A stretch of 64,000 bases of DNA, from IMG/VR virus record IMGVR_UViG_3300025644_000002. One strand, given 5' to 3'. This DNA comes from a virus (lineage: Duplodnaviria > Heunggongvirae > Uroviricota > Caudoviricetes). The notes beneath the pieces were generated by a model, which worked only from the letters and a program-made list of their open reading frames with translations, was not told where the DNA came from and made no database searches. Of this stretch, positions 1 to 64,000 are shown piece after piece. The position numbers and the translations under genes were made by a program. Position 1 is the stretch's first letter. Every line of letters starts with the position of its first letter.

Positions 1-8149: not shown

Positions 8150-8941
8150 ATGAAGATTTATACTCATCAGCACGTAGATTTAGATAACTCTTGTTGTTTA
8201 GCGTTGCTGTTATTACACTATCCTGAGTTGGATTACAGTGACATAATTTTTGTACCAGCAAATTGGGATGGAGAAGGTTTAAAAGAAGAAGATATAGCTA
8301 TAGATATATGGGCTAACGGAAAAGGTATGAAGGGGGATGGTAAATCTGGGGAACTTACAGGAGCTGCGTTTACAGAACTTTTGAATACTCTCAATAACCG
8401 AGAATATAATAGCGCCTATAGTAAATTAAATTTATTACTAAAAGGATTAGAGCGCTACGGACACATATATCATTATATAGAAAAAGCTGATTATTTAGGA
8501 ATTTGGGATGTATGGAAATTCTTACGACTAGAATGTCCCGACGACGCCGAGTTCGTTCAACTTTGGTATCCTGTAATCGGTGGTATGTTATTAGACTATA
8601 AAACTAGAATGTTAGCTAAGACAGAAGCTAAATTAGCTAATACAGTTTATGACAAAATTGCTATTTTAAAAAATTCAAAAAGTAAGTATACAGGCACCCA
8701 TCTATTTAGACGTGGGGCTCTTTTTGTAATTTATGAAGATGGAAACAATCTAAGTGTGAAACGCTGCAATGGTTCTCCAGAAATACATGTGGGTAATCAT
8801 TTAAAAGAATATTTGCCAGACTGGTTCCATCACCCAGACGGATTTTTCAGTGCTTGGGGTTCTCCTAAAGCGCCTGCGACAGAGCCTCCAGCCATAAATG
8901 CTGAAGACTTAGCAGAATTATTAGTACCATTAACTAAATAA
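8150..8941 (+). CDS. Possible DHH/MYG1-like hydrolase
   Basis: KIYTHQHVDLD N-terminal motif; WFHHPDGF C-terminal motif. Confidence 0.4.
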   Translation: MKIYTHQHVDLDNSCCLALLLLHYPELDYSDIIFVPANWDGEGLKEEDIAIDIWANGKGMKGDGKSGELTGAAFTELLNTLNNREYNSAYSKLNLLLKGLERYGHIYHYIEKADYLGIWDVWKFLRLECPDDAEFVQLWYPVIGGMLLDYKTRMLAKTEAKLANTVYDKIAILKNSKSKYTGTHLFRRGALFVIYEDGNNLSVKRCNGSPEIHVGNHLKEYLPDWFHHPDGFFSAWGSPKAPATEPPAINAEDLAELLVPLTK

Positions 8942-8955
8942 AAAAAAGGAATAAT

Positions 8956-9324
8956 ATGACAACAGAAAATTCAATAATGGTTATAAGACCTTACTGGGAT
9001 ATGGGCACCTGGGTCTTCGATGATGAGGCCGTAGGCCTATTACGAGAACCATTCGTATCCGGGGCTCCAGAAATGATTGATGCCCTAATAACTATGGCTG
9101 GAGGGCATCCAGAAGATGTTCGTACTGGTTTCAACTTATTCTTTAGCGGAATCAAATACCCTGACAGTGTTGTGGAGGCTACAAGAATGGAAGAGGATGA
9201 ATTTCCAATGGGAACTTGGTATGAGGAAGCAACTACTGGAATGACTTTCTGGTTATGCCCAGCGCTATTAAAGTATTTTAGTACACCTCCGGAGTCAATA
9301 TTCGCGCATGTAACGCTCGACTAA
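8956..9324 (+). CDS. DUF6717-like protein
   Basis: IMVIRPYWDMGTWVFDDEAVGLLREPFVSGA...FWLCPALLKYF. Confidence 0.6.
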   Translation: MTTENSIMVIRPYWDMGTWVFDDEAVGLLREPFVSGAPEMIDALITMAGGHPEDVRTGFNLFFSGIKYPDSVVEATRMEEDEFPMGTWYEEATTGMTFWLCPALLKYFSTPPESIFAHVTLD

Positions 9325-9336
9325 AAACTAAAAAAA

Positions 9337-9359
9337 TAGGCGGGTTACATCCCCGCCTA
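9337..9359. terminator. Bidirectional rho-independent terminator between convergent blocks
   Basis: A-run, TAGGCGGG/CCCGCCTA stem, T-run. Confidence 0.8.
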
Positions 9360-9381
9360 CTTTCCTTTTTACATTAATTTC

Positions 9382-10104
9382 TTAGTCTTCGTAACAGTCT
9401 AATATCTCTCGTATCAAGCCGTGCCTAACAATATCCTCCCTGGTAAAGTTTGCAGTAGTAATATCTTTTATTTTGGATAGACGTGCCATGGCGTCTTCTA
9501 AACCGCTGATATCATCCTTATCACTTTGCTTTGGATCTCCAGTTATAATCATTTTAGAATCTCTTCCTAATCTAGTTAAAAAGGTCTTCATAGCTGTACA
9601 AGAGGAATTCTGGGATTCGTCATATAAAACTACTTTGTTTTCAAATTCCATACCTCTTAAAAAAGCTGGTACCACAATATTAATAATACCAGTGGTTTCC
9701 AAAATATCTGTTATTTGTTTCCCAATTATTTTTTCAAACTTTTGCCAATATGGGTTCATAAAAGGATCAGTTTTCTCTTTCATACCCCCCTTTAATCATC
9801 CGAATTTTTCATTATCTACGCAAATTAAAGGTTTACAAATTACTATTCCATCGACAGGAGATTCTTTATCTGCTAATTGTTTTAAAGCGAAGTGCACTGA
9901 TAAATGAGTCTTACCTGTACCTGCAGGACCTTTTGAGAAAATTATTGTTTTCTTCTCCATAGCTTTATAAAATTTTTCCTGAGCTTTAGTTAAAAATTTC
10001 AAATCCCCTAATTTTACAGGAGAAGATTTTGAAGAAAAAAATAAATGGTGCAATTGTCGTAATGCTTGGTGTTTATTACTACAGTCTTGAGAGTTGTGTT
10101 GCAT
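9382..10104 (-). CDS. phoH: PhoH-family ATPase, 240 aa (one in-frame TGA at 9796)
   Basis: GPAGTGKT, FLRGMEF, YDESQN, TRLG...IITGDPKQSD; TGA falls at the aromatic position of the GEKLG-F-LPG motif (EKFG-W-LKGG). Confidence 0.88.
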
Positions 10105-10113
10105 TGAGCCTCC

Positions 10114-10605
10114 TTAGAAACGTTGTCCGGGAGTCTTATATGTATATATTGGAGCTTCCGAATCTTTCGCTAAGCGTGTTTTAGTTAATCGTTTTTTGGT
10201 AAGTCCCGGAACCTCTTTTTTTATTTTTGGTATATCTATAATTGTAGGTTTCGGCTGTTTGATCGGAGGAACTACCTTTGGTTCAGAGGCAGTTTCTAAA
10301 TTATCTTTATATTCTGGATGTATTTTTAGATAGGTTTGGTATTCATTTTTAGGTACAAGTTCGTAAAACACATTAGGTAGCTCTTTAGCATGACCTAATC
10401 GTTCTACCTCAGGCCAACCTTCTCCAGCACTAACTAATTTTATAGTACCAATATTGTACCCCCATTGTTTATTAGGGTGGTGGGATATAAGGGCGCAAGG
10501 CTCCTCATTTGAAATTAATATAATACGGCCATCTAAGGCCTCAGCATTAAATTCATATTGTCGTCAAACGACTATAGGGTTATCTGCCTTTTTAAAAAAG
10601 GGCAT
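10114..10605 (-). CDS. Hypothetical protein, 163 aa (one TGA at 10564)
   Basis: ATG directly after RNAP stop; frame runs into the track ORF 10114..10371 if TGA=Trp. Confidence 0.55.
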
Positions 10606-10608
10606 TTA

Positions 10609-13600
10609 TTAAAAGAATTCCCCCTTTTGATAATTAGTGTTTTTACCAAAGTTATCTCCATAAATGAACGCTGGTACAGGGTCTTTACCTCGAATGTTAG
10701 CTCATAAGCCTTTTGCAGCTCCTACAGTTAAGCCCCGTTTTACTCTGTTCGCACTAACTCTAGTTAACCAATCGTCGCTATCAGCATTTAATGAGTCTAT
10801 TGATTTAAAATATGCGTCATATTCGATTAATGGAAGTTTTTCTTTTTTTCTATCTTTGTTTAGAGCGTTTAAATAACTTATAGTAGTTCTATCTCCTCTT
10901 AGGAATCCGCTACCCTCAGGAGCTACTGTAATTTGGGCATTATCACTAATTCCACGAATTACGGTTTCAAATGTTTTATTAAAGAATTTTCCCCCATAAA
11001 CTTTTGAAGCTTCTTCTACTAAATACTTCTGAGCTGATAAGTGATCCTTTAATTCTCCAAGTTCCTGAGGTTTTATAATTCCATCAGATATGGCGTCTCC
11101 AATTCCTATTTTAACTCCTTCTGTTACAATAGGCAGTCTACCGGAAGGTATAGTAAAGGTTTTATCATTCTTTTCCCCATAACCCTCTATCCTAACGGAG
11201 TACCCTCCAGTAAGATTTTTCTTAATAGATTTTATAGTCCCCTTTACAGTAGATAACGTAGCTTTTCCACTTAATTTTTGAGGTACAAAAAATAATTGTT
11301 TTAAACGTGGGAAACCAGTTACAGCACCACCACCACCGCCACCTAAGGCAGTTCCCCCTGTATGGAAAGTTTGCATAACTAATTGTGTAGATCTTTCGGT
11401 AATGGCCTGTCCGTCTAATACTCCTACCGCTTCTCCTAATACAGATAATTTTCCATTAGGCATTAACCCATAACAGGCTTGACAAATCCCTTCAACTGCT
11501 TCGCAAGTTAATGGCGATCTAACCCATAGAGTTTTTAATTTATCCTTTTTAGCTCTTAATAAAACATTTGAATCTACAATGTCATTTCTTTTCCCCACAC
11601 CCGATACAGAGTTAAGTAACATGCGATCTATAACATTCTTGTCATTTACGCCAATTTCTAAACCTTTACGAGTATTACAATCTTCTACAGTTATTAACAA
11701 ACGTCTATTAATGTTTAATAACGCTTTGTTTAAAGCACCAGATTGCTCTGTATTTACGGACCTGTCAATATTACCTTTACGAACTCCATATAAGGACGCA
11801 AAATAAGAAGGGGTATCTAAACCCTCTCCATACGATTTTAACACAGGATAGGGGATAGGACGGCCTTTGGTGTCCATTAGAACCCCAGGCATAGATAAAA
11901 TTTGTCGTACAGAATCAGTTTTACCAAATGAGCCTGAATCCAACATGTCGTAGATGTTATTTCTACCCCGTACACTTTTATCCTGAGCTTTTTGAACTTC
12001 TATAGTTAATTTGTTTAAAGAGTCAATTCTAGTCTGCCCTTTTAATTTATTAATTGCAGGAAGTTTTTCTTTTAAAAGATCATCTCTATAGGCTCTATCT
12101 ATTACAAAGTCATTTAATGATAAGGTATTGCCATGTAAAGTGGCCTGCATAGCTCCTAAAGATTTCCAAGAATTAATTACATCTGTAAAATAATTAGGGT
12201 AAGTAGTTGCGATAGTGGTTAAAAGTTTTTCAGACACTTTAGCAGTTAATACTCGTTCGTAATCCCTTAATTTTTCAGGTAATTCAGAATTAATATAAAA
12301 CTGCCCTATAGTCACTTTTGTACCGTTAAGATCAAACTGAGTAGTCCATGGAATTTTGGCTTTTTTAGCGTCAGAAATAGATTTAAAAGATTCTTTAGAT
12401 TTTTCTTTAATAAGACTTAGCTGGTGTATTCCAAAAACATATTCTTTACTAATCTCTGGAACAATAGAGTTATCTCCATGCTTAAATAAGATCTTGCTAG
12501 GCATCATGTTTTTAGCTTCCTCTACAGATTCAGCAGAAACAGGTACCATTACAGACATAGTATCGCCGTCAAAATCAGCGTTGAAACCTCTCATAACAAG
12601 AGGATTCATTCTAATAGATTTACCATCTACTAATTGAGGTTTAAAAGCTTGAACTCCATGCTTATGAAGTGTAGGAGCTCTGTTCATAATTACGGGTCTA
12701 CGTTTCATTTCATCAACGAGAGCTGATTTTGCTAAATCAGTTTCATCTTTGTATTCCCTTACTGCGGCTGTAGCTTTTAATCCAAATTCCTTTAAATTCT
12801 TTATAATAAAAGGTTTATAAATAGAATAAGCTATTTTAAATGGAGTACCTACCTCATTTAGACCTAAATCGGGGTCAACAATGATAGTACTTCGAGCACT
12901 TAAGTCTTGACGCTTGCCCCAGGATTTTCCTTGTATTAAGCCTTTTTTACTTTCTCCTATTTCTTCTAAAATCCCTTTATACTTTTCACCGCCATAGGTT
13001 ATAGGTTCTATAAAACCTTGCATAGCTCTTACAGAATCATACAATGATCTATTAGCTCTTAAAACCTCATCTGCGCCTATAATATCTTTAGTACTTTTTA
13101 AAGCTGTGTTTATAACCCCAATATCTCTATAATGTTTATTGATATCGCTAGTCATTAAATCACCAGTAGGTAAAGAATAGATAGGTCTAAATTTAGGAGG
13201 TAATATTGGTATTTTAGTAATAGTATAGGCTTCTTTTGGGTTTAATTTCATTCTACTTAAATTTTGTAGATACCTAACCTTAGTATTTAAACTATTCACC
13301 GAGGATACAGGGGCAGTTTTTAAAGCTGCTGTAGCCTTAACAAGCTCAGCGTCAACATCATAGGCTTCTAAAGCAGAGATAATAGCCGGAATTCCAGACT
13401 TACCTTTTAGCTTTAATTTCCCATCTATAATGTCGCTATATTTCTTGTCAGTAATACCTAATATTTTAGTAATTGCAGGAGCAAACATAGGATTAGGTAA
13501 ATTAGTTGCTAAATTAATATGAGACCATAACGTGCCGCTAATTCCACCAGTAATCTTTTCATCGAATAATCCACCGGCTCTAGTCATTAAATTTTTACCA

Positions 13601-16600
13601 ACTAACATAGTTCCTGGCTTTTCTAATGCGCCATTAGACAGCTTAGTAACATCTTTGTCAGTTAATGGTAAAATTTGTAGTTTATTACCTTTTTTAGTAA
13701 CATTAACACCTAGACCTTGAATATAGGTTGTTAGCTTTTCAAATACAAAGTTTCTAGAAGGCTTACTAGGCGGCAGTCCCAATTGTAGGTCTCTTCAGTA
13801 TTCATCGTTAGACCTTCCTTTAATCTCTCCAATATCTCGTAAATTGGCTTTTGCTCCGTGGGCCAGATATGCATAATTATCTAAAATCCCTACATGCTGT
13901 GAACCCTTTCCTACAGGCTGTTCGTCTATATCATATTGGCCGATACCATGAGCCCCTAATTTTTTGTTGACTATATGTCGAAGTTTGAAAAAATACTGTT
14001 GTCCTACAAAAATTTGATTATCAAAAGCTTTGCCAGTTTTACCATCTGTTAAAGTTTCATCAGGTTCTATACCAAGTTCTTTCATTTCTGCTAAAACTTC
14101 TGCAGATCTGTCACCTTCTGGATTATTAAAATTCTTAACAATATAAGGTTTACCAGTTTTTTTAGCAATTTTACCAGCTGCCGTCTCTAAAATTTGACCA
14201 ATGTTCATACGAGAAGGAACTCCATGAGCATTTAACATTATGTCAATAGGGGTACCATCCTCTCTATGAGGGGCATCTGCGTCTGGAATAATTTTAGTAA
14301 CAATAGATTTATTACCATAACGCCCAGAAAGTTTATCACCTTCTTTAAAAGGATGGGTAGATTTAACATAAATATCTATGTTTCTACCAGTCTTAACTAC
14401 ATCAGTTACCACTCCCGGCTCATCTTCAGACCATTCAGTTAAATTTTTATTAAATTGTCCAAAAGTATATTTACTTAATTTATGTAAAGCTACCTCATGG
14501 TCGTCCATTTCACGCTTAACTAAAAATGCAATTAATACATCTTCTGGATTAACTGTTTCTCCTACCTTAATAATACCAGAGCTATCTAATTTTTTTCTAT
14601 TATCTGGGGTTATAGCGTCTGGGTACCAGGCACTAAATTTTTCTAAACTAAATGCAGATAATTTAGGAGTAAAAAATACATTTACTTTATGGAGCATAGA
14701 ATGAGAAAGTTTATTAGCAGCTGATTCTGTAATTACAGCGCCATCTTCATAATTATAACCCTTATAAGTCATATAGGCTGTAGTTAAATTTTTTCCTATA
14801 GACAGGGTATCTCCACTGGAATAATTATTTTCAGCTAATATAGTTTTACTATTAACCTCATCTCCCACGTTTACTAAAGGAGTAGAATCTAAATAACCAT
14901 CTTGATTTAATGGGAAATTGTTATATAAACCTTTTTTAGTTTTAGATCCATCTTTTCCAATGATATAAATATAATCTTTAGTAATTTTACTAACTGTTCC
15001 AGTACGAGGTTTCCCTTTTAAATTAGGTCCGTATACTGGATTAAGAAAATTACCAAGAATCTTTTCATAAGTAGAATCTTTATCTCTATAGGTTTGTACT
15101 AAAGGAGCTTCTTTATTATCTAAAGCCATAGCTTGAGTCATCATACGAGCACCAGTAGCACTTCTATTACCCTGAACTGCGTCTAAAAATGGAATAGCAT
15201 TAGCGGCAAAAGAAAACATTGATCTTGGAGACCTTATATAATAATTAGCCTTACTTGGGGCAATACGTATAAGTTCACCCTTATACATTGCGTGTATTGA
15301 CTTAAATTTAGGAGTAATAGTAGAGCCAGATATTTCATATTGATCTGGGTACACTACATAACTTTCAAAGAATTCTAAAGGACTAATATATACTAGTTTA
15401 CCAGAAGTATTATATACTGGAGATTTCAGCTCATTACCTTCTTTAACAACCTCAGAGGTCATTCCTAAAGTTACTCCAATTTTTGAACCTTCTGGAGAAG
15501 CTGTAGAGTCTATAAACCCTAAGTGTGTAGGCTGTACATCCCTAGTTTCTTCAGTAATTGAGTGCTTACTTTTTATTCCACCAGTACCCATAGGAGAGGT
15601 TTTTCTTCATTCGGATACAATAGCTACAGGATTTGTTTGTGGAGGAGTTGAGCTTAAATCGCCAGTAGTAAAAAATAGTTTAATAGGTTTTGAAAAAGTA
15701 CCAGCACTTACTATTTCTCGTACTTGATCTTTGAACATCATAGATGATCGTAATTTTTTAGTAAGAGAGTCTTTTTGTTTATCAAAATGATTAATAAGTA
15801 AGTCATCTACTGATAAAATTTGTTTAAAAACTAAACTATCTCTGTCATCTGGTTCTGCTGTACCTTTATTAATATCTAATAATTTCTTAGAAGAGTCTAG
15901 TAAAGCTTGTCCATTAACATTAGAGTGTTTTCGACCCAAAGTTAAGAGGGTAGTGTTGGGGTCTACTTTAGTGAAGTTTTCAAAATAGTCTTTTAATTTG
16001 GTAAGAACTTCTGAGTAGTCTTTAGGATCTCTATGATAAATTTTAGTGAAAATAGAAGTCATTTCAGAAATTTCTGTGTTGAGAGCATTCTTCTTATTAA
16101 CTTCTAATAGTTTGGTACCCCAAACCTTACGCATAGCCTCATCGCCTACACCTAATAAATTTAATAAAGTTCAGAGTCTATATTTTCTATTATCGAAAAT
16201 AACTACAAATTTTTCAGAAATAGGATCTAATTGCATTTTAAAATTAAGACCTTTTTCTAAATTGAATTCATTTTCTAACTCACCATTCTTCTTAATACGA
16301 GCATATATACCCGGCTTTCTTCGAAGTTGATTAACGGTTTGGTATTCATTTCCTTCAATAATAGTAGTAAACCTATTTGTTAATTTAGGGATATTTCCTA
16401 TCTTAGCATTCTTTTTTTGGTTAATAACTTTTCCAGTGCTATCTTTTAAAAGTATATCAGCGTATAAAGGTATTTGTCAGCTACGCCTATTGATTTTTAA
16501 CTCTTTCTGTTTAGGGAAATCGTCAGAACTAAGATTGTCAACTATTTTTAAATTAGCTATTTCTAGAGTTCTATCACCGGCGGTGACTGGAAAAACGTTA

Positions 16601-16668
16601 TTTATAGACTTTAGGATAGCCTGTTGGATATTTGAGTTCTGTTTGTTGTAATTTAATAAATCTGCCAT
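10609..16668 (-). CDS. rpoBC: Fused beta/beta-prime multisubunit-type RNA polymerase, 2019 aa (5 in-frame TGA)
   Basis: Track ORFs 16477..16668, 15607..16134, 13795..15591, 10702..13782 share one frame and are separated only by TGA (16477, 16171, 15607, 13795, 10702); motifs NQLRRKPG, RDVQPTHLG, GDKLSGRYGNK, RAPTLH, NADFDGD, TQLVMQTFHTGG. Confidence 0.9.
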
Positions 16669-16686
16669 ATTGTTTTTAAATTTTTA

Positions 16687-16697
16687 TGGTATAAGAA
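16687..16697 (+). promoter_or_regulatory. Putative early promoter for the RT operon
   Basis: TGGTATAAGAA, shared with 4271 and 59608. Confidence 0.55.
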
Positions 16698-16733
16698 GTT
16701 AGATGAAGAACCTATCTGCATTTTAAACTTTGT

Positions 16734-16750
16734 CTTTAAATATAAAGCAA
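16734..16750 (-). promoter_or_regulatory. Putative late promoter upstream of RNAP gene
   Basis: TTGCTTTATATTTAAAG, variant of the motif at 21105(+), 33876(-), 59554(-). Confidence 0.45.
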
Positions 16751-16783
16751 AGTAGGTTAAGAGTCAAGGGAGGTTTGAGCAAA

Positions 16784-16900
16784 ATGTTCATCCCAATTTA
16801 TATATTCAAGAGCTTGATATTTTTTAATGCAAGAAAAAGAATTACAGATGGAGAGAATGAGAACGCAAATGACGAAATATTTACTCCACCAAAAGACTAA
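16784..16900 (+). CDS. Small ORF, 38 aa
   Basis: GGAGG RBS ahead of ATG 16784. Confidence 0.4.
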   Translation: MFIPIYIFKSLIFFNARKRITDGENENANDEIFTPPKD

Positions 16901-16991
16901 ATAAAATAAAAAAAATACACGCTATAAAAAAAGAAGTCAACATCGCTTGATTTCTTTTTTACATTAAGTTATTGTAATCAAAAGAAATAAA

Positions 16992-17150
16992 ATGAATGAG
17001 AAGAAAGAACGTATTAAAAAACTGATTACGAAAACGGTACAAGATATAACTGAATTAACAATAGAACTAGTATACAACGATGAAGACAACGAAACAATTA
17101 AAGATTCAAATGATGGAGAAGATAAGTCCTCATCTACCGAATCTAACTAA
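16992..17150 (+). CDS. Small acidic ORF, 52 aa
   Basis: MNEKKERIKKLITKTVQDITELTIELVYND..., below the track length cut-off. Confidence 0.4.
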   Translation: MNEKKERIKKLITKTVQDITELTIELVYNDEDNETIKDSNDGEDKSSSTESN

Positions 17151-17412
17151 GGACGGGGCCTGTGTACATTTAAATACTAAATTTATAACAAAAATAGATA
17201 TTGCAGTGAAAAAGAATGCATTTAATATGGTTTATACTATATTTTATACATTTCATAGCAATGTTCCAGAATTAAAAATTATACATTTAGGACTTACCCC
17301 CTCCAGTATGATAACAGAAAATGATTTACTAGAAGTTCTTAGTAAGTATTGTGTATCTCTTGAAGAGGACGCAGACGCTTTATTAAGGCAATATAATCTT
17401 TTTAACAAATGA
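17080..17412 (+). CDS. Hypothetical protein translationally coupled to RT (candidate retron partner)
   Basis: ATGA overlap with RT start; ends in TGA. Confidence 0.6.
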   Translation: MKTTKQLKIQMMEKISPHLPNLTKDGACVHLNTKFITKIDIAVKKNAFNMVYTIFYTFHSNVPELKIIHLGLTPSSMITENDLLEVLSKYCVSLEEDADALLRQYNLFNK

Positions 17413-18299
17413 CAATTTACGAATTAATAGAAACACCAAAAACTGAAATAGAACAATTAGTAACTACTAAAATAAAGCAGTATAGAAGGTTCCCGATTAC
17501 AAAAAAGTCTGGAAAATTAAGGTGGCTTAATGAGCCGTCTGAGGCTTTAAAACAAGTTCAAACAAAGTTTTTAAATAATTTCTTATATAAATTTAAGACC
17601 CACCCGATAGCGGTAGGGTTTAGACGTAATATCAGCGTAAAAGAAGGTGCTAAACGACATTTTGGAAATAAGACTTTATTAAATATAGATTTAAGAGGTT
17701 TTTTCGATTCTGTAACAGCTAGCATGGTTTTACCTGAAATGATTAAGAGGCTTCATAGTTATAATAACCAACACACCCTTGAATGGGATGAAGCAGACGC
17801 AAGACTACTTACGTCTTTAATTACGCTAAATGGGGCATTACCGCAAGGATCTCCTACGAGTCCGGCTATGGCTAATTTAGTATGTTACAAAATGGATATA
17901 GATTTACAAGACTTTGCAAAACAAAATAAACTAATAGTTACTAGATACGCTGACGATATTAGTTTTAGTCATCTCTCCAAACGCTATCCGCTTTTGGATC
18001 ATATAATAGAAATTACCAAAATGGTACAAAAATATCATTTTAAACTAAATTACAAAAAGACTAGAATTATGAGGCCGCATAGACGGATGTCAGTAACTGG
18101 AATCGTAATAAACGACAAATACGGTATTCCAAAATATAAACGAAAAATATTTAGAGCTATTTTACATCAAAAACGAAACGTCGACATAACAGAAAGGGAA
18201 TACCAGCAATTAAGAGGTTATGCCGAATGGATTAGATTTTTAAATCCTGAACAAGGGCAAAAATTTATAGATGAAATAGCTAAAATGAATGTAGTATGA
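17409..18299 (+). CDS. Retron-type reverse transcriptase, 296 aa
   Basis: IDLRGFFDSV, LPQGSPTSP, RYADDI, region-X-like EGAKRH and region-Y VTG motif; no maturase or nuclease extension. Confidence 0.92.
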   Translation: MTIYELIETPKTEIEQLVTTKIKQYRRFPITKKSGKLRWLNEPSEALKQVQTKFLNNFLYKFKTHPIAVGFRRNISVKEGAKRHFGNKTLLNIDLRGFFDSVTASMVLPEMIKRLHSYNNQHTLEWDEADARLLTSLITLNGALPQGSPTSPAMANLVCYKMDIDLQDFAKQNKLIVTRYADDISFSHLSKRYPLLDHIIEITKMVQKYHFKLNYKKTRIMRPHRRMSVTGIVINDKYGIPKYKRKIFRAILHQKRNVDITEREYQQLRGYAEWIRFLNPEQGQKFIDEIAKMNVV

Positions 18300-18312
18300 G
18301 GCACTAAAAGAA

Positions 18313-18447
18313 ATGGACGTCAAGCTAGGCAAAACAATTGGACTGATGCTAATAATAGCTTTTGCAAAAATTGCAATCCTATTAGCAGAAACCAAAGTTA
18401 TTGATTTGACAACCGAAGAACCTAGCGACAACTCAAGTGACAGTTAA
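18313..18447 (+). CDS. Small single-TM protein, 44 aa
   Basis: MDVKLGKTIGLMLIIAFAKIAILLAETKVID... Confidence 0.5.
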   Translation: MDVKLGKTIGLMLIIAFAKIAILLAETKVIDLTTEEPSDNSSDS

Positions 18448-18449
18448 TA

Positions 18450-18686
18450 ATGAGAAAATATAAACATTACAAGATAGTTTTAGAGACCGGAAAGAAAAAA
18501 AGTACCAACAGGATATTATATGTCAAAGTACCGGCAGACCCGGCAGTTGACGGCATAATATACGCCCTGGATATATCAAGGAAAATTAGAGATTCAAGAT
18601 TGAGGTCAATCGTAGGAATCACCCATGAACATTATATGAAGGGTATAGATATGAAGTACACCAACGAGAGCCACGCTGTATTCTAA
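18450..18686 (+). CDS. Basic hypothetical protein
   Basis: 78 aa in RT operon. Confidence 0.55.
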   Translation: MRKYKHYKIVLETGKKKSTNRILYVKVPADPAVDGIIYALDISRKIRDSRLRSIVGITHEHYMKGIDMKYTNESHAVF

Positions 18687-18699
18687 ACCACAGTAGCCT

Positions 18700-19404
18700 A
18701 TGCAGTTGCGTGCGTTTACAGAGAATAGCAAAACAATCCTTTCAGTTGATTTTAACAGAGATTTCACATGTGAACAGAAATGTGAATACTGTTATGTCGA
18801 AAATATGGAAAGAATTTATTCTGCTTATCTCAATAAAATCACGAGAAACGCACAATGGGCAACTGAAAACCCACAAGGGTTCGCCCAGCAACTGAACACT
18901 GAATACACAAAACTGACAAAAAGCAAAGCTAAATCTTATAAAAGATTAGGAAAAATGCCCGTAAGATTATACGGATCAGGAGATTTTAAACCAAAACATT
19001 TGGAATTCATTCAAAATTTAGATTTTAAATTTTTTATCATATCCAAAAATTTAACAAAACCTGAATATTATACTTATATAAGTCAGCTCTTAAAAACACA
19101 AAACGTTACAAAAATTCTATTAAGTTTTGATAATGCAAATCTTCAAAACTACATAAAATTAGGAAAATTATTTGGAAAAGATAGAATAGGCTTTTGCTAT
19201 ACAGGAATGGCGGATGAATTTAACGAAGTAACCGAACCGTTCAATGTCTTTTTCAATATATCCAAAAAACAAAAAGAAAGAGCGAAATCCAGATTAATTA
19301 AAGAACAATGCCCATGTGATAGTGGGGTTTTAGCGCATAAAGAAAGTTGCTCTTATTGTTCAAAATGCTGGAGATCGTCAATAACCAATATACGCAATGG
19401 ATAA
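18700..19404 (+). CDS. Fe-S/radical-SAM-like (gp88-like) protein
   Basis: CEQKCEYC (CxxxCxxC), VRLYGSGDF, C-terminal CPC...SCSYCSKC. Confidence 0.55.
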   Translation: MQLRAFTENSKTILSVDFNRDFTCEQKCEYCYVENMERIYSAYLNKITRNAQWATENPQGFAQQLNTEYTKLTKSKAKSYKRLGKMPVRLYGSGDFKPKHLEFIQNLDFKFFIISKNLTKPEYYTYISQLLKTQNVTKILLSFDNANLQNYIKLGKLFGKDRIGFCYTGMADEFNEVTEPFNVFFNISKKQKERAKSRLIKEQCPCDSGVLAHKESCSYCSKCWRSSITNIRNG

Positions 19405-19594
19405 AGAAATAATTAGTGATTTAAATGAAGCGTATGAAAGCGTAGCGATTGAATTTTCAAATTTTCGCAATGCTCACCAATTATATGCCAAAACATGGCA
19501 AGTTAGATATGCCAAAATGGCTCGAAGTAGTTTATTAAAATTAAAAAGAATAATTAAGAAATATAGAGTCCTTTCGTTAGAAGAGGCCAAATAG
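19397..19594 (+). CDS. Histone H1-like (Hc1-family) small protein
   Basis: ARSSLLKLKRIIKKYRVLSLEEAK resembles the ARKASLEIEKAMKEFRKASLE-type C-terminus. Confidence 0.5.
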   Translation: MDKEIISDLNEAYESVAIEFSNFRNAHQLYAKTWQVRYAKMARSSLLKLKRIIKKYRVLSLEEAK

Positions 19595-19602
19595 CTAATT
19601 CT

Positions 19603-19825
19603 TCCTCACAACTCTTAGCTGTATTTATATCAACGATCCTCGTAGTATAAATGTCGTGTCTGCTTCGGACACGGAAAAAACTAATAATACCCCAAACTAA
19701 CAAATCCCCGAGCTAAAACTGTTTAATCCAGAGGGTTAAACACTTATGACCACGGAGATTTACTTCAAGTTCCCTTATTAGACTAACGAAGGAATCAGAA
19801 TGGGAACTAGTAAGAGTTGTGGGGA
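19603..19825 (+). ncRNA. Retron msr-msd RNA (unit 1)
   Basis: 15-bp a2/a1 inverted repeat TCCTCACAACTCTTA (19603-17)/TAAGAGTTGTGGGGA (19811-25); branching G19618 in TTAGC context opposite G19810; two msr hairpins and msd hairpins. Confidence 0.85.
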
Positions 19826-19869
19826 CTCTATATACAAAATTTCAAAAGTGTGTTAGGTAGGGATTTTTT

Positions 19870-20180
19870 CCTTATCTGCTTTCTTAGTTGAAAGTCTATA
19901 CAAAATAGACGGCGTGGCTGTTTCGGCTACGTAGTAGGTTAACAAAAACCAAACACAACGGACCTTCGGGACCTCGAGAATGCTTTTCGATACGCCAGAA
20001 CAGTCTCCACCGTATTCCACATTTTGTGCGTTAACAACTTGGAAGTTTTTAACCCCCAAAAATGATGGAATGACTACGGAGAACCGTTTTGGCCACGAAA
20101 ATCATTCTCTCGGATCTCAGGAACGTCGTCCCGAAGATTTTATAACAGTAAAATCATCGGTACGTGTGAGAAATCGCAAA
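19870..20180 (+). ncRNA. Second msr-like unit (putative retron RNA unit 2; 3' end uncertain)
   Basis: TCTTAGTTG (G19887), hairpin GTCTAT/ATAGAC, then CGTGGC-TGTTTCG-GCTACG paralleling unit-1 CGTGTC-TGCTTCG-GACACG. Confidence 0.55.
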
Positions 20181-20240
20181 AAAAACGCACTTGCTTGCAG
20201 CGTTGTACAAGGATGTTACGTCCTTGCAGAAAAATAACCC

Positions 20241-20468
20241 GATTCGAACTTAAATGGAAAGAAAGTAAACAAAATGAAAACGCCCAAAAAGAAAAGTGAT
20301 ACATGAAACAACGGAGCGACCACGGGTAAAACCGGGTAGCGAACGGCCCTGAGAAAGGTCCGCTCCCTACCAGCGTTTTACCACAGGTCCCCCGTGTTTC
20401 AAGTACATTTTCTTTTTTCTGGGATTTCCATTTTTCGGTTTACTATCCTTTCCAGACTAATTCGAATC
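20241..20468. repeat. Long imperfect inverted repeat (~70-bp stem) with structured apex
   Basis: Colinear pairings GATTCGAA/TTCGAATC, TGGAAAG/CTTTCCA, AGTAAAC/GTTTACT, AAAAAGAAAA/TTTTCTTTTT, TGAAACA/TGTTTCA. Confidence 0.8.
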
Positions 20469-20962
20469 AAGCCCGACGGCGGCGCCTCCGGAAGAGTACT
20501 GCAGCAGCAGCTGACGCGTACGCCGACACCGGATCCGGATCTCAAATTGGACACGTGTTCGAAAAGGTTCCTCCCACCTGCCGCCCGGCCCAGTCCGCCA
20601 GGGTACCTGGTAAAGAAGACGCCGTAGAAAATGATGGCCGTTAACTAAGGAAGATGCTGACAACTGGTAGGCCTGCTACTCGCCGCGTCGTCATCATCCA
20701 GATCTACGTGATCATACCGACCGGTCAACAGCTGGCGACCGCGACCGTCATCGGCGATCGCTCCGTCGACAGAAGAACCACATGGTGGTGAATTCATCCA
20801 GCCGGCCCACTGGCCAACAAGGCCCCCGGGGCCCGGATGAGCTCGCGTGCCGAGACGTCCACGATTTCGAAGCCTACCTCAGATCGAGCTGATGCCGTTT
20901 AGGCCGCACAGCCTTCAGAGCGCTTCAGGAAATCCCGTCCCCAAAATGGTATACTAGTATAC
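20461..20962. other. GC-rich non-coding island densely packed with restriction-site palindromes
   Basis: 33 six-bp palindromes (28 distinct) counted by hand, plus SfiI, AsiSI and PflMI sites. Confidence 0.85.
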
Positions 20963-21059
20963 TAGATTTGCCCGCCGCTCCGGCCAAAATTCTAGTATAA
21001 TCTGGGAAAAGGTTATTAAAAATATCGGAATACTCCGAGTGTGCAAGCTCAAGTTAAGA

Positions 21060-21094
21060 AAAAGGGTCCGATTTTCGGATCGGTCCTTTTTTTT
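21060..21094 (+). terminator. Rho-independent terminator closing the RT/ncRNA region
   Basis: AAAAGG..CCGA/TCGG..CCTTTT stem followed by a T8 run. Confidence 0.65.
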
Positions 21095-21104
21095 ATCTTA
21101 AAAA

Positions 21105-21120
21105 TTGTTTATATTTAATA
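21105..21120 (+). promoter_or_regulatory. Putative late promoter for glycosyltransferase cluster
   Basis: TTGTTTATATTTAATA followed by AGGA RBS. Confidence 0.5.
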
Positions 21121-21143
21121 AAGGACATAACCAATAATTATAA

Positions 21144-23483
21144 ATGAAACCTAAATTATTTATCTGGAGTGATTTTTTAGTACCGACGGGGTTCGGAATA
21201 GTAGCTGAAAACTTATTTAAAGATTTACACAATTATTATGAAGTATCTATACTAGGTATAAACTACTTTGGAAATACTAAATACGATACTTCTAAATATT
21301 TCGTATACCCTGTAACTAAAGAAGATCCCCTGGGCGGCCAGAAACTGTGTGCCCTTGCACAAGCAGAAAAGCCTGACGTAATATTCTTATTTCAAGATAT
21401 CTTCCATATTTCAGAAATCATTCCCGAATTAAAAAAAGTATTACCAAATACTAAGATAGTATCTTATTTCCCTATAGACGGTACACCTCCTAGCGTGGGA
21501 TGGCAGAAAATATTTGAGCATTCCTCAGCAGTAGTAGCTTACACAGATTGGGCAATTGAAATTTTAAAAGATACTTACGAGATCAAAATACCTATACACA
21601 AATTATACCATGGTGTAAACGAAACTACTTTTTATCCACTACCTTACGATAAAATCCAAGAAATAAGAAAAGACTATAAATGGGCAAATAAGTTTGCTGT
21701 TTGTAATGTTAATAGATTTCAACCACGGAAGTTTATACCCGGAACTGCACGAGCCTTCAGTATGTTTGCAAAAGGGTACAAAGTTTGTAAATGTGGAAAT
21801 CATATGCCTATTAATCGTAAAAAATGCGATTTAAATATGTGTCCTGAAAGTGATATTGTAGAAGTAGTTAAAAGGAATAGACGGGACGTTTATTTGTATT
21901 TACATATGATGTCAGCAGAAATGACTATGGGGCCAGGAGCCGCAAACTTATTACAGAATCACTTATTAAATGCTGGATTTGTAGATAGCGACACTGATGG
22001 GGACGATACTATACTAGGAGTAAATGCTAGGAATATATACAGCGGTGAAGTACCTTCTTCAGAAATTAACAAAATTTATAATGCCTCAAATATTAATATA
22101 TCTTCTACAATAGGGGAAGGAAAACTAAACGAAGGCACCTTAATTTTATGTAGAGATGGGTATAAACGAATAGAGCATGTTACCCCTGAAGATGAAGTAA
22201 TAAATGACGAGGGTAATTGGTCGAAAGTAAAGAAAACATTAGGAACTCCTTTTGATGGAAAAATATATTCCATAACTATGGATGTGTTTTCAAAACCAAT
22301 TCTTTGTTCTCACGATCATCCTTTTTTATTAAAAGATAAAAGTTATAAGCGTGCGGAACTATTGAACGTCGGAGACATAGTAGCTTTACGACGTCCTAAA
22401 TGGAAAAATAAAATTCCAACACAAATAGACTTAGCAGATATGGGACTTCCACACCCTAACTATGAAATAACAGATACCCAAATAAATAGTAAACAACGAA
22501 GAAGTAGTTTGCAAAGGTTCATACCAATAAATGCGGAGATTTTAAAGTTTTTTGGAATTTTCTTAGGATGTGGGCATGTAACAGATAGAGGTATAATGTT
22601 TAATTTTAAACATAGAAAAGCAGAATTATTTGAGTATGTTGATTATATATTTAATAAATATTTTAATGTAGAAGGTTCATATGATGGTACATATTCTGAT
22701 CAAGCTGGCTATGTTAGAATAGCAGCAAAACCTTTATTAAAATTATTTAGACATCTATTTGGAGAAAAAGCATCAGAAAGAACTATTCCTACATATTTTT
22801 TAGCATTAGATAAAGAATTAAGGGGAGAGTTACTAAATGGTATAATGTCTGATGTAATTCACGGACAAAATACTTTATCATATGAAGTTAAGTCTGAAGA
22901 GTTTGCATACTTGTTAAGAGACTTATATTTGAGTACAGGGCTATTAAGCTTTATTAGGGAAGAGAATTACAAATACATCATAACGTTAGTGTTTGACCAA
23001 ACTTCTCATTCTAATATAGAGATGGATAAAGAGTTTGTGTATTTACCTATTGAGAGTATAAGTTCTTCAGATGAATTTTCAAATAGTCCTAAATTTTTAG
23101 GCTATGATTTAGAAGTACCTAATGGAGAATCATATACCTGCGCTCAAGTAACTGTCCATAATTGTGGTTTATCATTAATTGAAGCGGCAGCAACAGGTAC
23201 TCCAAGTATAGCCCCAAAAAATAGCGCTATTCCTGAAATGTTAGGAGACACGGGGCATATAGTACCTAATTTAGCAATATTTAATATGTCTATGGATAAT
23301 GGGCATTTACGCCCAGTGGTAGACCCTTTTGAAATGATGAAAGCTTTAGATATTGAATACAAAAAATGGAAAGAATCCGACAAAGAAAAGGATATTAATC
23401 TAGAGTGTATTAAGAATGTTGAAACTAAATTCAGATGGGAAGATAAAAGAGAAGCTTTACTCAAAATTTTAAAAGAAGTTTAG
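21144..23483 (+). CDS. GT-B (GT4-like) glycosyltransferase interrupted by an intein
   Basis: WSDFLVPTGFG N-terminus, NVNRFQPRK, STIGEG-[intein]-CGLSLIEAAATGTP. Confidence 0.85.
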   Translation: MKPKLFIWSDFLVPTGFGIVAENLFKDLHNYYEVSILGINYFGNTKYDTSKYFVYPVTKEDPLGGQKLCALAQAEKPDVIFLFQDIFHISEIIPELKKVLPNTKIVSYFPIDGTPPSVGWQKIFEHSSAVVAYTDWAIEILKDTYEIKIPIHKLYHGVNETTFYPLPYDKIQEIRKDYKWANKFAVCNVNRFQPRKFIPGTARAFSMFAKGYKVCKCGNHMPINRKKCDLNMCPESDIVEVVKRNRRDVYLYLHMMSAEMTMGPGAANLLQNHLLNAGFVDSDTDGDDTILGVNARNIYSGEVPSSEINKIYNASNINISSTIGEGKLNEGTLILCRDGYKRIEHVTPEDEVINDEGNWSKVKKTLGTPFDGKIYSITMDVFSKPILCSHDHPFLLKDKSYKRAELLNVGDIVALRRPKWKNKIPTQIDLADMGLPHPNYEITDTQINSKQRRSSLQRFIPINAEILKFFGIFLGCGHVTDRGIMFNFKHRKAELFEYVDYIFNKYFNVEGSYDGTYSDQAGYVRIAAKPLLKLFRHLFGEKASERTIPTYFLALDKELRGELLNGIMSDVIHGQNTLSYEVKSEEFAYLLRDLYLSTGLLSFIREENYKYIITLVFDQTSHSNIEMDKEFVYLPIESISSSDEFSNSPKFLGYDLEVPNGESYTCAQVTVHNCGLSLIEAAATGTPSIAPKNSAIPEMLGDTGHIVPNLAIFNMSMDNGHLRPVVDPFEMMKALDIEYKKWKESDKEKDINLECIKNVETKFRWEDKREALLKILKEV
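22122..23162 (+). mobile_element. Intein (347 aa) with degenerate LAGLIDADG domain and Lys at position 1
   Basis: KLNEGTLI block A, CSHDHPF block B, GIFLGCG block C, YDLEV...VTVHN/C blocks F-G. Confidence 0.85.
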
Positions 23484-24326
23484 ATGAATATTTGTCTCTA
23501 TAAGACAACAAATTTGGCACAATGTCCAGATCATTTAGCTTCTGGTATAAATAAGTATTCAGAGCATCGAGCAGTAGTTAGCCAAAATACAAGTATAGGG
23601 GACTTTGTACACTTTAATAATAATTTTGTATTTACTAGAACTCCGTCGTTAATGCACTATCACAGTGAACCTTGGAGAGTGCTTTTAAATTATAAAGGCT
23701 TTAAAGTAGTTAACCCCCAATACCATGCCACTTTACCAGAATATCAAGATTGTATGCCTAGTAAATGGATGTTTATGGATTTAGAAGATAAACAGCTTTA
23801 TAGTCAAAAAATAATAGATTCTAGAATAAAAGTAGGGTATTCACCTAGCACTTTAGAAGGAGTAGATACTTACGATAAAGGAGTTAAAGTTACAACGGCT
23901 GTACTTAAAAAACTTAAAGAAAAATTTCCCGAAGACTTTGATTTTGATATTATATATAACGTATCCTTTGAGGAATGTATGTCTAGAAAAGCTAATTGCA
24001 ATATTATTATTGACGAATGTGTCACTGATAGCTTTCACATGTCTAGTTTTGAGGGATTAGGTTTAGGAAAATTAGTAATATGTTCTATGTCGTCCCAGAT
24101 TTCTAATAATTTATTAAAGATCTCCGGGGCGTCAACTAATCCTATACGAAATGTCTATATAAAGGACTTAGAAAACTTTTTAGAAAATCTTGTAGTAACT
24201 AACCAATTACAAGAAGTTTTAATAGAAGGTGCAAAAAATAGAACTTGGGCAGAGCAGTATTGGGGTCCTCAGGGCATAGTTAATTACTGGATCGATATTT
24301 ATACCACAATTTACTCACAATATTAA
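23484..24326 (+). CDS. Glycosyltransferase-like protein
   Basis: YSPS...KG, EECMSRKANCNIIIDE, SSFEGLGLGKLVI (GT-B C-terminal domain). Confidence 0.65.
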   Translation: MNICLYKTTNLAQCPDHLASGINKYSEHRAVVSQNTSIGDFVHFNNNFVFTRTPSLMHYHSEPWRVLLNYKGFKVVNPQYHATLPEYQDCMPSKWMFMDLEDKQLYSQKIIDSRIKVGYSPSTLEGVDTYDKGVKVTTAVLKKLKEKFPEDFDFDIIYNVSFEECMSRKANCNIIIDECVTDSFHMSSFEGLGLGKLVICSMSSQISNNLLKISGASTNPIRNVYIKDLENFLENLVVTNQLQEVLIEGAKNRTWAEQYWGPQGIVNYWIDIYTTIYSQY

Positions 24327-24327
24327 A

Positions 24328-26199
24328 ATGAATAAAATAAGAATACATATGATTGGTGCTCCGCATCAAAATGTTATTATAAATGATCCACATATAACTA
24401 CAGATCCTTACGTTACTAAAATGTATCTTCTATGTAAAAAGTTTACTGAAGAGGGTCACGAGGTAATATATTATGGAGTAGAGGGGAATGAAATGATTTG
24501 TACTAAAAATATAGAATACATTTCAAAAGAGATGTGGAAAACACATTGTGAAAATAGAGATCCAAATACTTCCTTTGAAGACCATTTATATAAACCCGAA
24601 TCAAAGTTATATAAACATGCGGAAGCTACACTAATTGAAGAAGTTAAAGAAAATTTTAAAGATATTTTAACTGACGTTATTTTAGTGGGATATGGAAATT
24701 GGTCTCCAAAATTAGGAGAATTAAAAGCTATAGGAGCTACCATAGAATATGGTATAGGCTATTTATCTACTTTTGCCGACTACTTATGTTTTGAAAGTAA
24801 CGCCTGGATGAATACTTACTATGGAGTTAATGGGTATATAGACACCAACAAATGGTTTCATTCAGTTATTCCTGGGTATACTGATCCTAAAAATTTTGAA
24901 TTTAAAAAGAAGAAAGAAGATTATTTTCTTTTCTTAGGAAGGTTAGGAGACGCTAAAGGGATGAATGTAGCGGTGCAATTGGCTAAACATTTTAAAACTA
25001 CACTATATGTGGCCGGCAATGGGGATTCTTCTAAACTAAAAGATAAGGAAGGTTTAATTAAATATGTAGGCGTTGCTGCTGGAGATAGAAAAAAAGAATT
25101 ATTAGCTAACGCAACCCTTACTTTTTGTTTAAGTAAATATGTAGAGCCGTTTGGCAACGTGCACATAGAAAGCCTAATGTCTGGGACGCCTGTAGTAACC
25201 ACGGATTGGGGAGTTTATACAGAAACAGTTCCTCATGGAGTTGTAGGCTTTAGAGGAAGAACCTGGGAAGATTTTACTTATGCTATAAGAAATATTAAAG
25301 ATATAGACCCACAAGATTGTAGAGATTGGGCTATTAAACATTTTAGTTTAGAATCTGTATACCCGAAATTTATTGCTTATTTTGAAAAATGTATTTCTCA
25401 TAAATACCTACAGAATGGGTGGTATTTTGATCGATTTTTGGAAAGTGGGCATAAAGATTTTTATACCTATAAACCTTATATAACTAATTATCATAATTAT
25501 TTTAGCGATAAAGCATTAGAGAAATCGCCTGTAGAATTATGCAAATTAAAGAATATAAAAAAGAATCAAGATGTTTGGGTTTTAGGTTCCGGAGCTTCTG
25601 TAGAATATATAGATAAAGAATTTTTTAATAATAAAACTACTATCTGTGTTAACCAATCAGCTTATGCTATAGATAATCCAGAATATATAGTAATAAAGGA
25701 TCCTAATCCGGAAGTCATAGATTATGCAGAAAAAACTAACGCAACTTTATTATTCTCTAATTTTAGAGAAGGCCATTCTAGACATCCACTTAATCAAATA
25801 GATTTAGAAAACTCAATTAGGTATTTCCATAATGAAAATAATATAGAAATCCCAGAAGAGTTTGACTTTAACTTAGATAAACTAATAGTTAGCCAGTCTA
25901 CTATCACTACAGCTATACACTTGGCGGCTTATATGGGTGCTAAAAATATTATTTTAGTGGGCCATGATTGTGGTACCTTAGACGAAGTTACAGAAATAAA
26001 AGAATATAATACTTCCAAAAGGGGTGAGTCAGTAAGAACTAATGAAAAGTATCTTAATTGGTTAAAAACAATAGAAGCTCATACTCTTAATTTAAAAGAA
26101 AAATTAATAAAACATTATGGTGTAAATATTACATCTTTGAATCCATTCATAAACTTTAACCTAGAAGGACATACTTTTAAGACTAGTGAAAAATATTAA
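24328..26199 (+). CDS. GT4 glycosyltransferase fused to Maf/DUF115-like domain
   Basis: FLGRLGDAKG, EPFGNVHIESLMSGTPVVTTD; C-terminal VLGSGAS...TAIHLAAYMGAKNIILVGHD. Confidence 0.8.
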   Translation: MNKIRIHMIGAPHQNVIINDPHITTDPYVTKMYLLCKKFTEEGHEVIYYGVEGNEMICTKNIEYISKEMWKTHCENRDPNTSFEDHLYKPESKLYKHAEATLIEEVKENFKDILTDVILVGYGNWSPKLGELKAIGATIEYGIGYLSTFADYLCFESNAWMNTYYGVNGYIDTNKWFHSVIPGYTDPKNFEFKKKKEDYFLFLGRLGDAKGMNVAVQLAKHFKTTLYVAGNGDSSKLKDKEGLIKYVGVAAGDRKKELLANATLTFCLSKYVEPFGNVHIESLMSGTPVVTTDWGVYTETVPHGVVGFRGRTWEDFTYAIRNIKDIDPQDCRDWAIKHFSLESVYPKFIAYFEKCISHKYLQNGWYFDRFLESGHKDFYTYKPYITNYHNYFSDKALEKSPVELCKLKNIKKNQDVWVLGSGASVEYIDKEFFNNKTTICVNQSAYAIDNPEYIVIKDPNPEVIDYAEKTNATLLFSNFREGHSRHPLNQIDLENSIRYFHNENNIEIPEEFDFNLDKLIVSQSTITTAIHLAAYMGAKNIILVGHDCGTLDEVTEIKEYNTSKRGESVRTNEKYLNWLKTIEAHTLNLKEKLIKHYGVNITSLNPFINFNLEGHTFKTSEKY

Positions 26200-26896
26200 A
26201 AAATTATCAGGTATGCAGGCAGCTTCAGACATATACATATTATGTTCAGGGCCTTCCGCTGATTACCTACAATCTCAATTCCTTAATGATAAAATTGTCA
26301 TAAGTGTAAACGCTTCATACAAGGCTTACGGAACTATAGACATATGCGATTATATAGTTATGCAAGATTATAATTCAGAACTAATTGAGGAAGCCGGGTC
26401 TGGTTTATACGACTGGCCAAAATTAATAATTCCTGAGCATGCGGGCGGGATGAAGACTGCAAAATCTTTTGTTAAATTAGAAGAGCAGCTATTTCCCGAA
26501 TTTAAGGAAAAAAGGTACAACAGGCTATTTTATTATAAACACCAACATAATGTAGGAGTAAATAATAAAAAGCTAGATTGGACTAATAAGGAATATCTAA
26601 CTATAACTAAATGTAGTACTCATACAGCAATGCATTTAGCCGCTCACTTGGGAGCTCATAATATTATTTTAGTGGGCCATGATTTGGGCAGTATAGATGG
26701 AAAATTGAATTATAAAGACTATAAACGTTATGGTAGCAAAGACTCTTATGTAAAATGGATGAAGAACAACGAAAACATAGGGCTAGACACTGTTAAACGT
26801 ATAAGGGGTGCCTATGGTGCATATATTAATATAATGAGCTTAAATCCCTTCCTATCGCCTAATTTAGATGGGCACTCTTATAAATTTCTAGGATAA
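26186..26896 (+). CDS. Maf/DUF115 (MptE-like) glycosyltransferase-fold protein
   Basis: ILCSGPS, VISVN, TAMHLAAHLGAHNIILVGHD; paralogous to the upstream C-terminal domain. Confidence 0.75.
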   Translation: MKNIKKLSGMQAASDIYILCSGPSADYLQSQFLNDKIVISVNASYKAYGTIDICDYIVMQDYNSELIEEAGSGLYDWPKLIIPEHAGGMKTAKSFVKLEEQLFPEFKEKRYNRLFYYKHQHNVGVNNKKLDWTNKEYLTITKCSTHTAMHLAAHLGAHNIILVGHDLGSIDGKLNYKDYKRYGSKDSYVKWMKNNENIGLDTVKRIRGAYGAYINIMSLNPFLSPNLDGHSYKFLG

Positions 26897-26908
26897 AAAA
26901 AAGACCCT

Positions 26909-27109
26909 CTATTCGAGGGCCTCATCTATTACTGAATCAAAATATCAAATTGTGATAATAGGCTTACCAAATTTATCGTAAGTAAACTCAGTGAATCTAT
27001 CTTCCACTAAGTAACGAGGGTTATTTATAATATCCTCGTATTCAGCCTTTTCAGACTCATAGTTAAGGCGAAAAGTGCCTACTTTTTTCTTTCCAAAAAA
27101 ACTAACCAT
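26909..27109 (-). CDS. Small hypothetical protein, 66 aa (one TGA at 26945)
   Basis: MVSFFGKK...FGKPIITI-W-YFD; TAATG-type coupling. Confidence 0.5.
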
Positions 27110-27300
27110 TAGCCACCCCATCTTTTACGATCATTGGCTGCTAAATCTTCTATCCCCATATCTTGGGGGTCATGGTCTAAATGTTCCCAACCATCTTCTG
27201 CTAATTTTTCTAAATCAGTAGTTTCCTCATAAGGGATTCTTTTTATTTCATTAGTTTTTATGTTTCTAAAAACTTCGTATGTTCCATATTTTTCCATCAT
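27109..27300 (-). CDS. Small hypothetical protein
   Basis: GGAG RBS, 63 aa. Confidence 0.55.
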   Translation of the reverse strand: MMEKYGTYEVFRNIKTNEIKRIPYEETTDLEKLAEDGWEHLDHDPQDMGIEDLAANDRKRWGG

Positions 27301-27307
27301 ATTCTCC

Positions 27308-29173
27308 TTAAGGCGTTCCTCTGGTTTGTCCTTTAGTTTTTTCCGGGCCAGTTTTTACCTTATTACTATTACGCTGTCCAGGCGTTTTTTGATTGGGCTC
27401 TGTTTGAGTTCCCTGGGCGCCAATTTCAGAAACCTCTGCTGCTTGCATATAATAATTTAAACGCTCCATAACTAAGTTTGCAGTTACTGGTGCAGTTTTA
27501 CTAATTTCCTGTATAGCCTGAGTTTGTTCCTCTGGCCCAAAGAACATTAGGGTTTTAGCATATTTTTCTATAACTTCATATGGGTCAATTGGGGAGCCTG
27601 CATTTTCTTCCATAAGTTCTTTTTCAAAAACTTCAGCTCTTAATCTTAATAGCTCGTCTTCAGCAGCTTTTTGCGCTCTAGCTTGATACCTAGTCATTAT
27701 CACAGTAGCTTGGCCTTGAGCCTCGGCTTCTCTAATAGCTTTTTTAATTCCTTGATCAATCATTGCGCTATTTTCTTTAGTATTAGATATCTCTTCTTCG
27801 ACAGCGGAATAACCAAAGTCTTGAAGAAGTGTAGACGCAGATAAAGCTCCTAATTCATTTAATTGTAATGATAATTGTTTAGATTGAGAGTCATCACTCA
27901 TCTTAAATTTCTTCAATTGAATTTCGATTGAAGGGTATTTTAATAAGGTAACTATCTTATCGATAACAAAATAATTAATGAAATCTAACATATCTTCTCT
28001 ATAAGTTAGGAATCCATTTTCTACAATACGTAATGAAATAGAAGAACCAGTCCACGAAGTTCCACCTTTAATAAATTCTACAGGAACTCCAATACTGTTA
28101 ATAACGTTTTCTTCTAAAAATTTCATTTCAGGAGTTAATAATAGAGATCTAGCATTTCCACCAAGCTCTTGATATTGAACTGGAATAGGAAAAATACCTA
28201 CATGGTTAGGGTCGCTTCTCCATTTTTTAACTTGCTCTTCAATATTAGCGCGCCATTTCCCTAAGTTCATCATAGAATAAGGATCCATAGCGCCTGTATT
28301 AGCTGGCGATATTAATTTTTTAGGTACAATATGGTCATTAGCTATCGCTTCATTACCACGTTTTAAAGTTTGTTGGTAATAAATTAGTCTAAGAGCGGCT
28401 AATATACGAGGTTTGCCCCATCCCATATCTTCCTCTGCTAAAGTAGGAGCTTTAAAATGATATAAATTATTGTTATCTAACATAATTTTTTTCTTTTTCT
28501 TTAAAGCTTCTAAGAAGACTGCAGGTATATCTTCTAGTATGGCCATGTTCCCTACTAAAATTCCTTGCTTAATCTTATTAGGCATTGCATAATAATAACG
28601 AGCATTACCTGATATAGGGTTATAGTCTATATCAATATTTTCAGGAGACCATCTAACGAATTTTAAACTACTAATTGTAGTTAAAGGTTCATCCTTAATA
28701 TTCATTGGAGTTTCGTGCCCACACTTTTCACAGATAGCCTGGAATACAAATTTCTTTAATTTTACCCCACGCATAGAAGCTATTTCTGCCTCTGTACCAC
28801 AAACATTACAAGCTAAAAATCTCTTTTGCTTTAGAAAGGCAGATACAAAACAGTTACCATAAGTATAGTAATCTAAACCAATTTCAATTAATAAATTCTT
28901 TAAGCGTATTTCTTTTTTAAACGCTTTAGCATATAGCTCTTTTATATCTGGTTCAATAGAGGTGTCATATATAATATCCGTTATAGGATACTCAGTCATC
29001 TTACTAATAACATTTCGTAAAATTTCATTAGTATAATAAAAAGTTTTACAGAACTTAAATAACGTTTTTATATTTCTTGGTAAAAAATTCTGTGATAAAT
29101 CAAAAAATGGATTAGGGTACTTCTTACCTTTATATTCATCTATGTCGTTTTCTGTTAAGTAACGTACTGGCAT
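27308..29173 (-). CDS. Putative portal protein with Zn-ribbon insertion
   Basis: 621 aa, YPNPFFD N-terminus, MTEYPIT, helical clip-like core, CNVC/CEKC; late-block context. Confidence 0.55.
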   Translation of the reverse strand: MPVRYLTENDIDEYKGKKYPNPFFDLSQNFLPRNIKTLFKFCKTFYYTNEILRNVISKMTEYPITDIIYDTSIEPDIKELYAKAFKKEIRLKNLLIEIGLDYYTYGNCFVSAFLKQKRFLACNVCGTEAEIASMRGVKLKKFVFQAICEKCGHETPMNIKDEPLTTISSLKFVRWSPENIDIDYNPISGNARYYYAMPNKIKQGILVGNMAILEDIPAVFLEALKKKKKIMLDNNNLYHFKAPTLAEEDMGWGKPRILAALRLIYYQQTLKRGNEAIANDHIVPKKLISPANTGAMDPYSMMNLGKWRANIEEQVKKWRSDPNHVGIFPIPVQYQELGGNARSLLLTPEMKFLEENVINSIGVPVEFIKGGTSWTGSSISLRIVENGFLTYREDMLDFINYFVIDKIVTLLKYPSIEIQLKKFKMSDDSQSKQLSLQLNELGALSASTLLQDFGYSAVEEEISNTKENSAMIDQGIKKAIREAEAQGQATVIMTRYQARAQKAAEDELLRLRAEVFEKELMEENAGSPIDPYEVIEKYAKTLMFFGPEEQTQAIQEISKTAPVTANLVMERLNYYMQAAEVSEIGAQGTQTEPNQKTPGQRNSNKVKTGPEKTKGQTRGTP

Positions 29174-29685
29174 TATTTAATGTACTCCATGATTTTTAAA
29201 TATTTTGCAGCCTGTATACCCAACCTATCCTCTTCAAGAGGAAAAGGCCCGCTGCCTGCTTTATCTTTTACTACGTCAAGCATAGAATCGTCTATATTAG
29301 CGAATGGGTGGAAAAAGGTATATCCATTATCTATAAACATAAATTTAATATATTGAGTCACTTCAAAACTAAGTTCTAAATTAGGATGCATATTTTGTAT
29401 GATATCCAAAGCCTTCCAAATAAATTCAGGAAGGCATCCTTCTGTTTTACCTACATCCGGGTTAATACCATTAAGTACTAAACATACGTTCTCAAAGACA
29501 TCCATGTCTTCGTAAGCCTGTCTAGTTTCCCTTAAAAGCTTTATTACTAACACTTGCTGTCTTTCTAAATTATTTAATTTAGGAAAAAGCTTATGTAAAG
29601 TTTCCGGCTCTATTACGCCTGGTATTTTTAGTAAGTCTTCTATTAACATTTTATTTTTTGAGTGGTTTTCTCCAGATGCTTTCAC
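29173..29685 (-). CDS. Hypothetical protein
   Basis: 170 aa, coupled to portal-like gene. Confidence 0.55.
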   Translation of the reverse strand: MKASGENHSKNKMLIEDLLKIPGVIEPETLHKLFPKLNNLERQQVLVIKLLRETRQAYEDMDVFENVCLVLNGINPDVGKTEGCLPEFIWKALDIIQNMHPNLELSFEVTQYIKFMFIDNGYTFFHPFANIDDSMLDVVKDKAGSGPFPLEEDRLGIQAAKYLKIMEYIK

Positions 29686-29929
29686 GCCATTTAGGTTTTA
29701 CTATATCTTTAAATAAACCACCCTTTGGGTTATTTAATGCAGCTTTATTTTTATATAAATAAGAATCTAATCTGCCACCTTGTAACATTCGAAGCTTAAT
29801 CTTTAAATTATAATCTTTAGGTTGCTTGGTAATATGTAATATTTTATTTTTATTTTTAGCAAAAGGTTTTGCCCAATTGGGAACCTTCATTACTGCGTAT
29901 TTTTCAAATACATATTCTGCTTTATCCAT
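29651..29929 (-). CDS. Basic hypothetical protein
   Basis: 92 aa. Confidence 0.5.
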   Translation of the reverse strand: MDKAEYVFEKYAVMKVPNWAKPFAKNKNKILHITKQPKDYNLKIKLRMLQGGRLDSYLYKNKAALNNPKGGLFKDIVKPKWRESIWRKPLKK

Positions 29930-29930
29930 T

Positions 29931-30911
29931 TTAATTCTCCTCTAACTGAGCTTCTACGTAGCATCCTCGTGCTACAGCAGTAAGTGGTTCGTCTACTAAT
30001 TTTATCTCACTAATCTCTAGTGGAAATTGTTTTTGTTGAAATTGGTCCTTAAATACATCGATAAACCCATTAACCATTGAAGACCCTCCACCAATAATTA
30101 TGGGAACTGCGTCTGGGAAATTAGGCATACTTGTAGATGCAAATTGATTTGCTATATTAGATAGTAAGTACCGTACCATAGCTTCATAATAAGTTTTTAC
30201 AGCTTGTTGCTCTCTAGTGCGCTCTACGTCGGAAGTAGGGGCTATAGTGTAGTCTCCAGCTTCTTTAATATACTGAGCTTTAGCTGAGGAAATGCCACAA
30301 TCTCTTGCTACATTTTCATCGATCCAATCTCCCGATTTAGCTACGCTAAACTCTAAGGTAGACATCCCCGCATACATAATAGCTAAATTACACATACCAG
30401 CCCCCATCGAAATAGAAATACCAGTTAACCCCGCAGTTTGTAATCCAGCTAATCCTAAAGCTATTGCTTCATTTATAGCTCTAGCTTCATATCCTAAAGA
30501 ATCAATTATTTGTTTTAAAACATCTTCATGATAGTTAACTTCTTGGACTTTATCTATAGGTTTTCCAGGAACACAATATACTATGCGTTCTTTTTCTTTT
30601 TCTGCTTTCCCTACTAACCCTAATATAATTTCCCTTAATACTGGAAAAGCATCCTGTTCTGTAGGGTTTAATAACCCTTGAGACATAGGCCTACTTAATT
30701 CTTTATTACCAAAAACTTGGGCATATTCGTACGCTTTCTTACCTATAATATGCAATCTATTATTAATTTCAACGTATGGTACTTTTAATAAATTTAGCTG
30801 TCTAGTAGTAGTAGTAGTTTTATCAATAGTTAAAAAAGCATTACGTTGTAAACGCATACCGTTTTCATCTACAGCTACAAAATTACCAGTTCCACAATCC
30901 AATCCTTTCAT
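29931..30911 (-). CDS. Actin-like ATPase (MreB/FtsA/ParM fold)
   Basis: GLDCGTG phosphate-1, INEAIA, SMGAGMCN phosphate-2, IIIGGGSS adenosine motif. Confidence 0.82.
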   Translation of the reverse strand: MKGLDCGTGNFVAVDENGMRLQRNAFLTIDKTTTTTRQLNLLKVPYVEINNRLHIIGKKAYEYAQVFGNKELSRPMSQGLLNPTEQDAFPVLREIILGLVGKAEKEKERIVYCVPGKPIDKVQEVNYHEDVLKQIIDSLGYEARAINEAIALGLAGLQTAGLTGISISMGAGMCNLAIMYAGMSTLEFSVAKSGDWIDENVARDCGISSAKAQYIKEAGDYTIAPTSDVERTREQQAVKTYYEAMVRYLLSNIANQFASTSMPNFPDAVPIIIGGGSSMVNGFIDVFKDQFQQKQFPLEISEIKLVDEPLTAVARGCYVEAQLEEN

Positions 30912-31219
30912 TAGTTTAAGCTCCCTGCATTATTAATTATTTCATCATCTATACTTTTTGCTAAGTTTGAAGCCCCTACTTCATAATCAAACATAATTTT
31001 ACCATCAACCTCTTCTATAGGTACTTCAAATTGTTCAGCAGGTATATACTCTGCTGGTTTTGATTTAAGCTTTCCCCGTATAGGCCCTTCGTCTGTTAAA
31101 CCATATTGTATATATTTATCATTCTTAATATTAATTTTTTTATTTTTAATAACAAAAGCTTGATATAGAGAAACGGCCGCATGTATGAATACGGCTCCGG
31201 CTAAAATAATTATTTCCAT
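30911..31219 (-). CDS. Membrane-anchored hypothetical protein
   Basis: N-terminal hydrophobic helix. Confidence 0.55.
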   Translation of the reverse strand: MEIIILAGAVFIHAAVSLYQAFVIKNKKINIKNDKYIQYGLTDEGPIRGKLKSKPAEYIPAEQFEVPIEEVDGKIMFDYEVGASNLAKSIDDEIINNAGSLN

Positions 31220-32289
31220 TATAATAAATTGATTACGTCTTTTTTAATAGGGGTAGGTAATGATTCTAAAATATCTAAAGCTTCTTCACCTCGTAATTCG
31301 GAAACAACCCCATTACCAACAACAGCAGCTAAATCCATATCTGGGACATTAGCTAATTTTTCTCTCGTAACTGTCACTCCGTCTATTACTCTGGAGGCTT
31401 CCTTAGTAAAGGCCATAGTAGTAACCATCGGGTCTTCTACTCCATGCCCATACCTTCCTAGTAATCCTACCTTCTCATCAATCTTATATAAAGCTTCGGC
31501 AGTCTTAATGGCTCCAAGGTCATCAGCTTGTTTTATTAAATCATCATATAATGAGTGGCTAGCTGTGTCAGATTCGCCAATAAATCCTTTCCTAACTTGT
31601 ATTAAATTAAAAAAGTCCTCATTAAATTCATCTCGTAATTCTGAATATTTTTGAATAGCAGTACCACTAAGTTCAATATCTATATCTTGGGCAGCTTCCA
31701 TAGTATTATTTATAAATTCTATTTTCTTAACTGTGTCCATTTTTTGATGATGTGTATCAAAATAAGATGCTGCTTTTTTTACAGCTAACTCGGTATGTAA
31801 GGGATATTTTTTTTCTTCAGCCCACGCATACTTTTCAATTGATTCAACTACTTCGCTAGTTTTTTCTACAAAAGCTTTTTCATTAATAGTACGAATATCT
31901 AAAGTGTTTGGAACAAATTTATCAGAATGATAATTTTTTAAACCCTCAGGAACTTGTATACCATAATTAAAAGCGGCACATGTCAAGTTAGTAGCTGCAA
32001 TTTTTACGACTTCTTCTGGTAACGAGTTTTTCTCCTCATCTAAGAAAGCCATATTAATTTCTACAAGTTCTGGGGTAGTAGTAGCAAATTTTTGCAATTT
32101 CCCATGACTGGGATGCCACAAAATTAAAGCTACATTGGATTCGGATAACGCTCCAAGTTCTTCAAGTGATTGTACATGAGCTGTCTTAACAGAGTCAGAT
32201 AATTCCTCTACTACTTCAGCTAATTTTTGTAAGTCTTCGTTAAGAATAAAATCTGTTACGTCTAAGCTTCTGCTCATTAATTTTTTCAT
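31219..32289 (-). CDS. Hypothetical (possibly head-assembly) protein
   Basis: 356-aa acidic ORF, coupled genes. Confidence 0.6.
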   Translation of the reverse strand: MKKLMSRSLDVTDFILNEDLQKLAEVVEELSDSVKTAHVQSLEELGALSESNVALILWHPSHGKLQKFATTTPELVEINMAFLDEEKNSLPEEVVKIAATNLTCAAFNYGIQVPEGLKNYHSDKFVPNTLDIRTINEKAFVEKTSEVVESIEKYAWAEEKKYPLHTELAVKKAASYFDTHHQKMDTVKKIEFINNTMEAAQDIDIELSGTAIQKYSELRDEFNEDFFNLIQVRKGFIGESDTASHSLYDDLIKQADDLGAIKTAEALYKIDEKVGLLGRYGHGVEDPMVTTMAFTKEASRVIDGVTVTREKLANVPDMDLAAVVGNGVVSELRGEEALDILESLPTPIKKDVINLL

Positions 32290-32301
32290 TTTTAGTGTCT
32301 C

Positions 32302-32874
32302 CTAAGAAAAAATAAAGTTTTTTATAAAGTTGATTAGGATATATCCAGGGCAAGCTGGCTTGCCAAAAGAATCATGTCCATAAATTTCTGTTTCATCTAA
32401 GTCTAGTTTTTCATTTTTTAAAAGAGTATTTAATAGTTGTTTTAAACTATGCAATTGCTCTTTAGTAGGGTGAGAGTCCATTCCTGAATGATCTACACCG
32501 TTAAAATCTCCCATAACTAGAATACCTATAGAAGAAGTATTTTGGCCTTTACAGTGCCAAACAATACTACTTAAGTTATTACAAAGCAACACTGAGCCGT
32601 CTTTCTCTATAACATAATGATAACAAATGTGAGGGGCCCCATTAGGTGAAATATGATTATTTTCTCCTGGAGTAATATGATAGTTATTAACAGACTCTGC
32701 TGTAGCACCAGACACTAACGCTTGATGTATAATTATTTTATTAATCCTATTAAAAGCTCTATTAGCCCATACCCTAGTTTCATGCCAGGGCAGGACACTA
32801 GTCATATCTTTTATTTCTAATGGAATTTCTTCCTCTTTTTTGAATTTAGTAAATATATTGCAAATATTCCACAT
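32302..32874 (-). CDS. N-acetylmuramoyl-L-alanine amidase (endolysin)
   Basis: IIIHQ, YHYVIEKDG, WHCKGQNTSSIGI, YGH...ACPG (Amidase_2). Confidence 0.88.
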   Translation of the reverse strand: MWNICNIFTKFKKEEEIPLEIKDMTSVLPWHETRVWANRAFNRINKIIIHQALVSGATAESVNNYHITPGENNHISPNGAPHICYHYVIEKDGSVLLCNNLSSIVWHCKGQNTSSIGILVMGDFNGVDHSGMDSHPTKEQLHSLKQLLNTLLKNEKLDLDETEIYGHDSFGKPACPGYILINFIKNFIFS

Positions 32875-32908
32875 GTTTTTTTTATTTTGGTTTAATTTAA
32901 TTTAAAAT

Positions 32909-33005
32909 TGGCAGGCACGGAAGGAGTCGAACCCTCATAACCGGCTTGGACCCCGGCATACGGTTTTGAAGACCGTTCCCATAAACCAAATGGGAATACG
33001 CACCC
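32909..33005 (-). tRNA. UGA-decoding tRNA (anticodon UCA), Trp-like acceptor/anticodon arms, long variable arm
   Basis: GGGTGCG/CGTGCCT-G-CCA acceptor, ACGGT-CTTCAAA-ACCGT anticodon arm, 23-nt variable region, GAGGG-TTCGACT-CCTTC T arm. Confidence 0.9.
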
Positions 33006-33011
33006 ATACTT

Positions 33012-33242
33012 TTATAAGCTTTTACAACTCATACTCATAGGTATATAACTGGGAAATAGTTTATCTTCATGTTTCTTCGCTAACTTTGAGAGTTCTCTTT
33101 TAATTACAAGCTCCCCCTCTTTTCTACTTTCTACAGTCTCATCTAAAATATAAGTAGTTTTCGCAATATGATCATTTATTTGTATTGAAAAATTATTTGA
33201 TCCCGCAATTGGGTCTATATGCCCTTCGAGAAGAGTACTCAT
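33012..33242 (-). CDS. Small hypothetical protein
   Basis: 76 aa, TAATG coupling with holin. Confidence 0.5.
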   Translation of the reverse strand: MSTLLEGHIDPIAGSNNFSIQINDHIAKTTYILDETVESRKEGELVIKRELSKLAKKHEDKLFPSYIPMSMSCKSL

Positions 33243-33649
33243 TATTTAGTGTTAACTCCTTTCCATTTTTCCCAGCTTCTCATTCCACCAATACCTAGTA
33301 AACTAGTTACTAAAGGAAATAATACTGCCATATCTAATACAGGTAAAATAGCTACAGAGCCGAACAGTGCAAGTATAGCTCCCAAAATAGGAGCAAATAC
33401 ATATTGATACCCTAAGCCAAAGACACACACCCAGCCTATGAATGGGCGCCAACCTGCTACAAATATAGATTTATGAGAAGCTTCAGCCAAATTAATTTTC
33501 ATTTGACCAGCATCCAACCACTTTTGCATATCAGCTTTTTCATCAGCACTTAATATGTATTCTCCTACAATATCAGCACCCTTGCCTAAAATTTCGCCAA
33601 CCCCTGACTTGCCTAAAACAGATCCTAAAGCTTTGCTTAAAACAGACAT
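33242..33649 (-). CDS. Holin (3TM-type family)
   Basis: IFVAGWRPFIGWVC...LLGIGGMRSWEK. Confidence 0.8.
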   Translation of the reverse strand: MSVLSKALGSVLGKSGVGEILGKGADIVGEYILSADEKADMQKWLDAGQMKINLAEASHKSIFVAGWRPFIGWVCVFGLGYQYVFAPILGAILALFGSVAILPVLDMAVLFPLVTSLLGIGGMRSWEKWKGVNTK

Positions 33650-33840
33650 TATTTATCCTCCGTACTTTCCTTAAGTAATTTATCCAATAACTCTATTTGA
33701 CCTCTAGTATAGTCGTGAGCCTCTTTTTCTAAAACAATTTGAGTTTGTATATTAGTTATTTGCTCATTTAAATTATCAACAAGATGTTCTCGTTTTAAAT
33801 TTTCCTCAATTAACTTCTCTCTTTTATCTTTTAAATCCAT
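33649..33840 (-). CDS. Small coiled-coil protein
   Basis: 63 aa, first gene after the motif at 33876-33890. Confidence 0.5.
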   Translation of the reverse strand: MDLKDKREKLIEENLKREHLVDNLNEQITNIQTQIVLEKEAHDYTRGQIELLDKLLKESTEDK

Positions 33841-33875
33841 AATACTTTATTTTATTGGTTTGTATAATCTTTCTT

Positions 33876-33890
33876 TATTAAATATAACAA
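33876..33890 (-). promoter_or_regulatory. Putative late promoter for lysis/suppressor-tRNA/portal unit
   Basis: TTGTTATATTTAATA in an intergenic gap. Confidence 0.5.
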
Positions 33891-33915
33891 TTATTAAGGT
33901 AAATATCAACTAATA

Positions 33916-34794
33916 TTATGAAGTAGTATCATATAATCACTTCAAAGTTATAGTTACAGCCGCCGGCGCGGTAGCTGGATCTACTTTAATAGAAATAATA
34001 TCACCTTTTGAAAATTCTGCAGAAAAATTAAAGTTGGTAAGAGTCTTTGCTGTGAGAGTTTGCTTGTTAGTTCAGCCCCCTCCTCCAGGAATAGCTCCGT
34101 TTATATATATGTCAATATCCGTAGTACCGCCAGTGGCGTCAGGATATACTTGGGCCACAAGTAGTTTGCCATCTCACGGAGCTATCATTTTAGTAGAATA
34201 ATCAACCGCAGCTTGTTCATTTAAAGTTCCAGCAAGTGGTATGTAATATGCTGCGGCATCTGACGGCCAGTATGCGTGGGTTGAATAATGATCTAATAAT
34301 CCTTTATAAGATATAGCTGCAGAGCTCATACTTTTTTTAGGAGTAATAGTTCCGCCAGTAAGATCAAAAGAAGAATGTAAATCACTAATTAAATCGTTAT
34401 GTACTTGATGTCTAGCTACTAATTGGCTTTGATCTCTATAATAATCAGCGGCTACATATATACCCGATTCTGCTATATTATTAACTAGTATAACAGCTCT
34501 AACTTGCGGGTCTATATCATAGTATCCACTGGAAGTTAAGGTGTTTACAAGACCGATTCCACTAACCGTAGTAACTACATAAGGATCTATAAGCTCTAAT
34601 GCGTCTCTAATAGTATCTACTTTAGTTTGTATATCACTTATAAAATTATCAAGAGTTACAGTAGTATTTAATAATTGATCTCTGAACGGAAGTCCAGATA
34701 GATAGTTAATACCGCTAATAGTTCCACTAATAGTAGCATTAGCACTAACGGCTTGGAATGTGTTAAGTTTTGTTAAATCTAAATATGCTATCAT
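33916..34794 (-). CDS. Tail-associated structural protein, 292 aa (3 TGA)
   Basis: Read-through gives MIAP-W-DGKL...GGG-W-TN...VTITLK-W-LYD then TAA. Confidence 0.7.
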
Positions 34795-34796
34795 GA

Positions 34797-37700
34797 TTAA
34801 GTTGGTATTTTTCTAATAATTAAATTTTCTCCAGAACCACCACTAGTTGAAGGGAATCAGATATTTGCACCATCTCACACAGCGTTTCTGATTCCAGCGT
34901 AAGCACTTCCTACGGGAATACTGCCCTCCTCTACCGCTGTTTCTGTATTAAATATGGTTAAACTAGCACTAGACGCTAATGTTAAATAGGCTTTTCTTCC
35001 GGCAAATATCCCGCCAGTTACCTGCGTAGATACAAGCAATGATTGCCATTGAAATGGAACATCTCCAGATTGCTTAAAACGCGCTAATGTAGGGTTAGCT
35101 GATTGTGATGCTCCATAAAAACATCAGACATCTATACCATCATAAAAAATCGGTTTTATTCCTCACGCAGGAAGAGAGGTATCTCAGGACGCTCCGTCAA
35201 TATTATATTTTGCCATTTTACGAAGTCCATTTCAAGTACCTTGTTCCGCTGTTCAAATATAAGTACCATCATATAATATACGATCTGTTCACATTACCCC
35301 ATCAAATCCAGCAATAGTAGCAGAGGAATCTCCTGCTATGCTATATTTCTCAAGAGCATTAGTGTCTCAAGTAGCTGCACCATCATTACACGATCAAATA
35401 TTACTACCATCACATATTAACATAGAAGCGGCAACTGCTAGCGTATGAATGTGTGTATGTGTTGACATGTCGTCCGGGTCTACGCTAAACAAATAGCTTT
35501 CTTCGGTTTCGTCATCGATAATAGCCGTATAAAGCAGAGAGCCGTCTGTAGTAATTGAGTATAGTGCTGGATAATCTGTAGTGGAAGCTCCAGGAACTGT
35601 AATATCTTGAGAAGTAACTGTTTTAGTATGTACATTTATTTTATACATACGAGGAACAGACGATAATCCCAGTACATCTGTATATCCTCCACAGATAAAT
35701 AAGTCTGTTTTAAGAAAAACCATAGATATAGCATCAAAGGTATAATTAGCTGGGATTGTAATAGTTATGTCCTCTATTCCAGCAAATGTGTTGTTTCCTA
35801 AATTAAAAGAATAGTTATGTTCAGGGATACTGGCAATTCTACCTGTTAAATGGCCACCTTTAAAGTATCCTCTTCCAGTTTTAACCCCAGCGTCAAATTG
35901 TCTAATACCATTATGTTCTGCTACCAGCCCATCCGTGGCATTTAGTTTTACGGTATTTAATCCACTCACTAATCCTATTTCGTTATTATCCAGATCAAAA
36001 TAAGTAGATCCATCTAAAGAACTAATTTTTCCTATTGCAATTGAATCAGCTCAAAGTTCTCTACTAACCCTTATATCTTCTACATATACAGGTGATTCTG
36101 AACTTGTAGCGTTAGCTAGAGTAATACCTATAAATCTTGTTGAAGTATTAATGGTACCTAAAGTGTCAACATGGGTACCAATAATAGCTAAACCTTTAGC
36201 TCAGGAAGTAGAACTACTATAAGTTTCTGTAGTTACTAATTCACCAATATATTTTTTATCAATATCCCATTCAGTTATAGTAAGTGTAGCAGACACCGCA
36301 CTTTCAGAATTAGTTTTTTTATGATAAAAAGATATAAAATAATTTTCATCATCAGATATAGGCATTAAATGATTTGGATGGGTCATTACGTTGGAACCAT
36401 CAATTGGGCCAAGACCATCACTTAATGTTAAACAAATTTCCCCTGACTTCGACTCAGTAGTATTCCTCTGCCCAGTCTCTAAGTCAACTAAAGAGGACAT
36501 TATAGTTCCTACAGAATAGGTAGCACTTTGTATCCAGCCATAAATTATACCACCATCATCAGGTAAATTAGTACCTGCATGTTCAAAATCATAATTAGTT
36601 ACTAAATTATCACTTCCTGGTAATCCTAAAACTCCGTCTGGACCACTAAATCCTACAACACCGCTTGCACCTTGAGGGCCTGAAAATCCTACAGGCCCAG
36701 AAAGCCCTTGAGCCCCGCTTATACCTGAAGGCCCTGTTGGCCCAGGAAGTCCTGAAATTCCTGAGGGACCAGAAAGCCCTTGAGCCCCACTTATACCTGA
36801 AGCCCCTGTCGGTCCGGGAAGTCCTGTTGATCCAAAAGGCCCTTGTAATCCTTGAGAACCGCTTTGACCTGAAATTCCTGAAGGCCCTTGAGATCCAGAA
36901 GGCCCTGAGAATCCTTGAGCTCCATCTGGTCCTGAAATTCCTGAAGGCCCTTGAGGTCCCGAAACTCCATCTATACCTTGAAGGCCGTCTGGTCCAGAAA
37001 AACCAGTAGGTCCTTGGACACCTTGGTCTCCGTCTACCCCTTGAACCCCTTTAGCTCCTGTAAGTCCAGAAAATCCTTGTTGTCCAGGAAATCCTTGTAA
37101 CCCCTGGTACCCCTGCACTCCAGAAAAACCAGTAGGGCCCTGAATTCCTTGATCACCGTCTACACCTTGAAGACCTTTAGCTCCTGAGAGTCCAGAAGGA
37201 CCTTGAAGTCCTGAAATTCCATCTATCCCTTGAAGACCTTTTGGACCTGAAATTCCTGAAGGCCCTTGAGCCCCAGAAGGTCCTGAAATTCCTTGAGCAC
37301 CGCTAACTCCTGAAATTCCGGTAGGTCCTTGAACACCAGAAACACCTGATAATCCTTGAACACCGCTAACTCCTGAAATTCCGGTAGGTCCTTGAACGCC
37401 AGAAACACCTGATAATCCTTGGACTCCTGGAATCCCAGAGAAACCTGTAGGCCCCTGCACTCCTGGGGTTCCTTCCTCACCTTGAGGGCCTTGAGGGCCT
37501 TGGTCCCCTGGGTCACCTTTTGGGCCACCAGCTCTAATAGTTAAGGTTTTAGTAGTATCTAAATCTGCATAAGCGGCTAGAGTTCAAGCGTAGTGTCGCC
37601 ACTCATCTGGGTCAACCACACCGCTAGCTGTTACGTATACAGCGCTTCCCCATTGACTAAATCCTGAAGCAAATATAACAGACCCTGTTCCAGAATAAGT

Positions 37701-38702
37701 AGTTGGAGGGTCTACATCAAATTGTACATCTATGTTAATGCCTGTCTGTAATTGCCACATCAAATAATGTGAAGAAGTGGAGGGATTAAATAGCATAAAC
37801 ATAGCATTATTATCACCTAATCCGGAAATAAGTGTAGGATTCTCTGCTATATATTCTGCACCTGTACCATTGTAATTGACCCCATACATAACTCAATAAA
37901 AGTCGTCTTGTGCTAACGAGTAAGAAAAACTGTAAGGTCCTAGGGCTCCTGATAATCCGGGGGGCCCCCCTTCTCCGTCCGGGCCTTGTGGCCCGGTATA
38001 TCCATCTGGACCAGAAACTCCAGTAATTCCCGTATCTCCTAAAGTTCCCTGAGCACCTTGGTCCCCATCTGGACCAACAGCTCCTGTAAATCCTGAAGGA
38101 CCTACGGCCCCTTGCGAGCCTACAACCCCGTCTGGCCCAGAAAGTCCGGTAAAACCTGAAGCACCTACAGTACCTTGAGCGCCTACATTACCATCTAGTC
38201 CTGAAAGTCCGGTAAAACCTGAAACTCCTACGGTACCTTGAGCACCTTCATTGCCGTCAGGCCCGTCAGGCCCTGTAATACCGCTTACTCCCGGATCCCC
38301 TTGAGACCCAGTATTTCCGTCTGGACCGGTAAGCCCTGTAATACCCCCTACTCCGGCCTCTCCTTGAGCGCCCTCATTACCGTCTGGACCAGTAAGCCCT
38401 GGAACCCCACTTATTCCTGGATCTCCTTGAGACCCAGTATTTCCATCTGGCCCCGATGCTCCAGAAAGACCACTTAATCCGGGGTCTCCTTGGTTTCCTT
38501 GGTTACCTTCTTGGCCAGAAATACCTGAAGGCCCTGTAAATCCTTGAATCCCCTGAGAACCTTGAACACCTACAGGACCGATAGGGCCTTGAGGTCCTTG
38601 AGCCCCCTGAGGGCCTTGGATTCCTTGGACTCCAGCGTTACCTTCAGTAGGTAAAATTGTCTTGGCTCAATAACCGTTACTATTTAATTTTGGGACTGGC
38701 AT
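34797..38702 (-). CDS. Collagen-like tail fibre with C-terminal beta-propeller-like domain, 1301 aa (about 15 TGA)
   Basis: Two Gly-X-Y tracts; four DGxx(I/V)W repeats, each with TGA at the Trp. Confidence 0.8.
36610..37520 (-). repeat. Collagen Gly-X-Y tract 2 (Ser-rich)
   Basis: GPSGISG/GVQG units; near-exact tandem DNA duplication around 37290-37440. Confidence 0.9.
37960..38640 (-). repeat. Collagen Gly-X-Y tract 1
   Basis: GLTGPDG/GAQG units. Confidence 0.9.
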
Positions 38703-38711
38703 TTTTTTTAA

Positions 38712-39509
38712 TTATACAGTTACAGAATTCGTAAAAAATCCTAAACTGGTTAAATACCCACCAACTGATGATGAGTCTGTAGTTAATGTTATTTTAACAG
38801 CACCGCTGTTTCCTAAAGTTATGCCTGAAATAGTTATGCCACTAGTAGTAATTCCACTAGTAGTAACCTCTACGTCTCGAAGATCATAAAAACCGGCTGG
38901 CCAATATTCCCCAGAACCTATAGGAGTTGTATTAGTAGTGTCTAATCATGTAAATCAGTGTGCGTCAACAATCCCTGACAAAGTAGTTTCTATTTTTAAA
39001 TTAGAACTTCCTTGTAAAGTATAATCAGCAATTAAAGTAGCTTTATCTGATTTATCCGGTAACTCTAAATCTATTGAATTAGTTTGATAAACGTAAGCAG
39101 TTAAAGGGCTTGGCGAGGCTGGAGGTTGTATAATGTCGTCTCTTAGACTCATAGTATTTCCAGATTTAGCTAAATTTTCATTTACACAAGCCTCAATAAT
39201 AGCTCTACTAGTTCAAGAGATACTATTAAACATAGCAACTAAACGTTCTTGACGAATTTTAGGATCGAAGTTTTCACCTGTAGGTAAATCCTCTATAATA
39301 GATATATATTTAATATCATCACTATCATAATTTTTACCAAAAAATTGTAGTTGGTAATATCCGGTTGCAAGGCTGGTAAATGAAAATCTACCAAACTCGT
39401 CTGTGGTATCTACGTCAATTCTAATACTACCATCAGAATTATAGAGTGCTACTAACACTCCGTCCATAATTACATTATCACGTTTTAATATTTCACTATA
39501 AGTTGCCAC
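38712..39509 (-). CDS. Structural protein with N-terminal SdrD-B/prealbumin-like beta domain, 265 aa (3 TGA)
   Basis: TTDEFGRFSFTSLATGYYQLQF; joins 39213..39509 and 38955..39152 in frame. Confidence 0.65.
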
Positions 39510-39515
39510 TAGTTA

Positions 39516-42365
39516 TTAGGAAGCTCCAGATGCTGCTACTATAGGTCTAGCCCAAATAAGAATTGTTCCCGACATGCTACAAGCATTATTTACCGCTGTA
39601 GGGTCTCAGGCATCTATTACAATTTTTCGCGGACTAGTCACTGATGAAGTAATTTCTAAATTAGCAGAAGTATCTACTACTGCCCCTACGCCATTAATCT
39701 CTAAGGCTACATAATTAGAAGAGTTACCGTATTGGTAAGCTCTAATAACTCCTGGGGATCCGGCAGATATTCCAGTAATTGATTTAACGCTTATAGCTAT
39801 GTTAGTTATAATATAATCAATAGGTAAATTATCAATTTCCTCTATAAGCCTTCCAGTTAACGAAGTACCTGTATTCCAAGCATCCCCACTTAATACTCCA
39901 GTAGTATCAGATAAAGCTAATTTCTGAGCCATACCACTATCATTATATAAAGTATTATCAATAATTCTACCAGAAAGAGTACTCCCTCCTGAAATAGTTA
40001 CGTCAATAGCCATACCATTTAAAGCGTCACTTCCAAAAAATTCTCCACCAGTTTCTGTAAAGGTTGCAAATGAGTTTACATCAGGAGTACTTGTTAATAT
40101 TCCAGAAGCTGTCATTACATTAAATGGAATAGTTGCTAATAAAAGGTCTGTAGGAGGAACACCTCCGCCACCGGCAACAACTGAATTTACAGCTATTGCT
40201 CCAACTACTTGTTTATTTTGTAAAGGTCTAGCCGCTACTGATCAGGTATTAGGAGAGTTAGCTGTTACAGGTATAAACCTATCTTTTGTAATTATATGAG
40301 TAGTTTCTAAAGTATCATTAAAATCTACAGTAGCTAAATTAGTATAAGCTACTTCAAATTCTTGTGCGGTATTAGACGCGTCTCCAGCAACTTGCCAACC
40401 CGTAAGGTTGATATTAAAACCAAAATTAGTTGAAGTTAAGCTTACTGCACCCTCTGTACTAATATTAGGCAGGGTATGTCTATAAGGTATATTATAAGTA
40501 ATGGGAGTTTGTCCACCGGATACGTGATCTGGGTCATAAGAGCTTCCATACATTGTCTGTAATATACCATCATTATTTATATTAACTGCTTGAGCTAAAA
40601 TAGCATAAGTGTTTTCTAATTCTAATTTAGCACTATAACTTGGGTATCTAACTTGATAGCGATCTAAATCATAAATTATAGATCTAGAAGCTTTTTCCGC
40701 ACTTCCAGTTTCATTAATTTTTATACGATATCCAGTAGTCGTAGGACCATCTACAATGTCGCATAAGTGTGTAGCATTAAAAGAGTGAGCTGTAGAATCT
40801 AAAGTTACTGGATTGGCACTAGTATAAGTTCCATAAGCATTACCTTTTAATCCCGTAGTATTTATAGTAAATTGTTTATTTGTTGAATCATAATTAGTGA
40901 TTAAGAATTTATCGCCATTCCAAAATTGTAAATATTTTTTATTTACTAAGGTACTAGTTCTGAAGTCACCTTGAGTATCAAAGCCTTCTCCATTTGTATT
41001 TTCTAAAGCAGTTGGCAAGGTAACAAGCCCAGTATCATATGCAATTGCTTCAGGCAAAATAGCGTCCCAATTTCATTTTAACCATAAGTAAGCCATTTTT
41101 TCATTAGGATCATTAGTAAGGGTAACATCATATATTCTAAAGTTATTGATATTATTAGGAGTTCCCGCATCTGTTTTTACGTCTACTCCTCCTACCTGCA
41201 TTGAAGCTGCTGAAATTATTCCAGAGGACGCAATGTTACCGGCCGAAGCAATTGACCCAGGAGTAAAGGCTCCAGTAAGTAACATATCGCCGGTAATATG
41301 TAAGGTATGAGTATCTGTATCAGAACCTATTGAAATATTTTTAGTGGCATTATGTATTACTAAAACAGGGTTACCATCTTTGTCTTTAAAAGAAATATCT
41401 CTATTATAGGTTGCGGGGGAAATACTTAATTTTCCAATAGAACTGCTATGGTCGGTTACTACAAAATCAAATATAGAACTTAATGACGCAGTAGTATGTA
41501 TAGCTCCAAGTCTAAATGATCGAGAGGAAGCTAAACCACTAATGGTTACGTTTCCAGAGAAATAACCAGTACCAAAAACTGATAATCCAGAAGTTAAAAC
41601 ATTACCGGCTACTTCTAGGGAACCTGTCATTTTTCTAGCACCAGTATTATCTCTATCCTTTAGCACTAATTTTGTTTCATCGTATAAATTAGAATTAAGG
41701 CGTAATAAATAAGAGGCTCTTAGGTCCACTTCTCCAGTAGCCGTTGGTGTATAAGTCGTTGTTCCGTCAGTATATGATCAGCTTGCACCGCTCTGTAATC
41801 ATAGATTTCCGTCATTTCCCAAAATAATCTTAACTATTGCTAAAGGTAGTCTACCCGCGGAAGCTGTAATAGACGTAGAGCCGTAAGTAAGTTCAGTAAA
41901 CGTAATTGTAACGTTATCCGAAAATTTAGTATTTTTTTGAGAGTATGGAGCGCTAGAAGTGGTGTCATATACAAAAGAGGATTGCGCAGCTATAGGCTCG
42001 CTACCTAACTCATTATAAACAAGTTCAACTAAATAATAAGTATCCGCTGTTAAAGAACCTACAGAGCTACTTAAACTTGCAGATAAAATATCTGTAGTTT
42101 TATAATATTCTCCATTACTAAAATAAATAGTTCCTGGTAAAATTTGTATTTTTGTTCTAAAATTAGTAGAGGCGTTTACAGATACAGCAAATCCAGTACT
42201 ATTAGTAGATAAAGATCCTTGATCTAAATCTAAAGCTTGCCCATAACTATCTCCAAATAGTAAATTTACTCTATTTGATAAGTTATCAAACATGTAAGAT
42301 TGTACATTATCAAATACAGTTTCTAGCGATTGTCTAGTCCCCGATGGAACTTTCATTTTAATCAT
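39516..42365 (-). CDS. Large tail/fibre structural protein, 949 aa (several TGA)
   Basis: Four track ORFs share one frame, separated only by TGA (e.g. YLWLK-W-NWD); ends in TAA TAA. Confidence 0.7.
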
Positions 42366-42376
42366 TATTTACTCCT

Positions 42377-43939
42377 TTATACCTTTTCTATTTTAACTGT
42401 TGCGCCATAAAAATTTTTACTTCCACCCATAGCATTTCTAACTATCATAGTTACATAATCAAACCCTGCCCCTAATTTTTCATCGGAAGGGTTTGTTAAG
42501 TCAATAATGTTTTCAGCCGCTCCAGTTAGTATGGCGGGTGTATAGGCTAATAAAGTAGTAGCAGCATAAGTCTTAACGCTAGATTGAAATACTGCTCAAG
42601 TGAGATCAGCGCTACTTCCTCAAGCACAGGCCCCGGTGGCTCTATAACCTACCGGTATAGGTATTACTGCTTTAATGTAAGTATCACCCATAAGCCAATA
42701 ATCATTATTTGAGGTTGTGATAATATAAGTATCATCATTTGGATCTCTACTATTGATGAAGTCTCCAGGCGCTAAAATTATTCTGGTAGTATCCCCATGT
42801 CAACCTGTTTGAGCAGCCGCCGATATTTGATCCCCTGTTCAGATATAATCCGCAGTGGCAATGCCTGACGTAGCCGTAATTGGCAACTCAGCAGTCGTAA
42901 GCGTATTTACTTGTAGCCCGCTAGTTGTAGTTATTAATGTAGAATTGGCAACTTTAACATTTATTACGCTTGAAGAGTATTGCATGGAATTTCCAACAAT
43001 ACTAGGGTTTAGCTTAGCTCCTGTTACAGAATAAGTCCCTAGCTTAGAATTAGTAACTGAGCCGGCAGCAAGTTTTGCTTCCGTTACTTTTAAATCTTGA
43101 ATTTGAGCAGTATCAATAAGGTTAGAAGCTAGCGTAGCAGAAGCAGATAAAGTACCTATAAAAGTACCGCCTAAGTTACCAGAACAAGTTATGTTCCCAG
43201 CTATATCCATAGCAGCTGCCGTTAAAGACATTATAGAAGTACCTGCTACAGAACGAGTTAGGGTTGTACCGTTTCAGGTTAATATAGAACTAGAAGCTCC
43301 TACCAATTTAGTTTCTGTTATAGAATAACTAGTAGATACCTCCATTTTTGTTGTAATATTATTTTCAGCCGCTGTAGGTTTAATATGTAAATTTGCTGAT
43401 AAAGCCGAAGTATGATAGCCTATCCCTAGTTTATCTCTAAATAACCCAGTACCTGCATAATCATATTCAAATCCTGAAGTTAATGTGGCATTACCAACTA
43501 CCATAGATACTGTATCAGTAAGCACTGCTGTCGGATGCATGGTTAATTTAAGAACGTTTGAGGCTACCTGAGCTTTAACTCCGTTGCCACCACTTATCAT
43601 TAAATTATACATTTCTGTTTCATTAACATCAACATTATTAATGATACCATCAGCTACACCCGCTCGGGTATAGGCAGTTAATTTAAATAAATTATCTCCA
43701 ATATCCTTTCTACTAATATCAAAAATATTACCTTTGGAACCGTCTCGATTGTCAGAGGTTATAGTTTTATTAGTTAATTCCTGCTCGTTAGCAGCTCCTA
43801 TTGCTGTGCCAACAACTCCAGTTAATTTAAGGGTATTAGCGTTTACTGCAGTTTCTACAGTGCCGAAATTGGTACTTAACAGCGAAAGAACCGTGTTTGG
43901 GGTCATGCTTGTATTTAAGCCTGAAAGTGTTATAGCCAT
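42377..43939 (-). CDS. Tail fibre-like structural protein, 520 aa (5 TGA)
   Basis: Joins 43274..43939 and 42839..43231; VTEAKLAAGSVTNSKL repeats; G-W-HGDTTRII. Confidence 0.7.
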
Positions 43940-43951
43940 GTTATTTCTCCA

Positions 43952-44839
43952 TTAAGGTAGTTCGCTAAAGGGTAATCGGCAATCGCCCATTGCAAAAGAT
44001 GTGTATGTTCAGTTATCAAAATGTTGTAAGCCTGAAACCTTTACTTGTATAGTGTTTCTACTTGCGTTATAAGTATCATCAACTGTTATTCTAAAATCGT
44101 ATAAAGTACTAACTGGCGGAATTGATAAAGCCGCTGTCATATTTATAGAGTTTCCACTTGTTATTGGACTACTTAGCCCAGATAACGTTAGGATAGTTGC
44201 TAAAGGAGCAGTTTGTGCCCACGTATATGTTAATATATCATTTTCTATGTCAGAAATCAAGCCTGAAAGTGAAACAATTTCAGCAGAAATAGGATGATGC
44301 CATGAGGTAGTGTCGCCTAAAGCAGTTACCGCAGCCGCTTTATTATATCTTTTCACTCTTACTCCTGCTGGCAATCTTTCTGATAAAAATGAGTCTATTA
44401 AGGTAGGATCGCTATTAACATAGCTCAGCCTATTAGATTGATTTATTCCTAATAGATAGTATCATTCATATTCATTTAAAGTAGTACCCTCAACTGTAGA
44501 TACGTAAATAGTAACTCCCTCATTTACATGCTCACTACATTGACAATATATGGTATCTGGAGTGGCAGCATTAGGAGTATAACTAATTTTAGATTTATAT
44601 ACCCTCTCTGAATCTGGATCAATAGCGTGAGTAGCTCCCGCATAAGGTTTATCTAAATAATAATGTACGTCGCCACTTCATACAGAACCGTCATAAAATT
44701 CTCATTCTATCGTAACTCCGTTAGTAATTATTCCAGTTAAAGTTCCACCTGTAGAGTCTGTACTTAATATAAAATCGTGCTCTCTATCTGATAGATTAAA
44801 TACATATTCTACTCCACGAACTAATAATATTCTACTCAT
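43952..44839 (-). CDS. Structural protein with PKD/Ig-like C-terminus, 295 aa (4 TGA)
   Basis: TPDTIYCQCSEH motif, DIENDILTYTWAQ; TAATG overlap with upstream gene. Confidence 0.65.
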
Positions 44840-46503
44840 TACCCAACTACTCCAGTTACATTTTCAGGAAGAACTCCTGTAGAATAAACATTTTTAAAAT
44901 TAAAGATAGATCCAATTCCATTTGTACTTGTTGTTCTAACATCAAATTCAGTTATTTGACCTTCTTTTGTTAAAATTCCAGAAACAACGGTAGGGCTTTG
45001 TATATAATCATGTAAAGCGATACCCGAACATAAAATATCAAATTTAGATAATGAATCTCCAATGCCTACCTTTAATACTAAGTTTTCAGTAATTTCGTAA
45101 GTCCTTTCATCAGTAACAACATAGTTATAACCCCCACTATTCGTAACATTAGTTACTATACAAGCTTCATAGGTAAATGGTAGGCCTGATAGAAGTTCAA
45201 AAGCCTGTGTTAAGTTAGTTACTGTAGGTTGTTTTTTTAAGTATGCAGCGTAAGCAAATGCCCAATTTTTTAAATGAACTGCATAGTCTCTTCGTTGTTC
45301 AAAGTAAGTTAAGCCGCCACTGTAGTATCCGCTTGTAAAAGGTTGGTAGTATCCAGAAACAATTAGAGATTCTGGATCAGTAGATAGGCCAAAAGCTGGA
45401 AAATAAATTGAAGTTAAAGATGGTAATAAAAGTAAGCCGCTGACAGAAAAGAATTCATCTCCTCAAACAGTTGGCGTTTTATTATCATCCATAACTAATT
45501 CATTAGTTAGAGAATTCACTATCGAAATAGAATTTCCTCCAGTATAATAAATAGTATCAGGAGTAGCAGTTACTGGTGTAAATTCAATTGTACCATCAGT
45601 TGTACCAGTCACTAATTCTCCAGAAGCTCCGGAAATGGTAAAAGTTGAAGTAGTATCGTCAACTACAAAAGCATAGCGTAACCCTCTAACTAAAGTCAAG
45701 GGTTTATTTTTACCAGAATTAAGAAGTCAAGATAGATTTGTTTGTTGCTCAATATTAAATGTTTGTGTATGGAACGGTTTTAAAAACTTAATTTTATGTA
45801 ATTTATCAATTTCATAATCGCTCCCCTCTACAAGAGTTTGGCCAGAACCTATACCACTAATAGTGGGAATAGTTAAGAAAATTTTGTTCTCCGGTAATGC
45901 ATACCAATATGTATTTTTTGCAGTATTTGAACTCCTACTTATTTTAGATCCAGGAGTAGTTCCAACATCAGAGTAGCTTAGTCCTGACACAGTAGCAAGT
46001 AATCCAAAAGTGCTTCCAATAACCCTACCATAAACATTATAGAAATCAGCTCCAGTAACAGCGCTTCAACTAACAGTATTTGGATTAGTTACCAAATTGC
46101 TCCCACCACTAATAGCTAAAGCCGGAGATGCCCCTAAAGTTTCTCCTACACCATTTAAAGAGCTCACTACATAAGCATAAGTATTCCCACTTATTACGGG
46201 AGCTTGAGGGGAAGCAGAAATTCCTGTAGGAGCGGATAAGTAACCATACTCTGTATTTGCGCCCAAACCGTCTAAAGTTATTTGGTAAGTTTGATAAGAC
46301 TCCTCCAGGTATCCTAAAGTATACTCTAAATATTTTGTTAACTCAGTTTGATATAAATTATAAAATACACCTTCCATCCCATTAACAAGTGCTTCCCAAT
46401 AATTTTCTATTATAGTTTTGGAAGATGCGTCTACCAAATTATAAAAAGTTCCTAAGTTATTTCATATTTGAGAAGCTTCTATATTAGATTCTGGATTGAA
46501 CAT
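44839..46503 (-). CDS. Baseplate-associated structural protein, 554 aa (4 TGA)
   Basis: Joined frame; FN3-like TVS-W-SAVTGADFYNVY with TGA at the Trp. Confidence 0.7.
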
Positions 46504-49500
46504 TATATTTGAGAAACTCCAGATAGATAGGTTAAATTCGTATAAAATCTACCGACATTTAAAGAAGAAATTGTAAAGGTTTGTTCAACTCTCGTAGTAA
46601 CTTTAGCCATTAAAGGATCATACTCCTGAGCATCTATTGTCATATTTAAATTAACAAATGTTGCCCCATTAGTATATAATACATTTACTAGGTCTGACTT
46701 ATCAAAAGTGGTAGAAGTAAGTTCATTAAAATAATCTCTTATTTTTAATTTCATTTCTGTTTCAGCTAATCCACCTGAATACTCTAATTTAGTAATATCA
46801 ATTATGGTTGGCGGCATTACTTTAATAGATTGATCTGCTACGGGGTAAACTCTATCAGCGCTTGTAAAATAAGCATCTACCGTATCCCCTTTTGCCCAAT
46901 ATCTATAAACTACTTCAAGAATAGTTCCTGCCATTCCTTCTAAACTAAAATTAATAGTGTAACTACTATTCTTAGAGTAAGTTGTACCAGTATTATTATT
47001 TACTATAGAGTAGCTGCTTGTGTCAAAGGCAACTTGTGAAATAAATTCTCTTACTTCTATAATTTCTTGAATATAATTATGGGTGCCAGTTAAGGATTGT
47101 AAATGTAAGGAGTTTTCCGACATAGTGGCTACAACAGAACCTTCTACAATATTTGAAGGATCGTGAACATAGATATCCATAGCATTTCCTCGATGAAAAG
47201 CCTCAGCTACTATATTATTAGCCTCAACATAATAACTTCTTAGGGTGTGTTCGGTGTCGTTTGGAAAACTAGTTCCAGTATTTACTGCAGCAGCTGCTAT
47301 ATTAGTATATCCATCACTATCTAAATAGTTAGATAAAGGATTTAAAGTTTTAGTAAGTTTGCCTAAAGTTTTACTAACTTCTACTTGGGCAGGGGTATAG
47401 GTATGGGTACCTAAAGTTTCTCAAACTGCGTCTACCACATTATAAACTCTTGCCTCAACTTTAGAATGTCCAGTATTACTATCTATACCGTATTGTACAG
47501 CGTCATAACCTGCACCATAATAATTTATTTCACACTGATTAGCTGAATTAAAATCAGCAGAAGGTAATTTAAATTTAAATAGATGCATTGGAAAAGTTTC
47601 TTCAAAAGATTTTACTATTAAAGTGTCTACATACCATTCATAATTCATAGTTTGGGCTACAGAAATTCCAAAATGTCCCCTAGTACTAACTATCGTACCT
47701 ATCCCAGTTTCTGTAGTTTGTAATTCTCCTGAGGTAGGTATATAAGGTGGGTAAGTAGTACCTCTATCAATAACTTTATGGGTGTCTACATTATATACAT
47801 CAGACTCGTCATCTCAGACCCAACCTTCAAATCCCAGTTTAGCGTAAACTTTAAGTTTAAAACCATACCTAATGTTAGGTTCTATCCACACTTTTGCAGC
47901 TTGTAAGAATTGGTTCATACCATTAGTTTGGTCTCAAAGTTGGTCACTACCAATCCACACTTCTTCCTGTAATATATCATTATCAACTAAGAATACATTA
48001 TATTTTCAATAAGTATTAGGGATTCCAGTACCGCCAGCTGAAACAGCTCAAGTGGATAATAAGCTAGTTTGGAATTCTTCTTCGAAACGAGCAGCATCTG
48101 TAGTATATTGGGTAGTTCCTCCTGGGTAAGTATAGGAAGCATTAATTAAATTAGTATGTAATCTAATTAAAAACTCAGGTTGTTTTCTCCAAGCTAACCC
48201 ATAACCATCTTGTGGTTTAAATATTTTAGAATTTCTTAATACAGTAATATAAGCCATTTCCCCATTTTCAGTTGCATCAGTAGTTTCCATGGTACAGCTT
48301 ATTTCTATACCGGTATGCTGGTCAATTTCTTTACTAAAGATAGGGGATACGCTATTAAAATTAATTGCGTCTACTAATGTTGTATAGTTTTCTGCCGCGA
48401 TGTTAAAATCAGTTAAAGTTAGAGCATTAGAGAATTGTGTATAAATAGATTGTAATTCGGATAAAGCTAAGGCTACGTCGCTATTATTGGTTAAATCCGT
48501 ATTATCTAAAGTTTTACCCAAGCGTAGGCGTTGGTTGGCTATATCAATTCCAAATTCGTCTAAGTAATAAGGATCTTGGCTAGGACTAATGCCATCATGA
48601 AATTCTCATAAACCCGAAGCGGCTAACATATTTAGAGAGGGTTGTTGATTTATAGGATCTGCATCACCAAATAATTCGTTGACTAGTACATAAGTAGAGC
48701 CTTCAGCATAAAGAGCGTCAGTAAGTTTATAAATTCCTGTATAAAAATCATTAGAAAATTCTCTTGATCAGGATGCTGGAGTAGGAAAGTCAATAGCTTC
48801 GGTTTCGTTTATATCTTGAAATGCCCCAGTGTAAGCCACATGAGGTTTATCATAACCTGAGTGCATTCCTGAGTGAACTAAAAAATAGTCTTCTGAAGAA
48901 AAACTCGTAACATTAGCAATACTAGTAGTTAAATCCCGAATCATTCTAAAATGCCCAGCGCCTACAACCTCTACAGCTATTGCAGTAGTTACTAAATTTT
49001 TAATTTGAGTTTCAATAGCAGCCGAAGAAGCTAAAGATAAATTAGCTATTTCATTTTTAATACGTGCATAAAAAGCTGTATTTGTTTCTTTATCAGTACC
49101 GCCAATAAAGACTGCTGTATTTACAATTTTAATTGGAGTGATAGCTGAAGATGCTAAAGTAAAAGTTGTATTAGGCTCTTCTTGATATTCTGAACCAGCT
49201 ATTTTAGCAATAACCGGAATAAGCCCACTGTCATAGTTTGGGTAGTCTCCAGTATTTAATTCCATTTGAAGTTTAGTAACACTAAAATCAGATACAACTT
49301 CAAACTGTCTACCAGAAGCGCTAGTCAAAACGGTCCCCTGGCCTAAATTTATAGACCTAGGTGCAGAAAAATACATTTTTACATAACCAGTAGCTTTACT
49401 CCCAGTAATTCTTTCTAATAAAAAATTAGCGGCTGTAGCGTCTAATTGGGATTCTTCTAAAATACTTAAATCAGTTACATTATAAGTATTAAGAACCGCA

Positions 49501-49643
49501 TTATGTTCCGCCTCATATTGCTCTATAATAGGAACTAGCGGATTTATAAAGAAATCTCTAAATACACTTCCAGGTCGCGTGTCTATAGTAGGATCTAAGA
49601 TTCTTACTTTTTCTATAATATAATTTTTAATGTCAATAGCCAT
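46503..49643 (-). CDS. Baseplate J-like protein, 1046 aa (multiple TGA)
   Basis: IDTRPGSVFRD, ATGYVKMYF, GGTDKETN..FYARI; four track ORFs in one frame linked by TGA. Confidence 0.8.
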
Positions 49644-49656
49644 AATTTTTTTTATC

Positions 49657-50097
49657 CTAAGGTATGCTTAATGAAAATGAAGAATTATTTAATGTAAATA
49701 CTCGTAGGGAGACTAACCATCCGCCAAAAGTGTCGTCATATGCGACCGACTCCATTATGATGTTTTCTAAGTATTCTCCGTCAGGTATTGTGATTCCTTC
49801 TAAAATTTCAGATTCTTGTTCGTCTCTTAATTGTTCTACCATTGTTTCCAAATATATAGGAAAAATATTTTCAATTTCTTTTATTCTAGTAGTAGACGTA
49901 ACTTGGAATAAATTAGCAAAAGAACTTCCGATAGTTGAATCATAAACATTAGAGCCTTTAGCTGTTAAAATTTTCTTAACAATTCTTTGTATTAAGTTGT
50001 CTCTACCGATTACTGGATTTAATACAGAACTAATGGTAAATGAGACAGAGCTGCTAGTTTCTGAAAAATTTACTAATTTTATATCTCTTAAACTCAC
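49657..50097 (-). CDS. gp25-like baseplate wedge protein
   Basis: GRDNLIQRIVKKILTAKGSNVYDSTIGS; adjacent to baseplate J. Confidence 0.7.
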   Translation of the reverse strand: MSLRDIKLVNFSETSSSVSFTISSVLNPVIGRDNLIQRIVKKILTAKGSNVYDSTIGSSFANLFQVTSTTRIKEIENIFPIYLETMVEQLRDEQESEILEGITIPDGEYLENIIMESVAYDDTFGGWLVSLRVFTLNNSSFSLSIP

Positions 50098-50098
50098 C

Positions 50099-52162
50099 TT
50101 AACTAACCTCGTTAACTTCTTCAGTATGTATTTTTAGGGCAGCGTATAACATATCTTTTGTGTCTATTAATTGTTTAAAAACCATATTTTTGTATTTTTC
50201 TATTCCCTTAAATTTAGCTATCTCTTCGTCAGACATACTAATACCTAAAAATCCAGCTCAGTTTTCTAAAAACTTAGTAGATACTACGCCATCTTTATTT
50301 ATTAGACAATTTGCTAATTTAACTCCTTCAGTGATGAGAGCTCCAGTGTCTAGAATTTCAGCTAAATCTGAAAGATTTCCGTCTCTTAGCTTTGCTATAA
50401 CTCCATTATTTAATAAATCACTTTCTAAACTCTGAATTACAGTTTCTAAATACTGCTGTATAGCACTAAACCCTTCTATACTTTCTACAGTCCTTGTAAA
50501 TATATTACATAATTCGGCTTCCTGTCTATCTAATACTTGCTGTTCGCTCAAAGCTACCCTAGCGGCCTGAACTCCTGCAATAGTTTGGGTAGAGTTATGA
50601 ATAAGCCCTAAAACATCAAAAGATAGAGGTCCTAAGTATTTTTGAGCAATCTCAAAAGCAACATCTCCAGGTTCAGTATTCTCGTGCTTATTATTAATAT
50701 AAGTTTTTAACGACTCTAATGCAATACCTGCTTGTTCAAAATCATATTGAATTGTAAAAGGATTAATACCTCATTTACGTTCAAAAAAAGAATTCTCACC
50801 CGTAAGCACAGCTAGTCCGGCATCAACAGAAGAAATTTGAGACACTCATTTAAACTTTACTTGCCCATGAGTGCTAGAGTGAAGACTAGCAGCCTTTTTT
50901 GTAGCAATCATGTCAGATTCAACATCCCTTAGTTGTCTAAGAGCTGGGTCAAGTAGTGTTTTTCCAAGATTAGAGCTATCTTGTATAAAATCTCAATAAC
51001 TAGGAAAAGCCAAAATAGCAGCTTCAGCTCCCTGCCCTAATACCATCAGTTGTTTTCAGGTAGTTTTATTTGTAGCTGGGTCAGAAAAAACACTTGAAGC
51101 TGTCCTCGTAATATCAGATGCTATAAAATCCTTTCACTCACTAGAACGAAGTGGGTGTAATAACTTCCTAAGACGCTTCCTAGATCAACTACTAAGACTG
51201 AGCACTATAGGAAACTTTTCAACTAATATGTTTGTTGAATTTGAAACAACTGTATATAATGATAATGTTCTTAATACCTCTGGAAATAGTCTTAAAAGTT
51301 TGGCAGAAAATTCTTTAAAATCATCAGAGGGTTTCCCATTTTCATCAAAAAATTTATCCTTTACGCTAGAACTAAGACTATTAAAATAAGATATTCAATT
51401 GTTTAACCACTCTCCAGTAGCTATAGCAGCGTCTGGATTGGTTAGTAAGGGTTTTTCTAATCCATACTCATTATGAAGATCTTCAACTTCTCGTAAAATG
51501 GCACTATATTGCTCACTTGTAAGATCGTCGATAGCGTTTTGAAGTTCTAATCTGGCAACCTTAATATTATCAATATTAATATTAACTTGTTCAGCATTTT
51601 TATTTAATTGTTTGCCCCTTTCTATTCCCACTATTCTTTCAGCAATTTGTATATGTCGTAGACTTTTAGCAATGTTAGCAAAAAAGTCCGGAGTAGTAGC
51701 TCCCGCATTTAATCCTTGTAACGCTTTTACAAATTCTAAAATAATATCTAACTCAGTTAATAAGGCTTTTGCAAACTCATCACGTATTCGTAGCTGGGTT
51801 TCTAAAGTCTGTGCCGCCCAGTATAATAAAACAATCTCAGTACTTGGTACAAATGTTAAAAGCAAAGATGTTGCTCCCGCCCAAGAACTTAAGAAATCCC
51901 CATGTAGTAAATTAGAAAACAATGAATTTTTTAAAGCTCCTCAACTAGCCCCTCCAAAATCCTCTAAGAGGGCTCCTATAGTTATTACGAAATTACCACC
52001 TAACTTAGATGCAATTAAATTAATAGCTTCTTGAGTATCTTGCCCTAATTGCTCAGTAGCTTCTTGTAGCTTATCTGCGATTGCTGATGAGTTACAAGTA
52101 TCTCCCGAAATGCCAAGAGCACTTAATGAATCATTTAATCCTAATTTAGTAATTATACTCAT
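50099..52162 (-). CDS. Large helical hypothetical protein, 687 aa (about 9 TGA)
   Basis: Three track ORFs in one frame; only TGA interrupts. Confidence 0.65.
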
Positions 52163-52878
52163 TATATGATACTATCTAAAGTAGTAGCTAATTCTTCCTT
52201 TCGTTTTTTTAAGTTAGCAGCGCTTAGTTTTAATTCTTTTTGAATATCTTTATTTCTTAAGATGCCCTGACCACCTATACCAAAAGTATATTCTAATATT
52301 TTTTTATCTATAGGATCAGCATCAAAGTATGTAAATTCCAACGCTTCTTTTGATTTATTAAAACTGCCAGGTTTAGCATGAAAATAAAAGCCACCTATAT
52401 CCTCTTTATCCTCTGGTAAAGAAATAGATAAATCCTTCCTAAGCTCTGTTTGTAGTCTTTCGATTTCAACTGGAGGCAAATTCATAGCATCCGCCAACTC
52501 TGTAATAGTAGGCTCTCTACCTTTATCAGCTTCTAAATTATCAAAAATAGCATTATACTTTCCTATAATTAAGGCTCTAGGTTCTGGTATATGTCCAACA
52601 TTTTGATAATTAGTAACAAATCTACTTAATTTCTTTAATCAATTAGTTACATGAGTATTTAACTGAGCTTTGCTAGGATCATATGTGTTTAAAGAGTCGC
52701 TAGCTAGCCTATGAGCCTCTAACTCAATAGCCATTGGCGGAAGTCCCGAATTAGTAAATTTGTTCGCCTGACCCCTAATTAGAGGCTTAAGGGAGGTTAA
52801 TAATTTAGTTCTAGCTTCATTGTCGCCAGATCTATATTGATTAAATAATTCTAATTCTTTTTGTTTTAAAGTAGTCAT
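52162..52878 (-). CDS. Sigma-70-like transcription factor, 238 aa (TGA at conserved region 2.3 Trp, 52639)
   Basis: GDNEARTKLL, YDPSKAQLNTHVTN-W-LKK (cf. FDPxKGxKFSTYATWWIRQ), HIPEP, GREPTITELA. Confidence 0.82.
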
Positions 52879-53996
52879 TATGATAATAGGTTTTGTATTT
52901 TAAAAGTTGTTAATCTATTTTTTATTTCTAAAATAGTTAATAGAGAAAGTTGAAAATTTAAAAATTCATTCTCATCAATTGTCGCAGTACTAAATGCTCC
53001 AGTAGAGTATTTTCCTAAATCTTGAAAAAATGAGTCTATCTGATCTCAACCACCCGGAAATTGCGTACTCAATACAGCTGACACATTGGAAATGCCGGCA
53101 GATAGCTTATTTTTATAATCATCTTGTAAAGCTTTTATATTTTCTGAAACCTTCGCATAAAAATTTAAGGACGTTAGATCCTCTAAGTGGTTTTGTAGAG
53201 AAGCTGACGGTATATGATCTAAATCAGGCAGTGACTCTAAACTAACATCGTATTCTTTTAATATAAGTAATTTATTTGTTTTATCCAGTACACTATTTAT
53301 ATTATTTAAGTAAGCTTGATCTACGCTTGCGTCTACTGTTGTGTACAGTGTTTTTAAGTTATCATCCGTAACTATACTAGGAAAGGTCAAGGTGTGTTTT
53401 AAGACTATTCAGCTCATAGAAAAGCTAGCTACCTTATCTTGTGCAGCGTTATAACCGCCTCTAAAATTTAAAGGATACCCCCAAATAGTATGATTCATTA
53501 TTTTCATAATGGCTATACTGTTATTTTGAACTAATTTAGTACCGCGCAATATATCATCATACATTTTTATTAAACTACTTTGATGAAAATGTTCCCAAGC
53601 CCTCCCACTTTCACTTGCGTAATCTATAGCTGTTCCTGCAAAATTATAGATTCTTATTGAATCCCCAAAAAATGAAATAGCTGGTGAATCAAAAGTTTCA
53701 TTTAATTGCGCCTTCTCTTTATATGTAAAATTAAGGGAATGAAGGAAAAATTTATTAGAACGATGAGTTACTTCTCCAGGGTCTTTAGAGTATACCATAA
53801 GCACTGCTCCAACGTCAGTCATATTTTCTATTTCTTCAGCTAAGTTATTAGGTGAAGTTTTTTCTACACCCAAATCTGGAAGAAGAGTTCCTAATAGTTG
53901 GTTTCCTACGTTTAAAAATGGAGAAATAAGGTTATTTACACTTCCTTTAATTTCATCTTGTATAGCGTTTATAGCTCGTGATACGTGATCTGTCAT
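52878..53996 (-). CDS. Tail tube/baseplate-associated protein, 372 aa (2 TGA)
   Basis: Joins 53409..53996 and 53046..53390; TAATG coupling at both ends. Confidence 0.6.
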
Positions 53997-54007
53997 TACT
54001 GTGCTCC

Positions 54008-56311
54008 TTAGACAACCTCAGACTTTAATGTAGTTTTAAAAGCCTCTATTACTTGAGCGTATCTAGTAATATTGTAAGGTAAAAACATATCTGAAGTAGT
54101 TTTCCTTAACTCTGCTTCTACTCATTCTTTTGTAGACTTTGATTGAGAAAATTTGGTACTAACCTCCTCTTCAGACTTTACCATTAAAAGCCCCCTTAAA
54201 TTATTGGCCTTATCAAGTAAAGTTGCAGGGTCTTTATAATCTTTTTTATTACCAGTGTTGCTAACGTTTAAGTATGTTAAATAAGAATTCTTATCTATTA
54301 AATCTCTTCAAGTAATTTTATCAGTAAATTTTTGAAGATTAGTTTTAGAGTGTCTAGCTTGTATATATAAACTCTTTATTTTTTGAATGGCTAAATACAT
54401 ATATTTAGTATAGGTTACAGACAAAGAATCATCTTCCTTTATTAATTCATTTGATTTTAATAAATTATCGGGAGTAGAATAGTCTCGTAAAAAATGAAGA
54501 ATGGAGTGGTCAACTCTAGAAGTAGTCTTCATGCTTTCTAAGTTAGCGTTATAATTAACAAACGGAGGATTATTGACAAATGGAGGACTAGCAGGAGCTC
54601 CGGCTTTAGATAAATCTAAAAATTTACCCCTTTTTGAGCCTTTACCAAATAATAAATAACTATAAGTATCCATTCCTATTTTATCAAAGTTATAGAGGTC
54701 TTCATTATATAAACGATTATTAATGGGTAAATAGGGGTCGCTGGTAAAATTATTAATAATAAATTTATTAAAAGTATTAATGGAAGTTGATGTGGAAGAA
54801 AAGGGCCCATCTAATTCTTCATCATATAGTACTCTAGCGTTTCTCAAATTAATTTTGCTAAATATAGATTTAGGAGTGATGGAGGTTATTATTGAGTGTA
54901 TAACTCCCGTCACAGATGGAGCTCCTATATCAAAAATTAAGGCAGGAACTCCTATCATTCTGTGGGGGTTCCACTCACTTTGTAAACTGCAAGATTTACC
55001 CATAGATTTTTTTCTTGAAAATTCATGTACTGAAAAATCATGTAAAGCTGTTAAAAAAGGAGAGTCTTCTGTAAATGCGGGAGAAGCTTCTTGGCCAATT
55101 AGAGTAAAAATTAAATCCCCATTTATTTGAAACAATTCACTACGAACCCCCCTATATAGCTCTTCCTCTGTAAATCCAGAGTCTACTCCATGTAGCTCAT
55201 CTTTAAAAATTGGAGTATTTGAGGGCACTACGGTGTGAGGTAAATAAGTAGTTAGAGGACCAGCTACGCCCTCATATTTTCCTAAAGGAGTAGTGCTAGT
55301 GCCTGTAAGCCTGGTAGGTATTGATTGGTAATTAATGTCTAAATTAAGAGAATCTAATTGATTAGGAAAAAATACGTTACAAAGTGCAGGAGGGGAATTA
55401 TCTAAATCCGGTAATAAATACATTCTTGTAGGAACTTGACTAGCGTTTGTAGTATAAAATGAATATGAATTTGTAAAGGCTGCAGGGTATAACATTCTAT
55501 AAAATAAAAGATTATAAAATTGAGAAATAATGGACGATAATCCAATAGGCGGCGACTCAATAATACTCATATTAGGGGTACCCATCATTTTTTTCATTAA
55601 ATCTAATTTATTTGCATTAATTTTTTCAGGGTTTGGAAAAGCAAATATAGATTCACTTATTCTAAAAGATTGTGCATTAAGCCCATATAATACGTCGAAT
55701 ACTTCAAAATAAGTACTAAGCGTATGAGTTAATTTTATAAAATTACCAGTTTTTACATTGTCATCATTATTGATGGCTTGCCATAAAAGTCCTCAAATTT
55801 TAAATATATCTAATTTAATACTATTTACGTCGTCAACAGTAATATCTAAAACTTCTTCGGTTTTTTTTAAAACATTTAATTTATAATTAGAAGATTCTGT
55901 ATTTAAATTCTCGGGCTTTATGATATAAGCTTTTGCTGATGCTGTTTTATTTATATAACGATCACTTACTAGCGAAGTAGGGGAGTAGACGGAGGTTTTA
56001 AACAAACCAGCTAAAAGGCTTTGGCATTTGATTGTTACATCTCTACCCACTGGGGTTTTCCTATAACTTTTGCTTTGAATATCCCCTTCAAATAACAATA
56101 CTAATTTCTCTGTAGTACCATTAGAACTTGGACCAAACACTTGTACAATAGTTCCTGGCAAGACCTTTAAAGCCCCAGAGTCTAGTGGGAAGGACATGTT
56201 AGCCGACGGCAGACCTCCTTCCACTTCATTAATGGATATCGAAGAAAATGGAACTTTAATTCCTTCTAGATATAGTTCAAAACTAGATAAATTTCTAACA
56301 GTTTCTTGCAT
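54008..56311 (-). CDS. Baseplate hub-like tail protein, 767 aa (3 TGA)
   Basis: FELYLEGIKVPFSSISINE N-terminus, PALCNVFFP; follows tape measure. Confidence 0.6.
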
Positions 56312-56313
56312 TA

Positions 56314-58740
56314 TTATCCAGATTTCCCATTAGAGTTTAGGTCTTTATTAGAAACTAATGCTGAAATATTAAGGTCGATATTCAGTAAGGCTGTAGTACT
56401 CTTTTTTGTCATTTCTTCCATAGTGTTCCCCATTACAGATAAGTCATTTGCAAATTTTTCATCATTGTTCATAGACTCTCTACGTTTTTCCAATTGTGTT
56501 ACAAGTGTAGTAGGTAGTTGGTCATAATATTGCTGTATTAATTTATCTGTACTATATAACTCATTGACGGTACTGGCAACTTCTTGTCTTGAAAGTTTGT
56601 CTTCTAAATTTATTTCTATATTATCTATAGATCCTCCGCCTTTAATAGAATCATATCTTTCTTTCGTACGTAGCATTACTCCAAAAGCAGCTTTTTCAAA
56701 ATCATCTGGAAATATCTCAGCCATAGCAGCTGTATCAGAAGCTTTAAGTGAAATCATAACTTTATATAGTTCTATATCTTTTTCAGCTAATTTCTCTTCC
56801 TCTGTAAGAATAACTTTTTCACTAAAGACAGCTCTTGCATTCCTTTCTTGTTGAGGAGTTTGAAATAACAGATTACTTCTAGCTATACTCCCTGAAGCTC
56901 TATCTTTTTTTTCTTGTAAGGCTAGACGTCTAACAGATACCCCCTCCATAATCGTTGTAGCATTGTCTAAACGTTCTTCAAGATCTTCTTCCGTCATAGA
57001 TCTGGCCTCTGAACTTGGCCTGAATACTTCATATCCTTTTAAAGAAGTTATTGTATCTTCCATAGCATCAGAAAACTTTGAAGCGCCTTCAGCAAGAAAA
57101 TTACCAACAGCTTTAAAGGGTACTGCTAGCACTCCTGGAGTTTGGGTTACAAATTTATATAAAGCTGTTTCAGTATCTGAGTTTGATTTAATTACTTCAG
57201 TTAAGGCGTCACCCCCACTAAGTATATTAGATTCTTTTGCAAAAGGAAGTTGAAGTAGCATACGTTCAACATCCTGTACCGGGATACCCTGTTGTCTGCT
57301 AATTATACCTATTGTTGATTCAAGGTCTGGAGATCCCATAGCGTCAGCTAAAGTTATACCGGGAGCAAGGGCTCCTAACGATAATTCAAAAGATTTTCTG
57401 TCATTCATATTAGCAGATTGATTGGCAGAAGCTCTAAAAAAGTTAAAGGGGTCATTCATATTAGATCCAATAGCCCCATATAATTCATTAGTATTTAAAA
57501 TTAAGGGTTGCCCTGACGTATTTCCTAAAGTTTGTAAAAAAGCATGGGGTCCACCAGTATATCCCATAAGCTGCTGTTGCATTTTATTAGCTACTGCTCC
57601 TACACCCCCGTAATCTGTTATTAATTCGCTTCCTAAATTAGTTTTAAGAAGTTGGTTGGCGTATCCAGTTAAATCTCCAGCAAGAGAAGCTCCCATTTGT
57701 TGAGAAAGTCCAGTCCCTATGGCCATGTCAGCCCCAGTTAACATAGTTTGAGCAAAGGCTCCACCGCTCATTCCAGCTAATCTAGCTCCGCCAGCCATTC
57801 TTGCAGAATAAGTTCCCATATCGGCAGTACCGACAATCCCCCTTTGTTCTAATTCAGCCATAATTTGGACAGCTTCTTCTTGGAAAGTACCTAAAGCGTG
57901 AGCTACTGTTCTTACGTTGTCTAATAAACCTTTTACAGTTTCTTGAAATCCCTGAGCATCATGTACGTTAGAAAAGCCTCCAGCTTCTCCAAAGTCTAAA
58001 ACATTTGATTGTAGTTCTTCAAGAGAGTACCCTTTTCCTCTAAATTCTGATCCGGAAACCCTATCTACTAAATCTCCAGCTATGTCTCTAGCAGCATTTC
58101 TAGATAGATTTATTCCAGAATATTTTCCCAATTCTTGAAAGCCTTTAGCCATATTATCTCGGGTAGTTATGTCACTGCCAAACACATTAGCGGTCATGTC
58201 CAACATAAGTCCAGTTGACATCCCAGCTATTGCTGGAATAATACCTCCAAATCCTAAAGAGGATCCTAAAGTAGTATATGTGAAATTCCCACTATAGTCC
58301 CCAACACGTTCTGCTAGACCCTCTAATGATCTTTGTTTGAAATCACCATGAGTTATGGGTTGTGTGGGGTCATATCCAAATCCTAAAGAACCTTTCAGTT
58401 CACCTCATGCAGTATTAGGTATTGTGGCCCCCCAAGGGACGTCAGGCATTTGAAAAGAAGGGGCTTGGTTAGGTGGGGAGATTACATTTCGTATACTACT
58501 GACATCTTGCTTAAACTGGTCAAATCCGAGCGACATGTTAGAAGCTTGATTTGCAAAAGTTTCTCAAGCTCTATTAAAAAATCCAGGACCTTCGCTATCC
58601 ATGTTACCAATATTTGGAATTGTGGGGCTAGCGAATGCCTGCCCAATAGTCGCATCTATTTGGTTTCGTACATTAGATAATTGCGACGCTAAATCGGTCT
58701 CATCTAATTTTACTTTATAGGTTACTTCTTGTTCAGCCAT
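56314..58740 (-). CDS. Tape measure-like protein, 808 aa (2 TGA near the N-terminus)
   Basis: Gly/Ala-rich helical sequence downstream of the chaperone pair; ATG at 58740. Confidence 0.65.
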
Positions 58741-58755
58741 TGTGAGGTCTCGTTA

Positions 58756-59166
58756 TTATGTTTGTAAATGTGCCTTTAAATTATTAATGTCAATATTTTC
58801 AAATTCAAGTTCTTTATCTATTGGAATTTTAGTTTCTATTTTTATATTTTTATCTTTAAAATGAGTTTTGAAACTATCCATTTGTGAATCGATAAGAGTT
58901 TTATCGTCTCCGTTCAGTTCTGATTGTCCTAAAATTACTGCTTGATGATATTTTTTAAGTAAATTATTATACTGTTCTACATCTGAAGTCGACTCAAGAT
59001 TTAAGATTTGAGATTTAGCCAGCAAGGTGGTCTCTAAAAATTTTAATGTATCCTCTTCGGCTAAGCCTCTAAGAATTATATACTCTCTTAAAGATCCTCT
59101 TTTCCCGGGGTCGAGCCCTCTAACGATTGCTCTGACTCTTGCTCTGCTGGCTTTTGTCCGAAAAAA
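58756..59166 (-). CDS. Tail assembly chaperone, -1 frameshifted second frame
   Basis: -1 frame is open from the slippery site to 58756 with no ATG. Confidence 0.55.
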   Translation of the reverse strand, partial: FFRTKASRARVRAIVRGLDPGKRGSLREYIILRGLAEEDTLKFLETTLLAKSQILNLESTSDVEQYNNLLKKYHQAVILGQSELNGDDKTLIDSQMDSFKTHFKDKNIKIETKIPIDKELEFENIDINNLKAHLQT

Positions 59167-59522
59167 GATTTTTCTACCCTCTCCAAATTTAGTTCGTTAG
59201 CTAATTCTTTATCAAGAATATTTTGCTCTAAAATTAGTTTTTCGATAAGTAATGACGGAAGCTTTCTTATATAAGTTTCAGCATCTACAAAATCTTTAAA
59301 TTTAATAGCTTTATATTCAATTAGAGTTCTACTTAAAAGTCGAATACTATACTCATGTAATACATAGGCTCTAGACCCCTCTACCACACTCATGCTCCGT
59401 TCAACTTCTAGTTGATCCTCTCCATTAATAGTCCTTAATATAGCTATAAGTTTTTTTGGAATAATATCCACTTCTTTTTCTACATAGCCGTTATCAAACA
59501 GCTGTTCTAAATAATTATTCAT
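59088..59522 (-). CDS. Tail assembly chaperone (first frame)
   Basis: 144 aa directly upstream of tape measure; ends after slippery site. Confidence 0.65.
   Translation of the reverse strand: MNNYLEQLFDNGYVEKEVDIIPKKLIAILRTINGEDQLEVERSMSVVEGSRAYVLHEYSIRLLSRTLIEYKAIKFKDFVDAETYIRKLPSLLIEKLILEQNILDKELANELNLERVEKSFFGQKPAEQESEQSLEGSTPGKEDL
59160..59166 (-). other. Putative -1 ribosomal slippery heptamer T TTT TTC
   Basis: In-phase X XXY YYZ in TCT TTT TTC GGA. Confidence 0.55.
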
Positions 59523-59553
59523 ATTTTACGTCGGTTAATTTAATTTAATTTCA

Positions 59554-59569
59554 TTTTAAATATAAACAA
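59554..59569 (-). promoter_or_regulatory. Putative late promoter for tail module
   Basis: TTGTTTATATTTAAAA, 32 nt upstream of ATG 59522. Confidence 0.5.
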
Positions 59570-59607
59570 CATTGTGGAACTTTCCAAGGATAATTGCCTA
59601 TATTTTT

Positions 59608-59618
59608 TGGTATAAGAA
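59608..59618 (+). promoter_or_regulatory. Putative early promoter
   Basis: TGGTATAAGAA upstream of helicase. Confidence 0.55.
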
Positions 59619-59650
59619 TAATGAAGCGAAGCGATTAACCATTAATTTTT

Positions 59651-61030
59651 ATGATAAAAATTGAAGTGAATAATAAAGCTAAACTGATAAACTTGACAAC
59701 AGCCAACAAAAAATTAGTAAGAGACTACCTAACCATCAGTAACCCTGTATTTAATAAAAAATTAGATATGGGACTTGCTTGCTGGGGAACGCCGTCGCAA
59801 TTAAAATACTTTGAAGATCTTGAAGATGCTATGTATGTGCCAGTAGGCGCGCTTAATGAAATCTTAACCATATTTAAAAACAACCGACAACAGATTTCTA
59901 AAAAGAACATAGTAGATTTAAGATTTTCACACAAAACTGATTCAATTTTCTCTACCTTAAAATTTAAAGGCAAGCTAAGAAACTATCAAGAAGATATAGT
60001 AAATGCCTGTATAGGGAAAACTTGTGGAGTTATTGAGGCTATGACCGGAAGTGGTAAGACTGTAGTATTTGTAAAAATGATAGTAGACAATAAACAGAAT
60101 ACCCTTGTACTAGTTAATACAATGGAATTAGCTAATCAAACTATTGAAGCGATCGCCAAGTTCACAAATTTAAGAAAAAAAGATATAGGATTTATTGGCG
60201 ATGGTAAATTTGATGTGAAACCTATTAGTGTAGGCTTACACCAAACTATGGCTAAATTAAAAGACGAGCGCTGGGATAGTATAAATGATACATTTGGACA
60301 AATTATAGCAGACGAAGTTCATATAGTTGCTGCTGAAACTTACATGGAAACTATGGTACAGTTAAAGGCTAAGTATAAATGGGGATTTTCAGCAACCCCT
60401 AGAAGAGCAGATGGGTTAACAAAGGTTATATTTTGGGCAACAGGTCCTAAGTTACATACAGTACCTAATAGCGCATTAGCAGATGTATTGGTTACACCCG
60501 ATGTACGAATTATACCTACTAAATATACGTTTCCTTTATTTTCTACTCAAGAATATGGTATGATGATTAATGATCTTTCAGAGGATACGGATCGTAACCA
60601 ATTGATTTTAGATACTATTGAAGAAGATTATGAAAAAGGTTATATTTGTATATTATGTCTAAGATTATCGCAGGTAGATTACTTACAAACAAAGCTTAAA
60701 GGGTCTGTTAAACTAACTTCTAAAATGAAGAAAAAAGATCGTAAAGCTGTCATGAAAAAATTAAGAGAAAAAGAAACTAGAATTGTAATTTCTACTTATG
60801 GCCTTTTTAGCACGGGACTAGATATACCACATTTAGACACTCTTATTTTAGCAGCCCCTATAAGATCAGAAGTTAAAATTAGGCAATCAGCTGGAAGACT
60901 TATGAGAAAAAGTGATGGTAAAAAGGGAGCAATAATAGTTGACTTTGTAGATAAAAAGGTTGATCTTCTTAAGTACCAATACTACGCAAGACGTAAAATA
61001 TATAAAACATTAGGAGACTTAGATGATTAG
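59651..61030 (+). CDS. Superfamily 2 helicase (UvsW/XPB-like)
   Basis: AMTGSGKT, DEVH, SAT, TGLDIP, QSAGRLMR. Confidence 0.9.
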   Translation: MIKIEVNNKAKLINLTTANKKLVRDYLTISNPVFNKKLDMGLACWGTPSQLKYFEDLEDAMYVPVGALNEILTIFKNNRQQISKKNIVDLRFSHKTDSIFSTLKFKGKLRNYQEDIVNACIGKTCGVIEAMTGSGKTVVFVKMIVDNKQNTLVLVNTMELANQTIEAIAKFTNLRKKDIGFIGDGKFDVKPISVGLHQTMAKLKDERWDSINDTFGQIIADEVHIVAAETYMETMVQLKAKYKWGFSATPRRADGLTKVIFWATGPKLHTVPNSALADVLVTPDVRIIPTKYTFPLFSTQEYGMMINDLSEDTDRNQLILDTIEEDYEKGYICILCLRLSQVDYLQTKLKGSVKLTSKMKKKDRKAVMKKLREKETRIVISTYGLFSTGLDIPHLDTLILAAPIRSEVKIRQSAGRLMRKSDGKKGAIIVDFVDKKVDLLKYQYYARRKIYKTLGDLDD

Positions 61031-61559
61031 AGAAATAAATAAATTTGGAAGTCCCTTACTAAATGTAAAGGCGGTTCCAGTAGAGATACCAAAAGGCTCG
61101 ACTGGTGGATTAACTTCTGCAGTAGAAGGCGTACGTCAGTGGCCAGAACACATTGTAAACTTTGTAAGAGATTTAACTGAGACTGCCGAATCTATGAAAG
61201 CGAATTGCGCAGGATTGGCAGCGACTCAAATTTATAAAGAAACCGACGGGCCAGAATGCCCCGCAATCATTACCATAAAAAATTTAGATGGGTGGTTGGT
61301 AGCTGTAAATCCAATAGTAAAACCTATGGGTAAAAAAGTAGATATGCTAGAAGCGTGCCTTAGTGGCCCTGGGCAGATTTATAAAGTAAAAAGACGAGCT
61401 AATATTTGGATTTCATATGTAAATTTAGAGTTTGAAGAAATAGAAAGTAAATTATATGGAGAATTTATGCCGGTAGTATTTGCTTTACAACATGAAGTAG
61501 ATCACTTGAACGGCATTACTATAGATAAAATAGGTAAATTAAAACATGGAAAAAACTAG
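61023..61559 (+). CDS. def: Peptide deformylase
   Basis: GLAATQI, EACLS, QHEVDHLNG. Confidence 0.92.
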   Translation: MIREINKFGSPLLNVKAVPVEIPKGSTGGLTSAVEGVRQWPEHIVNFVRDLTETAESMKANCAGLAATQIYKETDGPECPAIITIKNLDGWLVAVNPIVKPMGKKVDMLEACLSGPGQIYKVKRRANIWISYVNLEFEEIESKLYGEFMPVVFALQHEVDHLNGITIDKIGKLKHGKN

Positions 61560-61737
61560 AGATACTTTAATAGAAATACTAAATCAGCATAAGGCTTTAA
61601 GTAATTTAGCTGACGATTTAGCCAATGAGGGGAAATTTTTATCTAGCGATTTAGTAGACGATTATAAAATGAGCATAGAAAGCCAAATATTAAAAACATT
61701 TAACTTGGAGATGGATTCTTATGGACAAATCTCGTAA
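61546..61737 (+). CDS. Small hypothetical protein
   Basis: 63 aa, overlapping operon genes. Confidence 0.5.
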   Translation: MEKTRDTLIEILNQHKALSNLADDLANEGKFLSSDLVDDYKMSIESQILKTFNLEMDSYGQIS

Positions 61738-61954
61738 TTTAACAGCAAGCGAACTTGAGGCAAATATGACCCCAGAACAATTAAGAGAACGTAGAGAAGT
61801 ATTAGCAAAATGTTATATACAGCCTCAAGAATATATAGTTTCCTGTTCTGGAATTCTTACAGTACGCCCTACTACTCCAGAGGAGTGGGCAACAGCTAGA
61901 GAGGATGGAACTCTTTTTGTCGACGGGGCAACTAATTTTTCTCCAAAATTTTAA
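61721..61954 (+). CDS. Small hypothetical protein
   Basis: GGAG RBS, 77 aa. Confidence 0.5.
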   Translation: MDKSRNLTASELEANMTPEQLRERREVLAKCYIQPQEYIVSCSGILTVRPTTPEEWATAREDGTLFVDGATNFSPKF

Positions 61955-62006
61955 TTGGAGTTAACAAAATTTAGCTATATATTTAATAGTTAAACCAAAA
62001 TAATAT

Positions 62007-62372
62007 ATGACACAAGATTATGAACCAACCTATAATTTTACAACAGACACAGAAGAACTATTAGAAAACGATTTAAAAAGGCCGAATTTTCGAATTACGG
62101 CTTGCTGTTTTACTTGTAGATTCTTCTTTTATAGAAGTACAATGTTTAGAAATGGTTGGTGTACCGTGCCGGATATTCAGTTAAAAAGAAAATATTCTAA
62201 GGCTGTAGATGCCGATACGAAATTTAAACCCCCTCTTCAGAAAACCTCTGCTTGGTGTTCTTGCGATTACCATAGATTTAAACATAAGTCATTTATATTT
62301 GGACCAACATCTCGCTGGACCGAGATGCTATCAGATAAAGATGGTCATTTATATGAAGAGGAAGCTTATTAA
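62007..62372 (+). CDS. Cys-rich hypothetical protein
   Basis: CCFTC...GWC...CSCDYH. Confidence 0.55.
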   Translation: MTQDYEPTYNFTTDTEELLENDLKRPNFRITACCFTCRFFFYRSTMFRNGWCTVPDIQLKRKYSKAVDADTKFKPPLQKTSAWCSCDYHRFKHKSFIFGPTSRWTEMLSDKDGHLYEEEAY

Positions 62373-63856
62373 TGGAAAAACATATAATAAGATTTTTAAA
62401 TAAAATGGGATTCAAAGCTTGGGTTTGTGGGGGAGCTGCTAGAGATTTATACATGCAGAAGATACCAACAGAGTGGGATATCGCAGTACAAGGCACTTTA
62501 GCACAAATAAAAACGAAATTAGCTTCCAGGATAACATCCATTAGCACCTATGACACCTCGATTACAATACAATATAATGATACTAAATTTATACTATATC
62601 CACTAAAAAAGGTAACATTATCTAATACATATTATAACTACGAATTTACAAGTAGTTTATTAGAAGATTCTAATTCAAGAGACTTTACTATTAATAGTTT
62701 ATACTATGAGCCTATAACAGAAGAGTGGATAGATTTTCACAACGGAATAAGTGACATACATGATAAAATTATTAAGTTTGTTGGCGATGGTGCAACTAGA
62801 ATATTGGAATCTAAAATAAGGATTTTAAGATGTGCTGTACTTCATAGTTTGTTAGGATCTGAATGGAAGATAGAGGAGGAAACAGTTAAGAGTATAAAAG
62901 AGCATCGATTGAAAATAAGTACGGTACACTCTCAACAACTTCGATCTGAATTAGAAAAACTGTTCACCCGCAGTGAGGTTCCAAGTAACTTTTTTAATAC
63001 AATAAGACAGTTAGGGATTTCTGATCAAATACTTCCAGAGTACACCCATACATACGGCATACCCCAAAGCAACAAAAAAGAAGGCTTAACCTTAGATAGG
63101 CATATTATGTATGCCCTTGATTCTGTAAAAATAGGTCGCCCAAATACTTTAATATTAAGATTGGCGGCGTTATTGCATGATATAGGTAAACCTCAAACCC
63201 AAATTATAACTGATACTGGCTTACATTTTTATTCACATGAAAATGTTGGAGCAATTTTAGCTGAACGTATTTTATACAGATGGGGATTTCCAAAGAAGCT
63301 TTCACAAAAAGTAGTCTTACTTGTTAAAAATCATTTATTTAATATCGTAGCTTGCAAATCGAGCGCTTCCTTAAAGAAATTTATTGGTAGAGTTGGAGAA
63401 GATAACATACACGATTTATTAGATTTACGGATAGCGGACAGATGGGGCACCGGTAGGAAAGATATTAAAATGACGAGAGTCGAGCAGTTACGTAGTAGAA
63501 TAAATGCCCATTTAGCTGTAGTAGCCCCAGAGAAATTTATGTTGAAAATTAGCGATGAAGATCTAAAATCTTTACTATCTAATTATACTGAATTCCCTGA
63601 AAAAGCTTTAAAAGAGGTAAAGAGATATTTAGAATACAAGGTATTATACGGGAAACTTTATAATAAGAAACCTAATCTAAAAAAAGCTTTTTACAAAATA
63701 AACAAAATTGACTGTCCCTTAGATAAAGAACATTTATTTAAAACGTGGGCAACTCTACAAACTAAGTCTGCGGATCTATTTACTGATGGTAAATTAAAAT
63801 GTGGATTATTTTGCAATTTTAAATGTAATTCACTAAGAAACGAACAAAAATTTTAA
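62372..63856 (+). CDS. cca: CCA-adding enzyme / poly(A) polymerase family with HD domain
   Basis: CGGAARD, EWD (DxD variant), RDFTINS, RILR, LHDIGKP, HENVGA. Confidence 0.85.
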   Translation: MEKHIIRFLNKMGFKAWVCGGAARDLYMQKIPTEWDIAVQGTLAQIKTKLASRITSISTYDTSITIQYNDTKFILYPLKKVTLSNTYYNYEFTSSLLEDSNSRDFTINSLYYEPITEEWIDFHNGISDIHDKIIKFVGDGATRILESKIRILRCAVLHSLLGSEWKIEEETVKSIKEHRLKISTVHSQQLRSELEKLFTRSEVPSNFFNTIRQLGISDQILPEYTHTYGIPQSNKKEGLTLDRHIMYALDSVKIGRPNTLILRLAALLHDIGKPQTQIITDTGLHFYSHENVGAILAERILYRWGFPKKLSQKVVLLVKNHLFNIVACKSSASLKKFIGRVGEDNIHDLLDLRIADRWGTGRKDIKMTRVEQLRSRINAHLAVVAPEKFMLKISDEDLKSLLSNYTEFPEKALKEVKRYLEYKVLYGKLYNKKPNLKKAFYKINKIDCPLDKEHLFKTWATLQTKSADLFTDGKLKCGLFCNFKCNSLRNEQKF

Positions 63857-63868
63857 TCATACCATTAT

Positions 63869-64000
63869 ATGGATTTAAAAGTATTTAAACAATTATTTGT
63901 TCATCGGGCTGACATATATTCCGTACAATCCCCTAAGGGTATGTATTTTCCGGTTAAAGAAGAAATAGACGACGAGATAATAAATGCGCATTTAAAAGGG
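63869..64000 (+). CDS. AEP-type primase-like protein, 3'-truncated
   Basis: FKQLFVHRADIYSVQ...YFP...IINAHLKG. Confidence 0.5.
   Translation, partial: MDLKVFKQLFVHRADIYSVQSPKGMYFPVKEEIDDEIINAHLKG

Follow-up and report, generated by a model that had tools for sequence, protein, structure and literature searches.

The phage whose DNA is analysed here appears to infect a bacterium using the standard genetic code and, in the course of infection, to make UGA code for Trp by means of a tRNA(UCA) of its own; a probability of roughly 0.8 is assigned to this reading. It is carried by Trp columns facing in-frame TGA codons in homologs, by a split between recoded and non-recoded modules, by TGA stops kept in early genes, and by the structure of the tRNA and its co-occurrence with recoding.

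Within the window (the whole stretch of 64,000 nucleotides that was analysed), 70 in-frame TGA codons are spread over 16 minus-strand genes, at 9382-16668 and 33916-58740. All 16 are terminated by TAA, with direct TAATG coupling in 4. An earlier note had described same-frame ORFs split by TGA, with true ends at TAA or TAG, often as TAATG; this description holds, as do the coordinates it gave for TGA in particular contexts (7 of 7). The comparison of coding density under different codes, which it had proposed, favours TGA: long-ORF coverage of the minus strand rises from 0.53 to 0.71 when TGA is read through (0.60 for TAG), and coding density of the genome from 0.62 to 0.77 (0.68 for TAG). Reassignment of TAG or TAA was rejected, the coverage gain being smaller or non-specific. 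Under code 11 the recoded genes fall into 86 pieces, 46 of them of at least 60 codons, close to the 40 or so fragments that had been foreseen. The recoded genes of the window contain 70 TGA and 47 TGG codons, versus 2 and 119 in plus-strand genes (p 1e-25). UGA recoding in these minus-strand genes is a confirmed observation.

The meaning of the recoded codon was evaluated on the columns aligned with it in homologs, as the earlier note had also suggested. Trp is the dominant residue, found in standard-code relatives at 87 of 171 TGA columns, with no column of Cys or Gly and only 4 of Ser; control columns of TGG codons (Trp in 334/529) resemble them. At locally conserved sites, Trp occupies 150/218 TGA columns vs 548/723 TGG columns. 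Among the closest homologs, four TGA columns of the RNA polymerase (RNAP) carry Trp in 36/36, 36/38, 31/41 and 33/41 sequences, and the fifth has Y in 31 and W in 6. Code 25, where UGA means Gly, fails this test. The meanings which the earlier note had named as refuting (Gly, Ser, Sec) do not emerge from the columns. The proposal that UGA stands for Trp is therefore supported by both the polymerase and the genome-wide columns, as far as sequence comparison can tell. The claim that TGA falls on expected Trp or aromatic sites stands for Trp columns overall, but two of its examples are weak, the PhoH site (9796-9798) being F or Y in homologs and the sigma factor column Y, R, N or S, with no Trp, in relatives. 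Identical columns carry TGA or TGG in independent relatives, and over 32700-52699 no letter differences were seen where contigs from four runs of three studies give coverage (contigs only; two of the runs are RNA libraries, which may contain DNA). The idea that the TGAs are assembly errors, pseudogenes or codons edited to UGG in the RNA is largely refuted by these two observations and retains a negligible probability.

The recoded minus-strand genes start with a PhoH-like protein of 240 aa (9382-10104), whose Pfam PhoH domain (residues 36-239) spans its single in-frame TGA. Next to it lie a conserved 163-aa protein (10114-10605; one in-frame TGA, with W at the site in G003, G004 and L021) and a fused beta-beta' RNAP of 2019 aa (10609-16668; five in-frame TGA), recognised by Pfam and by an NADFDGD motif at residue 1363. 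Five fibre or tail genes (33916-43939), assigned by TGA columns and families, include a collagen-like fibre of 1301 aa with 15 TGA (34797-38702); 14 of these 15 codons face TGA or TGG in the orthologue from G004. They are followed by a baseplate and tail module (43952-52162; PHROG 6, W columns in standard-code relatives) containing a baseplate wedge gene with 7 TGA (46503-49643), by a sigma factor of 238 aa with one TGA (52162-52878; Sigma70_r3, PHROG 351), and by three tail-module genes of 372, 767 and 808 aa (52878-58740), identified as recoded by their TGA columns.

Recoding follows the gene module and not the strand, contrary to the framing of the earlier note. A minus-strand block of 11 genes (27109-33840), although within the range given in that note, has 0 TGA vs 23 TGG (Fisher p 3e-8). 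By family assignment, it includes a holin (33242-33649; 0 TGA/5 TGG), an amidase endolysin (32302-32874; 0 TGA/4 TGG), a Volactin-family actin (29931-30911) and a portal-like gene (27308-29173). Preferential recoding of lysis genes, a typical but not universal trait of TGA-recoded phages, is thus not seen here. On the same strand, a promoter-like TTGATA-17-TATATT (33881-33909) lies upstream of this holin-tRNA-endolysin-portal block, and a terminator-like hairpin with a 9-bp stem and T run (26901-26923) closes it, both being consensus matches only. The motif gives no support to an early promoter for the tRNA block, since similar ones, again by consensus match only, also precede the RNAP and other recoded modules. 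Beyond the window, recoding extends to plus-strand genes (24 TGA/26 TGG), glycosyltransferases among them; the statement that Trp is always TGG in plus-strand genes is valid within the window, where TGA acts as a stop, and does not hold farther out.

Early genes still use TGA as a stop. The plus-strand reverse transcriptase (17409-18299) ends at TGA 18297-18299, its codon 297, and the alignment places the ends of 6/6 homologs at residues 286-296. The plus-strand TGAs examined sit at or near gene ends, often as ATGA overlaps, and in recoded relatives, too, the helicase gene and its plus-strand neighbours lack TGA; structural genes are the main site of recoding, early and replication genes being standard-compatible. 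Back-up stops after early TGA stops were discarded, as standard-code relatives do not have clearly longer tails. As a possible suppression context, a purine follows TGA in 80% of cases, vs 63% for TGG, but for three of four relatives the proportion lies close to the 66% baseline.

A host itself using code 4 (or code 25), merely followed by the phage, would require neither RF1 nor TrpRS from the latter, and neither TrpRS (PF00579) nor RF1 (PF00472) gave a Pfam match in G000, G003, G004, G008 and G009, in a search whose controls worked and which divergent forms may escape. Such a host is nevertheless very improbable: in a genome of 36% GC, the non-recoded plus-strand genes write about 330 Trp codons as TGG and contain no TGA inside them; the reverse transcriptase and other genes end at TGA where their homologs end; close relatives use the standard code; and, for code 25, Gly is missing from all TGA columns. 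A standard-code host, with a switch taking place during infection, is considered likely. As to the nature of this host, CCA-enzyme homologs are uninformative and a Bacteroidota-type promoter pattern shows no enrichment; the tmRNA tag begins with G, a feature reminiscent of Bacteroidota.

The likely UGA decoder is a tRNA(UCA) on the minus strand (32909-33005), between holin and endolysin inside the TGA-free unit, identified by ARAGORN, Rfam, synteny and covariation. It lies within the range of the earlier note, which had made no connection between this tRNA and the recoding. It is called tRNA-Sec by both ARAGORN and Rfam (RF01852, 48.5 bits, just above the gathering threshold). The predicted structure has a 7/5 branch with a tRNA-Trp-like acceptor stem (G1.U72, G2-C71, G3-C70, G73), an extended D stem, and a long variable arm; the loop of this arm, for which 8 nt fit better than 7 in this genome, contains U-CCA-A. 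Over 47 sequences, the 7-bp acceptor stem is 94% paired and the 5-bp T stem 100% paired, with G73 in 47 and U72 in 46, in agreement with the G73 and A1-U72-like first pairs of bacterial tRNA-Trp identity. Pairs of the variable arm stem form in 89-97% of cases, with 4-6 pair types, vs 12-55% when the stem is slid, and compensatory changes occur at 5/5 of them. When tRNAs were searched for without regard to the motif, UCCAA was found in 9/9 long-arm tRNAs with U72 and 0/19 with C72; an invariant loop on a freely covarying stem argues for selection on the loop. Plain short-arm tRNA(UCA) occur in other phages, so that the extra arm is no general requirement. No viral match was obtained with an exact 20-mer from the tRNA. 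RNA-library contigs cover the tRNA region, their depth providing no ranking of expression.

The program calls, the UCA anticodon, the long D stem and variable arm and G73 are all shared with bacterial tRNA-Sec, and would fit a decoder inserting Sec at UGA. In contrast to tRNA-Sec, the branch is 7/5 and not a 13-bp 8/5, U72 accompanies a Trp-like 3' end, and the variable arm carries a CCA loop; SelA had no Pfam match in four genomes (controls worked; divergent forms may escape), and UGA never falls on Cys columns. Rare 12-bp tRNA-Sec exist, and branch length alone is not decisive. Ser is another candidate, a long variable arm with G73 being also a SerRS determinant (PMC5389517), but Ser columns are few. 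Alternatively, the tRNA(UCA) could be unrelated to recoding, with Trp supplied by the near-cognate tRNA-Trp(CCA) which the phage also encodes. This tRNA is ordinary, its 5-bp stem and G24 leading to rejection of a Hirsh-type or short-stem form, and it is also found in standard-code G007. The UCA tRNA, for its part, occurs in step with recoding. Taken together, these Sec, Ser and near-cognate variants have little probability. In E. coli extract, 13/13 phage tRNA(UCA) tested inserted Trp (PMC12636597), and it is very likely that the tRNA(UCA) described here is the decoder and carries Trp.

A tRNA(UCA) occupies the same slot in all of the 11 relatives having one, being intron-split in 2 and missed by ARAGORN in G004; all 11, found by synteny, have U72, G73 and the UCCAA loop. 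Recoding is clear in 9 of them and likely in 2. The tRNA is missing from 9 informative standard-code relatives, in at least two to three separate clades; the 6 changes counted on a tree are an overstatement, since it took in five short contigs in which the slot is uncovered (L032, L033, L035, L037, L063). The five long recoded records, with a coverage gain of 0.12-0.27, all contain it, and it was not found in G002, G006 and G007 (0.02-0.03). One frame comparison of relatives was contaminated by antisense frames, and only gene-strand frames were used.

According to the proposed mechanism, tRNA(UCA), expressed from a TGA-free unit, would compete with host RF2 for UGA. Early and replication genes, with Trp only as TGG and some ending at TGA, would be set apart from virion, fibre, glycosylation, RNAP and sigma genes, which have about half of their Trp as TGA and would need read-through; by calculation, a yield of 10-20% full-length product from genes with 15-23 TGA calls for about 90% read-through at each codon. 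The tRNA would most likely be charged with Trp by host TrpRS, via G73 and the first acceptor pairs. E. coli TrpRS relies for identity on G73, the first three pairs and the CCA anticodon (PMC2965240), and the CCA loop conserved at the end of the extra arm probably substitutes for the CCA anticodon normally read by the enzyme, its role as a synthetase identity element being given an even chance. A bolder version, held tentatively, is that of a natural two-anticodon tRNA, in which the ribosome reads the UCA loop and host TrpRS the CCA loop, decoding being split from charging identity; as it would also gate phage RNAP and sigma, late transcription would be turned on by one tRNA. No paper on two-anticodon tRNAs or on marine opal recoding came up in literature searches.

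The tRNA(UCA) might also insert Trp with no timed switch, UGA being ambiguous throughout infection and TGA drifting into genes expressed after the tRNA; the CCA arm could then be a relic of anticodon-arm duplication, or act in processing, in modification or as an anti-nuclease decoy. Lysis genes are indeed ungated in this genome, and the recoded gene set varies among relatives: RNAP lacks TGA in G004 and L021, this phage alone has one in sigma, and portal and endolysin, unlike here, are recoded in G009 and G003. This account is rather unlikely, given that early genes are TGA-free in all recoded relatives examined and that the loop does not vary with its stem.

Recoding of UGA to Trp is already published for gut phages, which include Jade and Agate among those of Borges et al. 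(bioRxiv 10.1101/2021.08.26.457843) and the crAss-like phages (Yutin et al., PMC7886860; Zeta phage Lera, PMC12386605), and the comparison with code-4 late-gene recoding drawn in the earlier note was right. New are the marine RNAP-encoding lineage and the unrecoded lysis genes. In this jumbo-phage lineage standard gene calling breaks polymerase and tail genes, and lysis genes unprotected by recoding limit the model in which recoding prevents premature lysis. The tRNA(UCA) bears on a question raised by Borges et al. and Yutin et al.: by what route suppressor tRNAs are charged without a phage synthetase, and what explains the apparent lack of such tRNAs in many recoded phages. In the present case the tRNA goes under the label of tRNA-Sec, escapes ARAGORN (G004) or is intron-split. 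If the CCA loop were truly a synthetase identity element, it would represent a new principle of tRNA identity, useful for genetic-code expansion.

Among known systems, the tRNA-Sec-like look and long variable arm recall allo-tRNAs and SelC* tRNA-Cys, some of which are opal suppressors (Mukai et al., PMC5389517); the tRNAs of that work differ in having 8/4 or 9/3 branches and in carrying Ser, Ala or Cys, compared with 7/5 and Trp target columns here. By genes alone, the phage resembles the mReC clade of Caudovirales encoding multi-subunit RNAP (PMC7481178), being a large tailed phage with beta/beta' homologues and NADFDGD, an instance of the NADxDGD feature; unlike in mReC, the subunits are fused and TGA-interrupted, and the term 'genetic code' is absent from the text of that paper. 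The code-4 gut phages differ by lineage, the present one being marine with a fused beta-beta' RNAP, and by the genes involved: RNAP and sigma are recoded here and holin, endolysin and portal are not, while those papers stress recoded lysis genes. A Jade-type operon, with TrpRS and RF1 beside the suppressor tRNA, has no counterpart detected by Pfam, and the long arm with a CCA loop is not described in the passages searched in those papers. Shared with the same gut phages are TGA as Trp in structural genes with standard-compatible early and replication genes, a phage tRNA(UCA) and close standard-code relatives; as in Lera, there is a spare amber tRNA, and, as in Jade, the code-change element adjoins the lysis cassette.

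The virus record containing the window is 205,518 bases long, 97% complete and 36% GC, and is best represented in marine metagenomes. Besides 29 tRNAs and a tmRNA, it has genes for a fused beta-beta' RNA polymerase (RNAP), a sigma factor, and proteins of the baseplate and fibres. The earlier note had claimed that UGA is reassigned to tryptophan in the minus-strand modules (9382-58740), with true gene ends at TAA or TAG and about 40 fragments under standard-code annotation. The seven positions cited are all TGA codons. In the 16 genes of 9382-16668 and 33916-58740, 70 TGA and 47 TGG codons are found; every gene is closed by TAA, and code 11 splits them into 86 pieces, 46 of them of at least 60 codons. 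With TGA read through, the share of the minus strand covered by long ORFs rose from 0.53 to 0.71; with TAG read through it was 0.60. Sequence error or RNA editing is an unlikely source of the TGAs, since the sequence is identical, wherever covered within 32700-52699, in four runs drawn from three studies.

The residue was assessed by aligning TGA columns with homologs. In the RNAP (10609-16668, minus strand), four TGA columns hold Trp in 36 of 36, 36 of 38, 31 of 41 and 33 of 41 closest homologs, and the fifth holds Tyr or Trp; all 12 Trp-majority columns are TGA or TGG in the phage. Of the 339 homologs scored for this protein, many carry inteins; distant counterparts occur in Vibrio phages D181, D148 and D69 and Salmonella phage Arash. 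Genome-wide, by comparison with three standard-code relatives only, the 171 TGA columns contain W 87 times, Y 21, F 10, L 10, S 4, and G and C never, and TGG columns contain W in 334 of 529. At locally conserved sites, with recoded relatives added, W accounts for 69% at TGA and 76% at TGG. The column counts therefore rule out Gly, Sec and Ser. Two sites put forward as expected tryptophans turned out to be poor evidence, homologs having F/Y at the PhoH TGA and Y/R/N/S at the sigma TGA.

Recoding follows gene module; strand, the boundary that had been supposed, does not mark it. On the minus strand, the block 27109-33840, with genes for a holin, an amidase endolysin, an actin-like protein and a portal-like protein, contains 0 TGA and 23 TGG (p 3e-8). 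Outside the window, a block made up of glycosyltransferase and sugar genes on the plus strand has 24 TGA and 26 TGG. The minus-strand block is bounded upstream by a promoter-like site (33909-33881, minus) and downstream by a terminator-like hairpin (26923-26901, minus), both consensus matches only. In this phage, as in its relatives, many modules are preceded by a motif of the type TTGAC/TTGAT-17/18-TATATT, possibly a phage-sigma or host promoter; here it lies at 16767, 33909 and about 59590 (minus) and about 21100 (plus), among others. The actin-like protein (29931-30911, minus; Volactin family, Pfam PF25216, E 3e-70) lies between the endolysin and portal genes, with 52-75% identity across most relatives. 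In the remaining plus-strand blocks TGG occurs about 330 times, and those TGAs that were inspected sit at gene ends or close to them, frequently within ATGA overlaps. Plus-strand genes of the window include a glycosyltransferase with an intein (21144-23483, plus) and a TGA-free CCA-adding enzyme with an HD domain (62372-63856, plus). The reverse transcriptase (17409-18299, plus), kept adjoining the RNAP in relatives, ends in TGA at codon 297, where six of six homologs end; read-through would give 41 extra residues. That UGA carries two meanings in the same genome suggests a host with the standard code.

In recoded relatives, too, the helicase and adjoining plus-strand genes are TGA-free, and recoding is seen in the baseplate and tail genes. 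RNAP TGA counts vary among recoded genomes (5, 0, 3 and 4), the sigma TGA was found in the phage's own genome alone, and two relatives (G009 and G003) have recoded portal and endolysin genes; gating of either RNAP or lysis is thus no fixed trait of the lineage.

The candidate decoder is a tRNA with anticodon UCA (32909-33005, minus), between holin and endolysin, which ARAGORN and Rfam label tRNA-Sec. It has a 7/5 branch, G1.U72, G2-C71, G3-C70 and G73; its acceptor features resemble those of the phage's own tRNA-Trp(CCA) and those by which E. coli TrpRS identifies its tRNA (PMC2965240). Among relatives retrieved via neighbouring proteins, the same slot holds a tRNA(UCA) in 11 genomes, nine intact (own included) and two intron-split. 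ARAGORN missed one intact copy, that of the recoded relative G004 (L025:5886-5984), whose D and T loops are non-standard. The split genes are cut between U34 and C35 by group I-like introns of 597 (L039:7849-8445) and 621 bases (L058:7734-8354), each with a PD-(D/E)XK endonuclease ORF; the group I match in Rfam is weak (E 0.026), and in silico splicing regained the tRNA. Contig L039 has a second group I intron (17390-17652, minus; RF00028, E 2e-15). Recoding is absent in nine of nine informative relatives without tRNA(UCA), which make up at least two or three distinct groups in a tree of portal, actin and a 356-aa protein. Reading through TGA increases coverage by 0.12-0.27 in five long tRNA-bearing records versus 0.02-0.03 in three without the tRNA; contigs L040 and L058 have only a few TGAs at Trp columns. 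Pfam matching detected no TrpRS (PF00579) or RF1 (PF00472) in the phage's own genome and four relatives (G003, G004, G008 and G009), and no SelA in four genomes.

All 11 synteny-found tRNAs carry a long variable arm whose loop includes U-CCA-A, duplicating the tRNA-Trp anticodon loop. A motif scan of viral contigs gave at least dozens of perfect cloverleafs among the matches listed, and 13 of 14 matches in prokaryote assemblies (L282-L295; Bacteroidota, Bacillota, Coriobacteriia and others) were of the same two-arm type. In a scan for which the motif was no condition, U-CCA-A was found in nine of nine long-arm U72 tRNAs and in none of 19 long-arm C72 tRNAs. Within the arm, the four inner stem pairs under the closing pair form in 89-97% of 47 sequences and show 4-6 pair types, where a slid control gives 12-55%; overall covariation is 0.745 versus 0.20 when shuffled. 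Most of the 47 were chosen by motif, so that loop invariance rests on the 11 synteny-found tRNAs and the nine from the scan that did not demand the motif. The parts of the literature searched yielded no description of such a two-arm tRNA.

In the mechanism proposed, for which we infer timing, host and charging, the TGA-free unit would deliver tRNA(UCA) without need for suppression, and host TrpRS would charge it with Trp. The change of C34 to U would cost part of the TrpRS anticodon identity, which the CCA loop on the extra arm probably offsets. Trp-tRNA(UCA) would then compete with RF2 at UGA, so that the RNAP, the sigma factor and the tail, fibre and glycosylation proteins would be made at full length. 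In E. coli extract, 13 of 13 phage tRNA(UCA) assayed inserted Trp (PMC12636597). By computation, for a gene with 15-23 TGAs to give 10-20% full-length product, read-through at each TGA must reach about 90%; the analysis identified no RF2 antagonist. The phage tmRNA (6387-6758, plus; tag GRPAVKLAA) is a possible means of rescue for ribosomes that stall at UGA. A tmRNA also occurs in the recoded relatives G004 and G008, and none was found in the standard-code G002 and G007. Some 1,740-1,810 bases ahead of the window lies a tRNA with a CUA (amber) anticodon, and one is found in G004, though TAG has no systematic reassignment.

UGA recoding in this phage is real. A Jade-type operon and a Sec system were rejected as the identity of the system, and an allo-tRNA (PMC5389517) as that of tRNA(UCA). 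The system works like, and belongs with, those that Borges et al. (bioRxiv 10.1101/2021.08.26.457843) and Yutin et al. (PMC7886860) described in code-4 recoded phages. The present phage differs from these in habitat and lineage, in the recoding of its own RNAP and sigma factor, and in lysis genes that stay unrecoded.

Follow-up and report, generated by a model that had tools for sequence, protein, structure and literature searches.

A staged switch of genetic code during infection has been proposed as a model for recoded phages (Borges et al., bioRxiv 10.1101/2021.08.26.457843). In that study lysis genes are preferentially recoded, and the TGA-recoded phages include the Jade and Agate clades, with a "code change module" in Jade that adjoins the lysis cassette (bioRxiv 10.1101/2021.08.26.457843). 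Block-wise dual coding is also known from crAss-like phages (Mgcod preprint, bioRxiv 10.1101/2022.06.29.495998), where code 15 was validated by metaproteomics (PMC9523058).

The window analysed here is a stretch of 64,000 nucleotides from a marine phage with a genome of about 205 kb (97% complete), and it represents a clean new example of the known phage code switch. As in the phages of Borges et al., TGA is read as Trp, the suppressor tRNA lies in a standard-code-compatible stretch beside lysis genes, recoding is heavy in the structural genes, there are close relatives with the standard code, and the tRNA is found in the recoded lineages only. The phage differs from them in being marine and about 205 kb in size rather than from the gut, in carrying the tRNA inside the cassette, between holin and endolysin, and not beside it, and in having a recoded RNA polymerase of its own. 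Its lysis genes are TGA-free (one TGA in the recoded relative G002) and not TGA-gated, making it a counter-example to the view that the purpose of recoding is the gating of lysis genes. The Jade module combines the tRNA with TrpRS and RF1, whereas neither accompanies the tRNA here: no match to PF00472 (RF1/RF2) or PF00579 (TrpRS) was found in the 97% complete genome. With the crAss-like phages it shares a division into blocks that differ in code, standard for early and replication genes and altered for late ones; it differs from them in belonging to another lineage, in having a third, code-neutral class of genes and in early genes that demonstrably stop at TGA. Dual coding with a phage suppressor tRNA is thus extended to a marine clade of phages with genomes of about 200 kb.

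Genes were called under code 4, and TGA and TGG codons were counted gene by gene over the whole genome, as the preliminary description of this DNA had proposed. Internal TGA was present in only 51 of the 253 genes. The genome contains three gene classes: those in which TGA is a stop, those in which it is absent, and those in which it encodes Trp. The last class takes in the RNA polymerase as well as the virion genes and a small number of further genes. The early block shows the first use. TGA terminates 13-14 of its 122 genes, in one case as a tandem TGA-TGA, and the TGAs are confined to the last 0-13 codons of those genes; internal TGA is all but absent from the block (one, doubtful), against 310 TGG. 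The same early-block pattern was seen in G002. A three-class rule of this kind (TGA as stop, absent or sense) is suggested by these counts and could improve the annotation of such genomes.

The second class includes the lysis/portal unit that carries the tRNA. It consists of 11 consecutive minus-strand genes (27109-33840) with 2,194 codons, 23 TGG and no in-frame TGA, which end in TAA (10 genes) or TAG (one gene). Table 1 lists its features together with the blocks that were compared with it. The unit had previously been described as TGA-free despite many Trp codons; it is indeed free of TGA and all its Trp codons are TGG, although they number just 23. Likewise, the first TGA does occur in the last small gene of the operon, at a position that is an invariant Trp (TGG in six standard-code relatives, TGA in G002 and in a further relative, L003). 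The holin and endolysin genes are not recoded, as had been stated, and profile matches supported both assignments as well as that of the actin-like gene, which is the best conserved of the unit (63-75% identity in relatives). For the portal assignment, a tblastn match to the portal protein annotated in Salmonella phage Arash gave further support (32% identity, E 3e-85). The 63-aa product of the first gene had no family match in profile searches.

Table 1. Features of the lysis/portal unit and of the blocks compared with it (coordinates are those of the window and continue beyond its end for the last block)
Feature	Coordinates	Strand	TGA/TGG	Remarks
Operon of PhoH, 163-aa protein and fused beta-beta' RNA polymerase	9382-16668	-	7/12	
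PhoH	9382-10104	-	1/1	
Fused beta-beta' RNA polymerase	10609-16668	-	5/9	
TGA-free block	18700-26896		0/29	
Predicted intrinsic terminator	26901-26923	-		9-bp stem then T run; closes unit
70-aa conserved protein	26909-27121	-		one TGA, codon 59, 26945-26947
63-aa protein, last TGA-free unit gene	27109-27300	-		
Portal protein	27308-29173	-	0/5	phrog_16240, 9e-9
170-aa conserved protein, no assigned function	29173-29685	-		
92-aa protein, no assigned function	29651-29929	-	0/3	
Actin-like protein, Volactin family	29931-30911	-	0/1	PF25216, 3e-70; MreB_Mbl, 5e-8
102-aa protein, no assigned function	30911-31219	-		
356-aa protein, no assigned function	31219-32289	-	0/2	conserved in relatives
Endolysin (N-acetylmuramoyl-L-alanine amidase)	32302-32874	-	0/4	Amidase_2 PF01510, 2e-19; endolysin/amidase PHROGs
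Putative suppressor tRNA, anticodon UCA, 97 nt	32909-33005	-		ARAGORN
76-aa protein, no assigned function	33012-33242	-		stop 6 bases before tRNA; 62% identical to G002 counterpart
Holin	33242-33649	-	0/5	PF11351 GTA_holin_3TM, 3e-13; phrog_3427, 4e-23
63-aa protein, coiled-coil look, first unit gene	33649-33840	-		no Trp codon
Predicted sigma-70-like promoter	33881-33909	-		TTGATA, 17 bases, TG-extended TATATT; promoter scan
Recoded tail and baseplate block	33916-59522	-	63/35	collagen-like fibre, Baseplate_J protein, sigma-like gene
Sigma-like gene	52162-52878	-	1/0	Sigma70_r3, 7e-8
TGA-free block	59651-72023		0/51	

The flanks do carry TGA, in the tail block as well as in the polymerase, PhoH and sigma-like genes, and the TGA/TGG ratios of the unit and the tail block differ strongly (Fisher 2.6e-9). 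GC3 is 0.226 in the unit vs 0.204 in the tail block, and the preference for A-ending codons at the other NNR codons is 0.64-0.91 vs 0.72-0.92. Since both measures are similar, the contrast is not one of composition; neither GC nor Trp content explains the distribution of TGA. The unit is not special in this respect, in spite of what had been claimed for it. Most of the genome is TGA-free, including two further blocks, and in the three blocks together (29 genes) no TGA is found whatsoever; the lack of TGA stops alone in these genes has P of about 0.03. These are "code-neutral" operons, in which TGA has no role, neither sense nor stop.

The meaning of TGA was evaluated by comparison with orthologues. 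Opposite the TGA codons of this phage, the G002 orthologues had W (33), TGA (30), Y (8), L (5), F (4) or S (2); 63 of 100 aligned sites faced W or TGA, and the profile was the same as that of TGG. Of 13 comparisons of RNA polymerase TGAs with standard-code relatives, 12 showed TGG. Sense TGAs at Trp positions number more than 150. A reading as Gly or Ser was ruled out by these alignments and by the collagen-like repeats, in which no TGA occurred among the Gly positions. These comparisons show that TGA encodes Trp in the recoded gene class. Sense TGA and TGG codons from one set of genes differed only marginally in the base that follows (P 0.04 and 0.03), and the bias did not run the way that weak termination would predict.

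The decoder of TGA appears to be a phage tRNA(UCA) derived from tRNA-Trp, located between the holin genes and the endolysin. It is the sole UCA tRNA in the genome. Its acceptor, anticodon and T arms are of the Trp type, with G73 and an encoded CCA end; the D stem has 6 bp and the variable arm 23 nt. The core is nearest to the phage's own tRNA-Trp(CCA), with a score of 30 vs at most 16 for other tRNAs, and C34U is the sole difference between the two anticodon arms. The tRNA-Trp opal suppressors (UCA) of code-4 bacteria are alike in the Trp-type anticodon arm with C34U, in G73 and in U72 opposite position 1; the phage tRNA differs from them by its variable arm and D stem. In tRNA-Sec, which decodes UGA as Sec, the acceptor and T stems form a 13-bp axis (8/5 in bacteria). 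The Rfam model of this tRNA (RF01852) gave the phage tRNA 48.5 bits with a cut-off of 47, a score due to the variable arm and the D stem. Identity as tRNA-Sec was rejected on the basis of the 7/5 fold, the Trp-type core and the sense TGAs at Trp positions. A homologue with compensatory stem changes occupies the same site in G002 and L003; the T loop of the G002 copy is non-canonical. When viral contigs were scanned by pattern for further homologues, G002 and L003 came up again, along with three non-tRNA sequences that matched by chance.

If the in-frame TGAs are taken alone, the host itself could use code 4 (or code 25) and the phage would just follow. This possibility, which the preliminary description had named, was checked and is contradicted by the early block: early genes end in TGA, one of them in tandem, which excludes a code-4 host, and the 310 TGG stand beside almost no internal TGA. 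Moreover, the seven close relatives are standard-code throughout, and for code 25 TGA would have to be Gly, which it is not. Such a host is extremely improbable, and the TGA stops of the early genes together with the standard-code sister phages are strong, if indirect, evidence of a host with the standard code. When genome contigs were scanned with a portal profile, the only hits were a phage-sized contig of one relative, assigned to a Bacteroidales MAG, and a distant contig from an Anaerolineales MAG; as pointers to a host both are too weak.

Gene order is shared throughout a matched set of phages, in which two recoded lineages carry the tRNA and seven standard-code relatives lack it. One recoded lineage was found besides the present one, with the same odd tRNA at the same site. 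The set should help to study how a code change begins and spreads gene by gene. A portal tree, in which L004 was assumed to be standard-code, did not resolve the basal branching, and a single origin of recoding is allowed. In G002 the unit has 2 TGA and 25 TGG, vs 72 and 48 in the tail block (Fisher 3e-7). One of these TGAs is in the endolysin, at a Trp aligned with W36, while the G002 holin has none; therefore, a TGA-free lysis cassette is no fixed rule.

The comparison of the two phages bears on an explanation that gives the tRNA no role in timing. According to it, TGG drifted to TGA under AT pressure wherever tolerated once the suppressor had been gained, TGG was kept in genes whose translation must be efficient or accurate or takes place during incomplete suppression, and the position of the tRNA is a historical accident of insertion. 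The TGA load per gene is very unequal between the phages, so the pattern may largely be drift within tolerance: a 1970-aa glycosyltransferase has 23 TGA and 9 TGG here vs 0 and 32 in G002, and the RNA polymerase, with 5 and 9 here, has 1 and 17 there. The TGA sites common to both are restricted to tail and structural genes, TGA is missing in both from the probable major capsid gene, which is 80% identical between them, and the TGA of the G002 endolysin fits as well. Drift without timing is nevertheless unlikely, if quite conceivable. Depletion in the unit is strong in both recoded lineages, TGA is shunned there as a stop too, and the tRNA is at an identical site in both. In addition, the same genes are TGA-rich or TGA-free depending on the operon. 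Two glycosyltransferase/MptE genes have 0 TGA/10 TGG and 0 TGA/3 TGG here, whereas their G002 orthologues, which lie in or behind late operons, have 6/10 and 3/2. Operon context thus seems to decide TGA use.

The operon that holds the tRNA is predicted to start at a conserved sigma-70-like promoter (33909-33881) and to end at an intrinsic terminator (26923-26901). A motif noted before at 33876-33890 belongs to this promoter but covers only its -10 part. Both G002 and L001, a standard-code relative, keep the promoter in this position and layout. Promoters of this type also head the RNA polymerase operon (16739) and the tail operon (59559), with counterparts at the orthologous sites of G002. Because one promoter type serves both TGA-free and TGA-rich operons, transcription class does not separate them, and nothing indicates that the unit is expressed first.

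These observations bear on the circuit proposed in the preliminary description, in which the unit is translated first, supplies the tRNA that unlocks the phage RNA polymerase and sigma, and so promotes its own transcription by positive feedback. The polymerase, with five in-frame TGAs, and the sigma-like gene, with one, would need suppression, and the unit itself would not. However, the TGAs of the polymerase, sigma-like and PhoH genes are not shared with G002: in that phage the polymerase and PhoH each carry one TGA, both at positions other than here, and the sigma-like gene is free of TGA. The polymerase sites read TGG in standard-code relatives. The one gene with a Sigma70_r2 match (about 95143-95958) is TGA-free, and the promoter of the unit is sigma-70-like, of the same type as that of the polymerase and kept in relatives that lack the tRNA. 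Supply of the tRNA would depend on transcription and processing, not on translation of its neighbours. The circuit is accordingly improbable, and a dependence of polymerase, sigma and PhoH on the unit did not hold up, their TGAs being lineage-specific. What stood of the staged switch is dual coding and a tRNA within an operon readable in either code.

We consider it probable that this is a dual-coded phage of a standard-code host, in which the code switches as the tRNA accumulates, with no designed polymerase feedback needed or indicated. The tRNA would be co-transcribed with the lysis/portal operon and excised by host tRNA-processing enzymes. Translation of its neighbours may coincide with the change in meaning of TGA, a stage at which the suppressor would still be scarce and host RF2 still active, and this would explain why they avoid the codon; as the tRNA accumulates, messages bearing TGA would become translatable. 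A more specific version, in which tRNA and holin under one promoter, in an operon readable in either code, act as an "hourglass", is offered tentatively and is rather doubtful. If it were true, translation of the virion genes would be licensed at the moment at which the holin clock for lysis starts, and the assembly window would be fixed thereby, the opposite of the published idea of TGA-gated lysis, and the code-neutral operons would be a distinct transition class in recoded phages. In this version, positive feedback, if there is any, would more probably involve the host: RF2 is autoregulated through a programmed frameshift site in prfB, and a UGA suppressor competing at this site would lower RF2. 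The unit was found at 99% identity or more in four marine metatranscriptome runs of one study; the runs were picked using this very stretch, and their contigs indicate presence only. A candidate reverse transcriptase gene lies at 17409-18425.

The window corresponds to bases 39655-103654, read as the reverse complement, of one virus contig of 205,518 bp (CheckV completeness 97%; GC ~34-36%). When TGA was treated as sense instead of stop, the summed length of the long open frames rose from 63,221 to 86,765 residues. A total of 253 genes were called under code 4 (TGA read as Trp) and TGA and TGG were counted gene by gene over the full genome, as the preliminary description had proposed. Only 51 of the 253 contain an internal TGA, and three classes of genes emerged (Table). 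Recoding extends to some genes on the plus strand. On the minus strand, from 33840 down to 27109, lies a unit of 11 closely spaced genes that together have 23 TGG codons, no in-frame TGA and no TGA stops; the first TGA past it (26945-26947) is the only one in the next gene, 26909-27121. The names assigned earlier to the holin, endolysin, actin-like and portal genes agreed with the Pfam, PHROG and phage Arash matches. The actin-like gene, located between the lysis and portal genes, is the best conserved of the unit (63-75% identity in relatives). The absence of TGA from the unit and its abundance in the flanking tail block and RNA polymerase/PhoH region, both described from the sequence at the outset, were borne out by the counts (unit versus tail block, Fisher P = 2.6e-9). 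Composition and Trp content fail to explain this contrast because GC3 (0.226 in the unit, 0.204 in the tail block), the bias towards A rather than G at the other two-fold codons and the Trp content (1.05% and 1.16%) are similar in both. The unit is not unique; it is one of three code-neutral blocks. At the TGA-stop rate of the early block, the lack of TGA stops in the code-neutral class has a P of ~0.03.

Features of the phage genome in window coordinates (negative positions are outside the window)
Feature	Position	Strand	Details
Early class	-69000 to 9330	+	block of ~78 kb; 122 genes; 310 TGG, 21 TGAs
Code-neutral class	18700-26896, the unit, 59651-72023		29 genes; TGA in no role
Recoded class	head and tail blocks, 72024-79598, polymerase operon, few others		TGA is 37-64% of Trp codons
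tmRNA	6387-6758	+	tag GRPAVKLAA
RNA polymerase, fused beta-beta'	10609-16668	-	5 TGA, 9 TGG
PhoH			1 TGA, 1 TGG
Intrinsic terminator	26923-26901		9 bp; closes the unit
Portal			32% identity to annotated portal of Salmonella phage Arash, E 3e-85
Actin-like protein	29931-30911	-	Pfam Volactin 3e-70
Endolysin			Amidase_2
UCA tRNA	32909-33005		6 bases after one gene, 34 bases before endolysin
Holin			PF11351 and phrog_3427
Sigma-70-like promoter	33909-33881		TTGATA, 17 bases, TG-extended TATATT; its -10 part is the motif noted in the preliminary description
Tail and baseplate block	33916-59522		63 TGA, 35 TGG
Sigma70_r3-domain gene	52162-52878	-	inside baseplate/tail operon; 1 TGA, 0 TGG
Peptide deformylase	61023-61559	+
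CCA-adding-type nucleotidyltransferase	62372-63856	+	HD domain

The amino acid encoded by TGA was deduced from four sets of positions. In the collagen-like tail fibre, all 15 TGAs are in Trp-typical contexts and none coincides with a Gly of the Gly-X-Y repeats. In alignments with orthologues of the sister recoded phage, G002, TGA codons faced W 33 times, TGA 30, Y 8, L 5, F 4 and S 2, the same profile as that of TGG codons. At 12 of 13 aligned TGA sites of the RNA polymerase the standard-code relatives have TGG, and the TGA of the last small gene is at a Trp, which six standard-code relatives encode by TGG and G002 by TGA. These comparisons indicated that TGA is read as Trp.

The UCA tRNA measures 97 nt. 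Its acceptor stem has 7 bp and its D stem 6 bp; the variable arm is 23 nt, position 73 is G and the CCA end is encoded. Once the variable arm was removed, tRNA-Trp(CCA) of the same phage proved the nearest among its 28 tRNAs (score 30 versus <=16), and the anticodon arms of the two differ at C34U only. Therefore, the UCA tRNA is a tRNA-Trp derivative with added structure. Sec or Ser identity was rejected since the core is closest to tRNA-Trp(CCA), although the Rfam score is just over the tRNA-Sec cut-off. There is no second tRNA with a UCA anticodon in the genome. The G002 counterpart (L002 5912-6010, equivalent to G002:C1:76169-76260) was missed by ARAGORN, and the Rfam tRNA model matches its positions 8-63 only; it has a T loop of GGCGGTA instead of TTCGANT and a D loop of 4 nt. 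Alignment of both copies revealed compensatory changes, three double ones in the anticodon stem and one in the acceptor stem, and their long variable arms are built differently. Another suppressor type, a tRNA with anticodon CUA (reads TAG), was found at G000:C1:105393-105469 on the minus strand of the contig of the studied phage, within the main cluster of tRNA genes and ~1.7-1.8 kb outside the window, before its position 1; TAG is nonetheless the stop codon of many genes.

A host that itself uses code 4 had been named as an alternative source of the TGA pattern. Of the 21 TGAs of the early block, nearly all either precede the probable true start or occupy the final 0-13 codons of the frame read under code 4, and TGA is the real stop of 13-14 early genes. 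G002 likewise has early genes that stop at TGA. These stops make a code-4 host very unlikely. In early genes ending in TGA (e.g., -52564..-52124, and 156605-156919 in G002), a TAA or TAG follows within 0-13 codons, and a tandem TGA-TGA closes one early gene in each phage. Such arrangements resemble back-up stops that would counter late read-through by the suppressor.

A portal search of viral contigs yielded nine loci of relatives with the same gene order. Two are recoded, L002 (the 210-kb, 99% complete G002 contig) and the nearly identical L003, while in L001, L005-L009 and L028 (a contig assigned to a MAG bin) in-frame TGA is virtually absent, tail genes included. Only the recoded relatives have the suppressor tRNA, and in them it occupies the same position, immediately upstream of the endolysin. 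A single origin of recoding is possible, with poorly supported splits at the base of the portal tree. The G002 unit has 2 TGA and 25 TGG, one of the TGAs at a Trp of the endolysin; the corresponding counts for the G002 tail block are 72 and 48 (Fisher 3e-7). TGA positions common to both recoded phages are in tail and structural genes only; the polymerase, PhoH and sigma-like genes carry lineage-specific ones, and the sole TGA of the sigma-like gene faces Arg, not Trp, in G002. The polymerase, a 2019-aa fusion of the beta and beta' subunits of the multisubunit enzyme, has a 2354-aa orthologue in G002. In a 1970-aa glycosyltransferase the counts are 23 TGA and 9 TGG here versus 0 and 32 in G002. 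Drift within the tolerated TGA range is thus large, and drift without any role in timing is a serious rival to a staged switch. The glycosyltransferase/MptE genes are TGA-free here, within block 18700-26896, whereas their G002 orthologues, in or behind late operons, have 6 TGA/10 TGG and 3/2. Because the load differs between operon settings, operon location outweighs gene product in setting it.

Its promoter and terminator make the unit a well-bounded operon. The promoter layout is kept in G002 and in one standard-code relative. Promoters of the same type (TTGACn, ~17 bases, TATATT, often then TAA) precede the operon of the polymerase, the tail block and a number of further operons, also at orthologous G002 sites. 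The analysis demonstrated dual coding with TGA as Trp, a Trp-derived tRNA within a code-neutral operon, and an association, across the relatives, of recoding with possession of the tRNA. In a staged switch, the tRNA would be co-transcribed with the operon and then cut out, its neighbour genes would be translated while suppression is still incomplete, and TGA-bearing messages would become readable as the tRNA accumulates. The preliminary description had added positive feedback, in which the unit is translatable first and its tRNA unlocks RNA polymerase, sigma and tail synthesis. Dual coding and the location of the tRNA favour the switch; the feedback circuit is a weak proposal, since a tRNA can be made without translation, the TGAs said to depend on it are of recent origin and lack conservation, and one sigma factor is TGA-free. 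Moreover, the unit promoter, being of the common type, gives no sign of earlier transcription than the operons supposedly unlocked. The observation was confirmed and its interpretation partly supported. A staged code switch is the model of Borges et al. (bioRxiv 10.1101/2021.08.26.457843), who reported preferential recoding of lysis genes. In contrast, the lysis genes of this phage are not recoded and its tRNA gene lies within the cassette, unaccompanied by RF1 or TrpRS; the search for a phage release factor or TrpRS across the 97% complete genome found neither. Block-wise dual coding occurs in crAss-like phages (bioRxiv 10.1101/2022.06.29.495998), and partial recoding has been reported in jumbo phages (PMC13037316).

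The tmRNA, peptide deformylase and nucleotidyltransferase genes are all in TGA-free blocks; they resemble translation-support functions and may serve the code switch. A glycosyltransferase-like gene at 21144-23483 (+) includes an intein (PF14890). Relatives align either over its first 326 residues only or over its whole length, and the intein is thus present in some of them and absent in others.
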